Shown in pieces: positions 1 to 64,000 of a stretch of DNA of 64,000 nucleotides. A program made the translations under genes and the position numbers. This DNA is from Lytechinus pictus (Eukaryota): contig NC_087245.1 in the NCBI RefSeq assembly GCF_037042905.1, forward strand, positions 12,340,001 to 12,404,000, given 5' to 3'. The notes under the pieces are model-generated. The model saw nothing but the letters and a program-made list of their open reading frames with translations. It did not search any database and was not told the DNA's origin. Numbering within the stretch: the first letter of the stretch is position 1; the number at the start of each line of letters is the position of its first letter.

Positions 1-59
1 TACTCTATTTATAAGTATCAAAACAATATCAACATCTCTATATATTGACAAGAACTTAC

Positions 60-194
60 TTCTGCCCATTCTGCAACCATCTTCTCCATGGCTTTCTCAA
101 GGGAATACTCCTTAGAAGCTGCCTCACTGATTCCTTCAAACTTTACTAGGTATGGCTCAAGGTTCATATCTATCATCTTAGACAGGGTGGTGTC
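60..194 (-). CDS. DNAH7: DNAH7 exon 19 (DTTLSKM...[24 protein letters not shown])
   Basis: CAG/GTAAGT, 135 nt, phase 0/0. Confidence 0.95.
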
Positions 195-3100
195 CTGTAA
201 CAAAAACATGCAAGAAAGGTTGGAGAAAAGGATACAAAGATATCGCAGAGGGCCTCTCACTACAGGTCCTTTCAGACTTGGATTACTTTGTTAAAGTGTC
301 CTATGCTGAAATAATGTTCTTCCTTAAAAATGGTATATACTTGGTTCTCTTTGCACTTGTACTCATGCTCACATAATAGAGTGCCTCCAAGTAGATTCTG
401 AGCAGCCTATATCACTTGACTGATACTATCTGTCTAAACATACCCTGTCAGGCACTGGCAAAATTTTGACTGTATAAGTGTGTACATGTACCTGTTTCAG
501 CCGCATGCTTATCAAAACTTGCTTGCACTTCACAATTATTCATTTAAGCCTCATGTATCATATAGTTACATTTACTGATGTGAATCAAAGAAAATTAATA
601 CATGATATCATTTAATTGAATGGCATATAAAATATATATGTGTGGCGTCGCGCAAAAACCAGACTATTGGTGAGAGACAATGAATGCGCTAGGACGTCAT
701 TTAAATACGCGTGTCATCAAACTTTTGTCTGGCGCGCGTCGCGAGGAAAAACAAAACAAACAACCCGCGGGAAATAAAAAAAAATGTCAGGCGCATTTTT
801 ATTTTTCAGAACTGTGGATATCGGCTCGATATATTTGGTGGCGGGTTCGGATACATGTTGATTGAATTTAATTCCCTTGGCTGAAATCCATGAAGGTAAG
901 TTAAATTATGTTGCAGATTGAGTTGTTTTGTTAAATTAATTGATAATTGCGATGCGAGGAACATGGGCATGGCAACTAAACACGTGAATGTGAATTTTGT
1001 GTTGCGTGTTTATGTGGATCGATCGAGAGAGAGCTTTTTTAGGAACGTCTTCAAACGTCAAATTACATGCGACTGCTGCAGCGATTTGCGGTATTTGTCC
1101 GGGACTTTGACGGCCTTTTTAAGATCTAACTTATGTATGCCTAGGCTATCAACTAGATCTAGATCTGCACCTACTTAGATAGGCCTTCGTTACATACTTG
1201 TAACCATTTAAGTTAAATCTATCACATGCAACAAGTTTGTAAAAAATGTATATGAAAAAAAATCAAAATCGGACAAGGAGTAAAAGATGATAATTTAAAA
1301 ATATGGATTTCGGTGAAACAGTTCTATGCATGTTTTTATGAATTTACTTGACAAACTGATGCAAAGATGTCTCACCTTGTTACATGAAATTATGTTTGTT
1401 CTATCCCCCCCCCCTCCAAGACTAGATATTAATTAATGCAAAAAGGTGACATATCATTCACACACGTATGACCAAATAAAATAAGTATGATTTCATGTTT
1501 TGTTATAAGAAAAGTTAAAGTGGGGTGTCATCATCAGCCCATCTAACGAATATCTATTAAGACGTGCATATAACTGTTTTTATAATGCATGAAAAACCCT
1601 TTTAGATCATAGTTGTTTTCAGATTTTGATGAAATTTGCAGCTTTTGTTTACATTTGATGAAATTATTTTCAGCTCGGAGTACCCTTTTAAATCGGTTAA
1701 TTATAGACATTTTTCAAATCCCCTCTCCTAACAAATTCTTATTTGTCGGACTTCTGATTTCAATTTTTTTTTTCGGAGGGGGTGGGGTCTATTTGGTATG
1801 AGCTTCACCAAAGCTGTGCAAATGATATCGAAATTATAACTCGAAAACAGATTGTCACAATTTATAAGAAATTTATTCAAAAATAACAATATATTTTGGG
1901 GGCGGGTGTGGGGGGGGGGTATTTCTTATTTTTTCTACAATCTGGTCGAGCTACATTACATGAGGTTCGCCAACTTTCTACACAAAATCATTCAATATTT
2001 AAAAAAAAATGAAAAGACATATTTTTGAAAATAAAAAAAAATTATAGTTTTAATTGTTTTTTTTTTTTTTTTTTTTCTTAAGTAGTGTTTTTTTTAAAAT
2101 AAACTTTAACTCTGAAAATGTTTAACTAATTGGCCTTGTTTTCTTTCGTTGTGTTAAACATGTTAAGGGCACGGGATCTACAGAGCAATGAGGACAAGAC
2201 ATCACCAACATACAGCTGACAGCAGCCCTTCAAGAAGTACTTTAAGACTCTGATATGGGATTCACCATTACCACAGCTTCAGGTAGCTTTCCATGCTTTA
2301 TCCATATTCTATATGGAAATAGTGTGCCAGTTTTGACCCTTATCATGTCAGTTGTAACCATAAAGATATATACTAATAATACATCTCTATGGTTGTAACC
2401 GATTTTTCCACGAATTAATTGCCGTTTTATAAGATATTGTTTAAAAATTAATTTTACCACTATTAGTACATGAAATCTAGAATTATGGAAAATATAAAAA
2501 ATATAAAATGATAAAAACAATAAAAAATGAAAAAAAATATATAGAATTTGGATAAAGGCTCATGCAGAGAAAGCTTTTTGCAAGTGATATATGATATCAA
2601 AATTAAACATTTAAATATGAACATCTCATGAATTTTGGAGGGATTTTTTTACCTAACAATAGTTAAATCTTATTATTTTTGGTAGAAAAATATGACATCA
2701 GGGAGTACTTCCACCTTTATTAGAAATACAAGTAACATTGACACAAAGCCAAAGAGTGAAAAGTTAATGTATTTTAAATATCATGTTGTTGATAAATGTC
2801 CATGAATCATGAAGAAATGAGAGTGTAATGTGACTGTTTTTATAACACATTAATATCGGTGAACTTTTCAATTGCATTCATCAAAAATGTAGATTTGAGT
2901 CATCGGAACGTGGCATTTTTAAGACTGGAACATGAAGAAAGCAAACAATGCAGAGGAAGAAAATTATCCCCTTTGGTGAACCCTGCTGACATAGTCTCTC
3001 AGATACTGGATTTTCCAAATAGAGGGAATATGATATATGGAAAGATCTTAGATGAGGACAAGGCACCTCGCGGCCTCCCCGGTAGGAGAGGAAATTGAAC

Positions 3101-6100
3101 AATGAATACATGTTTTACTTTGAATGAACAAACTCTGAAGTTTTTCGATAAAAAAATTATACTTAATTTGTAACGTTTGCTAACCCATTAGAAGGATGTC
3201 ATTGTAGAAAATTGAAATATGGTAAGTTTGCTGCTGTAATAAGAAGTTTGTGATAATGTTAAACACACACACTAAGGAGAGATTATCGTGTTTTACATCC
3301 TTTTTAGTGCAAATTTGGACAGTGGAGAGCGATGCACATTCCTGAATTTTGCTAATACTGCTGCATAGAAGAGAGTAAATGTATGTAGTCTCTTCCATAT
3401 CAAGAATTAAACTCTGATATTATTTTTTTATTCAAGCATAAGATGTTTACAACGCATACCATTACACGTGTACAGAGTGTAGCAGAGAAAAGATGACTAT
3501 GTATTTGTGAGTATTTGTTAGTTATAATACCTGTCGTATTAATATGTGGAGCCAAGTTTTTATGCACAGTTTTATTCTTATTTTCAAACGAAGTGACCTA
3601 AAAAAAATCCTTCAGTGATCCAGATAATTTGGCAGCAATTTGTGAAATATATTTTCATGACTACCCCATCCCTAAAAAGAAACCAAATGTGGTCCATTTC
3701 ATTAAATGTTGATATGATCCCTTGCTCGAATGAAAACTACCATGAAAACAGTGAACCTTCTGCTTCCTGATTCGCTAGTTCAATGAAAGTTGATATTTCA
3801 TCAAGAGTTGCTGTCATATTAAATCTTTATGAAATGTAGCTCGCATCAGCTTTTTTACCATTGTGTATTGCCACCGAAAAAACTTGGTTTTGCAAAATTG
3901 AATTTTGTTTGTGGTTATTTTCCAAAGCTTAAGCATGATTTTTTTTAGATTTTACTTTGCGAGAAAGTGAAGTATGGACCAACAGCAAGGTGGTGTCTTT
4001 TTTTTTGGGGGGGGGGTGGTTAAGGGTAGGGACAAATCTAGGATGGAGGTGGGCAGGGGCTTTGGCCCCACTTTTTTCCCCCAGAACGCATGTATAAACA
4101 TGTAAAAAATTACCATTTGATTGTGATTTTTTTTTTTGCATGGACAGCCCTTCCTATTTTCAAAAAATGTTCTGCGGCGCCTGTGGGGGTGGGCATCCCC
4201 CAAAAAATGATAAGCTGCCCCCCCCCCCCCCCAACAACAAAAAAATCAGATATATAACCCAACCTCATCTTCCCCTGGTCATTGGATCTGGGAACCTCCT
4301 CCCATTTTAAAACTACGCGCTATGACGAACTATACATAGTATGACAAATAGTCTCCATAAGGTTTTTTTTTTGCATGTAATGTGAGTGTGTGGGTGTGGG
4401 TTCTAGTGTGGGTGTGGTTGAATATGTAGAATAATTTGTTTTATTGTATTCGCCTAGCTGTGTATATATAAAAATTATGTCTGCACTACAAAATATCACC
4501 TCGCCTATGCCAGGTATGTTGGGCGTTACAAAGGAACCAACATTTCCCTATCATGAAAAGATGAATAATAAGCCCGACTACCATGACGACCCAAACAGCC
4601 AGGCAGGGGGGGGGGGGTATCCCTGATTCAATTGGCCATATCTCTAATTTAAATATGAATTAGACTCTAATATTTTGTATACACATGGTACATGTGTCCA
4701 TGTACCAGAAAACATTAAAAAAACAAAATCCAAAATTTCACCTATAATACCCATTTTCCCAGGATGGCCCACATATAATAAACAGCAACAGTAACAACAG
4801 CATGGCAGGAAATCATCTGCCAAAAAGTGTGGAAGCAATAAAGTCTGCCTTTTTGGCACTCTGCTGCTGTCCGAGTTTTAACTGGAGTTGAAGCTATGAC
4901 ATTACTAAAGCTACCTTCTCATACTATTTGAGCAAAATGTGCACTAGGTCAAGTAAATTTTGCACAGTCTATCTGATAAAATCTAGATGATGACAAATTA
5001 ACATTTTGAGTGCTAATTACAGCTTTACAATATAAATTTGTGTTTCACAGTGGAATACAATGTGTTGTGTTTGCATGCTATCTTATACAACACTATTTAA
5101 TATGTGTACATGACATGTGATGGTAAAACACAGATCTGTAATGTGGACTGTGCTCTCTGTGCTATATTCTGGTAACTATATTTATTGGTGTAAAGGTCTC
5201 ATGTGAAGCAATGCTGACATTTCTGACGTAAATACTGAATTGTTGTTACATATTCATATAATCTTGTCAAGTGCAAAGGGAGAATGGAAAATATATTCTA
5301 GAGAAATGTGTGGTAAAAATCCAACATGAACAATATTCAATATATAATACATGTACATAATTTACTTTACTTATATACTTGTGCCACTAGTTTTAACATG
5401 CCATGCTATTAATCTTACCTTGAATTTCCTCACTCTCTCCTCCCATGGCTTTGGAAGTTGATTAGGATAACATTTATTACGGGAGGTAATTCATAATAAT
5501 CATTCAGACAAGATGGAGGGGCTACACCTGTCTGCTAGTGTTCTGCTCTTCTTTTTTCCCCTTTATGTCATTATGTATAATATATTACAATTAAATGGGT
5601 GGGTGGGTGAGTGGGTGGACGAACGGACAGATGGATGGATAAGTAAACTACTTGCTTATCTGCAGTTACTTTATTCTTAACAGCTCTTATTGATTTTACT
5701 GATTGGAATAAGCCTCTTTGAAGTTAGTTTTATATTACTATTTTGAAACATTCACACACAGGCAGTGTTTATTTTCTAAATTACAAGAATAACATTAACA
5801 GTCAGAATTGATTAAAGGTCCTTACGAATAGTAACCTTTTGGAATGACCTTGTTTGAATGAAACAAAGTCTAAAATATCACATGAAATAATAATCAAAGA
5901 ATTTTCAATTTTCAATTTTGCCTGAAAAATGGTATATCGTACTGTACATACTCAATTATTTATGATTACCTCATCAGGTTTGAGCGGGAAGCCAACAATA
6001 TCAGCCATCTGTTCCCAATGACGATCTCTAAGACCTGGGTTACATACTGATGTGACCAATGGGATGTACTCCTTGAAGTTATCCACCTACAAAGCAAATG

Positions 6101-9100
6101 AAGCCAATTATTAGTGAGATTAATAGGTCTTTGAAGAGTAGAAACAAAATTGTATTTGGGTTGTATGGCACACAGTGAATGGGGTTGGGTCATTTTCAGG
6201 TCTGGTCATACCTTGTCTTTGACTTTCTCAGCAATCTTCTTAGCAGTAGGTACCTCCGAGAATTGCTTCTCAAGCTTATAGAGTGTCCTCCAGTAGTTAC
6301 CCATATCAGCATCCACCTGATCAGGGTTCACTTCAGAGAAAGCACCTTCCATCCAATTTCTGTTAAAGTCAAATCAAGAAAACAAAATTACAATAAGAAA
6401 TGACCAGAGGGTTCTGAAATCTTTTAGAATTAACTACAAGCCTTGAAGTATTGCCTGAAAATGCATTGCCTCTAACTGGGTTCAGACTTCCTCCATCAGA
6501 TAACTGACATTCCTAGATTATGCTTAAGTTCTGTTAAAGGTTCAGAATGCCAAATAAAGTGTTTGAATATAGAAGATAATATTATAGACCATAGAAGCAG
6601 ATTAACAGTTATCATCAACAATTTTCTCTAACAAGTAATTCATATGTTGTATGGCATATGGGGCCCTGGCAGGAATTCATTCTTGATTCGCAGAGTGCAT
6701 TACAGCTGCTCTGCTAAAGTCATGGTACCAATACTACATTGTTGAGAGATATTTGTAGCTAGAGATTTATTATTATAATGAATTTAATGTTTTGCCACAA
6801 TTAACATAAAACTACAAAAATATGTTCAAAGTGTCTATAAGTGTCAGGCCATACTTAGTCAGCCCTTGTGCTCTTCATATTCAAGAAATGGCAAGTCATT
6901 CATATCCCTATGCTACATTTCACAAAAAATAAACCACAGGTTCATTGCTACTTACTTGTGCTTTGTGTTGAATTCTACAGTAGTTTCATAGAGCTTGAGG
7001 TACGGGGTTAGGGTGCTGACGATGGTATTCTTATGAGGATAAGCAGATGTCTGCCAGCCAAATGACTCTTCTTCTGTGTTGAAGGCTTCAATCTGTGTGA
7101 GCAGAAAACGAGACAAAATCCATTCAATCCATGAAGAACCTCGAGAGACATGAACTATTCAAGAGCTTTCATATTGTAGTCAAGAGGGTCAAGAATGTCT
7201 CATCATTACTGAACACAATGTGTGCCTGTCTTACCCCCCCCCCCCCCACCCCTGAAGATTATTCTCTCTGTATGTTATATGTAGACTTATACCCCAGTCA
7301 AAATGATGAAGTAATTACCTGCAATTGACTGTACATACTGTATTAATTAAAAAAATATACTCAACTTCTTAATCTGGTTATTTACCCTGCAAATACCTGG
7401 CCCTTCATGGGTCTTGAAAGGAGTTTAACACAAGAATTAAATAGCCAAGGTTTTAAGTTGATATAATAACAAATTGGAATTAAATTCTAGTTACAGTAAA
7501 CTTTTCAGACCTTCATATCCAGTTTGACAAACCTGGCTTTGGATCTGGAGACTGGATATTGTAAGGCATATAATAAAAGTATTCATTATCTCTTTTAAAA
7601 TGAAATTAGATGACAAATTGACATACCTTCTCTGCAGCTGCTTCAAGCCTGTTGCTGAGAGCCTGGGCTTTTTTGAGGTATCGATTGACCTCTGACAAAT
7701 CACCAAATGTCTGGAATTCCTCAAGCTGCTTGGTGTAGCTCTCCAGCTCTTCTTGGAATCTCTCTCTCCTCAACTGCAAAGAAATTTAAACAAGTGAAGA
7801 GAAAATTAAAATTGATATCAATAGAGGAGCTGAATGAGTTTATTTGTGAAATAAATTGAATTACACTGAATAAATTTATGGAAGTAACAAAAGGCAATGA
7901 TAAATGCCTGAATGCACACACAAAAATAATTATTGAGAAAATCCTTGATGCAGCAAGCACATTGGAATGATTAATTTGTACATGAAAAGATATATGAGCA
8001 AAGAAAAATCACATTAAAAAATTATTAGTATAACCAGAGCAGAAAGTATTGCAATCAGAATGAACTCCATCAAACAAATGAAAATATGATTTTGCAAAAA
8101 TTGAAAGTGAACATTTTGGACTTTCAATTGATATTGTGAGCTGCGTTAAAATGCAACTTTTTCTGCATCAGGGCCCAGTACAGGTTAAATCTATCATCCG
8201 CAGCACTGGGTTTGAACCTGAAAGATGACCTACCGTGAGTCCCTCCTGGTATTGGGCAGTCTTCTCATCTACAATGGTCCTATGCTCTGCAAAGATCTCT
8301 GGCATGCGCTCATGCCACTGGAACGTACTGCTGTTCAGACGTATCTCAGCGGGAGAAAATGAGGCATAATCCACCAGGAAGGTTAGTCGGTCCCTACTTT
8401 GGACCAGGTCCTTCTCAAGCTCATGGATGGTCTTCTTCTCAACGTTCTCAATAAATGCCCGCAGTTCCATTAGTTTCTCTGTGTTTGGAGGTGTGGTGAG
8501 AGCTTTCTCGGCAATGGCTTCGTATTCTTCACACAGTCTAATTGAATAGAACATAGAAGCAGGAATTAATATTTCATTTCACATACTAAAACAATTTCTT
8601 CCTAGAATTTAGTATTGAGATATTATATCAACTAATAAAGCAATGTCTTTGTACTCTCAAGTTCAAGTGAGACATATAAGTAGCAATAAACATTTCATAT
8701 CAGAAACTTACAAAAAGATCTTTGAGTAAACACAACTAAACAACACATTCCTATCTGTGTTATCAGCTAAGATACAATTTTTTTAATCCATGTGGAATAT
8801 TGAACCTTCTCAACAGGACTTATGATGCCAAGGAGAATTTTTTCACATCATCTGATCCTGGGGCAGGTCTTATAAAACTTGTTATAGTAACAAATTTGCA
8901 ACACCAGTTAAAACCTACTGAAGATACCCTCTAGGGAGACTTGATGCCAGGGGAGATGTGCTCTAGATTTGTCATACTTGGAAATGATATTGAGGGAGTA
9001 ATCCTGTGATGCTTCTCACCTGTGTGCTTAGGAATACATGCATGAATAACCCTATGACTGTTTCATTGTTTCATCAACATCAAACTTAAGAAAATGATTA

Positions 9101-12100
9101 CTCTGACTCACTTGCGGTTGGCTTCAGCATGATCCTTGCACATCCTTGCAAGGAGGCGTTCCATCAGGCTTTCAGCTCTCTTGGAGAGGGCTCGGATCAG
9201 TTCATCACAATGCAGCTCAAACATGCCTAATCTCACCACCTAGGATATGAAAATCAAGAACCCACAAATTATCATGATGTAATCAATGCCAAAAAATCAT
9301 TACAAAATTTTGTCATAGTGTCCATAGGTGTTGAGACGAATCATGTTTATTTAATAAGCTAATAAATGTGCACTGAACACTTCATGTCAACAAACAGGGT
9401 CCAAACTTTCTGGGAAAATCTTACAAAATCATGATAGATTATTTCGCTTTTACTTGTTTTAATTTTCTCTAACTTGTTTTTAAAGAAGGTCACACAAATC
9501 CACAGAAACTTGCTGTAACTAGCAAAATTGGGAAGCAAAATAGGAGGCATTCAGTTTAAATTTATCGACTTGCAGAAGTTTACCTGTATGCCAATATACC
9601 ATTGGTTGTTACAAGAACAGGACATTTCAAGATTGTCAGTAACTTACTGCTGCCTAACAAAAGAATATCTGGTCTCCACCCATAGGGAAAAAAGGCATAA
9701 TTAGCAAAACAAATGCACTTTAAAATCTTACAGATCCCCAAAACAAAAGCAGCAAAAAAGCTAAGCGCTTGCACATCAGAAAAAAATAACTATGAAATAT
9801 AACTAGTGTTGACAATGTATCTGTTTTTAAAAAAAAATGTTAACAGGATATATCTGTTCATGTGTGGGTCTAAATTTAATGATTAAAAAAATAGAAATGT
9901 GTGTTCTTATCAAATGCAAAACAAATAAAATTGCAGTAATGCAGAAAAACTATATGTGCAGCTGAAGTTTTCAGATATCTTGTATCTTAAATTCGACAAA
10001 TACAAAATAGTGGTGACAGACATATTTATATTACAATCTAAAACAAAAACAGATGTAACAGTTAATTTGCGCATTGCACAAACAGACACAGCACATTCAA
10101 CATTGAAATTAAACAATTAAGATGTATCTATTTCTAATCCACATGTACATTTAACTTGAGAAAGGGAAAATCATTGTGTTATTGTTCATCTAATGATGAT
10201 CATATGTAACAGAGAGAGATAGTGATGATTAAGTACATGTATGAGTGAAGGTAGAAACATGAAATGCTTAAGTGATATGCATTTGTACAATTCATTTGAA
10301 AAAAAAGGTTCTACTAATTAGATAAATAAAGAAATGTCATAAAGATTTTTGAGTCATTAGTACTCATGTACGAACATCAGCAATAATGTACCAATAGATA
10401 TATGAAGTGCTTAACATTTAACATGAAGACTAATGTTATAAATTGTGATTAGTGGCACCAGAACGTTCTGATGAGATGAAAGATAAGAGGGGCAAGCTAT
10501 TTTGTGTTAACGATAGTTGCTCATCCATTCCTTTCATAAGAACGTTCTGGCATCACTGCTTGTGATAAGGTCTCCTGATGTTCATGGTTTTAAAAAAGTC
10601 AAATTAGACAAATAACTTGACTGCAACTTATTAGACAGTTTGATTCAATATACTGGTAGTTGTGCTTTGTTTACTATGGTAGAAAGTGCTAGATACATGT
10701 AAATCCAGCTATTATTATTATCATCATTATCTTACATATTTCCATCTAAAATTGTTTAAATATCAGGTATTGCATTATATAAATTGATGGAGATGATATT
10801 TGTAAGAGTGTAAAAGATCTAAATAAGTACATTAAATTCAGTAGTGCTGGATATATGGTCATAAATATGTGTACAACTAATACTTATTTCTCATAAGAAT
10901 TTACAGACCTTTTCCATAATTTCCACATTCTGATTTATGGAACAAATAAGAAGAATCAAATCAATTCATACAAAGTGAAGAAATATTTTTCTTTTAATTC
11001 TTGCAAAAAGGTCAATATCTATTACATAATTATTAGTATATATATATGTCATCAAGAGAGGTAGCAGAACTTGAATTGAAAAACAAATTCATAATTTGAG
11101 ATGTTCTACACAATGAAAAATTTTCATTCCTAACTTGCTTACCAATGTCAAAAAATACAAATTATTCCACAAATGAATTAATCTACATTAGCATACTGAC
11201 TTGACTGATATCTTAATGGAAATATAACACCATGTATTGATTACTTTTTGTACATATCTTCATTGAAATGTAACACTTTGTAGTTATTACTTTCTGTTAA
11301 TATTGAATTTTTCTATGAAAATTTGAGTTTAAAAAGATACCTTGGATTTGGATTTGCCAAGAGTAATGCATTAAATTATCTAAATGCAAATGCACCATCC
11401 ATCCCAGTGAATATCTGACATATCTAGGGAAACTATTTTCAGACGGAATATCTTGTACTTTTGATAGATTAGTCATGTGACAAGTGTTAACATAATGAAG
11501 TACTTGTGAACTCAATGGAAATGGGGGAATTGGTAACCCCTCAATAAAACATATGGAAACAATAAACTTCAGTTGTCAAAGAGTTGATTAGAACAGACAG
11601 TGTCCAGTTATACACACAAAGAAAATGTAACCACAATATGTTAACAAGAGCCCACTTCAACCAATCACAACAAACCTTTCTCTGATCAGCACCATCCTAA
11701 ATCAAACAAGTAAAAATCAAACAAAATGAAGAAAGTAACATTTAAACATAAACCACATAACTACATTCATGTCAATTACATGAATGCATATTAGAGATCA
11801 CTGTGTGTGTTGGGAGTTTAAAAGCCATCTTCTGATTCTATGAATGGTATGAATTGGAAAGCAAATTTGATTTCTAAGAATTATTTTGTGACTTTAATTC
11901 TGTTGTTTTCCTTGTCATTTCTTGATAGCTAATTTCAAATTTTGTATGGCTTCTGTTACTCTAATGGCATATATTTTGTACATACAACAGAGTTGAGATT
12001 AACCAATATAGAGATCTTATCAATAACATTGTGCTTTCCTATAACCATCCACACAATAGCCATTCAAAATAAGTGTAAATACATACAAAAGAGAAATATC

Positions 12101-15100
12101 ACCCCTTAATATCCAGATAACCCAAAACCATAGACCCCATCAAATCTGGTGAATTATTGCACAATATCTACATCAAAATAAATCAATGTGAAATATGTTG
12201 TAACTCATCCTCATGCCATCTTGGTTCATAAGAACAAAATATTGACATCCGGAAAAAAAATCATGTGGTGCCCAACAGCAAATGGAAACCCCTGTGCTTC
12301 CGATCATGACCTTTCACCCTGGATAAACCAAATGTATGACATTACCTTTCTGGTATGGAACATGATCTCTTCATTAAGCTGATGGTATTTCTCCACTTCC
12401 TTGGTGTATTCATCAAAGGTATGTTCCTCCTGCATGAACTGATCTACATCACCATCAGCCTGGGCAGACACAAGATGATAAGAAGCAATGAATGGACGAA
12501 ATAGAACAATTTATATTTCAGGATGAATAAATTATACCCTGGCAAAGAGGAGACCATTTACAAGGATTACTTCAAAACCTCTTCACGAGGCACTGCTGAA
12601 GCTTACACATTTCTTATAAGAGCTATCAAACAACCAAGAAAGATAAACAGTCCTTTTCAGGACAACATACATGGTGTTTACCACAAACTTCCATAATTAC
12701 ACATTTCTTCATATACGGCAACATAATATTAGAAGGAATAACTGATTTTTTACTACCTGAACTCTTAGTGATAAAGGGATGTTTACCAACCTGTTTGTTG
12801 ATTAGGAACATGTATTTGTCGTATATCTTCAGATGTTCCTTTGGACGTTCACTCTCTCGTTTGATGATCTCTTTGACCTTAGCCTTGTGCTCACTCAGGA
12901 TTTCATCAAGGATGATAGGATGCAATGTAGACTTGGGTCCATTCTGAGGATAGAGAGAACAGAAGATGTCTGTTAAGTTTTCCAGATATTTACCCATGAG
13001 ACAAAAATACTGTTTCATAGAGGCTATTAGTTAGTCAGTAATTCAAAATTTTAAACCCCATTTGTCCATATTAAACAGGGTGGCCAGATTCACAAAATTT
13101 CTTATCTAAATACAAACATTTTAAAATGAGACCTGTGCATAAAGAGCACTTGTGGGATACCAAAATGATTGTTATATGCAGAAGGTAGATATAACACTCA
13201 GAATTACTTAGAAAAATGAAAATCATCTAAAATGGTACTTTTAAACAAACATATGTTGACCTTGGAAAACAAATATTTTGAAAAGAAATATTTTGCACAT
13301 TTGACTGAAATGTGATAGTGCTATAAATAGTTGTCTTTATGGTCAGATTCCATTTATAGCATGCTGCAGTAAGGACTCATGCTTAATTAGAATGACAGAA
13401 ATGGTGAAATTGTAATCTTCGTAGCCAAGTTGTCCTTATACAAAGATGGTCACTAAATGCAGGTTTGACGGTACTTACCCATTCTGAATAGAGCTTGGTC
13501 TCAACCCTTGGAATGACACTGACAGATTTAATCATGACATCATAGACATTAAGAAGAACAACTTCAAAGTCCGGGAAAGTTGGTTCAAACTTGATGTCAC
13601 TTCCATCCAACACTAGCCTGATAACAAAGCCAGGGTGCTCAAAGGCACGGATGGAGGTCTGTAAGTATGGAGTGAGAAAAGTTATAAGGAATGCACAAGA
13701 TTATTACAAAATTATATAACAAGTTCAAATACATGTATGTAAGTGCCTAACTATGTACTATGATATGTCTGGTTGTTTTTGTACACTGAGGCTGCCCGAT
13801 CACCATCAATTATCACACACCTCAAGTTTGATCACACAAAGGTACAGGGCAAACATAAAATTAAGTGGCAGCCCCTCAGCACCTATACATTCATACAGTT
13901 TAACATGGAACAGTAAATTTGAGAGTCTCTGGTATGGAAATTTATGAATTTTTATGGTTCTTTTAAATTGTAATGCTCTGGCACTTAAATTTAGAGCTAA
14001 AATGGAGATCTCAGCAGTGGCACATATTTTTTTATATATAATCTTTCTGTCCAAGTAGCAAAATGCCAGATTAGTTGATCTCATGTTCAGTATCAGAGAT
14101 TCTTTTTTGTGTTATTTTTTTTTTTATATTCTGAAAACTTGTTGATAGCTACTGTTGCACACAATCATTCAGATAGTCTCGACTGCTTACCGGTGACTGG
14201 TAGATGAGACTACTGAAGTCATCCATGGATACTAGACAGAGTTCCTGGAGTTGCTGGGTCATCAAGGTGGCAGCACAGTTGAAGAAAGCCTCAAGCTTCT
14301 TGCCATTGTGGTTGCTTGGTACCAGCTTCCTACGGTTACCCTGATAGTAGATGTTCTGAACTTCAGGAAACCACCTGATGAGGAAAGTTACATCATTCTA
14401 TGAAAACATCTTCACTATTTAAAATATTGGCACCATTTTCATGAACAATCCCAAGAGGATCAGATATGATTTTTGTAGATGAAGGTATTTATAGTTTAGT
14501 TTCTGGTTTTAAGTTTGGATCAATTTTGAGACACCTTTTAAAATTTATAACTACTTCAACAACAATGTGTTGAATTTAGCCCATGGGTTGAGTTTAACAT
14601 ATCTGCGAATTCATGCCATATTGGTCATAGGTGATATCTGTATATAAGTGTCAAGATGTTAAATAATGCAAAAGAAAATTTAGCTTTAACATGATTCATC
14701 ATTAAGGTTAAATCCTACTTGTCTTAGCAAGCAATATAATTTTAAAACTAGCTGAAATGCTTGAAAATGCTGAAAACAAAAACAGTATCACCCCACTTAC
14801 TTCTTCATCAATTTCTCTTTGGCTCCTTCTATGTGTCTCATGACAAGAGTCTGGAACAATGGTAGCTCCATGGATGTAGACTTCTGATGAAACTCTTGGA
14901 TGTCAACCAACCTCAAATTTCTGTTTCAAATAAACCCCAAACGGAGTGTGATCAGTTATCAACAGAATAAAAAAAGTTCATAGTTCAATCATATGAGATA
15001 TGACATATAGCTTAAATTACATCTGTACAAATCTAATAGGGGCAATATATAAAATTAATATTTTAGAAATGAAAGTCCCATTTATCATTCAACACATCTC

Positions 15101-18100
15101 GATTGATCTGTAACCTATTTCCCATGAAAGTTCAGAGAAACTGACTTTTACCTAGTCAATGCTACAAGAATATTGACCACCTTCAGATAGATCCACTTAC
15201 CCAAAGGAGACATGCCAGAGCTCAAGGACTTGAAGCATGGTAGGGTTGGTAATGTCAAGATCTTGGACAATAGCAGCCTGGGCAGTAAGGAAGGACTTGT
15301 TCCAGGGCTTGGGTACAACAGAAAGTTCAGCACGATGAGGAATAACTTCCTCTTGCTTGTCATCATCCCTCTCTCGGGGGTCACGCAGGACAAAGTCAAC
15401 TGAGATGAAAAATATATCACAGGTCTTTAGACAAATGCTCTCATTTAAAAATAAATTTTAGTCCATGTTTTGCTACTGTACTTGCTTTCTAACTGTCATT
15501 CCAATAGAATACTGTACTCTTTAGAAAATTAGTACGACATGAAAGATACAATTGATTACATGTAAAAAAAAAGGAACCCCCTTATTTGCAAAATATCCCC
15601 TTCAAATTACCAATGGGTTCAATGCAAATAGTACTTGGATTGAACATTAAGCAGAAAAATATCCCCCATACTGAAAATAATATTCTTTTTTGCTGTTTCA
15701 ATTGACCATAAGATTGATCATATCTTTATATCACAAGGCACTGGCCAGATAACAGCTCTAAAACAATGAAAATTGTTTATTTTCAAAAATGAAAAATAAG
15801 AAGAAGTATTAAAGAATCACATAAAGAGTAAATTGTGACTGGACATTACCAATGGCTTTCTTGACGCTGAGCAAGTAGTCTTCTTTCATCTCATCTGAGA
15901 GGGTTTCAATGGTTTCCCCATGACCTTCTTTGAGACCCTTAGCAACCAGCTGCAGGACGTTCTCCAACCAGGAGTCTTCCATAGGAGCTACATGCTCTGT
16001 GTCTATCCCATTGTGGATGTAGTAATAGTAGCGCTGCCGAAACACAAAACATAGACAAAATTACATTACTTTTCATGATTGACATTGTTATAGTGCAGAA
16101 GAAAATATTTAGCAAAAACTGATCAATCCAATATTTAAAGCATTCTTAACCACCTTCTTATTGGTCTGGTAGTATAAAACTTTGCCATTCTGGGCCATGT
16201 CTTAAAAAGAGGTGCGATTGATCCAATCAATCACAACTATGGACAGCCAGCAACGTCAACATCTATTATGCATGTTTGTTCAAAATATTTTCTAACTATG
16301 ATGTGTATTCATCGTTTTCTGGAAAATTCACTGCGCTTCTCTTCGTTTACAAAGGACATTATGCATAATTCCTGTAGAGAAAATTATGACACAGATGGAT
16401 TTCCATAGTTACGATTGATTGGATCAATCGTAACTCTTTGTAAGAAAGGCCCTGGTATTACAATTACTATTCGTGTTTACATACAAATGAACTTATTTGT
16501 TTATAAAATCATTTCTTTTTTTGAAACGAGGAATTAAGGATTGCACAAGCTAAAAATTTCAAAGTGGTGTTATTTTCAGAAACTCTTTACATCATGACAT
16601 ACATAGTGAAAGAAAAATAATTAATTGTGAATTTTCCATCATGAGGCAAAATCATAACAAAATTTAGTTCATGATATATATCACATACACCATGCCATAT
16701 CAGATTACACTAAAATCCTAAATAAATTCATTGCGACTTACCAGAATATCTTTCTCAGCAGCTGTAGGTGACCCTGTTCTTGATAGAGGAGGGAGTTCCC
16801 CTTCAACAGAAGGTGGTCTTGCTTCTGTTTCTTGTTGCCTGTAAGAAAGGTGTGTCATAAAAAAGACAAATGTGTTTTTGATGTCATGACATTCTTATGG
16901 CATCTTGCCTTTAATACATGTAACATTATCAATCAACAATGGCAATATTTGGTTGTTTTTTTTCATTAATTCACTGTTGGATCAGAGGAATTTTTAAAGT
17001 GTAAACCTGTGCTTTAATGAAACACTAAAAATACTGCATCAAGAATAGTAGAATTTGAAGGAAAAAATATGAAAAGAGCAATTTTCATAATTTCCACTCC
17101 AAAATATTTTTTTGAGATAGGGTGCAAAATTCACATTTGTTGCCATGGGTTTGATTGACCCTACACTATCCAGATAATCTACATAAATAGTCATTTCAAG
17201 CCATACAAAAAGCATCATGACTTGAGTGAATAGTGATAAGACATGCGTTTATTAGGAAATCCTTTTTCAATGTACACAAGTTTGTAAATTAAATTACGTT
17301 TAATTAATACATGAAGTGTGACCACGGTCTCAATACCACCTTTGTATAATTTGGGGCCAATGTGATGTCTAGATGACTATAATTTGGCCTACTGCTTAAG
17401 GCTGTTTGTATACTTTCGAAAGGCACCATGTTAATCCAAGTATTTTTACACTGAACCAATTTTAGATGTTTTTTTTTTCTTCTCATAAATACTTACATAA
17501 TGATATTGACAAGGGCATTCCTGAAGCTTTCTCTGTCCTTGCGTGGATGCCCAAAGGACTTTCCTTTCCCATTGGTTCCATTCTGTTCTGCTTCATTAGA
17601 CTTGGTCCTGGTCCTGGTTCTAACTTTCCTTGATCCTTGAATAAGAAATACAATTACATTATGCATCACGTACATGTATCTCTGAATTGCACATTTAATG
17701 TGGAATATTCAATGTTGACGGGTTTGAGCTCAATGCAGGTTCTTTGGTCAGGCAATATTCCAGATGTGTTGCTCTTACATCAAAACTAAATGTCTCTGTT
17801 GAATCATTTAAAGATCTTCTAAAAACCTTTCCACTTAAATCATAACTCATTGTGCACCTCAAATAATCTACAGAGTAGATTTGACACTTTATAAGTTTCA
17901 TTATTATTCTTATTAGTAATATAATTTCAAACATGAATATATGTGATTGTGAAGATGTCAATCTAAAGATTAAAAGAAAAGAAGCTTACTTGGAGTGATC
18001 TGTGCTGATACACTCATATCCTCTACTTCATCTTCAGGGGGTTTCCCGGACAGGACAAAAGAAGGTGGGTTGGCCTGCCATACTGGCTTGCTTCGTTTCT

Positions 18101-19242
18101 GTTACAAACAAAATAACAATTTTGAAATAAACTTAATTGGAAAGGGTCACTTCATAAAATAAGAAATATAATGCATAGGGATTGAAGCTGATTAAACCTG
18201 AAATATTCAAAATAGTATCCCTTCCAATTATTACAAACAGCCCATCTTAATTGTCATTTTGAGCAATACAAAAAAAAATAATAAGTACAGAAACAAGAGA
18301 CTCTTGAAATATATTCATATATTCCCTATATACAGGTATCCAAATCTTCAACCCTCATGGAAATTTTCACAAGCAATGCTACTCATATTTTACATTTCTT
18401 AGAAATCATATTTACTATAATTCTCATTATTGGTACATGTACATGTACATACAAATGTCCAAATGCATAATATCTGAACAGTATACATGTAGGCACTACA
18501 TTTGAAATATATGCATATGTACTCATAAATAAAAAAAAGTGGAATACAAATTTATACTGATCACAATATCATACTAATAAATTTAGCACATTTAGGTCAA
18601 CACAAATAAAATAGAAAATGGAAAAAAGGACATTATCAACATTGATGGTTACAATGTCTAAATTAATGTAAATCAAATAATCAAAAAGTGTTTATCACTT
18701 ACTGCAGGTAATGTTGGCAGAAATGACTGAATGTCATCTGGTTTCTTTCCTTTATTTTTTAGAGGAGCTTGATACTGCATAAAGAAAAGGATAATAAAAT
18801 AATGTTCCAATGAAAGAATGTGCTATCCATAAATCTGAATCACTTCCACATAGTAAACAGGCATATTCCATTCAATCCAATTTAGGTTTAGGGGAAGGCA
18901 GGGTAAGTTAAGTCATTTTTTGCTTTTTGCATGTTAGGACCGACTAATAATCTTGTAGAAATAAGTACCTTGCCGTAAAATTTAATTATTTAGAAACATT
19001 TTTTACCAATATTACTTTCTACTCCCACACTGAAAGGCACTGTCACCTTTGAAAAAAAAATCAAATGGCTCAACTTGCCCCACCCAGCCATGGGGCAAAA
19101 AGCAGCATGATATTTTATTATTTAAAGTCTTTTCACTTGCTAATTCTATACAGTGTATAAATATACTAAAATCCTACTAAAACAACTGTCTTGTGAATTT
19201 GGCCCTTTCTGCCTGTATATCAATAGCTTTGTAAGGTTTGTT

Positions 19243-19284
<42 letters not shown>

Positions 19285-22200
19285 TACCTTACAAATTACC
19301 ATGGCTCAACTTGCCCCATTATGGCTGGCATAACCTACCCCAGTCCGAACTTCATGTGATATTTTCACATCCACACATTACTTACATGTATGCACCCATA
19401 CTACAGGTACAAATTACTTGTAATGAACAATATTGTCATCTTGTGTCCTCATCTAAAGATACAGGTGGGTAAAATGCACTTATCTATTTGATACTTTATT
19501 ACTTTTATTTTGCTGAAATTTGTATTTTTCCCTCTGAAAAACTATTTTCTATTTCAATGTTGAAAACAATGTGGTGGGGTTAGGGGATATGCAATAGGTC
19601 ATCAATATGACACCAACAAAATGTCTGACTCATTCATAATTGACCTGGGGGTGGTGGCTCAACTTACCATTCTAAAGGTTCGACTTACCCAAAATGCAGT
19701 TAAAATATGCAATTGTTATGGTACTTAGATCCCCTAAATCTGCACAAGGCCCCTTGTCTGTTCATACACGTACATGTATCTGTGCGATTCTTTTAAGATA
19801 CAGGACGACTACTGTACAGACTTTACACATGCAATTCATTGAAAGATTTTCATTAAAAATCTGACTCATAATGATGGAAAAATAATGAATTTAAGTGATT
19901 TATGTGATGGCATAAAAATTGCAGCCTTCCTCATCAAAATCCCTGAATTGTGTGTGAATTGAATAGGTGCACAGACATAGGGCACCATTTTTTTTGTTCA
20001 GGGAAGTGGGAGTTGCGCGACAGCCGAAGTACCGGTCAGTCACTGTTTTTGTCCTTTCAAGATTATTTTTTCCTGTTTTGATGCATTTCAGGCCAAAATG
20101 GAATAATTATCTTTATTTTGGCCCAGTTATTTTTTTATATATTTTTATAAAATAAAGACAAAAATCGATGAGCCCCGTCGGGGGATTTTGCATTGTTAAC
20201 CCCCTAATGGCTGCTGCATGATCGCGAGTTGAATCATGTGTGAAGTGAATAGATCATTAGATGCACACAGGGCGCGACAAACCCGCTTGCCCGGGGCAAG
20301 TGAAAATGACGTGCGGGCAAGCATTTCTCAAAGTCAATTGCCCGATCGGGCAAGTGGTTGTTTTGAAAATGAAAAAGATAAATTGACAGTAAAGTTTAAT
20401 AATTTTTTGATAAATTGCAATTATTGGCCAATTATCTCTCATACAATGTCATACCAGTAAAAAAACAGTGGAAACATGTCAAATCAGCACCAATTTACCG
20501 ACAAAAGGCGACAATTTATCGCGAGCGGTCCCGTTCGATGGAGGCTGCCATCTTAATTTCTAAACTACAATGTGCGCATGCGCTACTAAACGACGAAGGA
20601 GCTAGCTGGGGAAACCCCTCTCTCGCCCTCTGAGCGCATGTACGGACGTACACGAGCGATCGCGCCAGCCGAGTCTCGAGCTAGATCGCGCTGCATGCAT
20701 GCAAGCTTCGAACTGACTCGGCCAGGACCAGACGTCCCGTATTTTATTCATTTCTAAAACATTTTAGTTTTTTTTTTTTTTTTTAATATATAAAAAAAAC
20801 CACCAAATATCATTAGGATTTTTGTTATATGATTGGATTGTTTTTATTTGCTTGAAGCTTGAACTTTTTCCTCTTTCTTTCTTTTCTATCCTTCTATCTT
20901 AATTTTTCCTTCTTGCCCTTTTTTGTTACATATCTATTTTTATTTCCTGATCCTTTCTCTCTCTCTCTCTCTCTGTTCATTTTCTTTCTTTCCTTCTTTC
21001 TCTTACTTGCCTTCTTTATTACATTTCCTTTTTTTTTGTTTCCTTCATTCCTTCTCCCTTCCACTCGTTTTTATTTTCGTTCTATCTCTCCTTCCATTAT
21101 ATCTTTTTTTTTTCATTCTGACCTCCCTCTCTTTCCTCCTTTCTTTCTTTCATTATTTATTTCATTTTGTCCTTATTCTTTTCCCTTATACTTTCTTTCC
21201 CTTTCTTCCTTCCTTCCTGTTTTCTTCTTTCTTTGTTTCTTTCTTTCCAAGAATGAAGGAAAATTTTCTTTCCTTCATTCTTTCTTTCCTCCTCCTTTTT
21301 TCTTACTTTCTTTTTGTCTTTCTCTTCTTTGTTTTGACCTTCACACATTTATTCATCTTTCCTTTTCTTTTTTTTTCTTTCTATATTCAATTCAAAGAAT
21401 GACAGAAACCTTTTTATCTATTTTTATTCTCTCATCCTTCTTTTATTAGAACTTTCTTATATTTTTATTATTTCCTTCATTTTCCCCTTCATTTTTTCTT
21501 TCTTTCTTCTCAATTCATCTCTTTTCTTTCTCTCCTTCATTCTTTTGTTCACCCTCCCTTCCAATTCTGTACTTTTTTCACAAGTCTAACACTGTGTAGC
21601 TTTCTTTCTTGATCTTTTTTTTGGTCGATTGTCCCGTATTTCATTTTGTGAAATCTTGTCACCCTGGCCAGGACTCGGCTTCAACTTCAAACCAAATATT
21701 AAAACAATGAGTCGTCAGACTAAAATAGGCGACTTTTGTCGTCGTGATCGGCGGCCAGAACAACTTGAACAAGAGTCAAGAAAAAGAAATGCCAAGGGCA
21801 GCGCCAGTAAATCAAGTTCAGTCAGGACAGAAAAGAATAATTAAGAGCAAAAGAATTTTTGAAAAAAAATCGGGCAAGCAGTTTTTTCTATCGGGCAAGC
21901 AAATTTTTTAATCACTTGCCCGACAGGGCAAGTGATGAATTTTTTTTTTGTAGAGGCCTGGTGCACAGACATAGGGCACTATTTTTTTGTTCAGGGAAGT
22001 GGGAGTTGCGCGACAGCCGAAGTACCGGTAAGTCACTGTTTTTTGTCCTTTTAAGTTTATTTTTTCCATTTTGATGCATTTCATGCCAAAATGGAATAAT
22101 AATCTTTATTTTGGCCCAGTTCTTTTTACATATTTTTTTTTAAATAAAGACAAAAATCGATGAGCCCCGTCGGGGGGATTTTGCATTGTTGACCCCTAAT

Positions 22201-25200
22201 GGCAGCTGCACGATCGCGAGCCGTCGGTGTACGAGAAAGTTAAAAAAAATTTATAAAAGGTTCAAAAACTCCTCGAAACAGACGGCTGGCAGCTGTCTAA
22301 TTTTAACCTAACGTAGGTCCAACCATATCCTCACTCCCACTAACAATTAACATTAGTGCGAGGCCAAGGACAAAAAAATCAGAAAATGTTGAAAAACTCC
22401 TCCGAAATGAGCGGATTTATCAATATCAGTCTAAGATCTAGATCTAGGCTAGTAGACTACTAGAGCTATAGATCTAGGCCTACTGCTTCATGTAGTAGTA
22501 GTACATGCAGTAGGCCTAGATCTGTAGCTCTAGTCTAGATGTAACGTTAGATCTGGTCGCATGTCATAAGGTGGTCCAATTTCGCGAAAATTTTGAAATG
22601 TGTTTTTCTCAAATTGGACCTGCTGCACATAAAATAGTGTCAAAAGTTAATACAACATTGGATCACCCTAGTATTTTGCAGTTTTAATCTTGTAAATTTA
22701 ATAATTAGATCTGTAACTAAAATCGAATAATCATCTTTTATTGTATGCATATTAATTACATTGATTAATTAACAATATTTAATTTCACATTTTTGCCCCG
22801 AAAATGCCTGTCACTGTTTATATGCTTGGCAAAATGACTACCTACATCACGGGTAGAAATGTTTGTTGCAATGATACACAACATTTGTACTAAAAATTAA
22901 GAATACAAATTAGATAATCAACCAAATTTCTCCAGTTTACTAATTGATTAGGTTGTCAGAGCTGACATACACATGTAAAAGTTAGTTAATTCCTGCATAT
23001 TTTCAAAACTGTCAAATTTTTGTAACATTTAGTTAATCCCTACTTTTAAACTGCCTAGAAATATGAGACTGACAGTCATATTACATATCATATTAAGTTG
23101 TTAAGTTTAATTGACATTCTATCATTCACTGCATCCACCGGCTCCACCACCCCTGTTACTTCAAACTTGTGCTGATAGTTTTTGTTCCTGACATCGCATT
23201 GATTTAATTTAGAGTAATATATTTAGCTTATAGTTCTAGCTTGAAAATGAGATCTTACTCAATAAATTTGGTCAAGATTCTGTGATGTAGCAACGATTTA
23301 TCCATGGTACCGAGTGGAAAATTGTTCATTCCCTACCCTTTTTGCATACCCAACTTATGAAATGCGACCATCTCTAATCTAACTTCTAAGTTAGATCATG
23401 ATCTAGTCTATCATAGACCAAAAGCTTCGGTCTCTGTTATGTTGGTTGTTCTGCTGAACTCCGTTGGCTCCACTCACCAATTACAGAGACCCAAGTTCTA
23501 ACTCGATCTGTACAGGGACTCAATGGCCATATGTTTATGAATTATGTATTAAGTTCGGATCAACCAGGGAAGTGGGAGTTGCGCGACAGCCGAAGTATAT
23601 GTACATGTAAGTCACTGATTTTTCCCCTTTGAAGTTTATTTTTTCCTGTTTTGGTGCGTTTCAGGCCAAAACCAATAAAAACGGAATAATAATCTTTATT
23701 TTGGTCCAGTTCTTTTTATATATTTTTATGAAATACAGACAAAAATCGATAAGCCCCATCAGGGAGATTTTGCATTGTGATTTCTGCTAGTGCTAGCAAA
23801 ATGGTGATAATCGTAATGCTTGTTGAGAATATCGGATTTCTTCAAAACGGGTGCCAACGGTGACAAATTTGCCGATCTTTTGTCAATATTTTCATGAATA
23901 CTGAACTCATCCTAAAGAAACTTACACCAAAGCCTTTAAGTCACTTTTCATGTTGATGTCAGATTTTAAGGATATCAGCTAGTTTTTGAGATAATAACCG
24001 TCCGCGAAGTATGGACACGCACGAAGTTTGGACTCACTCACTGCCAGTGCCATATTTAATTACAAATACAATTTCAAAGTCAATGCCAGGCATGGCCATG
24101 CATGGGCATGGGAGATGAAAGAAGTCACTGACACTGCCGCTGACGAAATGAACGGCAGTGAATGGAGTACGTGGTCATGACAACGATAATGCCATTACTT
24201 AGGCATTACTATCATTATTATGATGGGGTGTCCAAACTTCGCGCACTTTTCAAAAATATTCATCGGGCTTAAATCTTTTCACAAAATATTCGTAATTTAT
24301 ACAAAACCAATTCAAGAAATAGTTACCACATTGACGGCAAGATCGTAAACTATAAAATCATGGACGAAAATGTAAAGTCGGTCAAGGGAATTCGCCGGTA
24401 TCGCGATCTCAAAATTCTATTCCGATCGGCGAATGCGCGCTGTGCTGGAAAACGTTCAGAAAAAGTGTGACCTAACTTCGCGGACGAAAGTTTTTGTGGA
24501 CATTTAAACAAAAACTCAGGCTCAAAAAGTAAAATATTTATATCAGATTGATGGCAAAATGCTATAGAATTGGTTAGTACCACATTTAACTCACATTTTT
24601 GATGATTTCTGCTTGCAAAATGGTGATATCGTGATGCTTGTTGAGAATATCAGATTTTTTCAAAACGGGCGCTAACGGTGACAAATTTGCCGATCTTTTG
24701 CCAATATTTTCATGAATACTGAACTCATCTTAAAGTAACTTACACAAAAGGGTAATTTTAGGTCGCTTTTCACGTTGATGAAGTCAGATTTTAAGGATAT
24801 TGGCTAGTTTTTGAGATAATGACCGTCCGCGAAGTATGGACACGCGCGAAGTTTGGACTCACTGCCATAGGGCCTACATTATATTAAAGAACTGTGATAA
24901 TTTTTTTACATTTGACATATGCAAAAATTACTGTCACCCCATCCCATTGATTAGTATACCCAGTTGTTGTGTGTCCGGACAGGTTGTGTGTCCGGACGAT
25001 CAATTTTAGAAAGTCATTTGGAAAAATTTACAAGGAAAGTTTTATCAATTTTTAGTACAAAATGTCAGGAAATATTACAGAGAACAAAATAGAAGATGAT
25101 TACAACTATTGATTTCGTATTTGTAGTGTAATCCAATGACAAAAAAGAAGGCTTCAAAAATATAAAGTGTCCGGACACCCGATCCCCCATCCTAACCCAC

Positions 25201-25297
25201 ACACTGACACAGACATCAACACAACATGTTCAAAACTTCAATTTCAAATGTCAATGTCTGAAGAAAAAAAAATAGAACCCACCTGGACGTCGGCCAT
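60..25297 (-). CDS. DNAH7: Axonemal inner-arm dynein heavy chain 7 (N-terminal 894 aa, 19 exons; gene continues beyond window position 1)
   Basis: Manually spliced exons (minus strand): 25283-25297, 18703-18774, 17990-18098, 17497-17635, 16742-16838, 15850-16033, 15201-15399, 14801-14920, 14191-14374, 13479-13658, 12791-12943, 12346-12459, 9112-9239, 8234-8537, 7627-7773, 6956-7092, 6212-6359, 5970-6086, 60-194. All introns are GT-AG, phases join into one open frame (2682 nt). Peptides [62 protein letters not shown] and [15 protein letters not shown] match the DNAH7 tail/DHC_N2 region as I recall it. Confidence 0.95.
1215..1692. mobile_element. Degraded Kolobok-like MITE remnant
   Basis: Shares internal blocks (ATCAAAATCGGA, GATTTTGATGAAATTT, CATCATCAGCCCA) with the element at 25736-26309 and ends in GGAGTACCCTTTTAA. 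Confidence 0.55.
5970..6086 (-). CDS. DNAH7: DNAH7 exon 18 ([10 protein letters not shown]...NPGLRDRHW...KPDE)
   Basis: TAG/GTAATC, 117 nt, phase 0/0. Confidence 0.95.
6212..6359 (-). CDS. DNAH7: DNAH7 exon 17 ([14 protein letters not shown]...KVKDK)
   Basis: CAG/GTATGA, 148 nt, phase 2/0. Confidence 0.95.
6956..7092 (-). CDS. DNAH7: DNAH7 exon 16 ([13 protein letters not shown]...PYLKLYET...)
   Basis: CAG/GTAAGT, 137 nt, phase 0/2. Confidence 0.95.
7627..7773 (-). CDS. DNAH7: DNAH7 exon 15 ([13 protein letters not shown]...AAEK)
   Basis: CAG/GTATGT, 147 nt, phase 0/0. Confidence 0.95.
8234..8537 (-). CDS. DNAH7: DNAH7 exon 14 ([16 protein letters not shown]...YQEGLT)
   Basis: TAG/GTAGGT, 304 nt, phase 2/0. 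Confidence 0.95.
9112..9239 (-). CDS. DNAH7: DNAH7 exon 13 ([16 protein letters not shown]...)
   Basis: TAG/GTGAGT, 128 nt, phase 0/2. Confidence 0.95.
12346..12459 (-). CDS. DNAH7: DNAH7 exon 12 ([13 protein letters not shown]...HTRK)
   Basis: CAG/GTAATG, 114 nt, phase 0/0. Confidence 0.93.
12791..12943 (-). CDS. DNAH7: DNAH7 exon 11 ([12 protein letters not shown]...FLINKQ)
   Basis: CAG/GTTGGT, 153 nt, phase 0/0. Confidence 0.9.
13479..13658 (-). CDS. DNAH7: DNAH7 exon 10 ([11 protein letters not shown]...[11 protein letters not shown])
   Basis: CAG/GTAAGT, 180 nt, phase 0/0. Confidence 0.95.
14191..14374 (-). CDS. DNAH7: DNAH7 exon 9 ([13 protein letters not shown]...IYQSP)
   Basis: CAG/GTAAGC, 184 nt, phase 2/0. 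Confidence 0.95.
14801..14920 (-). CDS. DNAH7: DNAH7 exon 8 ([11 protein letters not shown]...AKEKLMK)
   Basis: CAG/GTAAGT, 120 nt, phase 2/2. Confidence 0.95.
15201..15399 (-). CDS. DNAH7: DNAH7 exon 7 (DFVLRDPRE...LWHVSF)
   Basis: CAG/GTAAGT, 199 nt, phase 1/2. Confidence 0.95.
15850..16033 (-). CDS. DNAH7: DNAH7 exon 6 ([14 protein letters not shown]...SVKKAI)
   Basis: CAG/GTAATG, 184 nt, phase 0/1. Confidence 0.95.
16193..16451. mobile_element. PIF/Harbinger-like MITE, CTG target duplication
   Basis: About 55-bp imperfect TIRs (GGCC..TCTTA.AAAGAG.T.CGATTGATCCAATCAATC); CTG at 16190-16192 and 16452-16454. Confidence 0.7.
16742..16838 (-). CDS. DNAH7: DNAH7 exon 5 (QQETEARPP...AEKDIL)
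   Basis: CAG/GTAAGT, 97 nt, phase 2/0. Confidence 0.88.
17497..17635 (-). CDS. DNAH7: DNAH7 exon 4 (...[15 protein letters not shown])
   Basis: AAG acceptor (required by phase), GTAAGT donor, 139 nt, phase 1/2. Confidence 0.82.
17990..18098 (-). CDS. DNAH7: DNAH7 exon 3 ([14 protein letters not shown]...)
   Basis: CAG/GTAAG, 109 nt, phase 0/1. Confidence 0.85.
18703..18774 (-). CDS. DNAH7: DNAH7 exon 2 ([24 protein letters not shown])
   Basis: CAG acceptor, GTAAGT donor, 72 nt, phase 0/0. Confidence 0.8.
18889..19690. mobile_element. Degraded non-autonomous DNA transposon (possibly pogo/Tc1-like) with repeated TGGCTCAACTT(G/A)CC motifs and an internal (AT)n
   Basis: Motif recurs at ~19066, ~19302 and ~19655 and is roughly inverted at ~18901; ends not resolved. 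Confidence 0.4.
19950..23778 (+). repeat. Three local copies of a ~270-bp unit (19950-20228; 20236-20267 plus 21961-22220; 23565-23778)
   Basis: CAGGGAAGTGGGAGTTGCGCGACAGCCGAAGTA...AGACAAAAATCGAT...GATTTTGCATTGT is seen three times. Confidence 0.9.
20268..21960. mobile_element. hAT-like non-autonomous element (1.7 kb) with CT-rich interior
   Basis: Termini CAGGGCGCGACAA / TTGTAGAGGCCTG; subterminal CGGGCAAG/CTTGCCCG repeats at both ends; imperfect flanking duplication (A/G)TGCACA; splits the second copy of the 270-bp unit. Confidence 0.7.
23779..24866. repeat. Direct repeat pair of ~265 bp (23779-24047, 24604-24866), right end of a MITE whose left TIR is near 24228
   Basis: Near-identical copies end in GAAGTTTGGACTCACT..GCCA; inverted GTGTCCAAACTTCGCGC at ~24228. 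Confidence 0.8.
25283..25297 (-). CDS. DNAH7: DNAH7 exon 1 coding part (MADVQ)
   Basis: ATAATGG start context; ATG GCC GAC GTC CAG|GTGGGT donor; phase 0 joins exon 2; lies just downstream of an X-box/ETS/CCAAT cluster. Confidence 0.72.
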
Positions 25298-25562
25298 TAT
25301 GTCCTTGTTTTTTAGGCCACAGATTATCGTACAAAACTTAATTCAGCATGTCGTTCTTATAAGAATATTCCTATGGGCACAAATATCTTATTTAGTTTAT
25401 TGTGATACAGCAATCGATAGGCAAAAGCGTTGTGTCATTTATAAAGTTGAGCCTTGTCACTGTCATCAGTCGAGCTAATCGAGTTGCGCGACGTACACGT
25501 TACATAGACTTTGCACGGAGATACGAAAATGTACACTGCCTATGCGCAAGTCAGCGGTGTGT

Positions 25563-25644
25563 GTTGCTACGGCTACAAAAATGACCCGGAAGTACTTCCG
25601 AGTGTCACCTGCTCAATTTCCTGTTTATGTTTTTAATAGATTGG
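25563..25644 (-). promoter_or_regulatory. Probable DNAH7 proximal promoter: RFX X-box, palindromic double ETS site, CCAAT box
   Basis: Minus strand GTAGCCGTAGCAAC (25563-25576) fits the X-box GTNRCC-N0-3-RGYAAC; CGGAAGTACTTCCG at 25587-25600; ATTGG at 25640-25644. All lie 270-350 bp upstream of the ATG. RFX control of ciliary genes is established. Confidence 0.65.
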
Positions 25645-25735
25645 TTCCTTTAGATTGTGCCGCTTAATTTTTTATAGTAATATTAAGTATTTGATATAGG
25701 CAAGACAAGTAAGTGTGGAAAAGACTGGTATTGAA

Positions 25736-26309
25736 AGGGATGATCCAGGCTGTAAATATTTATATCTAATTAAATAGAGTAAAATTCACAGAGCAAAATG
25801 CTGGAAACTTCATCAAATTCGGATAACAAATAATTTTAAAATGTATCAATAATAGTAATATATGCACATCGTCATGAATATTCATTAGATAGGCTGATGA
25901 TGTCACATCCCCACTTTCCTTTTTCTTACGTTATTACATGAAATCATTAATGTTTCATTATTTCATACATGTGTAAATGATGTGTCTCCATTATGATGAA
26001 ATAAGTTGCGGCAATAAATAACTAATGCACTTAATCAGTTGTCAAGCCAGTTGTTTTAGTTCTTGGTAGAAACATTTTGAATAAACCTAATTCCATATAA
26101 TAAAATATAAGTGGGGATATGACATCATCAGCCCACCTAATGAATATTCATGAAGACGTGCCAAGAACTGTCTCACTGGAATAAACAAAATATTTAAAAT
26201 TCAATAACTTCGTTATTTGTTATCCGATTTTGAACAAATTTTCAGCATTTTACTTTGTGAATTTTACTCTATTATTGAGATATAAATATTTCCAGCCTGG
26301 AACATCCCT
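25736..26309. mobile_element. Kolobok-like MITE just upstream of the DNAH7 promoter
   Basis: TIR AGGGATG(A/T)TCCAGGCTG extends for about 100 bp; flanks TGAA/TTAA (TTAA target, RR..YY termini). Confidence 0.8.
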
Positions 26310-26393
26310 TTAAGAAAGTAGGTCGACATCAGGAGCGGATCCATGGGGGGCCGAGGTTGCCTTGCCCCTCCCCCCCCCCCCCCCACCCGCTCA

Positions 26394-27012
26394 AAAAAGG
26401 AAAGGGAGGAAGAGGGGGAAAGGAGGAAAAGAAAAAATTAGAGGTAAGGGGGAAAGAGAGAAGAAAAACAAGAAAGACGTAGAGGGGAAAGGAAGAGAAG
26501 AAAAAAAGAAAGAGGTAGAGGGGGAAAGAAGAGAAAAAAGTGAGAGGAAGAGGGGAGAAAGAAAAAAGAGGAAGAGGGGGAAAGGAAGAGAAGAAAACAG
26601 AGGAAAAGGGGGAGGAAAGAAGAAAATAGAGAAGAGAAGGGGGAAGATTGAAGAGAAAAAAGAGAGAGGAAGGCGGGAAAGGAAGAAAAGAAAAAGATGT
26701 AAAGAGGGGGAAAGAAGAGAAGGAAAAAGAGAGAGAAAGGTCGAGGGGAGAAAGAAAAAGAAAAGGAGAGAAGAAAAGGGGAAAAGGAAAGAAGAAAAAA
26801 GAGAGAAGAGAGAAGAAAAGGGGAAAAGAAAAGAAGGGGGAAAAAAGAGGGAAAGTGGGAAAAGAAAAAAAAGAGAGGAAAGGGGGAAGGAAGAGAAAAA
26901 AAGATAGAGGAAGAGGGGGAAGAAAGAGACAAAAAAGAGGGAAAGAGAAAAAGAAAAAGGGAAAAGGAGATATGGGAAAAGAGAGAGGAGGGAAAAAGAG
27001 AGGGAGAGGGGA
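26394..27012 (+). repeat. Polypurine (GA-rich) low-complexity tract
   Basis: About 620 bp almost entirely A/G; explains the spurious K/R/E-rich and F/S/L-rich ORFs. Confidence 0.95.
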
Positions 27013-27014
27013 AA

Positions 27015-28235
27015 GCGCCCATTTGATGTTGACGGGGATGTCGATTTGATGTACTACCTAGGGGCGCCGAATTGGAGTTTGATATAGGGGGTGCCAAATT
27101 TATTTACGTTCGACCTATAGGGGGGGCTCCGAATCGATGTTCTAACTAGGGGCGCCGAATTGAAATTCGACTTAGGGGGGTCGAATTGATCTTCAACCGA
27201 GAGGGGGGCGAATTGATTGTTCTGCCTAGGGGCGCTGAATTGATCTTCAACCTAGGGGGCGCCGAAATGATGAGTTCTACACCTAGGGGTGCCGAATTGA
27301 TGTCCGAACTATGCCGGGCGCTAAATTGATGTTCGAACTATATAGGGGCGCCGAATTGAAGTTCGGCGTATATAGCTATATAGGGGGCGAATTAATATGT
27401 CACAGTGAGGCCGAATTGATCTTCAACCGATGGGGGGGGGCGAATTGATTGTTCTACCTAGGGACGCCGAATTGATCTACAACATAGGGGAGCGCCAAAT
27501 TGATGTTCAAACTAGGGGTGCAAAATAATTGATGTTTGAACTAGTGGGCGCAAAATTGATTTCGAACGGGAGGGGCCGGCGCCGAATTGATGTTCGAACT
27601 AGGGGCGCAAGGGGCACTGAATTGATCTTCAACCTATATAGGGGAGCGCAAAATTGATGTTCAAACAAGGGGGCGCCATATTAATGTTTGAACTAGGGGC
27701 GCCAAATTGACGTTCGAACTGGGGACCGGGCGCCGAATTGATGTTCGAACTAGAGAGGGGGGCGCACCTAAGCAATGTTTGAACTAGAGGGTGCAAAATG
27801 TTCAAACTGGGGGGGGGGGCGCCGAATTGATGTTCGAACTTGGGAAGCGCCAAATTGGTTTTCTTCCTAGGGGCGTGGAATTGATCTTCAACCTAGGGTG
27901 GCACAGAATTGATGTTCTGCCAAGGGGCTCCGAATCGAAGTTTGATATAGGGGGTGCCGAATTGATCTTCAACCTAGGGGGCGCCGAATTGATGTTCTAC
28001 CTAGGGGCGAGGATTGGAGTTTGATATAGGGGGCGCCGAATTTATATGTTCGACCTAGGGGGGCGCCGAATTGATGTTCAGCCGAGTGGACGCCGAATTG
28101 ATGTTCGACACCAATTTGATGTTTGTCCTGAGGCGCCAAATTAATTTTCAACTAATGGAGGGGGCGCAAAATTCGTATTCGACCTTTGGGGCGCAAATTT
28201 GATGTTTGACAGGGGGTGCCAAATTCATGTTTCAC
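27015..28235 (+). repeat. GC-rich minisatellite, ~27-28-bp unit GGGGGCGCCGAATTGATGTTCGAACTA
   Basis: Roughly 40 degenerate tandem units read directly. Confidence 0.95.
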
Positions 28236-28244
28236 ATGATTTTG

Positions 28245-29960
28245 TCGCTCGCGCTTGCATCAATGCATAGTTAGATGCCTATCCTGTACTGTTCTTGATT
28301 ACCAAAAGTGCTTATAGACTTTCCAAATTTAAGGTAAGAATATCAATAATTATCAGCTCGCGCTTCGCGCGCTCGAATCAATTATTTAAATAGATACCCA
28401 TCCTGTTTATGGTTACAAAATGTGCGTATAATGATTCGGCGTTAGATAACCATCTTGTTCATGATTACCAATAGTGCTTAGAAAGTCAAAAACTTTAGGT
28501 CAGAATATACAAAAAATGTTCATCTCGCCCTTCGCGCTCGGATCAATTGATAGTTAGGTGACGATCATGTTCATGGTTAGATAAGTGCTTAGAATGTGCA
28601 ACTTTGGGTCGAAAAAGCTAAAAAATGTCCAGTTTAAAAGTCGAAAAATCAAAATTTGCAGTTTCTACTTTGCACTCGCATCAATTAGTGAGAACCAATT
28701 CTGTTCATAGTTACAAAAAGTGCCAAACATTTCCGGTCTAAAAGATGGAAATCAATAATTTTCAGCTCGCGGTTCGCGCTCGCATAAATTGTTTAGTTAG
28801 GTATCTTTTCTGTTCATGGTTACAAAAGTGCTGAAATTGCAGTTCAAAAGTGAGAAAATCAAAATATTTCAACTCGCGCTCGCACTAATTGTTTAGTTAG
28901 ATACCTCTGAATAATCGTGAAAAATACATTTCCATTTTTTTTTTATAAATCACCTTCTATTCATAAAAAAGGGAATATGATTGGTGACATATATATCATT
29001 TGCATGAGTCACTGGAAACCGTCATTAACAGGTCGCTTTTTAATTCAGTGTATTAACATTTTCAGCTCGCGCTCGCAATATCCTCTTCATGAGTCACTGC
29101 AAAGTGTATACCTTAGATCAGTGTATTGAAATTTTAGCTCGCGCTTTGCGCTCGCATTAACATACCCATCTTATTCATGATTATAAAAAACTGCTCAGAA
29201 TGTAAAATTTGTTATCATTATACATGAAACATAAAGAAAAATAGGTTGTGCTTCGCGCTCGCGTTATTTCTTTATGCCTTATCTTGATATCTTGTGTGTA
29301 AGAACGAACCTGATATGTAGTTAAAACATAAGTCTTTTGAGAGGAATATCCCCTAAAAAATAAGCTTTTTGCGGCCAATCGGGAAACATGCGAATGAAAA
29401 TACTTTTCTGCCAACTCCCGCCACCGCCCCCATTGGCGAGAGCTGGATCTGTCCCATAGTATATGTATTTTTAACTTGCACATAAGCATTGCATTTGCAA
29501 GTTATCGTTAGACAAATTGATCTTTATCTAAAAACGTGCTTAAATAAATTAATGTCGAAATTTGAGATAGGAATATAAAAAAAAAATTCAGGCTGGTGCT
29601 TTGAGCTCGTTTACTTGATTCGCGAGATACACAGCTATTTGTTTATTTTTAAAACATGCTTAAAGTTTCTAGTTGTCAGGTTAGAATATAACAAATTTTT
29701 AGCCCGTGCTTCGCGCTGGCATCAACTGTTTAGTTATATACGCATCCCATCTTGACAGTTTTTATGCGAACGAGAAACGCGAGCTGAAAATTGTTGACAT
29801 TCTCACCTGACAACTGAAAATTTCCTTTTCATTCCATCATTATAAAAGCTTTCAGCTTGCATGATATGCATCGTGTTCACCATAACAACTACTTAGGCTT
29901 TCAGGGTGAAATACATGAAAAATAAAAAATATGAGATCGCGCTTCGCGTTCGCATTATTT
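28245..29960 (+). repeat. Degenerate ~80-120-bp tandem repeat with core TCAGCTCGCGCTTCGCGCTCGCAT
   Basis: Core recurs more than 10 times, often followed by GTTAGATA...TGTTCATG.TTACAAAA. Confidence 0.85.
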
Positions 29961-29963
29961 ATT

Positions 29964-30032
29964 TAGGCCTTGTGAGATAGGAGCGCCTTGAGCACCTAAC
30001 AAGGTGGATATGTGCGCAATATAAATACCCTA

Positions 30033-30073
<41 letters not shown>

Positions 30074-30075
30074 GT
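29964..30075 (+). mobile_element. L2-type LINE/SINE 3' tail with (ATT)n
   Basis: AGCGCCTTGAGCACCTAACAAGGTGGATATGTGCGCAATATAAAT..(TAT)n, the same tail as at 63373-63434. Confidence 0.75.
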
Positions 30076-31064
30076 ATTATCATATCTTGCATAAATTCTA
30101 GTAGAGCGGATAAGGCGAACAATTGTGCAAATTATGACTAAAGCATGGGGAGTATAAGAAGGTTGCTGATTGGCTGCCTTGCTCAAGCCGTTATGATAGT
30201 GTCATTTTGTGGGACAGGCAAACCGATGAGACATAATGTAGTGAAATATTCAATATCTTTCTTTCCTTTGTAGTTCTTTAATCGTCCCCTTTCTCTATCT
30301 CTATTTATCACTTCTTTTTATCTCTCTTTCTTTTTAATCTTACCCTCTTCTTTTTACATTTCGTTTGTGTTGTTTCTTTCTTGCCCCTCTTTCCCATCCC
30401 ATCGATCTCTCCCCTATATATACTGAAATTTCAGTATAGTATATGGTCGCTCTTCTTCGATACAGGTGTATATGTATATAGCCAATAACTCAAATGTGAA
30501 ATTGTTAAAATGTTGAAGTTATAGTTTTATTGCGGGGGGGGGGGGGGCAAGGGATATCAATGCTCTTCCATGACAAAAATATTAAATGTATATCTGTAGT
30601 ACTAGTAGGGGATATAAGAAAGTCGCTGCCTTGCTCAAGCCGTTTTTGTCCCCCCTCAACTAGTCAACTTACTTTGATTGATTGAATTCATTGTCATGCA
30701 CAAACAAAAGTTGCATAAAAATCGTCTTGTGGCTCCCATTTCATAGTGCAGAACATATAACAAAAATACAAAGTAAACACAAAAATAAATACAAATTGAA
30801 AACACAACAATGCACATTTCATATTTCTGTTGAGAGCCAGAGGAGAGCAACTTACAGGTTATTTTATGTCCCCTGCCCCCCCCCCCCCGTAAAACTAACT
30901 TAAATGACAAGTCCACCCCAACAAAAAGTTGATTTGAATAAAAAGAGAAAAATCCAACAAGTATATCAGGCGCGTATCCAGGATTTTGCACCCGGGGGGG
31001 GGGGGGGCGACCTAATTTTTGCGCTCCGGTGAACTTTTAGAAAATGGCGCCCCCACCTCCCGCC

Positions 31065-31140
31065 TAGTCTGCTATGCAGACTCGTTGAATCAGCTGAGGT
31101 ACACACACTGCAGATGTGGGTCTACATTCTTGGTAGACTA
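31065..31140. mobile_element. 76-bp miniature TIR element with 10-11-bp flanking duplication
   Basis: TAGTCT...AGACTA termini; (C/T)ACCTCCCGCC at 31054-31064 and 31141-31151. Confidence 0.7.
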
Positions 31141-32030
31141 TACCTCCCGCCTGGCACACATAGGTGCCTTAAATGCATGTTGAATGATCTTATTTCATAA
31201 TCACGTGAAAAAGGGCAATCAAATACCACTTTTTTAACATGTTCATTAAAAAGAATTGTCATGCTACTTTTTCAAAAGAATGAATGCGACAGGGTGGGCG
31301 TTTCATAAAGCTCTTCGTAAGTTAAGAGCGACTTTTAGAACGACCGGTAAACTTTTTTTACGCTCTAAATAAACAAAGCACCAATGAACATTAAATATTC
31401 AATATCATTTACCACAAGAAAGGATCACCAGTCGTTCTTAAAGTCACGCTGTTAATGTACAAGCACTTCGGGGTTTAACTCCTCATCAGAGTAGGCCCTA
31501 CTAAAATTATGTGAGAGAGGACATTTCTTTTCCAGGGGCTGATCCAGCTTTCGCTAATGGGGTGGGGGGGGGGGGTTGGAAAAATATTGCCATCTATTAT
31601 GTTTCCCGATCGGAAATTCTAAGCACTTTTTGTAACCGTGAACATGATTGGTATACGTATATCTAAACAATTATTGATGCGAGTACGATACGCGAGCGGA
31701 AATTTTTTGATATTCTGACCTCGAATATGGAATTTCTGTAAGCACTGACTTTTGTTAATCGAGAACTGGATGGGTATCTATATCTCAACATTAATGCAAG
31801 CGCAAAGCGCAAGCTGATAATTTTTTAATTTACGACCTAAAACTGAACATTCTATGCACTTATAGCCTGGGTTGATTTAGCTTTATCAAATATATTGATG
31901 CTATCTTGGTGATCTTGAATATTTTAAATTTCATATGTACTCAATTGGGAGCCTGAAAACTCATTTGGGTCATCTATATCATGCTTATTTACCATTTACA
32001 TGGGAATATATGTTATTTTTGAGAAATTAA

Positions 32031-32050
32031 TCCGTTGCCATGGCAACGGA
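32031..32050. promoter_or_regulatory. Perfect palindromic X-box GTTGCCATGGCAAC within a 20-bp palindrome
   Basis: TCCGTTGCCATGGCAACGGA read directly; target gene uncertain. Confidence 0.45.
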
Positions 32051-32539
32051 CGAAAATGGCATTTATAAATTTACCTTCCATCTTTCACGCTTTAGTCATA
32101 TTTTGCACAATTGCTCGGCTTATCCGCTCTCACTAGAATTTATGCATGATATGATATATGAAGAAAAAAATCACCCAAATTCTTTTAAACATCATTAATG
32201 AAGAATATCTTTACCCGTTCGGCGCGCGTCCGGAATTTTCCGTAGAGGGGTATGCGACAAGTGCGATGCAAAGAAAACAGTTGGTTAATGTCAAATAATT
32301 TTATCATATTCATAATTTTCATAATATTTAGAATAGCAAATGCAAAATTTTCTTGATTGTATTTCCTTTAGTTGTCATTTTAAAGCACTGAAATAAAGGT
32401 GTCCGGTAATAGGATACACTGCCATACCGATGTGTAACTCCCATCCTATGTAGCCCAATATCCCACAGAATATTACATTCCGTTGCTTGAGCCACCCAGC
32501 CCCCTCTCTCCCCCCCCCCCCCCCCTTTCACTTTCAGCG

Positions 32540-32690
32540 TGCGAGCCGAACACACTGGTTCAGTGGAAGATTCCGCGAACACGACGATCCGAGCCAATCC
32601 GAGTACCGGTACGTACCATAGATAGACCATTCGTTCGAAGCGCTAACGTAACGTAGCAAGAGGACGTACCGGACCTGGCGGCTGCGCTTG
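32540..32690 (+). promoter_or_regulatory. NAGS: Probable NAGS promoter and non-coding first exon (donor after 32690)
   Basis: CpG-rich patch, CCAAT at 32594-32598, strong donor TTG|GTAAGC at 32690/32691. The first coding exon has an acceptor (TTGCAG, 40712) upstream of its ATG, which requires an upstream exon. Confidence 0.55.
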
Positions 32691-33159
32691 GTAAGCTAGA
32701 TGTATTTACATGTTGATCGTGAAAAATAACATTTGAAAAATATACAGATCTGTGTCTTGTTTATGGAATCGAATGCGTTGTTGTGAAACTTTTAGTATCA
32801 TACTTACGGTACCGTACCGTACCGGTACTTAGAAACTAGAAAGCTCCATGAAATTGAAATGAAACGAGACAAGGATTGAGATTTGTTTGCTGTGATTCGT
32901 GAATGTGTGATCTTAACCCAGGGAGCTCCGCTCCGGCTCGCGAAGCGGGCCGGAGCCCGGCCAGCCCAGGGGCCCGTTTCTCAACACCGTCATAAGTCTA
33001 ACTTCTTGACTAAATCGGAGATAGTGAGCTACTTGTCCGGTAACCGTTTCACGAAGCCCTCTTTACCAAGATCGGGTACAACAACCTCACTAAATATTTA
33101 TGAAACCTCCGAACCTGTCATAACTTCTTTCTTAATGACGTACGTACCGGTACCGGTAA

Positions 33160-34977
33160 CCCAGGACCAAAATCCAGTTAAAACCAATTAGGGCAAAACC
33201 AATTGAAACCAGTTGGCCAACTGGTTTCAATAGGGAAATTGGAACAACTGGTTCCAATTGAAAACCAGTTGCCAATTGGTTCCAGTTAAAAACCAATTGA
33301 AAACCAGTTGCCAATTGGTTCCAGTTAAAACCAATTGGGCAACTGGAACCAGTTGGCAATTGTTGTCAATTGGTTCCAGTTGTTCCAATTTCCCTATTAA
33401 AACCAATTGAATCCAATTGGAGGCAACTGGTTTCAATTGGTTCCAGTTGAAACCAATTGGAGGCAACTGGTTTCAACTGGAACCAGTTGAAACCAATTGG
33501 TTTCCAACTGGATCCAATTGGAACTTCCAGTTGGAACGAACTTAATTAGTTACAAATTAATTAGCATTTGCAGTAACTATTTATCATGCCAACACAGAAG
33601 CAGTGTTATATGTCTATTAATACCAATGTAAAGGGCATTGATAAAATACAGACTTTCATGTATATATATTTATATGGAAGATCTTCAAATATATGTACTT
33701 TTATTTGATGTAATTTGGTAACAGTTAGTGGTGTACTAATTATCCTTTAATCTGTTTTAATTATAATCTATAACATTTATGAACATGGTTTTCACTGCTA
33801 AGCATTCTAAATACTAATCTTTAAAAAGTGTGGTACTTGAAATTGTAAAGAATTAAATAGATACATTGTTAATGATGATTAATCTCATAAAACATTAATC
33901 TGTGCACACTGGCAAATAATATGCAAATTAACTGGTTTCAATTGGATCCAGTTGGGTAACTGGAAAATTTCCAATTGGAAACCAATTGGAAATAATTTCC
34001 AGTTACCCAACTGGTTCCAATTAGAATTAATTTCCAGTTACCCATCTTTCCAGTTAGAAGTCATCTCAGTTACCCAATTGGTACCAGTTAGGATTTCCAG
34101 TTACACAACTGAATGGTTCAAGTTAGGATTTCCAGTTACCCAACTGGTTCCAGTTAGAAATCATTTCCAGTTGGAAGTCATTTCCAGTTACCCAACTGGT
34201 TCCAGTTAGGATTTCCAGTTGCCCAACTGGTTCCAGTTAGAAATCATTTCCAATTGGAAGTCATTTCCAGTTACCCAACTGGTTCCAGTTAGGATTTCCA
34301 GTTGCCCAACTGGTTCCAGTTGGGATTTCCAGTTACTCAACTGGTTCCAGTGAAATCATTTCCAATTGGAAGTCATTTCCAGTTACCCAACTGGTTCCAG
34401 TTAGGATTTCCAGTTGCCCAACTGGTTCCAGTTGGGATTTCCAGTTACTCAACTGGTTCCAGTTAGAAATCATTTCCAGTTGGAAGTCATTTCCAGTTAC
34501 CCAACTGGTTCCAGTTAGGATTTCCAGTTGCCCAACTGGTTCCAGTTAGAAATCATTTCCAATTGGAAGTCATTTCCAGTTACCCAACTGGTTCCAGTTA
34601 GGATTTCCAGTTGCCCAACTGGTTCCAGTTGGGATTTCCAGTTACTCAACTGGTTCCAGTAAGAAATCATTTCCAATTGGAAGTCATTTCCAGTTACCCA
34701 ACTGGTTCCAGTTAGGATTTCCAGTTGCCCAACTGGTTCCAGTTGGGATTTCCAGTTACTCAACTGGTTCCAGTTAGAAATCATTCCCAATTGGAAGTCA
34801 TTTCCAGTTACCCAACTGGTTCCAGTTAGGATTTCCAGTTGCCCAACTGGTTTCAATTGGTTTCAACTGGAAATTGTTAAATTCCAGTTAAAACCAATTG
34901 AAACCAGTTGAAACCAATTGAAACCAATTGAAACCAGTTGGAAATCCAACTGGTTTCAATTGGATTTTCGTCCTGGG
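33160..34977. mobile_element. CMC/EnSpm-like non-autonomous element with satellite-like subterminal arrays
   Basis: TIR CCCAGGAC(C/G)AAAATCCA(G/A)TT; 2-bp AA duplication; AACTGG/CCAGTT/CCAATT arrays at 33170-33535 and 33930-34965. Confidence 0.8.
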
Positions 34978-35001
34978 AAGGCGGTAGTGGCATCACGTGG
35001 G

Positions 35002-35594
35002 TAGCCAGGCGGCTTCTAGAGAGTAAAAATCATTTACTAACGTAACTCGTAAGGTTACTCTCATATGAAGCCAGGCCTTCTATCTCATAGACCCACACAA
35101 ACTAAGCCAAAACCTGAAACTTTCACCCTTGAGATTTCTACTTTCCTTCTAAAAGATCTAGGGCCTAGGCTAGCTCTAAATCATGTAGGCCTACATGTCA
35201 TGGGATTAAAACTTCATTTCCGACATTTCTACGCTCTCGTTATTTTTAAAACAAGAATTCATCGAGCGTCCGTAACGTTGGGGAGGTACAATAAGAAACA
35301 AGATGGCGGCGTAAACATCGGGCAAGTCTCTTCCGTCTTTTCACAATATTTTTTCATTTTTTTGATGAATTCTTGTTTTAAAAATAACGAGAGCGTAGAA
35401 ATGTCGGAAATTAAGTTTTATCCCATGTACATGATTTAGAGCTAGATCTTTTAGAAGGAAAGTAGAAATCTCGGGGGTGAAAGTTTCAGGTTTTGGCTTA
35501 GTTTGTGTGGGTCTATGAGATAGAAGGCCTGGCTTCGTATGAGAGTAACCTTACGTTAGTAAATGATTTTTACTCTCTAGAAGCCGCCTGGCTA
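35002..35594. mobile_element. hAT-like foldback MITE
   Basis: Inverted arms 35002-35263 and 35364-35594 start with TAGCCAGGCGG; perfect 8-bp duplication CACGTGGG at 34994-35001 and 35595-35602. Confidence 0.9.
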
Positions 35595-36496
35595 CACGTG
35601 GGTAGACTATGACATGCAAAAGTGCCTAGAAATTTGAAAATTATAATCTTACGTAATCAATCATAGAAGTTGAAATTACATTGCAAAACAAGTGGGATTA
35701 TGCATTCAATGATCATTGTAATACAAAGAAACTATAAAACTGTTGGTAAAACGCCACAAAACCATTCATTTTGAAATAGTAAAATAATTTAATCGATAAA
35801 GATTCTACCACGTCAGGCCATCCATAACTGGACTCCTATATGTCGTTTTCAGACCCCTATTAACATTTGGATAAATTATATCTATAATTTATGCATAGAA
35901 TTTGTCAAATCGTAAGTTTCGGTATCAAAGATTTTTAAAAAAATTGTTAAACTATATTTTGATGATGTTTGGAATCGTAAAATACCGTATAATTATCATC
36001 ATTTTACAAAGAAAACCGTACAGGTTTACTTTCGTAAACTATTAAAATTGGATATCCCGGGGGTACCCATCTCAACGTCCACATGTGATTTTTTAGTCAT
36101 GAAATGAATTGTTCATAATTTAATTTTCTCTGCAATTGAATGCTCCAGTCTTCATGGTCTAAGTATGTATGATGCATAATTCACCTGTGCTATTTTGAAA
36201 AGATTTATTTCCCAATTCATCACAATATTTGCTATTTTGTCATAATTTTTCTTTTTGAATATTATGCTATTTTGTAACTAAGGCTACGTCTCGTCTGCTG
36301 TTTTTGCCGATAGTATCGATATCAAGGTATTCTATAGTTAGGAAGACTTTCGAGAAACAGGTTTAGTAAGATTGGAACTAACTCCGTGGTTGGTGGATAA
36401 AGATATGACTAACTTGTCCATGTGTTGAGAAACGGGCCCCAGGACTCGTCCGTGTATACTAGGCAGACGAAATGGTCACTATAAATGGGGTAGAAT

Positions 36497-37489
36497 TAGT
36501 CTTGAGGACTCCACGATGATGTCTTTTTAAAATCCTTTGACATATACTTCATCATTGGAGTCTTGAACCCCCGCCCATAAGAGACCCATGTAAACAAAGA
36601 TGGATTTCCCAATGCCTAGGAGATCCATCTTTTCATAATTAAAAGAATCATGTAAAATATGCTGATTTTATTATTATAATTTCTACACACACCTTCCTAC
36701 GCCTAATGCGTAGGAAGGTTTTAAAAAATGGTCCCTAAAAATATAAAACAAATAAGGCATAGGAAGGTGTAGAAATTAATAAAATCAGCATATTTTACGT
36801 GATTCTTTTATGAAAAGATAGATTTCCTGGGGAAATCCACTCATTCAATGAACAAGGTTATGATATAACCACTCATCCTACGAACGAGGTTATAATAACC
36901 TTGTTCTCAGTTACATCTCCATGTGTGGCAAAATAAGGGTGGTAGTTTTGGCTTATTTTCTCTTTTCTATGGGACAAATGCTTGATTTTCTTACACTGTC
37001 AGTTTCCAATACAGCTATTGATCATATAACTTGGCTCTTATGTAAATTTGATTCTTTAAATTATTTTTTCTTAATTACAAATAGAGATTGAAAAATGAAA
37101 ATTTTCTTGCCATATTACTTTCCACCAATAAAGGGCGTACACAAAAATATGCCCAATATTCAAGTTTTTGAGTGCTCTGGTGAATACAAAAAATATTCCC
37201 AAGTTACTAATGAAAAATAAAATGTAACTATGGAAATTAGTAATTTTGGTCACATAAGTGATATTTTAATGATTTTTAAAAATGTGTGCTATGTACAGCA
37301 TTGGCATACCATAGTCCTACCTGTAGATTCCCCACAGGCAGGATGGTTGCAGTGAACAAGTGGGGAAATCCATCTTTGACCTTGTTTACCTGGGTCTCTT
37401 ATACATGGGCGAAGGTTCAAGACTCCAATGATGAAGAAGTATATGTCAAAGGATTTAAAAAAGACATCATCATGGAGTCCTCAAGACTA
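36497..37489. mobile_element. MULE-like non-autonomous element, ~115-bp TIRs
   Basis: TAGTCTTGAGGACTCCA... / ...TGGAGTCCTCAAGACTA; 9-bp duplication GGGTAGAAT at 36488-36496 and 37490-37498. Confidence 0.82.
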
Positions 37490-37508
37490 GGGTAGAATGG
37501 GGTCGAAT

Positions 37509-38034
37509 TAGTACCCCCAAATAAAAGGGGGAAAAATGAATCATGCACTTACTTTGATTACATGTATATGGATGAAGGTCTATCGTGACACAGAATCCTG
37601 ACATCGAGGCACAAACTGGACCCTCTACAAAAGGAAAAGTTCTGTCTCGTTTGCTCTCCCTTTCAAATTGAAAACAATGACCTGGTGCATTATACCTATA
37701 ATGGTCCTGCACTGTATTACATCCAGATCCACTCACACGTATTGCGAGGTTAGTATACTAACCTCGCACCATGAACCGCGTTTGGCAGTGTGTCCACAAC
37801 ACACAACTTCTATGGCTTGATTTTTCTGTGCGCGGCGGCATGTAATGAACCCTTGGGTGATCCAGAACCAGGCCCATCGATACCGAGAACGAACGCGACA
37901 TAACTTTACTTTTTTTAGGGTCCAGTTTGTGCCTCGATGTCAGGATTCTGTGATATTGATAAGATAGACCTTCATCCATGTAATCGAGGTACTGGCAGTG
38001 CATAATTTTTTTTCCCCTTTTATTTGGGGTGCTA
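37509..38034. mobile_element. MITE with ~130-bp imperfect TIRs
   Basis: TAGTACCCCCAAATAAAAGGGGG...CAGAATCCTGACATCGAGGCACAAACTGGACCC is inverted at 37905-38034; no clear target duplication. Confidence 0.75.
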
Positions 38035-38339
38035 TAACTTATATATATTGCTTATGTTTAAATTCAAAATTCTTCTTCTTACCCTTTTTCCATCAAATAT
38101 ACATGTAGTCTAGAGTCTAGACCGATAAATAGGTCTATTTCTGTCAGGGATATCATGCTCCCTCCGTCTATAGACCGATGTCGATGACGGCCATTGGGCT
38201 TGTACTAATGGTGGAGCAAATTAAACAAAGTAAAAGTGTGTGCTTTTGCACCTTCCTCCATTAGATCTAGGCCTACTCATAAATTTTGCTTTTTGATGGG
38301 GGAAAAAGGAAGAAATAATAAAAATATATTTATATTAAA

Positions 38340-38756
38340 ATACAATCAGCTTACTACAGTACCATTCTAGAAAATATGCTGAAAAGTAGCAAATTTTTAT
38401 GACAAACAGATTGGGATTGACAACTGGTTAAATGCTTTAGAATAAAGGTAGGCTTATCATACACATGTGTATGAAAAAAACACAAAATTATTATGATTTG
38501 ATGTAAAATTTGATGTAAAAGCATAAGAAAACGGACAGTGGGGGCATGACATTAACTAACCTAATCAATATTTATGATGGTATGCATATATACATGTAGG
38601 CTTAAAATTTTCACAAAATATGACTAAAGTTTGAGTTTGAAATTCAATAACTTTGTTGTTGTTATATCAAGATTTTGATCAATTTTCAGCATTATGCTTA
38701 GTTAATTTTACTGTATTTATTCCTATTTTCAGCCCAGAGTACCGGTACCCCTTTAA
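38340..38756. mobile_element. Degraded Kolobok-like MITE
   Basis: Similar to 25736-26309; right end ...CCCCTTTAA. Confidence 0.55.
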
Positions 38757-39049
38757 GCTATGATATATCTCTAACATTAATAAGTTACGCTGCACATGTT
38801 AAAATCATGCTCAATAGATGGATGATAATATAAATATTTTGTTAAACGAAAAAATATCAAGAGTGGGATTCAAATCCGTGCCCATTGTGTCAGTACAGCG
38901 TAGGCGACCAATCACTTTTATTAGTCATAATATTTTTATGTGGTACTTGGTAGTATTCCTCTAAAAGAATCCCTAATTGCGTTTAGACTGGGGAATGGAT
39001 TTTTATTTGCTGACCACAGACTTTGTAAATGAGAGTGTTTAAAATACCT

Positions 39050-39746
39050 TTGGAACTTCTGTAGCAGGGAATAATTTTCCTGTTATCGCATTGCAATTTG
39101 CTCCACAAATTTTAAATCAAATTTTGAAATCCACATCGTTTGAGACAAAATTTTTGATGCACGGGTACGCATGTCAGACCCCAAATTGCTCAAAAACGTG
39201 ATTCCGTGTACAAAGTCAACGCGAATTGTGTTTTTCAACCAAAAATCATAAATGTATGCTTATTTTTACTTTTGTTGGTTTCAATTGATTTATTTCATGC
39301 TATTGATGATCGCAAAAGGGTCCCCGTCAAAGTTCATTGGAAAAAACAATAAAAAACAAAGGTTTGAAAAACAAAGAAATACATAAGAATTTAAAAAACA
39401 ATGAAATGCATAAGAAATTAGTTATATTTTTGCAATTTTTTGTAGATATTTGTTAGAAATGTAATAATTGACAATCCCATCAAAAATGAGCATTTTACTA
39501 GCTATATATAAATTGAGTTAAAGGCAAAAACATACCAAAAAAAATTTAGGGCATAATTTATTAATTAAAGAATATAAACAATTTTTTGAAAATTTTACTA
39601 TACAGTCTTGTAGTTTACATCCGGCCTTATGCGCATGCAAATTTTCGCAGCGATCACGTGATCAGCGGCCGAGATCTGAGGGGGGGGGTCAATTTGACCC
39701 CCCCAGTATATACTTGTCTGAAATAGCCCAGATAAGATACGGTTAA
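39050..39746. mobile_element. Partial DNA-transposon remnant, possibly the end of a piggyBac-like MITE
   Basis: Ends in GGGGGTCAATTTGACCCCCC...AAATAGCCCAG...GGTTAA; partner end not found. Confidence 0.35.
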
Positions 39747-40837
39747 ATATGCTAATTTATTCATATATTTTCTTAACTCACAAAAAATACTTATTTATTT
39801 GTTGATTGATTTTGATTATTTTTGTTCCATCTTAGAGCTACTTGAGGTTCACCTCAAGGTTCTACACAGAGTTAAGAAATTTGTACTATAAAATTATTTA
39901 TGCTTAATTTATATGAAATTTATTCATAGATCACAAAAAATGCTTCTTTGTCATTCCTTCATCAATTTCAATTCTATATCCTCAATTTATGTCACCAATA
40001 TAATTCACTACAGTGTCAACTTGGCTGAAATAAAAATTGTGTTAAATTTCGTTGCGAGATGCCGGATGAGCTCCACATCATTGATGTGCTAGTTTTGATA
40101 GCTTTTCTCTTATGACCAAAAATGCTATACAAATTTGTATAGCAAAATTAATTTTGAGTCTGTGTCCGATAAAAAAAAAGGAAGATCTGATGTATTTTTG
40201 GCATTCTTATTCAAAACCCTTTCTCAACCATAGAATGGGTTGAAAGTTCAGGATGTAATCCCTTTCTGTACAGTAGTTTGTAACACCCAGTTATTAAAAG
40301 CAAATGGTGAAAGGGCTACTTTGAATGAAAATAAAACATAACTGTGAGAGGGTGATACTGCTACTGTAGATCATGCCAAATTCAAATTATAGAAACTTTA
40401 AAAAAATTGGCTGTGAAATATTAAATGACCACTAAACTTTTATAATGTTGAAATACTGTCTATTATTGACATTGCTGACCTTTTATGAAAGCTTAGATGG
40501 GCTTTAACCTCTAATGATTTATTGCTTCATTTGAATACATGTATGCTTTGTCTTATCCATACTCTCAGCACAAACAAAGAACACTGTGAGTAAACTAATT
40601 CGTCATGTGCCTTTCTGTTCTACTCTACTTAAAATTGTCAAATACCATGTAGAAAAACTAAAATGACATTTTCGATATATGTGAACTATGTTTCTCTGTG
40701 TTTATCTTGCAGATCTCTAAATAAACCACGTGTGACACATATACAGTGTACATGTAGGTGAATCTTCTATAGTAGCTGAAAGCAGCCATTCAACCAGAAG
40801 CATTAGTTCAATACTTGCCCAGAGAAAATAAAAAAAT

Positions 40838-41221
40838 ATGTCACGCCAAGCGATAATTAGTCGAAACTTTTCAGGTCTAACCAAGTGCAACCCACCACCG
40901 AATATACTCTTGAATGGGGAACTCACCAGCAGTATCATTAAACATGCACAGAATATTAGTGCCAGCCTTTACCGGAGCTGTGCCAACCAAACCCGCACTT
41001 TCTCACTACTCGCCAGAAATTCACGAGTCAGTGACCACTGTGGGTGTGAGGAGACCGGTCTTGATGGATTTAAAGTTGCAAAGGCCCATCCCAATCAGAA
41101 GGGTTTTATGTTGCAATACCAAAGATGGAAGAGTGATTTCTTCAAGATCACCATGCCCAATGACTGGAACTCTATGTACTCTCCCAACCTGACACAGGAT
41201 CTAAGAAGATTTCTAGAAGAG
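40838..41221 (+). CDS. NAGS: NAGS first coding exon (exon begins 40713; MSRQAIISRNF...DLRRFLEE)
   Basis: Acceptor TTGCAG at 40712, AATATGT start context, GAG|GTAAGT donor, 384 nt coding, phase 0. Confidence 0.85.
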
Positions 41222-44200
41222 GTAAGTATACAAACTTTATATGGAAAAAAAAGGGAAGAAAGTTGGGGATTCCTACCTTTTTTTTACTCAGTGTTATGCT
41301 CCAGCAGATGGAGTCGTCATAAGATTTTACAACTCTCATACACTCCTTTTGCCTGTCAGTTCCTAATTTGTTTCCTTGCAGATTTATAATGCATCATTTT
41401 ATATTTTTTGGTTTGCAAGATATCTGTACATCACATGGAATCTAACTGGATTGGCATTGTGAAAAAAATCCTATTATTTTCAGTGACAATAAAAGTCTTA
41501 CTAATATTTTAGAAGCCTCTCTATCCCCAAAATACTTGTTAATATTTAATAAACAATGAGAAATTGTGTAATAAATTAGATATTCCTTGCTACATGTAGC
41601 TTAGCGAGTCTGTAGTATACATGTTCAATTCACATTTAATCAGCAAGTTACATATCCTTGAATGAATCTTAGCACACACAACTCACTGCATAAGTACCCA
41701 CTATCAATGTCAGTCACACCAATGCATCTTTTCTATTCCAATCCACTAGCATTTTTTTTTGGTATACCAGGGCTTGCAAATTGTTTGTAAATGATAGAAG
41801 TGCCTGAATTTGAAGACAATCGAACCATGATCTTAAAATCCTGGAGGTTTAACCTGTTCATGTAGTAGTGTGAGGGTATACTTCATATTGTTCTAGATTG
41901 ATCTATCATGTCACTGCTAATGAATAGCTAGGAATAGAGATGCACAAACATTGATGACAAGATGACCTCTGTCTGGCATGGCAGAAGCGAAAATAAAGTA
42001 CTGGAAGAGAAGGGCATATGTCACATATTGATATATCTCAGATTAACTTTAATTACATTACGGTATACATGTATAAACATTTAAACCCTATTCATATGTA
42101 CAACATTAGACTTGTAATTGAGCATGTACATGTATGCAGTGCTGAACAGAGAGAGCTAAATAGGAAAGTGGTAGGAAAGTAAATGTGAAAAAAAGTGATG
42201 GTAATGTAAAAATCAGAATTCCTTTTCCTACCTACGCCTAAACATACATGTAGTTTTGGCTATATTCTTGGTTTATTGAAACATGTTAATAAAGAGTTAT
42301 GTATTTTCCCCACATTTGGCTGTGTTTCATGCAATCTAGCATTACCTGATTAGGGACAGATTTTAATCTGTCATTGAATGTGTGTACAGTAATACAATTG
42401 ATTGCCCCTCCTTTCCCTTTACCAATACCAAGCTAAGATTCACAACAAAACTTAATAAAACCCGCTCTTCATCTGTTCAGCATTATGGATTTTATGCTCT
42501 TCATGTCAATTATTTTATTTTTATGAAAATTGTTCAACTTTTTTAAATGTCATAAAGTCTTCTTTTTTTTTTAAATCCAATTTGAAAACAATACCATATG
42601 CTGATGCTGGGTTGTAATTTACAATGTATGCTTCAGGAAAGAATTTTTTATTCCTACAACAGTAATATGGTTTATGCAGTGCATACACCTTTTTGGATTT
42701 AATTGTAAAACTAATACCACTGCACTATCGGAAATGTCATGAAATGTCTCTTAAATTGAACCAAAGCCACAATCAGAATATGCAATGCTCTAGAAGATAT
42801 CCGGCAATCAGACCAAGACTCTCAAGAAAATTGCCCTTTACCGCTTACCTATTACCTGAGATGAGCTGAAATTTAGGAAGCCAAGCATGTGTTTTATTAA
42901 CGTCATATCCAGGCTTTAGGCCAATTCCTCTCCCTATTCCGGCTGTTTTTGGTGATGAATTTAAGAGGGAACGCTTGTCCCGGAGGGACTTAATAACATT
43001 ATTGAAAGCAGGATATGAACATTGTTGGAAGTTATGCATGCAAACATATGGTAATGACAGACTCATATTACACCTTGTCTCAATGTTTTTTTTTCCTGAA
43101 ATGAAACATACCTGTATGTGCTACATTTGGATCAGGATGCAGTTTTTTTCCAACAGTTTCACATCTCATGCAGATAGTCTTTCACAACATTGTAAAATGT
43201 GCAGACATGCATGAGAAAGAGATTTGGGTGCAGGGGAAAGAGAAGGGGGATGGGAGGGGTAAAAAGGTATAGAGAGAGAGAGAGAGATACAGAAGAAAAT
43301 TAAGTAGAAAAAAAATGCAAAGGAGGGCATTAAAAAATTCACTTCGTAGCATTAGAAAATTCTTAAGTTAACTTAGTGATGTGGGGGAAGTCTTACATGT
43401 ACCTTTTCCATGATACTATTCAAGAATGTTGTCTTTTTAATCTTCGTGTACATGTACCTATCTTTTTCCATCTCGCCTGTTTCTGTTTATACAAAACATT
43501 TCATTTACAACAAGTTTTAGCTTGAGTGATACCAACAAATCAAATAAAAAAAAACTTAGCAGTCTGTCTGTTTTTTGTTAAATGGTTAGGGGTTTTCACC
43601 GTATATGAAAGACAGATGGTATTTACATCTGACAATGGTTGCAATCAGTTCAAGTATTTTGGGTCCTATGTCACAAAAGCTTAGTAATTGATGATCTATG
43701 GATTGCTTGCACATTTGATCAATAGAATCCATAATAAAAGAAATAGACATTTTGAAACATGGGGTCCGTTGCAGAAAGAGTTGCATTTAAACGCAAGTCG
43801 AAAAATCAATCGCAAGTCCCAAATGCACGCTGTTGATTGGTCGAAAATCAAGTTGCACATGACTTTTAGAGTTGCGATTGATTGCAACTCTTTCTACAAC
43901 GGGCCCATGATCTTTCACTGAGCTTTTGTTTTACTGAATTCAGATTTTGCATTTCCATTTTTATAGAGCTGAACCACTTCCACATGTACATGTAGTATGA
44001 TTTTACTTGCCAATTATAATTCCACAGGGAATATTTTGGAGGAAACCAATTATCACTTAACATTTCCAATTCTGCCATTGATGGCTGATCCTATTCCAAG
44101 GTGTATCTATCTACGTTCCTGTGTTGGAGATTTTAAGTTTACTTATTTTTCAGCAAGTTTTTCACAACTTTATATGTGATAAAGTTTGAAACTATATTGT

Positions 44201-47200
44201 GTTGAACTTTAATAATCTATGTGTATTCACCTTTACTTCAAAGACATTCTCCCTAAATCAATGCTCCAATTTCTGTTTTGCTTTGAATAACTATCGAGTG
44301 CAATTACTTCGGGCACATCTCAAAGGGCTAACAAACCTTGGCTATATTGATTGGTTCCTTGTGAACCAAATGCTAATTTATGAGACTGAAGACTAGTTAT
44401 CGGAATCTCTGCTGAAAAGTCAGCTGGATTTTTTTTTCAATTTTTATCCTGATTAGATTGAATTAGATTGCCCACACAAGAAAATGAAAGGTAAATAATT
44501 TTTATGATTCTAAGGTAATACCCGTCCCTATTGACCAGAGCAGGTGCATTAGTTACAGGCCTGACATCTTCCCACTGTTTCAAAACGGAAATTGTTTTTT
44601 TATCTCTCCGTGGCCTTGATATGGAGCTTGAGATTGATATCAGAATGAATTTCCATACTGCCTTTCAATGAAGAAGATTAAAAATTGAATCCTCCTTTTT
44701 TTGAGGGGGGGGGGGGTAATTGGTTGTAAACATGTTAATTCTATGCATTGATAGTGATGTAATGAATATTGCTGGAGGGATTTTGAGGTTTTATCATGGT
44801 TATAATGTTAATGGATGTGTACAGTGTAGAAAGGGGAGAAAACGTATCATAATCACGTACACTACTAGAAAGCAAAAATAAGCCCTTTGAAGTTAATGAT
44901 ATTTTGTGGAATGGCTGGGAAAATACATTGATTTCGATCATATCACGTGATGCACTATGGACCAATCGTACTTGGCTATCTGTCTTGGCTATCTAATATA
45001 AATAAATATTTTATTACGTTTCTTCTGTGAATATAATTTAAAGAAGTAAAGTAATCATTAAAAAAAACTTTGGATATAAACTGAATTGTATTTTTTTAAA
45101 GGTTAAACTTAAGTCTATAAAAAAGAATAACAATCTAGATTCCCTCAAATTCATGTTTTCACTGAAAAAAATTGAAGAGTGCACAGAGAGATAGAGGGGG
45201 AAATAAACTCCTATCAATATTGTATTGAATTTATGGATCAAAATTCAAAATGGTGAAATGTCATAAAAATGAGATTGAGAAGTAACTGGCATATGCCTAC
45301 ATAAAACATTGATATCTCTTGCTTCATGTTTACAAATATATGCAAGGAGTCTATTTTTGGTTTACAGAACACCTCTCATGTAACAAAAAACACTCTTTAG
45401 AGAGTAAGCACAGGAAATATCAAGGTTCATACTATCAATGGGAGTGATAAAATAGCCAAAAATGTAAAAGCTTCTCAGGAAAACATACAAATGTTATGTG
45501 TGGGTGGTATGTAAAAGGGTAAGGTTATAGTGACTGGTGAAGGGGATATTATGGGTTTAAAAGCATTTCAAACATTGATCTTTGTCCTCAGATGTATTAT
45601 GTTTTTTATGCAGTGATTTTCTGAGGGATAAGTTATTGAATGATACTTTGATCAAAGATAGCACAATGTAGTTTGAAAATCATGATAACTTTCATATATT
45701 TTTAGGTTGCACAGATACTCGTTGTGCGAAAACAATTTTTAAAAAACATTTGGTGTATATGAGGCAAGATGAATCTTTGTGCATCTTAAGAATGCAGAAA
45801 CTGTATTGCAGGCTCAAAATTATTTTTTTGCTTAATAGCCAGATATGAATATATGAAATGAATAATCAGTTGCATGTATGTTCAGACCTGAACCAATTTT
45901 CATAATTTATTGACATTTTCCTGATCAGGCAGGTGTTAATATGCTTATCACTTTGATTCGTGCTTAGTTTTTACGTGATGATTTCATCAGGAGCAACCCC
46001 AATTTCTATCCATGCTCCCTAAATTACAAGGTTTGAGGGAAAACAGCTTGTTTGAGATGTCATAACATGTTATAGAAGTTTGAAAATTATTGCTTGATGG
46101 ATTTTCATCAGATTTGATTTCATTCTTTCATTTTTCTGCTTATATCAAAACTTGGCATTTCCCTCTAACATTCTACATGTAGAAAATAAGTTGTGGTTTT
46201 CTTTACTTCTTTATCTCAATTAGATGTTGAACTGTTTGTGGTATTTCCTGGAATAGTCAAGTGGGATAATACCGATGGTAAATAGGGAGGAAGAGATGTA
46301 CATGTAATAGAGTAGATAATCATACTATAGAAATCCTAATTTGGAAGAATGCATAATGACCTTGAGGAAAATTACATTGTTTATCTTCTGTAGATATGAA
46401 ATGTCTACTGTAATTCATTAGATACATTGATTTAAAAAAAAGTGAAATCATGTTTGAGTACATTTCTTCCTGGTTATTGTGGAAAGATACCACAATGAAC
46501 CAAAATATTTTTGGCCGTTCTTAAGATAAAACTTGATACATGCAGTTACAATTTCTGTAAACTCATTCAAAAGAGTGTTTTAGACCCAATTCCTCCCTGA
46601 GTCTGCCTCCATCACTTTCCTGTGGTAAAACTGTCGAGCATGTAATAAAAGTGATGCTGTCATTGCACACTGTTTGTTTTGGAAAGGAAGCAATAAAGCT
46701 GTGAAGCGATTATGCAGCCACCATTTATGGAGGCTGAGACAGTACTTGGTGATATCAGCTTTCTGGTGCTTCAGGCCCCTGGATGGGCACAGGGGGTCAG
46801 GGTATGTCTATATAGATGGCTAGTTTATATCACATTGGGTTTCCCCTTTTTCTATCAAGCAAATTATTCCATTCAAAACAAGCTCAAGATTATTTGTAAT
46901 GAGGACTCAGTTGTTAGGCTATTTTCTTGGGAGTGATCTTGAAATTACAATAGTGAATCAACTTGTAGAATTTAATTTTTATCCAGATAATTTGCTTGCT
47001 ATGACACACTCGGGTTTTGGCTCAGGAGTCATAGCTACCTGTCTCTCTATATTATCACATGCTAAAAGATGTAGCCCAAATTGATGTGCTCCATTATCCA
47101 AGGTCACATTCCCTTCAATGGTTTCTTCAATCTGGATGATGAATGATCAGGGAAGAATCTGAGCAAACTCGGCTTGATGGATACATGTATCTGCTGAGTT

Positions 47201-50200
47201 AAAAGGCGATAGTAGTCTGTGACCTCTTTCTCTGTGTGTTGCTTCAAGCATCAAGGTGGAATTGCTAGATGGAGGCCACCTTTCTTTTCTGTGTTCTCTG
47301 GGGACTTTGTTTTTGTCAAATTACAGCATTTCCCATTCCACTCCTCTAAAGTGGCTTTCTTTGATTTTTGTATTATTAAAGGTTGCAATTTGTGCATTCT
47401 ATGTATGTAATTCACAAAATATGGATGAACACGTAAAGTGCATACAAAGGCTAGTTGGTTTTGACCATCACTTCAAAGATGCAATGATTTGTTCAATGTT
47501 TGTTTCTTAACAATTCATATTTTTAGTATTTCAGAATAAAATAAGATGAATGTGTAGGGCCTATATCTTATGGATGAAATAAAATAAAAAATTCAGGAAA
47601 TCTATTTAGGTTGAGATCCAGAATGAAATAAAAGGAACTCTTTTTTATATAAATCTATCCCTTGAGCATGAGCATTGAGGCTGAAACTTACAGGTTATAA
47701 TATGTTTTTAGTTGACAGAGGAAAGTAATCTAGAGAATAAACCCATGAAATACATTAGCTTGTTAAAAATCTCAAGATTATTATAATAATAATAGGCATT
47801 TATATAGCGCCATCTATCTAAAAATATTATATTCCGAGGCGCGATGTTGTCATTATTATTACCCCGGCTTTTAGCTCAAGCTGCCTTTCGGCGCTCATGC
47901 ATTAAAGGAATTAATCCTGCCGGGTACCCATTCACCTCACTTGGGTCAAGTGCAGCACAATCTGGATAAATTTCTTGCTGAAGGAAATTTTGATTAGGAT
48001 ACATGTAGTTTGTTGTACATCAGACTTTGGATAATTTGGAACGGGCTCATAGAGATGTGCCTTCTGTCTTTAATAAGATCTCAATGCTACAGCTGCTGTT
48101 CTCTTCATCATTAACCTCCGGAAATAGACAGACCTGCATAATACATGTAGATATTGCACTGTAGCATCATAGCATGTGATAAATGCTGTCAAGATTTTAT
48201 ATGCTTCTTTTGTTTAATTTATACCCCTTTCTGTTTCATAATTCACGCGCAAATAATCTGGATGTGCGATGCCTACATCGGAATTAAATGTTTTGACTTC
48301 ACAATTCGAAAGATATCACTGAGCTACATTGTAACTGTTAGCGCCCTGTTAGACTAACAACATTTCTGTGCGGCCGGCACTGAATGGTATCTACTTGCTT
48401 GACCTACATGTATGACCTCAGGAACTTCGGGTTCTTGTTTATATTGTGTGATGGTTTCATGGTACATGTACCATGGATGTCTTCCTTAATGGTAAAGTAT
48501 ACCATGAATGAATTAGGAGCCAAAACCCAAGTGGACCCCCACTTGTGAAATAATCTGATAATTCACCAAATAGCCTGTTAGTTTTGCAGAAAATCTATAA
48601 AGTTGACTCAAGAAGAATCCCCAAACCATCCGAATAGACATAAATCCATACGTTTCTATCAAAGGACATTAAATTTGCTTGAATAGTTGCATTTACTTCA
48701 ACATATACTAGGATCACGTTCATATATGAAAATGGTATTAACTAGCCAAACAATGAAAATTTTATTGAAATATGCTAAAAGATATCAAAGTTATAGGGAA
48801 TTTCAAAATTTGCATTTTCCCAAACAAGGATTGTGCAAATGAATGAGATGGTGATGAAATTTGTATGTAGGTCTTCCTTTTTGCATTTCTATGTGTTTTC
48901 TTTGAATTGACAAGATACTGTATGTACTTCTCTGAAGAGATATGGGGTGACACTCCGGGGGGGGGGGGGGGCCACTTACATTGACGAGTGGATACCATGC
49001 GCGACCAAAAAAACACGTAAAAAGGATGTCTTTTTCAAGATAGGGCACGTTACGTACGTAATTTGATAAGGGTGTCAAAAACACAAAAATAATGAAAAAA
49101 GGGTATCTATTTCGCTATGAAAGGTACGTGTTTAGGGTCAAATTTTCGGGGATGATAAAACAAAATTAAAATGTTTTATAAAGGATGTCCTTTTTGCCCC
49201 AACACTACATGTTTAGGGTCCGATTTGCGCGAGGTGTGGAAGATGGAGCCGTAGGCCTACTAAACCAAATGGTGTGTAAAGGTAAAACCGACGACCGACT
49301 GACCCTTGACATAACAATAAAATATCGCTGTACTTGTTTAGGGGTTCATTTCAGGGGGCGACTTTCAGGGAATACTTGCCAAGAGTATCGTTTTGTTTCC
49401 AATACTTGATAAGGGTAGGGTTTCAGACGCCAATACTTGTTAAGGGGTGCATTTTCAGAATATGAAAAATACGTGTTTAGGGTGCTTTTCGAGACCCCAT
49501 GGTCGAGCATGATATCCACTCGTCAATGGAACTGGCCCCCCCGGGGTGACACTGCACTAGTATCAAGTTGATGTGAGTGAAAATGAAAAGGGAAAACGAT
49601 ACCACCCCCTCCCAACACACTCACACAAACCTGCAGTAAACAAGCTTGTCTGCTCGATGATAATTCTAAATTTGTATCTGTTTTGCTGCATGTGCAATAG
49701 ATGACTGTAATTTCCTACTCAATGCTCACTCATCAATCTGTCTGCCTTGACTCATTTTGAAGCTATGTGTCATCTAACTTCAGTTTTTAGTTTTACCGTT
49801 TCCATGGCAGCAGTTTTAGGTAGAAGAATTTGGTGTTGAAAAAAACTGTTGACTCTCTTGGAAGTCTTTTGATATGATTTTGCAGTTATTACATAGTGTA
49901 CATGTATTGACATATCCACTGAGAGCACAGTACAGTATTGGTAAAACATACTCTAGGTTTGGCTTTCATTTTGCTTTGATAGCATTGTGTTGACTCTTTT
50001 GGAAGTCTTATAAATTTCATTTCCTTTTGCTAGTATTGTGTTAATTGCATTTTCAAAAATGTGTTTGTTTTTTTTGTTTTGTTTTTTTAAACATATATTG
50101 GTATTTGCTGCATGCCCTTATTAGGCATCAATTTTTTCATCAGTTAAGAAAAGATAGCGAGTGTCAGACCATGGACCTATTATGATCAGACTGATCAGAT

Positions 50201-53200
50201 TGCTATAAAAACTACCCACATATGTGAAACTAGATGTGTGATGATATAGGTTTGCAATAAATGAAAAATGAAACTTCAAAAGTTATCACATTGTTTTATG
50301 TGTGGCAGTGTGAATAGAACAGGAGAGCAGACTAATTATGGAAACCTCACTGAAAAAAAACTCTTTGAAGTGGGTAGTCTGGGATACTGCACGTAGCTCT
50401 CAGGCAGAAATAGGAAGTGAAATGCTTGAAGGGACTATCTGAATTTCCTACAGTTGTAGTGTATTCATGTAGTTAAAGGGAGTCCATGAATGATGCCTTA
50501 CATGTATATTGATTCAAAAAAATGATACATACAAGGCTTACAGGTGTAAGAAGATTATTTATTGATTTATTAGGACACTGATATAAAACAAAACATGTTG
50601 GAAGTATACCACAAAACTATGAGCATGGTTAGCTTGAGAGGGGGTGCTATATACACTATAATAAATATCTTGTTCAAATTACATTTCAAGCAACTGAAAT
50701 ATTAATGGCAGACTTAAGAATTTCACAAGGAATTTGCTTTTCTCCAAAAAAGTTATGTATGTACATGTACATACATGTAAATTACTTCCACAGTTGTTTG
50801 TAAAAAGCTTTTTCAATAGATTTTTATGGGGTTGTGTGTACCAATGAGTGCTTAAAATAAAAGTTTTTAATCTTCTAATTGATTTTATTATTTAAAAAAG
50901 ATCGGTTATAATTAAACATGGATCCAGCCAAAGTATTGGTCTAGAATATATTTTTATTACAGGTAAAATCCACCTTTGGTGAAAATTGGGTACAGGTAAC
51001 TCTTTGTAGTGCTAAGTGACTTTTTAAAAGAACATGATTGTATCAGTAATATATTTCTCAGAACTTTTTTTTAAGGTAAATGTACTTTCTAATTTAACTG
51101 TGTAGTGTCCATAATCAGTAAATCAAATTGATTTTACTCCGGAGTTAGGATATTAGATCCCATTGAGAGTATGAAATGAGGGAGCCTACATGTATGTACA
51201 GATAAAAAACAGAATTAGATTAATTGATCAAAAATTAAAATGAAACCCAGTAAATCTAACCAATTAAATAACCAAAAAAAAATTAAGCATTTGATTGTTC
51301 AAAATATAATTTTGAAAACTTGCCTAATACATGTAGGCAATTAAACCTTCATGACGATTGTGCTTGGCCCAGAAATGAAATTGCTGTATATGTGGGGGGA
51401 AATAAATTACCGTCATTATGCATCAGTTATGTACTGCAGGGGACTGCCTTGGTAATCTAATAGGGGGAGCAGATTACTCTATGTAAATTTGATTATTTTT
51501 ATAATGAATCCAGGAGTATTGCATAGTTAGAAAACCAAGCAAGCCTCCCCCATATTCTTCTTTTCTCTTTGCTTTTCCAATTTTTCCATAACATGAAAAA
51601 TCAGGGTGGATGAGTTGTACTATTAAAGAACTGCCCATTCTAAAATTATGGGAATATACAGTATGTAGAAGAGAAATGTTCAAATCAAAAGGTTGTATTT
51701 CTTTATGATTGGTCTGTTTATAGATATGTAATCGCATAAATCTTCATCATTTCAAATATTAACTCAGTCATTAATTTGTTGATTCATTTATGTGTATTTG
51801 ATATATTTTTTTAATAGAAATGTTGAGCATTAAATCAAAATGGAACCCATTGAGTCCTTACTAATAATTCAGAATTTATTTTCACTAATGAGTCAGAAGA
51901 AATTTAATTATCCTCACAGTGATTGAGCTTGACCCAGTGATTGAATTAGAAATTATGAAGAGGGATGTTTATGCTCTTGGATAGAAATTTAGTTGATAAT
52001 TTCAGGTGATGTAAAGTGATTTGAATATACATGTAAAATCTGTTTGTCTCGCCTGAACAAAATTCGGTAGAGACCTACATACTTCCCTTTCCCTGTTGGT
52101 CTGTTAGGGTGTGTTTCATTCTGTCAAAAAGTCAAATGATAATGGTAAAGTTTTTGTTCATATTGCTCTCATTAAATCATTTCTGCATCAATTATTTTGA
52201 CACTTGGTTCAAATGACTCGTGGTTCATGAACCACCTTGTTCTTTCTCTTTGTCTCTTTATGTTTATAGTGTATTCATAGAAATTTACAAATGGATATTA
52301 AAGGTCAAGTCCACCAAATGTTGATTTGAATCAATAGAGAAAAGTCGACAAGCATAAAGCTGAAAATTTTATCAAAATTGGATTTAAAATAAGAAAGTTA
52401 TGACATTTTAAGTTTCGCTTATTTTTCACGAAATAATTACATGCACAATTTAGTCAGGTGCAAATGCGAAGATCAATGATGTAACTCACTATTTCTTTTG
52501 TTTTTATTGTTTGAATTATACAATATTTAATTTTTTACAGATTTGACAATATAATGACCAACTTGACTGATCCATAAAATGTTAAACAATGGTAATCCCA
52601 CATGTTCAGGGAGAAATAAAACTTTTTTTTTCACAGGATAATGAGGAGAAAATTAGAATATTTAATATTTAAAATAATAAAGTATAAAAGAAATAGTGAG
52701 TGAGTGATGTCATCAGTTCCCTCATACCGACCGGGATTTGCATATAACTATTTTGTGAAATTAAGCGAAACTTTAAAATGTCATAACTTTCTTTTTTTAC
52801 ATCCGATTTTGATTAAATTTTCAGTGTTATACTTGTTGGATTTTTCTCTTTTTATTCAAAGCAACTTTTTGATGAGGTGGACTTGTCCTTTGATAGAAGA
52901 TAAATGTCATTAATGTCTATTTCCATTTTATGAAGGCAGTAAAGGTGTATAAATGTAGTTTATTTTAACTTTATTGACATTACTTGCAAGCCTACTTACT
53001 TTGTGATATTTGTTTACCTATTTGTACAATGCATTTTTAATATTATTTTATCAATCTATATGTTCATGTATCTATAAATTGAAGGGATTGAACACTTTCT
53101 GATGACTTCACTTTTTACAAAAGGATTGTTTAGATGTTTAAATAATCTAGCTAACTTGTGACAATAATTCAACCAACCTTTACATCAGTTCATTTATCAT

Positions 53201-56200
53201 TTCTTCATACTAGGTGGGCACGGATCCGAAGGAAGCACGCTATTGGTTGAAACAGTTCCAGCGATTAGGAGGCAGCCATTCCAAGCCCTTTGCTGTAGTT
53301 CAAGTCCATCAGGAAATCTTCCAGAAACCTGATCTGGTAAGAGAGTTATCTGTTTAAATCGGGAGTCAGGATGTTAAAGGACAAGTCCACCTCAACAAAA
53401 ATTGATTTGAAAAAAAAAGGAGAATAATCCAACAAGCAAAAAACTGAAAATTTCATCAAAATCGGATGTAAAATAAGAAAGTTATGACATTTTAATTTCA
53501 CAAAAACAGTTATATGCACATCCTGGTCGGTGTGCAAATTGGCAGACTGATGACGTCACCCACTCACTATTTATTTTGTATATATGAAATATGAAATATT
53601 CTAATTTTCTCTTGTCAAGTGAAACAAAGTTTTATTTCTCCCTGAACATGTGCAATTACCATTATTTTAACAGTTTATGGTTAAGTTAAGTTGGTCCTTA
53701 TCGTCAAATCTGTAAAAATTGAGATATTGTATTATTCAAACAATAAAAAACAAAAGAAATAGTGAATGATGGACATCATCGACTCTCTCATTTGCATATC
53801 GCTGAGTTGCGCATTGAACTGTTTTGTGAAAAATATGCGAAACTTAAAAATGCCATAACTTTCTTATTTTACATCCGATTTCGATGAAATTTGCAGCGTT
53901 ATGTTTCTTTGATTTTTCTCTATCTATTCAAATCAACAATTTTCTGGGGTGGACTTGACCTTTAACTACAAAGTGTAGTGATTGATTTTACACTGAGGGC
54001 TGACATTTTGTGATTTATTGCATTGGTTATTATTTGTAATCAATCATACTTATTAATTGTATGATCAATACTTAACTTTTTGTTACAGGCCCCTGATTCT
54101 GGATATTGAATTTTCCTTGTAAAAAGAGTTTGATCTCACAAAACCTTCATGTATTTCAGTCTAGATTCAACAATATTCACAGTTATTTACTTTGTGGGTT
54201 ACAAAGGTGTTTTTTTTTCTTCAAATCTGTGTTCTCATGATGTGGCTGGGTTTTGTACTCACAACCATCTGTTTCAAAGGCGTGGGTCAGAAGTCAGCAT
54301 CGCCATCCATGGCGCTCTATAAAAAAGGGCAATTTATGACACTAAAGGTGGTTTCAAACCGCCTCGATCACAAGAATCCCCGTTAAATTACGAGAACTTT
54401 TATAGGCTGAAAAATACCCATTAATTATTCCTGCATTCACACCGCCCTGAAACATACCCTTCGGGATAAGTTCCTGAAGTTACGAGCATGCGCAGTATGG
54501 TCTGATAAGCAGCAAGGCGCGAAATTCAAAATCACTAGCCCAGCAGCAACCCATGCACGGCGCCGCACCCAACGACACGCTGGGCTAAAAGTTCCCGTAA
54601 TTTGCTTTCAGACCGCCAAAATACCCACGACCTTGGAAAAATCCCCGCGAAAGTTCTCGTAATTTCGCCAAGTACCTACTATTTATCGGGTATTTTCTTT
54701 CGGGGATATTACGCGTAGTTTGCTTTCACACCGCCAAAATACCTGGTATTTTCTGATCGGGGTAAATTTCCCGATCAGAGAATACCTGGAACTGGCGAAC
54801 TTCGAGGCGGTCTGAAACCACCTTAATAGTACATTTTTGTACACAGCCTGTCACCAGCTTACATGTACATGTGACATCCCTCCCCCCCCCCCACCCCCAA
54901 AGAAAAAAGCAAGAAATCATATTTCTGCTACACCTTTTCATGAAGTTTTCAAGAAATATTCATTTATACATATGTTTCTCTTATTTCTATGCTTTTGTTA
55001 TAACTAGTTTAACGACTGGGTGTCCTCCCCCTTAACATATGCCACCAGTCATATGCTCACCATTCGTTCATGAAGAGATCTACAATTCATCATCAGCACA
55101 TATCTGCAAAATTTACATAAGAAAAGGAAAATCTTTAACAATGAGTCCTTTATGTCAATTTTGTTTGTATGTACATGTATAATGATAATGTCCCTTGGGA
55201 ACTTGTGGTGGTGGTGGTGGTAGTAAAGATGAATGGAATAATTTTAGGAGCAGAGACAGCACTGACTGATGAGATTTTTATTAGATATCCCTCCAAATAA
55301 AACAACCAATACAGAGTAATGGGAACTTAACAAGCTACATGTACATTAGTATACTCTCGATGAGGCTTTATGATAATATATTGCATCCCAGAAACTGAGA
55401 ATTGTCAATGTTATATCTTTAAAAACTATATACATGTAGTCACCCATGAGTTGGAATTTCATAAATTAAACTTAGGCTTGCATTTTATTTTATTTAGGAA
55501 TGATTACTGTAACAAATCAGACTTGGGTGATGTCTAATGACATCCCTGTTAGTTCATGATTTTCCCCATTCCATGTCTTTCCTTTGAAATTTATTATGTT
55601 AGTAGAAGTCAACTTGGGCATGCATTTGGGAGCCAGTATCGATGATGTATAAAACAAGCTTGTTCAGAAAAAAAGATCAAAGTATTGTAGTTTATGAGTA
55701 CAGCATATGATACAATGTGAAACTGGTACTGTAGAGCTTGAATAACTGGCTTGAAGGTAATGCTATTGAATATGTTGTGTATGCATTGATAGGTTTATCC
55801 AATAAACACAATAGTATAAAAGGATTGTATTGTGAATAGTTTGTATTAAGAAATCAATAGTGGTATTATGAAAGAGTATTTCACTGACACTGGTCATGAG
55901 TGACTGAGAGTATATGTGATCATGTTCATAGTTAAGGAATCAATGAAAATCAAGGCGACATTGTTCAGTTTGACAGTAGCTGTTGCCTACAAAATTAAAT
56001 TTGTAACAGCTGAATGAAGCAATTTTACTCTCAGCAAAACAAATACTAAACATTTGATGTGTCATGTTCAAACCAATTATTATATTTTTATTTTATTCAA
56101 GGAAATATATTTTCTTTGATTGATAGTGCTTCAGCTTTGTTGGTGTGTCTGTGACACTGGCAGAGAATAGGAAATAAGAGGCGTTGAGCAGTGGCACGAT

Positions 56201-59200
56201 TTTGAGTTTTAGATGTATTTGACAATCACAGCAAAACATCTCATTAGGATCCTCTAGAGGTTAGATTAATATCTCTGCAGACTTTGCTTTTAAAAGCAAT
56301 CTCTGCTACTACATGTATATTTTGGCTTTTCATGATATTAATGAAAGAATATTTCATGACCAGAAGTAAACTGGCCTTCAGATTTTGGACCCTGAAATTT
56401 TTCATGTATATTTTTGTTTTTAATCATTATAATTTGATACAATATTTTGAGTTGTATGTTAAGGTATAGCTATAGGTTCATGACCTAAATTATGCAAGAA
56501 ATTAATATTCAAATTATTTTATATTAGTGAAAATAATGTAATTTTAAAGTGTGAATTACCAGTAACTATATGACATTTTTTAAATTTGTTTTTGAAATAT
56601 TTTGTGTTTCTTTCCCTCTCCCGTTTCTCCCCTTTCTGAAACTTCTTGTCTATCCCACCCCTACTCCTCCATCTCTCTTTACCTCTCCCCTCCCTTCCTC
56701 TCTCTCTCTCTCTTTATCACTCCCCTCCCCCTCTCTCCCCCTCTCTCTCCCTCTCTCTCCCTTTCTCTCCATTCGAGATAGCTTGAAGCATTGAGCTCAA
56801 ACCTAGCATTCCTACATCGTAATGATATGAAGTTACTGGTTGTCCATGGGGCTTCTCTGCCAGATGGAACAAACTTGTCAGATCAAGAACTACAGGTATA
56901 ACCAGAATGATCAGAACCAAAGTATTATGCAAGAGATAAGCAATGAGTGGAAGAGTGAGGACATTTTTTCAGGATTTTGAAGTGCAAACCATGCAATCGT
57001 GCACATTCCAGAAGTATAGTTTATAGCAAGTTTAATGAATTGCGAAAGTGCACTGATCTATTACTCATTTAAAAAATATGAATAGTGATGAAGGAGGCCA
57101 TATGGGAAATATTTAATGTCTGGTCACCCTAAGTCAAACTCATCATTAAGACTTTTCTGCTGATATTTATCTCTGATAGAAGTCCACTTTTAAAGGATTA
57201 TGAAACTCTTGGAGCAAGTTAGCTTTTGTGAAAGCAGAAAAATCAAAGAATACGATCAACAAAAGTTTGAGTAAAATAGGACTAGCAATAGAAGAGTTAT
57301 GAGCATTTGAATGTCGAGATCACTAATGCTATGGAGATCCTCCTATTGGCAATGCGACCAAGATCTATGATGTCACAGATGAACAACTCTCCCCTTTTGG
57401 ACACTGAAAATATACCCCAAAACATCTCTTTTTGCTCATTCTAATCATATGACAAACGATTCATCAATGATATACTGTTGTGAAACCTCTGTACTTGTCC
57501 TCTCATAAAGAGAACACCTCACCTTGTGATAGACTCTATAAAAGTGAGAATATAAGTGAAATAAGTACTAAAGTAATGAGGGAGTTGTACGTGTGTGACA
57601 TCACAGATCTTGGTCGCATTGCCAATGGGAGGATCTACATGGCATTAGTGATCTCAATATTCAAAAGCTCATAACTTTCTTATTATTCATTCAATCTTCC
57701 TCAAACTTTCAACAATATGTTTCTTTGATTTTTCTCTTTGATATGGATTCAGCTGGTTTCAAGGGTTTCATTCTCCTTTAAGATTAAAACAAACATGCAA
57801 AATAGTAGGGTAAATAGTATTATTACCATTTTGCATTTTTCATTATCTTTTGAAATAGTTTGCACATTGAAGGCGTTCTATATGCAAATTAGTTAGCTTA
57901 TGATGTCTTTGCCTTACCTTTTCTTGATTATTTTACTTTAGTATGAAAGCAAACGTTATCTTATTATTTCATTTGACTCTTCATAATTTTTTCACTTATT
58001 GCTGTTCTTCGAGACAATCAACCTTTTCCATCCAAGAGGAAAAATCCCTTCCTTGTATGAAAATGAATTATAATAATGATGATCTCACACATTACAATAT
58101 CCAAATTATTTGTACGTTTAGGGTATCCGAACAGGAGTTGCATTTTATATATCATTCTTGAGTCTTAGTGTATCCTTCTTTTCGGATGACATTCTATTAT
58201 CTGTTTTGAACATTTTTCCTGTAAAGAGGTCTGATTTGAATACCGGAAAGTGTATTATTGAAAACATTCCGTTATCAATTTAAGCGTTTCACATATTTCT
58301 TGGGAGAAAACATCTGATAAGGTCCTTTCTGACCCACAGGCAAGCCGTAGTCGAGTGACCACCGATACCATGACCATGGTGAACTTTCTTCAAGCCAGTG
58401 GTGCTCCTGCTCATCCACTGTTCTCAGGGAGCAATGTGTTACAGGCAGAGCCAGTAGAGGAAGGGGCCTCTAAAGGAAGGGTCATTCATGTCAACACAGA
58501 ACCGTTAGAGTGGTGTATAGGGTAAGGTTATAGTGGAGTTAAAGGAAATAGAAATGTGAAATTTATTTTATTGCATGAATGTACGTTATATCAGGAAAAT
58601 TTCTCTGAACATTACAATGTGCTGCACTCAAACCAGGTGATATAAAAAGATGCCGGCGGGAAGTAATTCCTCAAAAAGCTGTGAGCACCAGAATTGGTAG
58701 CCTAGCTTTGCTGGTGGGAAGTATAGCAGCACATAACAAAATGGATATGTGTGCAATATTGATACCCTATATTGTTGTTATTGTTGAATATTGCTAATTT
58801 TTCCTTCCAATTCTCTTTTTTATAAGTAATTCTGTAAAAAAACAAGCCCCCACCCCAAAGTATATATATATATATATATATAAATATATATATCATAATA
58901 GATCCGCCGGAAAGGTGAATTTTGTTGTCTTTTCTCATTGTTCACAATTCGCCTAAACGCCCTCTACATTCGCCTATACGTCGAAATGTCTATTATGACG
59001 GAATAAACCCATTCATAGACTTCGCCGCCCTTCCGTAGGATGTAGGCATGTATGGGTCTTAAGGTATTTTTTAAATTTTTTATGATTATGATATTTTTAT
59101 GATTATAAAATTTATCTTTATTTGATAAGGAAATTTTCGAAAATGATTTTAAAAATTTATATTATTTGGAATGACTAATGATGAACCCTTTTATTTAATC

Positions 59201-62200
59201 ATTAACTTTGATGTCCCGTGCATAAGAAGGCAGTTGTCCCAAGTAAATCTTCGAGAAATATTCATAAGAAAACAATTTTGTGATGATAAAAGATGTTTTG
59301 AATTAAATTCATGGCAATTATGTGTAGTTAAATGAACAGGAAGTATTTTACTATTTTTCTTAGCACTTCATAAAAAATAAAAAATGAAGTGACTGTCTGA
59401 ATTGCTCAGATTACTTATGAGTTTGTTGATTGAATTATGTTGAATGAATTTGTTTTGTTTGATAATTCTTTTATAGAAAGCATTAACTTAAAGCATTAAC
59501 TTCCATCCCTTGTGTACTTAAAAGGTGCCAATGTCTCAACAACAATTTTGTTTTGATTGTTTTGTAGATCTGGACATATACCTGTAGTATCATCTATAGG
59601 AGAGACATCTAGTTCTCAGTTAGTTAGTATCGATGCTTCCCACGCTACCGCAGAGATTGCCAAGGCTGTACAACCCATCAAGGTGCTTCTACTCAACAGG
59701 AAAGGTGGTCTACTAGATGGTAAAGGAGAGGTTAGTCATATCAATTATTTAAAGGTTGGTTTATTTGGTGTACCTCTGATACTGCATTACTGGTGGGTGT
59801 TTCATAAAGCTGTTCGTAAGATACAAATGACTTTAGGCACGACTGGTGATCCTTTCTTGTGCGATGTGATATCCCTTTATAATTGATTTATGACCTAAGA
59901 ACATGTTCCAGTCGTAGTGCGTAAAGTTATGCATAACTTTACGAACAGCTTTGTATTAGATGATGCTAACGAGATATGTTGGGGCTATATAAACCTGTCA
60001 GGGTGCTTCTCTCTATTCAAAGGAATGGAGATATTGTAGATGGGGAATGTGACTGCAATTCTGGGATTAGAAGATGCAAGTGGAGGGATTCAGATGGAAA
60101 TGTTGAAGTTAGTTGATTTCTTGTTCATATAATCCATTTTATCTGTGCCTTAAAATGAGCTTAATATCTTGATTTAATATAATGTTGGCACAATACTTTA
60201 TAGGACACTTCATCTCTCTCCCCCAGTCTTAATCACTTGTTTGATTTATATTGCCATCTTTTAATGTCTTGTAATACAGGTCATCCCACAGGTTCATGTA
60301 CCAGCGGATGTAGAATCCCTTGTTGATGAGCCGTGGTGCACTGATACCTGTCAGCACCGGATTCATGATATTTCCACCATGCTCCAAGCGCTTCCTTCCA
60401 TGTCAAGTGTAGTTATTACTTCACCTGAGAGCATCTTGGCAGAACTGTTCACGCATCATGGTTAGTAAGAGCTAATAAAAAATCCAAGTGTTTTCTATTA
60501 TTATTATTATTATTCTGGATGCTTCATAGATGGAACAGAAAATTGGTACACAGGTTTGTAAAAGAAACATCAAAATCTTTCCGATTTTAAGTTGTCTATA
60601 AACCACACAAAATTCCCTATCGAAGTCAACCTTTAATAATATCTAAGGGCTCATCTGAAGCATCCTAGCTGAACTATTCACCCACTGTATCATATCAAGA
60701 TGGACCATACCCTAAGAGGTTGTCCTATAAGATTATTGTGATATATCGTGGATGGGCTGATAAAACCTTGTATCTCAAAATTTTTAGGGCAGCTCAGAAA
60801 AAGCTTATTTTAGAATTATAGCGATGGTGGCAGTCTCATATTGCCTGAAAACAGTCTCCTGATACCTGTGAAGAACTCTTTTGAGGCAAAACAAGGTTGC
60901 TACCCATGTTATAACTCTAAAATCTAGCTTATTTTCAGCTTTCATAAAATTGTTTAAATATTGAGACACAAGGTTTTATCAGTCCAGCCATGACAAGTAT
61001 TAATACAATCCTACAGTACCATGGTGAAACTCAAAATCAAACTGTAGAGTTGCATTGGCTTTAATTCTATCTTTTGCTTAAAAAAATAGTATTAATAGTA
61101 CTTTTGGTTATTTTTCAGGGTCAGGTACTTTGTTCAAGAATACAGAGAGGATATGGAAGTACTATGATCTAGAAAATATAGATACAGATAGACTTTTAAA
61201 ACTTATTACAAGGTAAGTGATGCATTTTATACATAATTATATACACTATATGTTCAATCATAACAAAAAGCAGTCTTAGAGATCCATTTAATAGTGCCAT
61301 TTAAGTGCCATGTTTTAAAAGTAATCTGTTGGAACAACCATTGTCTCCTTTCTCACAGGTCATGATCATTTGAAAGCATTACAGCTTCTCATGTGAACTA
61401 TAAAGCAGAGACAAATATTTTTTCAGAAAGGTTTCACACAAGGTTTGGATATTATACAAGTACTTTATGGAATTACCCGGCATTAAAGGTGCATTTATAC
61501 CATTGATATTGAGAAGGTAATAATGATAATAATGGATTCATGCGATGAAACTGATTTTTTTTAAATATGGGCAATTATTATTTCTAATTTATTTATCATA
61601 GTATTTAGCATTCTCATTATTTTTTCTTTGGTAAAGGGTAAATGAAGCTGAGTGTTTTTCATAGTTTCAGTCTTTTTAGCAAGAGGGAATTGAATTTGAA
61701 TGATGATTACATTAGCTGTTAGCAAAATGGAAATTGAAGGGGTGAAACACAGCAAATATGTAGGGAGATAAGGGAAATGGATCTTGAGATTTGAAGATTT
61801 TAGAGAGACAATTTTATAAGGATGAAACGTGGACAGGAATTGAATGAGGAAAACACACATTGTATGAGGTGCATACATGTAGTTGTATGTCTCTCTCTCT
61901 CTCCTTGCTATGCTGTAAATATCAGCAGCAAACCTTATTCCAAACAACAAAAACATCAGAAATTGTGCCCTTTTGCAGACACCATATTGTAAGATAAATG
62001 TTTCATGACCTGTCAGTTGATTCTTTACCTGCTCAAAAATATGTTGGGAGGCATTTGGAAATATTGAGAATTGATAAAGCAATATGGACACTAAAACATG
62101 TGAGCATTGTAGCAGGCAATCCTCTTCATGTTAATATCAAGTACACATGATTAATCTCATTTTAAAGTGTCTCATCTCAAGAGCATTGATACATGAGGCT

Positions 62201-63605
62201 TTCAAGCTTAGATTTAATCTTCTCATGCTGCTTTAGTTTTTATGATTCTTAGTCTTCTGTCATGTTGTCATGGTGATGTCACATGCATTGTCCATATATT
62301 GTGATGAGATGTGTTGCGAGAGTATTCTGTTCATTGCTCAAGTGCTTCAGCTTTTACAGAGAAATTTCCATCCTTGTTCAGGGAAGAAGAGAAAATATCA
62401 CAATATTTTTTTTCAGCTTTTAATTTTGTGATTGATATATCAATTGATTTTTCATTTTTGTTTTTCATGAAATATAAGCAAACTATGCAAATGTTAAATA
62501 TATTGAAACAATTACAAATTAAACAAAAAGAGAAAATAATTAGTGCTCTGGCATTAAACAATGAATTCAATTAAATGTGAGAATTATGGAAAGCTGCAAA
62601 ATATCAGAGAGCTTTAAAAGTGGCTTGCCAATGTGTTACTAAAGATTAAATGACAATAACGAATTATTCATAAAACAGTATACTATTTTCAAAAGGTATC
62701 AATTCTCATACTATGAAAATAATGGTAACGATTACATGTATCAAACACTGCAATATCAATAATATGTTCTTTTTCTCTCTCTGTCATGCTCTTTTTTTCT
62801 TTCTCTCCCGTCTCCTTTGCCACTTTTGTGTTTTTTTATTGTTTTATTCTTCTCTTTTTCTATCTATTTTGTCCTTCCATTATTTCTTCCCCTCTCAATA
62901 TGTTTTTCTGACTGCTGTCTACATTGTTCTGTCTCCCCATTCACTTTGTTTTGCTCTTTCTCTCTTCCTCTTTTCCTATTGATCTCTCTATTTTGTTTTT
63001 TTTTCCCCATCACGCTCCATCTCCTTCACGTCCCCCTTTCCTTCCCCCTTTTCCACTTTACTCTATCTCTCCAACCCTTCTCCTTCCTCTCATCCCCCTC
63101 TCTCAACTTGGGAAATTGCAGAAGTTGAAAAATACAGCTGCGCGTATTGTAACTCTATCTAGCAAGTGCAGCCACATCACCCCTATATTAAAAACTCTTC
63201 AAGAAATCATGGGGGAACGGGCCTTTGCTTATGCTGTCATGCAGGGCCAAACCTGTGGAATTCTCTTTCACAGAGTTTGAAAAACCAGACTTCAGTGGCC
63301 ACCTTCAGGGCCAACCTGAAGACATATCTGTATAAGAGTGCTTTATGACAGACATTGACTTGTTCTGCTCTGAAGCGCCTTGAGCATCTAATCAAGATGG
63401 AAAATACGCTATACAAGTCTTATGTATTATTATTAACAGATCATTTGGTAGAGTACTAAAGAAGAATTACATAACTGATCTTCCCAGACGACTCCATACT
63501 ATATACCTTTCTGAGGGATACAATGCTGTAGCTATCATCACTAATGAAGATGATGTTCATAATGTGCCTTACCTAGACAAGTTCTCTATAAGTCTTCAAA
63601 CACAA
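40838..63605 (+). CDS. NAGS: N-acetylglutamate synthase, mitochondrial type (first 469 aa, 8 coding exons; continues beyond window end)
   Basis: Exons 40838-41221, 53214-53336, 56782-56895, 58340-58521, 59568-59730, 60280-60460, 61119-61212, 63440-63605; GT-AG introns and one open frame (1407 nt). Motifs DLRRFLEEVGTDPKEARYWLKQFQ, KPFAVVQV, LAFLHRNDMK, GHIPVVSSIGET, ELFTHHGSGTLFKN, IYLSEGYNAVAI and PYLDKF match the vertebrate-type NAGS kinase-like and NAT domains. The Arg/Ser-rich, acid-poor N-terminus fits a mitochondrial targeting peptide. Confidence 0.95.
43762..43906. mobile_element. Harbinger-like MITE (145 bp)
   Basis: TIR GGG(T/C)CCGTTG(C/T)AGAAAGAGTTGCA; 3-bp ATG duplication at 43759-43761 and 43907-43909. 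Confidence 0.8.
47778..47987 (-). mobile_element. 5'-truncated SINE with L2-like tail
   Basis: Minus strand CCTTCAGCAAGAAATTTATCC...TGTGCTGCACT.GACCCA.GTGAGGTGAATGGGTACCCGGCAG...GCGCTATATAAATGCC(TAT)n; related copy at 58590-58792. Confidence 0.75.
48955..49544. mobile_element. MITE with 9-bp target duplication (MULE-like)
   Basis: TIR CCGG(G)nCCA.TT.CATTGACGAGTGGATA.CATGC.CGACC; GGTGACACT at 48946-48954 and 49545-49553. Confidence 0.82.
52302..52889. mobile_element. Kolobok-like MITE
   Basis: AGGTCAAGTCCACC...GGTGGACTTGTCCT; flanks TTAA/TTGA. Confidence 0.85.
53214..53336 (+). CDS. NAGS: NAGS coding exon 2 (VGTDPKEARYWLKQFQ...KPDL)
   Basis: TAG/GTAAGA, 123 nt, phase 0/0. Confidence 0.95.
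53378..53961. mobile_element. Kolobok-like MITE, same family as 52302-52889 but inverted
   Basis: AGGACAAGTCCACC...GGTGGACTTGACCT; TTAA on both sides; interior is the reverse complement of the 52302 copy. Confidence 0.88.
54346..54823. mobile_element. PIF/Harbinger-like MITE
   Basis: 22-bp TIR AGGTGGTTTCA(A/G)ACCGCCTCGA; TAA duplication at 54343-54345 and 54824-54826. Confidence 0.85.
56782..56895 (+). CDS. NAGS: NAGS coding exon 3 (LEALSSNLAFLHRNDMK...QELQ)
   Basis: TAG/GTATAA, 114 nt, phase 0/0, after a long CT tract. Confidence 0.9.
57194..57777. mobile_element. Kolobok-like MITE, distinct subfamily
   Basis: AGGATTATGAAAC.../...GTTTCATTCTCCT; TTAA on both sides; long internal inversion ATTGGCAATGCGACCAAGATCT.TGATGTCACA. 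Confidence 0.82.
58340..58521 (+). CDS. NAGS: NAGS coding exon 4 (ASRSRVTTDT...VNTEPLEWCI)
   Basis: CAG/GTAAGG, 182 nt, phase 0/2. Confidence 0.93.
58590..58792 (+). mobile_element. Degraded SINE fragment
   Basis: TGTGCTGCACTCAAACCAGGTG...GGATATGTGTGCAATATTGATACCCTATATT resembles 47778-47987 and 29964-30075. Confidence 0.6.
59568..59730 (+). CDS. NAGS: NAGS coding exon 5 (SGHIPVVSSIGET...LDGKGE)
   Basis: TAG/GTTAGT, 163 nt, phase 2/0. Confidence 0.95.
59790..59955. mobile_element. Short palindromic MITE, related copy at ~31292-31450
   Basis: TTTCATAAAGCTGTTCGTAAG...TTACGAACAGCTTT inverted ends; the block ACTGGTGATCCTTTCTTGTG is shared with 31410-31435. Confidence 0.65.
60280..60460 (+). 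CDS. NAGS: NAGS coding exon 6 (VIPQVHVPAD...LAELFTHH)
   Basis: CAG/GTTAGT, 181 nt, phase 0/1. Confidence 0.95.
60725..61016. mobile_element. Small MITE with imperfect TIRs
   Basis: CTGATAAAACCTTGTATCTCAA versus TTGAGACACAAGGTTTTATCAG. Confidence 0.6.
61119..61212 (+). CDS. NAGS: NAGS coding exon 7 (GSGTLFKNTER...LIT)
   Basis: CAG/GTAAGT, 94 nt, phase 1/2. Confidence 0.95.
63110..63434 (+). mobile_element. 5'-truncated L2-clade LINE remnant (ORF2 C-terminus and 3' tail)
   Basis: KLQKLKNTAARIVTLSSKCSHITPILKTL ... GERAFAYA / GPNLWNSLSQSLKNQTSVATFRANLKTYLY (frameshifted, internally deleted), followed by AGCGCCTTGAGCA...(TAT)n. Confidence 0.85.
63440..63605 (+). CDS. NAGS: NAGS coding exon 8 (SFGRVLKKNY...PYLDKFSISLQTQ)
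   Basis: CAG/GTGAGT, 166 nt, phase 2/0. Confidence 0.95.
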
Positions 63606-64000
63606 GTGAGTATAAGAGCTCTTTGAAAGGGCTTCCATGCCTGGAGGTATGGCAAGCTGTTCTATCATTACAATTTTTAATTTCATTTCTTGATATAAAA
63701 AGTGCTATTTGTCAACAATGCAAGCCTATCTCTTGATATCAAGAATTAGGAATAAATGATAGAATAGCTTACCATACTGTCATACACTGACTAAAATATC
63801 AATGTAACAGCACCTTCAATTCAATACAATTCAGTTTTATTTCCCACTTTCAATTTTTCATATATACAAGGATGATACAGTTAACATATCATAATATTAT
63901 CACATTTCTAGTGACATGTATAAAGATTAGATGCAGCTGAAAATAGATGGGAAAATATCAATCAGTTGATGTTACTTCTTTTATTGATGCGTGAGATCCC

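What the first reader, a model, noticed from the sequence alone, without database searches (positions are those of the whole stretch)
484..62740. Window-wide excess of TA-NN-N'N'-TA palindromes that arise as insertions at TA: a probable fossil record of transposon excision footprints
Seen: by eye TACATGTA occurs more than 40 times, including tandem at 18434-18447 and twice at 50762-50779. A simple ~65% AT model predicts only about 2 (my rough estimate). Sister 8-mers TAGGCCTA, TACCGGTA, TAGATCTA and TAACGTTA share the TA+4-nt-palindrome+TA form. Paired repeat copies show they are insertions at a pre-existing TA. Examples: catgTAcatg in one foldback arm is catgTAGGCCTAcatg (35186-35193) in the other; Kolobok end gagTAccc (~1678) is gagTACCGGTAccc at 38740-38747; one site of the 270-bp repeat reads TACCGGTA (22023-22030) in one copy and TATATGTACATGTA (23596-23609) in another. 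Established: Tc1/mariner elements duplicate TA and can leave TA+terminal dinucleotides+TA on excision (TACATGTA for CA..TG ends). Inference: several TA-targeting families have cycled in and out many times, acting as a pervasive 6-bp insertion mutagen.
Basis: partly seen in the sequence, partly recalled or inferred. Interest (0 to 1): 0.75.

Follow-up and report, generated by a model that had tools for sequence, protein, structure and literature searches.

The report
Transposon excision scars in urchin DNA
This stretch of sea-urchin DNA carries the word TACATGTA about twenty times more often than chance allows, and it most likely records the small six-letter scars left at TA sites each time a cut-and-paste jumping gene left, although the jumping gene itself was not found here.

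Summary
The main observation holds. TACATGTA occurs 47 times against about 2 expected (0 of 200 shuffles reach it). TACCGGTA (6) and TAGGCCTA (5) are also enriched, TAGATCTA (4) weakly, TAACGTTA (1) not at all. The window is Lytechinus-type sea-urchin DNA (DNAH7 and NAGS genes). Of the three paired examples, one is a clean +6 at TA, one is really +11, and one has no empty copy. New support: the words stack at shared TAs with the partial units that 2-nt staggered ends would leave (CA or TG beside CATG, 9 vs 1.35 expected); flanks avoid G at +3 (2 of 94 vs 15.6); local slippage, fold-back copying and CpG decay fail for most sites. TACATGTA lies in CpG-poor gene bodies, the GG/GA/CC words in CpG-rich DNA. 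Against: no TA-flanked element with matching ends and no transposase in the window; the +4 scar that dominates for C. elegans Tc1 is not enriched overall; the one comparison with other genomes was uninformative. Best reading: Tc1/mariner-type excision scars (about 0.7). The scan has noted the same pattern before, in other pieces of this genome and in other genomes.

The parts
483..62740 (.). 47 TACATGTA words (TA-CATG-TA), the main scar class
   Evidence: starts at 483, 5348, 10234, 10694, 13730, 15557, 16915, 17671, 18434, 18440, 18484, 19383, 19771, 23602, 37559, 38100, 38591, 40536, 40749, 41591, 42066, 42127, 42245, 43394, 43449, 43987, 46174, 46299, 47182, 48000, 48142, 48405, 48463, 49899, 50499, 50762, 50772, 51187, 51328, 52028, 54860, 55172, 55336, 55431, 56310, 61874, 62733
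50752..50779 (.). Stack of CA/TG-type units at shared TAs (TG, TG, CATG, CA, CATG)
   Evidence: Parsed
18434..18451 (.). Stack CATG, CATG, CA
22430..22553 (.). Dense stack of GA/GG-type units (GATC, GGCC, GGC, GAC, GTC, G, C) between TAs; includes a 76-bp palindrome at 22459-22534
32604..33158 (.). Three small stacks of CC/GG-type units (CCGG, CCG, CGG, CG) at 32604, 32806-32827 and 33141-33158
38740..38747 (+). TACCGGTA, +6 relative to the paralogous MITE end whose plain TA is at 1681-1682
   Evidence: Alignment of 11 MITE ends
35002..35594 (.). TAG-ended foldback element with an 8-bp flanking duplication; its left arm carries +7 (35046), +12 (35158) and +11 (35188) insertions that its right arm lacks
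37559..37566 (.). TACATGTA in one arm of the 37515-38029 foldback, +6 against the other arm; clean only if one substitution is allowed
23596..23609 (.). TATATGTACATGTA in the third copy of the 270-bp repeat; copies at 19966-20228 and 21960-22220 read TACCGGT(C/A) at the same place
57..15325 (-). Host gene context: DNAH7-like dynein heavy chain, 13 mapped exons; further 5' exons not mapped; 13 TACATGTA lie in 1-20,000
40838..63605 (+). Host gene context: N-acetylglutamate synthase; intron 41225-53213 holds 21 TACATGTA (1.75 per kb, 2.1 per 100 TA)
20001..37000 (.). CpG-rich stretch (CpG observed/expected 0.83) with 1 TACATGTA and most of the TACCGGTA, TAGGCCTA and TAGATCTA words

Best explanation
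The words are germ-line excision scars of cut-and-paste elements that insert at TA and duplicate it (Tc1/mariner/IS630 type). Steps: (1) an element whose ends read CA...TG inserts at TA, giving TA-element-TA [inferred]; (2) the transposase cuts 2 nt inside each end and leaves non-complementary 2-nt 3' overhangs on the flanks [established for Tc1, PMC4490562 Fig. 1 legend; inferred here]; (3) end-joining usually keeps both overhangs, giving TA-CA-TG-TA, a net gain of 6 letters, and sometimes loses part, giving TA-CA-TA or TA-TG-TA [words shown, repair step inferred]; (4) each scar doubles the TA and puts CATG beside it, close to the CAYA half of the Tc1 target consensus, so scars are hit again and stack [stacks shown, feedback inferred]. 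TACCGGTA and TAGGCCTA, and less surely TAGATCTA, are the same kind of scar from elements with CC, GG or GA ends. The CA type accumulates in CpG-poor (presumably methylated) gene bodies and the others in CpG-rich DNA [pattern shown; cause, whether targeting or survival, unknown].
For: 18-fold excess of the exact 8-mer. One clean paralogous +6 at TA and four further TA-bounded insertions in foldback arms. Half-scar units CATA/TGTA sit directly beside TACATGTA in 9 of 94 flanks against 1.35 expected (p 9e-6). Near TACCGGTA, 3 of 7 three-letter units are CCG/CGG against 0.1 expected; near TACATGTA, 13 of 31 two-letter units are CA/TG against 5.6. Flanks are non-random: G at +3 in 2 of 94 against 15.6 (p 2e-5), T in 47 against 32.6; G avoidance stays after stacked flanks are removed, 2 of 69 against 11.8. 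Published Tc1 and Sleeping Beauty targets have T at +3 and a purine at +2 (PMC2577343 Table 1). 32 of 47 sites have no flank to copy by fold-back, 42 of 47 no tandem template. Inner length fits the 2-4 bp quoted for Tc1/mariner footprints (PMC7913693).
Against: No TA-flanked inverted-repeat element with CA, CC or GG ends in the window; the elements whose flanks could be read have 8-bp, 9-bp, 3-bp or TTAA duplications. No transposase hit in 150 of 163 frames. TACATA/TATGTA, 78% of somatic Tc1 scars in C. elegans (PMC12632400), is not enriched overall: 71 against 65.6. The flank bias only partly matches published targets: no T excess at +1, and without stacked flanks the +3 gain is mostly C (21 against 10.7) rather than T (26 against 22.8). 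CAG/CTG units are absent near CATG sites, 0 of 20 against 1.1. The one clean pair (TACC to TACCGGTACC) also fits fold-back copying. Contigs of a relative showed no link between missing letters and site density (rho 0.09, p 0.69). Only 4 of 16 clean paralogous indels are of this type. In C. elegans germ-line scars are rare and varied (PMC4490562), so this uniform, dense record needs a different repair habit that is not shown.
Confidence: 0.7

Rival explanations
1. Fold-back (hairpin or template-switch) repair at a break beside TA copies the next two letters in mirror image (TAXY becomes TAXY-Y'X'TA-XY); no transposon letters are involved.
For: CA follows TACATGTA in 17 of 94 flanks against 7.4 expected. 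The clean pair at 38740 has CC right after the TA. The stack at 22459-22534 is a 76-bp palindrome, which points to some fold-back copying there.
Against: 32 of 47 sites have no CA or TG flank to copy. The commonest TA contexts should then dominate, but TAAATTTA (7 against 5.6), TAATATTA (5 against 3.4) and TATTAATA (4 against 3.4) are near expectation. The CA excess is largely the stacked CATA and CATG units.
Confidence: 0.1
2. A fixed six-letter tag is added at TA by a transposase-like activity without a lasting insertion, for example abortive integration or a domesticated transposase, so that no matching abundant element family need exist.
For: One word dominates, the sites show a target bias, yet no matching element or transposase is in the window.
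Against: No direct evidence. 64 kb is too little to call the element absent; earlier notes of this scan report young Tc1 copies in this genome (not checked here). Partial units are what end-joining of real element ends gives.
Confidence: 0.09
3. Replication slippage and short tandem duplication build the words and the stacks.
For: Tandem units exist (18434, 33145, 54860). The 37559 indel lies between ATG repeats and the +7 at 35046 can be read as a duplication of CGTAA. CCG/CGG and GGC/GCC can arise by one-letter slips.
Against: Only 5 of 47 sites have a tandem CATG beside them. Slippage has no reason to favour one palindrome 18-fold, and cannot seed it.
Confidence: 0.05
4. TACATGTA is a selected protein-binding motif in introns.
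For: It is confined to non-coding DNA and denser in gene bodies. The same word is discussed as a transcription-factor site in oomycetes (PMC11134190 and PMC3520976, search listings only).
Against: It appears as an insertion inside mobile repeats, comes with partial units, and avoids the CpG-rich stretch between the two genes. Absence from exons is not significant: 0 sites for 196 TA, about 2 expected by my estimate.
Confidence: 0.04
5. TACATGTA arises by CpG deamination of TACGCGTA in methylated DNA.
For: It lies in CpG-poor DNA: median local CpG ratio 0.27 against 0.38 for all TA (p 0.01).
Against: Deamination should give the four CA/TG combinations alike; counts are TACATGTA 47, TATGCATA 6, TATGTGTA 5, TACACATA 0, and TACGCGTA 1.
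Confidence: 0.01

Closest known systems
Tc1 excision footprints of Caenorhabditis elegans (PMC12632400 and PMC4490562, passages read)
   Same: TA target, CA/TG inner letters, break with non-complementary 2-nt 3' overhangs; the TACATA/TATGTA scar appears here beside TACATGTA.
   Different: There the +4 scar makes up 78% of somatic events, germ-line scars are varied, and fewer than 10 were found at known sites in 45 wild isolates. Here a uniform +6 scar dominates and is inherited at 0.65-1.75 per kb of gene body.
Sleeping Beauty and ZB footprints (PMC5224488 and PMC7913693, passages read)
   Same: TA-flanked scar made of terminal element letters; palindromic target preference; ZB junctions read TA-cag.
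   Different: Canonical scar is 3 letters (cag/ctg). TACAGTA/TACTGTA is only about 2-fold up here (19 against 9.6-10.7).
Excision scars of Mariner and Harbinger MITEs in rice (PMC5023962, passages read)
   Same: Natural excisions read from genome comparison; 64 Mariner excisions among 158.
   Different: Found by comparing two genomes at known elements, with varied scars; not visible as one over-represented word.
Minos six-letter footprint
   Same: A Tc1-family scar that adds six letters at TA. Minos excises and integrates in sea urchins (PMC11361634, passages read).
   Different: As I recall, its four inner letters come from one end and are not a palindrome; here they are two letters from each end. 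Not checked in a paper.

Membership tests
Tc1/mariner excision footprint | TA on both sides of a short insert | tested here: met
   T-ACATGT-A 47 against 0-8 for the other 15 N-ACATGT-N words
Tc1/mariner excision footprint | Inner part 2-4 letters long | tested here: met
   4 letters in the main class, 2 and 3 in stacked units; range from PMC7913693
Tc1/mariner excision footprint | Filled site corresponds to a plain TA in a paralogous copy | tested here: met
   One clean case (38740 against 1681, CC type); the CATG cases are compound or need one substitution
Tc1/mariner excision footprint | Filled site corresponds to a plain TA in another haplotype or species | tested here: inconclusive
   One search showed 12 of 724 indel rows, none at a site; one search found no link between missing letters and sites
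Tc1/mariner excision footprint | Inner letters equal the ends of a TA-flanked element present in the genome | tested here: inconclusive
   None with CA, CC or GG ends in the 64-kb window; the genome is not held
Tc1/mariner excision footprint | Palindromic target preference around the TA | tested here: inconclusive
   Bias is real (+3 G 2 of 94 against 15.6) but matches CAYATATRTG only in part
Tc1/mariner excision footprint | Cognate DDE/D transposase | not testable with these tools
   No Pfam transposase hit in 150 of 163 frames of 62 or more residues in the window; rest of the genome not searchable
C. elegans Tc1 somatic footprint spectrum | +4 scar (TACATA/TATGTA) is the main product | tested here: not met
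   71 against 65.6 expected, while the +6 excess is about 44
Hairpin-opening or fold-back footprints (hAT, V(D)J type; feature recalled) | Insert is the mirror copy of the adjacent flank | tested here: not met
   32 of 47 sites have no such flank
Slippage microsatellite | Insert copies an adjacent unit | tested here: not met
   5 of 47 sites have an adjacent CATG

The most novel reading that the evidence does not exclude
Sea urchins repair germ-line transposon breaks so uniformly, keeping both 2-nt overhangs, that every excision leaves a family-coded tag (CATG, CCGG, GGCC, GATC). The tags form a genome-wide, countable record of lost insertions, create better targets for the next insertion and so seed TA-punctuated arrays, and show that CA-ended elements home to methylated gene bodies while GG-, GA- and CC-ended elements home to unmethylated regulatory DNA.
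Probability: 0.35. Interest if true: 0.8.

Novelty: new variant of a known kind. Interest (0 to 1): 0.56.

Why it matters
Excisions of DNA transposons are normally hard to see, so turnover is estimated from surviving copies alone. In this window about 2 in 100 TA sites of one intron carry the tag. If the tags are scars, excision counts, target preferences and chromatin preferences of past element families could be read by word counting, and a common six-letter indel class and a frequent 'motif' in motif searches of these genomes would be explained as mutation rather than regulation. It would also imply germ-line end-joining unlike that of C. elegans. The kind of scar is textbook; the density, uniformity, stacking and partition by CpG context are what I did not find in print.

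Tried and rejected
Whole genome: not held, so no genome-wide counts or element search. Read mapping over 37,001-57,000 with 4 of 10 listed runs at 80% likeness: all contigs, swamped by high-copy repeats; 12 of 724 indel rows shown, none at a site. From its 32 listed pieces: run X10 (0.9% substitutions, possibly the source sample, so not independent) certainly keeps 11 of 19 covered sites, 8 undecidable; three runs of a relative (6.1% substitutions, overlapping pieces) lack 545 window letters and add 244, but pieces with and without sites have the same net loss (20.6 against 18.6 per kb), so this is no support. A joint with CA..TG ends at 39210-39367 is not TA-flanked on the right (sequence) and was dropped. 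Two scans of metagenome contigs and one of viral contigs for urchin repeat copies found nothing. The element at 22548-23376 looked like a TA-flanked GA-ended element but fits a TAG-ended element with a decayed 8-9-bp duplication as well; not counted. TAG-ended elements as the source of TAGGCCTA/TAGATCTA: rejected for the 35-kb foldback sites, which have no long duplication. Hidden CpG-decayed TACCGGTA in gene bodies: only 3 TACCAGTA/TACTGGTA. Decay halo: one-mismatch neighbours of TACATGTA 68 against 51.2 (1.33-fold), within the 1.09-1.36 of three control words, so scar age could not be read. Nine literature searches found no paper describing this word as a genome-wide scar in echinoderms; the library lacks most subscription papers.

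Full report
Setting. The window is animal DNA, 35% G+C. An exon at 59566-59733 is 100% identical over 98% of its length to a protein named N-acetylglutamate synthase of Lytechinus pictus, and an exon at 8234-8545 matches dynein axonemal heavy chain 7. Mapping with these relatives gives 13 DNAH7 exons on the minus strand (57-15325; the first exons are not mapped) and NAGS exons on the plus strand from 40838 to 63605. No whole genome is held, so all counts are for 64 kb.

The count. TACATGTA occurs 47 times; Markov expectations are 2.3 to 3.7 for orders 0 to 3 and 7.1 for order 4, and 200 block-wise dinucleotide shuffles gave a mean of 1.7 and a maximum of 6. The excess belongs to the whole word: the other 15 N-ACATGT-N words occur 0 to 8 times. 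Of the sister words, TACCGGTA (6) and TAGGCCTA (5) exceed all 200 shuffles, TAGATCTA (4) is reached by 4 of 200, TATGCATA (6) by 2 of 200, and TAACGTTA (1) by 96 of 200. TAGGGCCTA with its complement occurs 4 times against 0.2.

The paired examples. The foldback arm at 35186 has 11 extra letters, readable as GGCC-TA plus CATG-T, and the same arm has +12 (GGGCC-TA, GGC-TA) and +7 insertions. The 270-bp repeat has three copies and none is empty. A fourth case, at 37559, is +6 between foldback arms but needs one substitution to be clean. In all, 4 of 16 well-flanked indels of 3-14 letters between repeat copies are TA-bounded units; the filter missed the 38740 and 23596 cases.

Anatomy. The words stack at shared TAs, and the units in a stack tend to be the full word or parts of it: TG, TG, CATG, CA, CATG at 50752-50779; CGG, CCG, CCG, CCGG at 32806-32827; GATC, GGC, GAC, GGCC, GTC at 22430-22553. 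CATA or TGTA follows TACATGTA in 9 of 94 flanks against 1.35 expected (p 9e-6). Near TACCGGTA 3 of 7 three-letter units are CCG/CGG against 0.1; near TACATGTA 13 of 31 two-letter units are CA/TG against 5.6, but 0 of 20 three-letter units are CAG/CTG against 1.1; GGCC and GATC share stacks. The numbers for the minor words are small. This series is what joining two 2-nt overhangs with more or less trimming would give; Tc1 leaves such non-complementary 2-nt 3' overhangs (PMC4490562, passages read).

Flanks. Against other TA sites of the same regions, position +3 has G in 2 of 94 flanks (15.6 expected, p 2e-5 before correcting for 40 tests) and T in 47 (32.6). Without stacked flanks G stays low (2 of 69 against 11.8) but the gain is mostly C (21 against 10.7). 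Published targets are CAYATATRTG for Tc1 and RCAYATATRTGY for Sleeping Beauty (PMC2577343, passages with Table 1 read): the +2 purine and +3 T agree in part, the +1 T does not. A site-choosing enzyme is indicated; its family is not proven by this. By inference, a scar places CATG before its second TA, three of four letters of the CAYA half-site, which would favour re-insertion and stacking.

Position. TACATGTA is at 0.65 per kb in the DNAH7 body, 1.75 per kb in NAGS intron 41225-53213, and 0.06 per kb in the CpG-rich stretch 20,001-37,000 (Fisher p 8e-5, with the boundary chosen after seeing the CpG table). The GG, GA and CC words do the opposite: 9 clusters against 24 TACATGTA clusters differ in local CpG ratio (p 2e-4), also when only CpG-free words are used (8 clusters, p 1e-4). 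Reading CpG-poor as methylated gene body rests on general knowledge, not on a methylation map. No site is in a mapped exon, but only about 2 would be expected (my estimate).

Rivals. CpG decay fails because the four CA/TG combinations are 47, 6, 5 and 0. Slippage has a template at 5 of 47 sites, fold-back copying at 15 of 47, and the AT-rich palindromes that fold-back would favour are near expectation. Fold-back is not excluded for single cases such as 38740 or the 76-bp palindrome at 22459-22534.

What is missing. Two scans for TA-flanked terminal inverted repeats found no element with CA, CC or GG ends; the CA hits were pairs of the scars themselves or weak AT-rich matches. Elements with readable flanks have 8-bp, 9-bp, 3-bp or TTAA duplications. 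Pfam gave no transposase in 150 of 163 frames of 62 or more residues outside low-complexity tracts. The +4 scar, 78% of somatic Tc1 events in C. elegans (PMC12632400, passages read), is not enriched overall (71 against 65.6). The comparison with other genomes gave nothing at site level, and no urchin repeat copies were found in the contig collections.

Comparison with what is known. It works like a Tc1/mariner excision footprint: TA on both sides and 2-4 inner letters (PMC7913693, passages read; Sleeping Beauty leaves cag/ctg, PMC5224488, passages read). Membership is not closed, because the element ends and the empty alleles are not shown. Natural scars have been read in rice by genome comparison (PMC5023962, passages read) and were rare in wild C. 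elegans. A Tc1-family element works in this genus (PMC11361634, passages read). Nine searches found no description of a dense, uniform +6 scar field in echinoderms; older subscription papers are not in the library, and I read no supplements.

Earlier notes of this scan (one search found none near this window) report the same word and reading in other pieces of this genome and in coral, diatom and other DNA, one with a link to CpG-poor DNA, and report young Tc1 copies in this genome. I had stated the scar reading before looking; I did not check their claims outside this window and do not count them as support.

Verdict. The feature is real. Tc1/mariner-type excision scars are the best explanation (0.7). 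Shown here: excess, exact TA bounds, stacking with partial units, flank bias, partition by CpG context, one clean paralogous insertion. Inferred: the element, the repair route, the feedback and the cause of the partition. New variant of a known kind; interest 0.56.

Noticed in passing
window 22459-22534: A 76-bp near-perfect palindrome built entirely from TA-punctuated units (GAGC, GATC, GGCC, G), directly beside an 829-bp inverted-repeat element at 22548-23376.
   Followed up: partly
window 35002-35594 and 36497-37489: Two foldback elements with TAG...CTA ends, one with an 8-bp and one with a 9-bp flanking duplication; a third foldback (37515-38029) starts 25 bp after the second.
   Followed up: partly
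window 35002-35263: All three TA-bounded insertions of the 35-kb foldback lie in its left arm; the right arm has none. One of them reads TA-CGAGT-TA on the minus strand.
   Followed up: no
window 46712-46804: A second possible first coding exon of NAGS (matches P0005 residues 1-31) inside the intron that follows the exon at 40838-41224 (matches P0006 and P0007).
   Followed up: no
window 37001-57000: The window is consistently longer than contigs of a relative at about 6% divergence (545 letters missing in them, 244 extra), whether or not the piece holds TACATGTA.
   Followed up: partly
window 27040-28240 and 33170-34970: Two satellite arrays: a 27-bp unit, and a family of 10-31-bp CCAGTT/CCAATTGG-rich units with a 114-bp higher-order repeat.
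   Followed up: no
window 20850-21550 and 26330-27050: A long pyrimidine-only tract and a long purine-only tract on the plus strand, facing each other across the CpG-rich stretch.
   Followed up: no
window 52296-52895 and 53374-53965: Two copies of a very high-copy 600-bp TTAA-flanked MITE on either side of a NAGS exon (53214-53351); related ends at 1430-1690, 25734-26311, 30900, 38636-38760 and 57190-57781.
   Followed up: partly
window 30522-30897: A 372-bp element with GTTTTA-(G)n ends and TA on both sides; TAGTACTA, the scar such ends would leave, occurs once, inside it at 30597.
   Followed up: no
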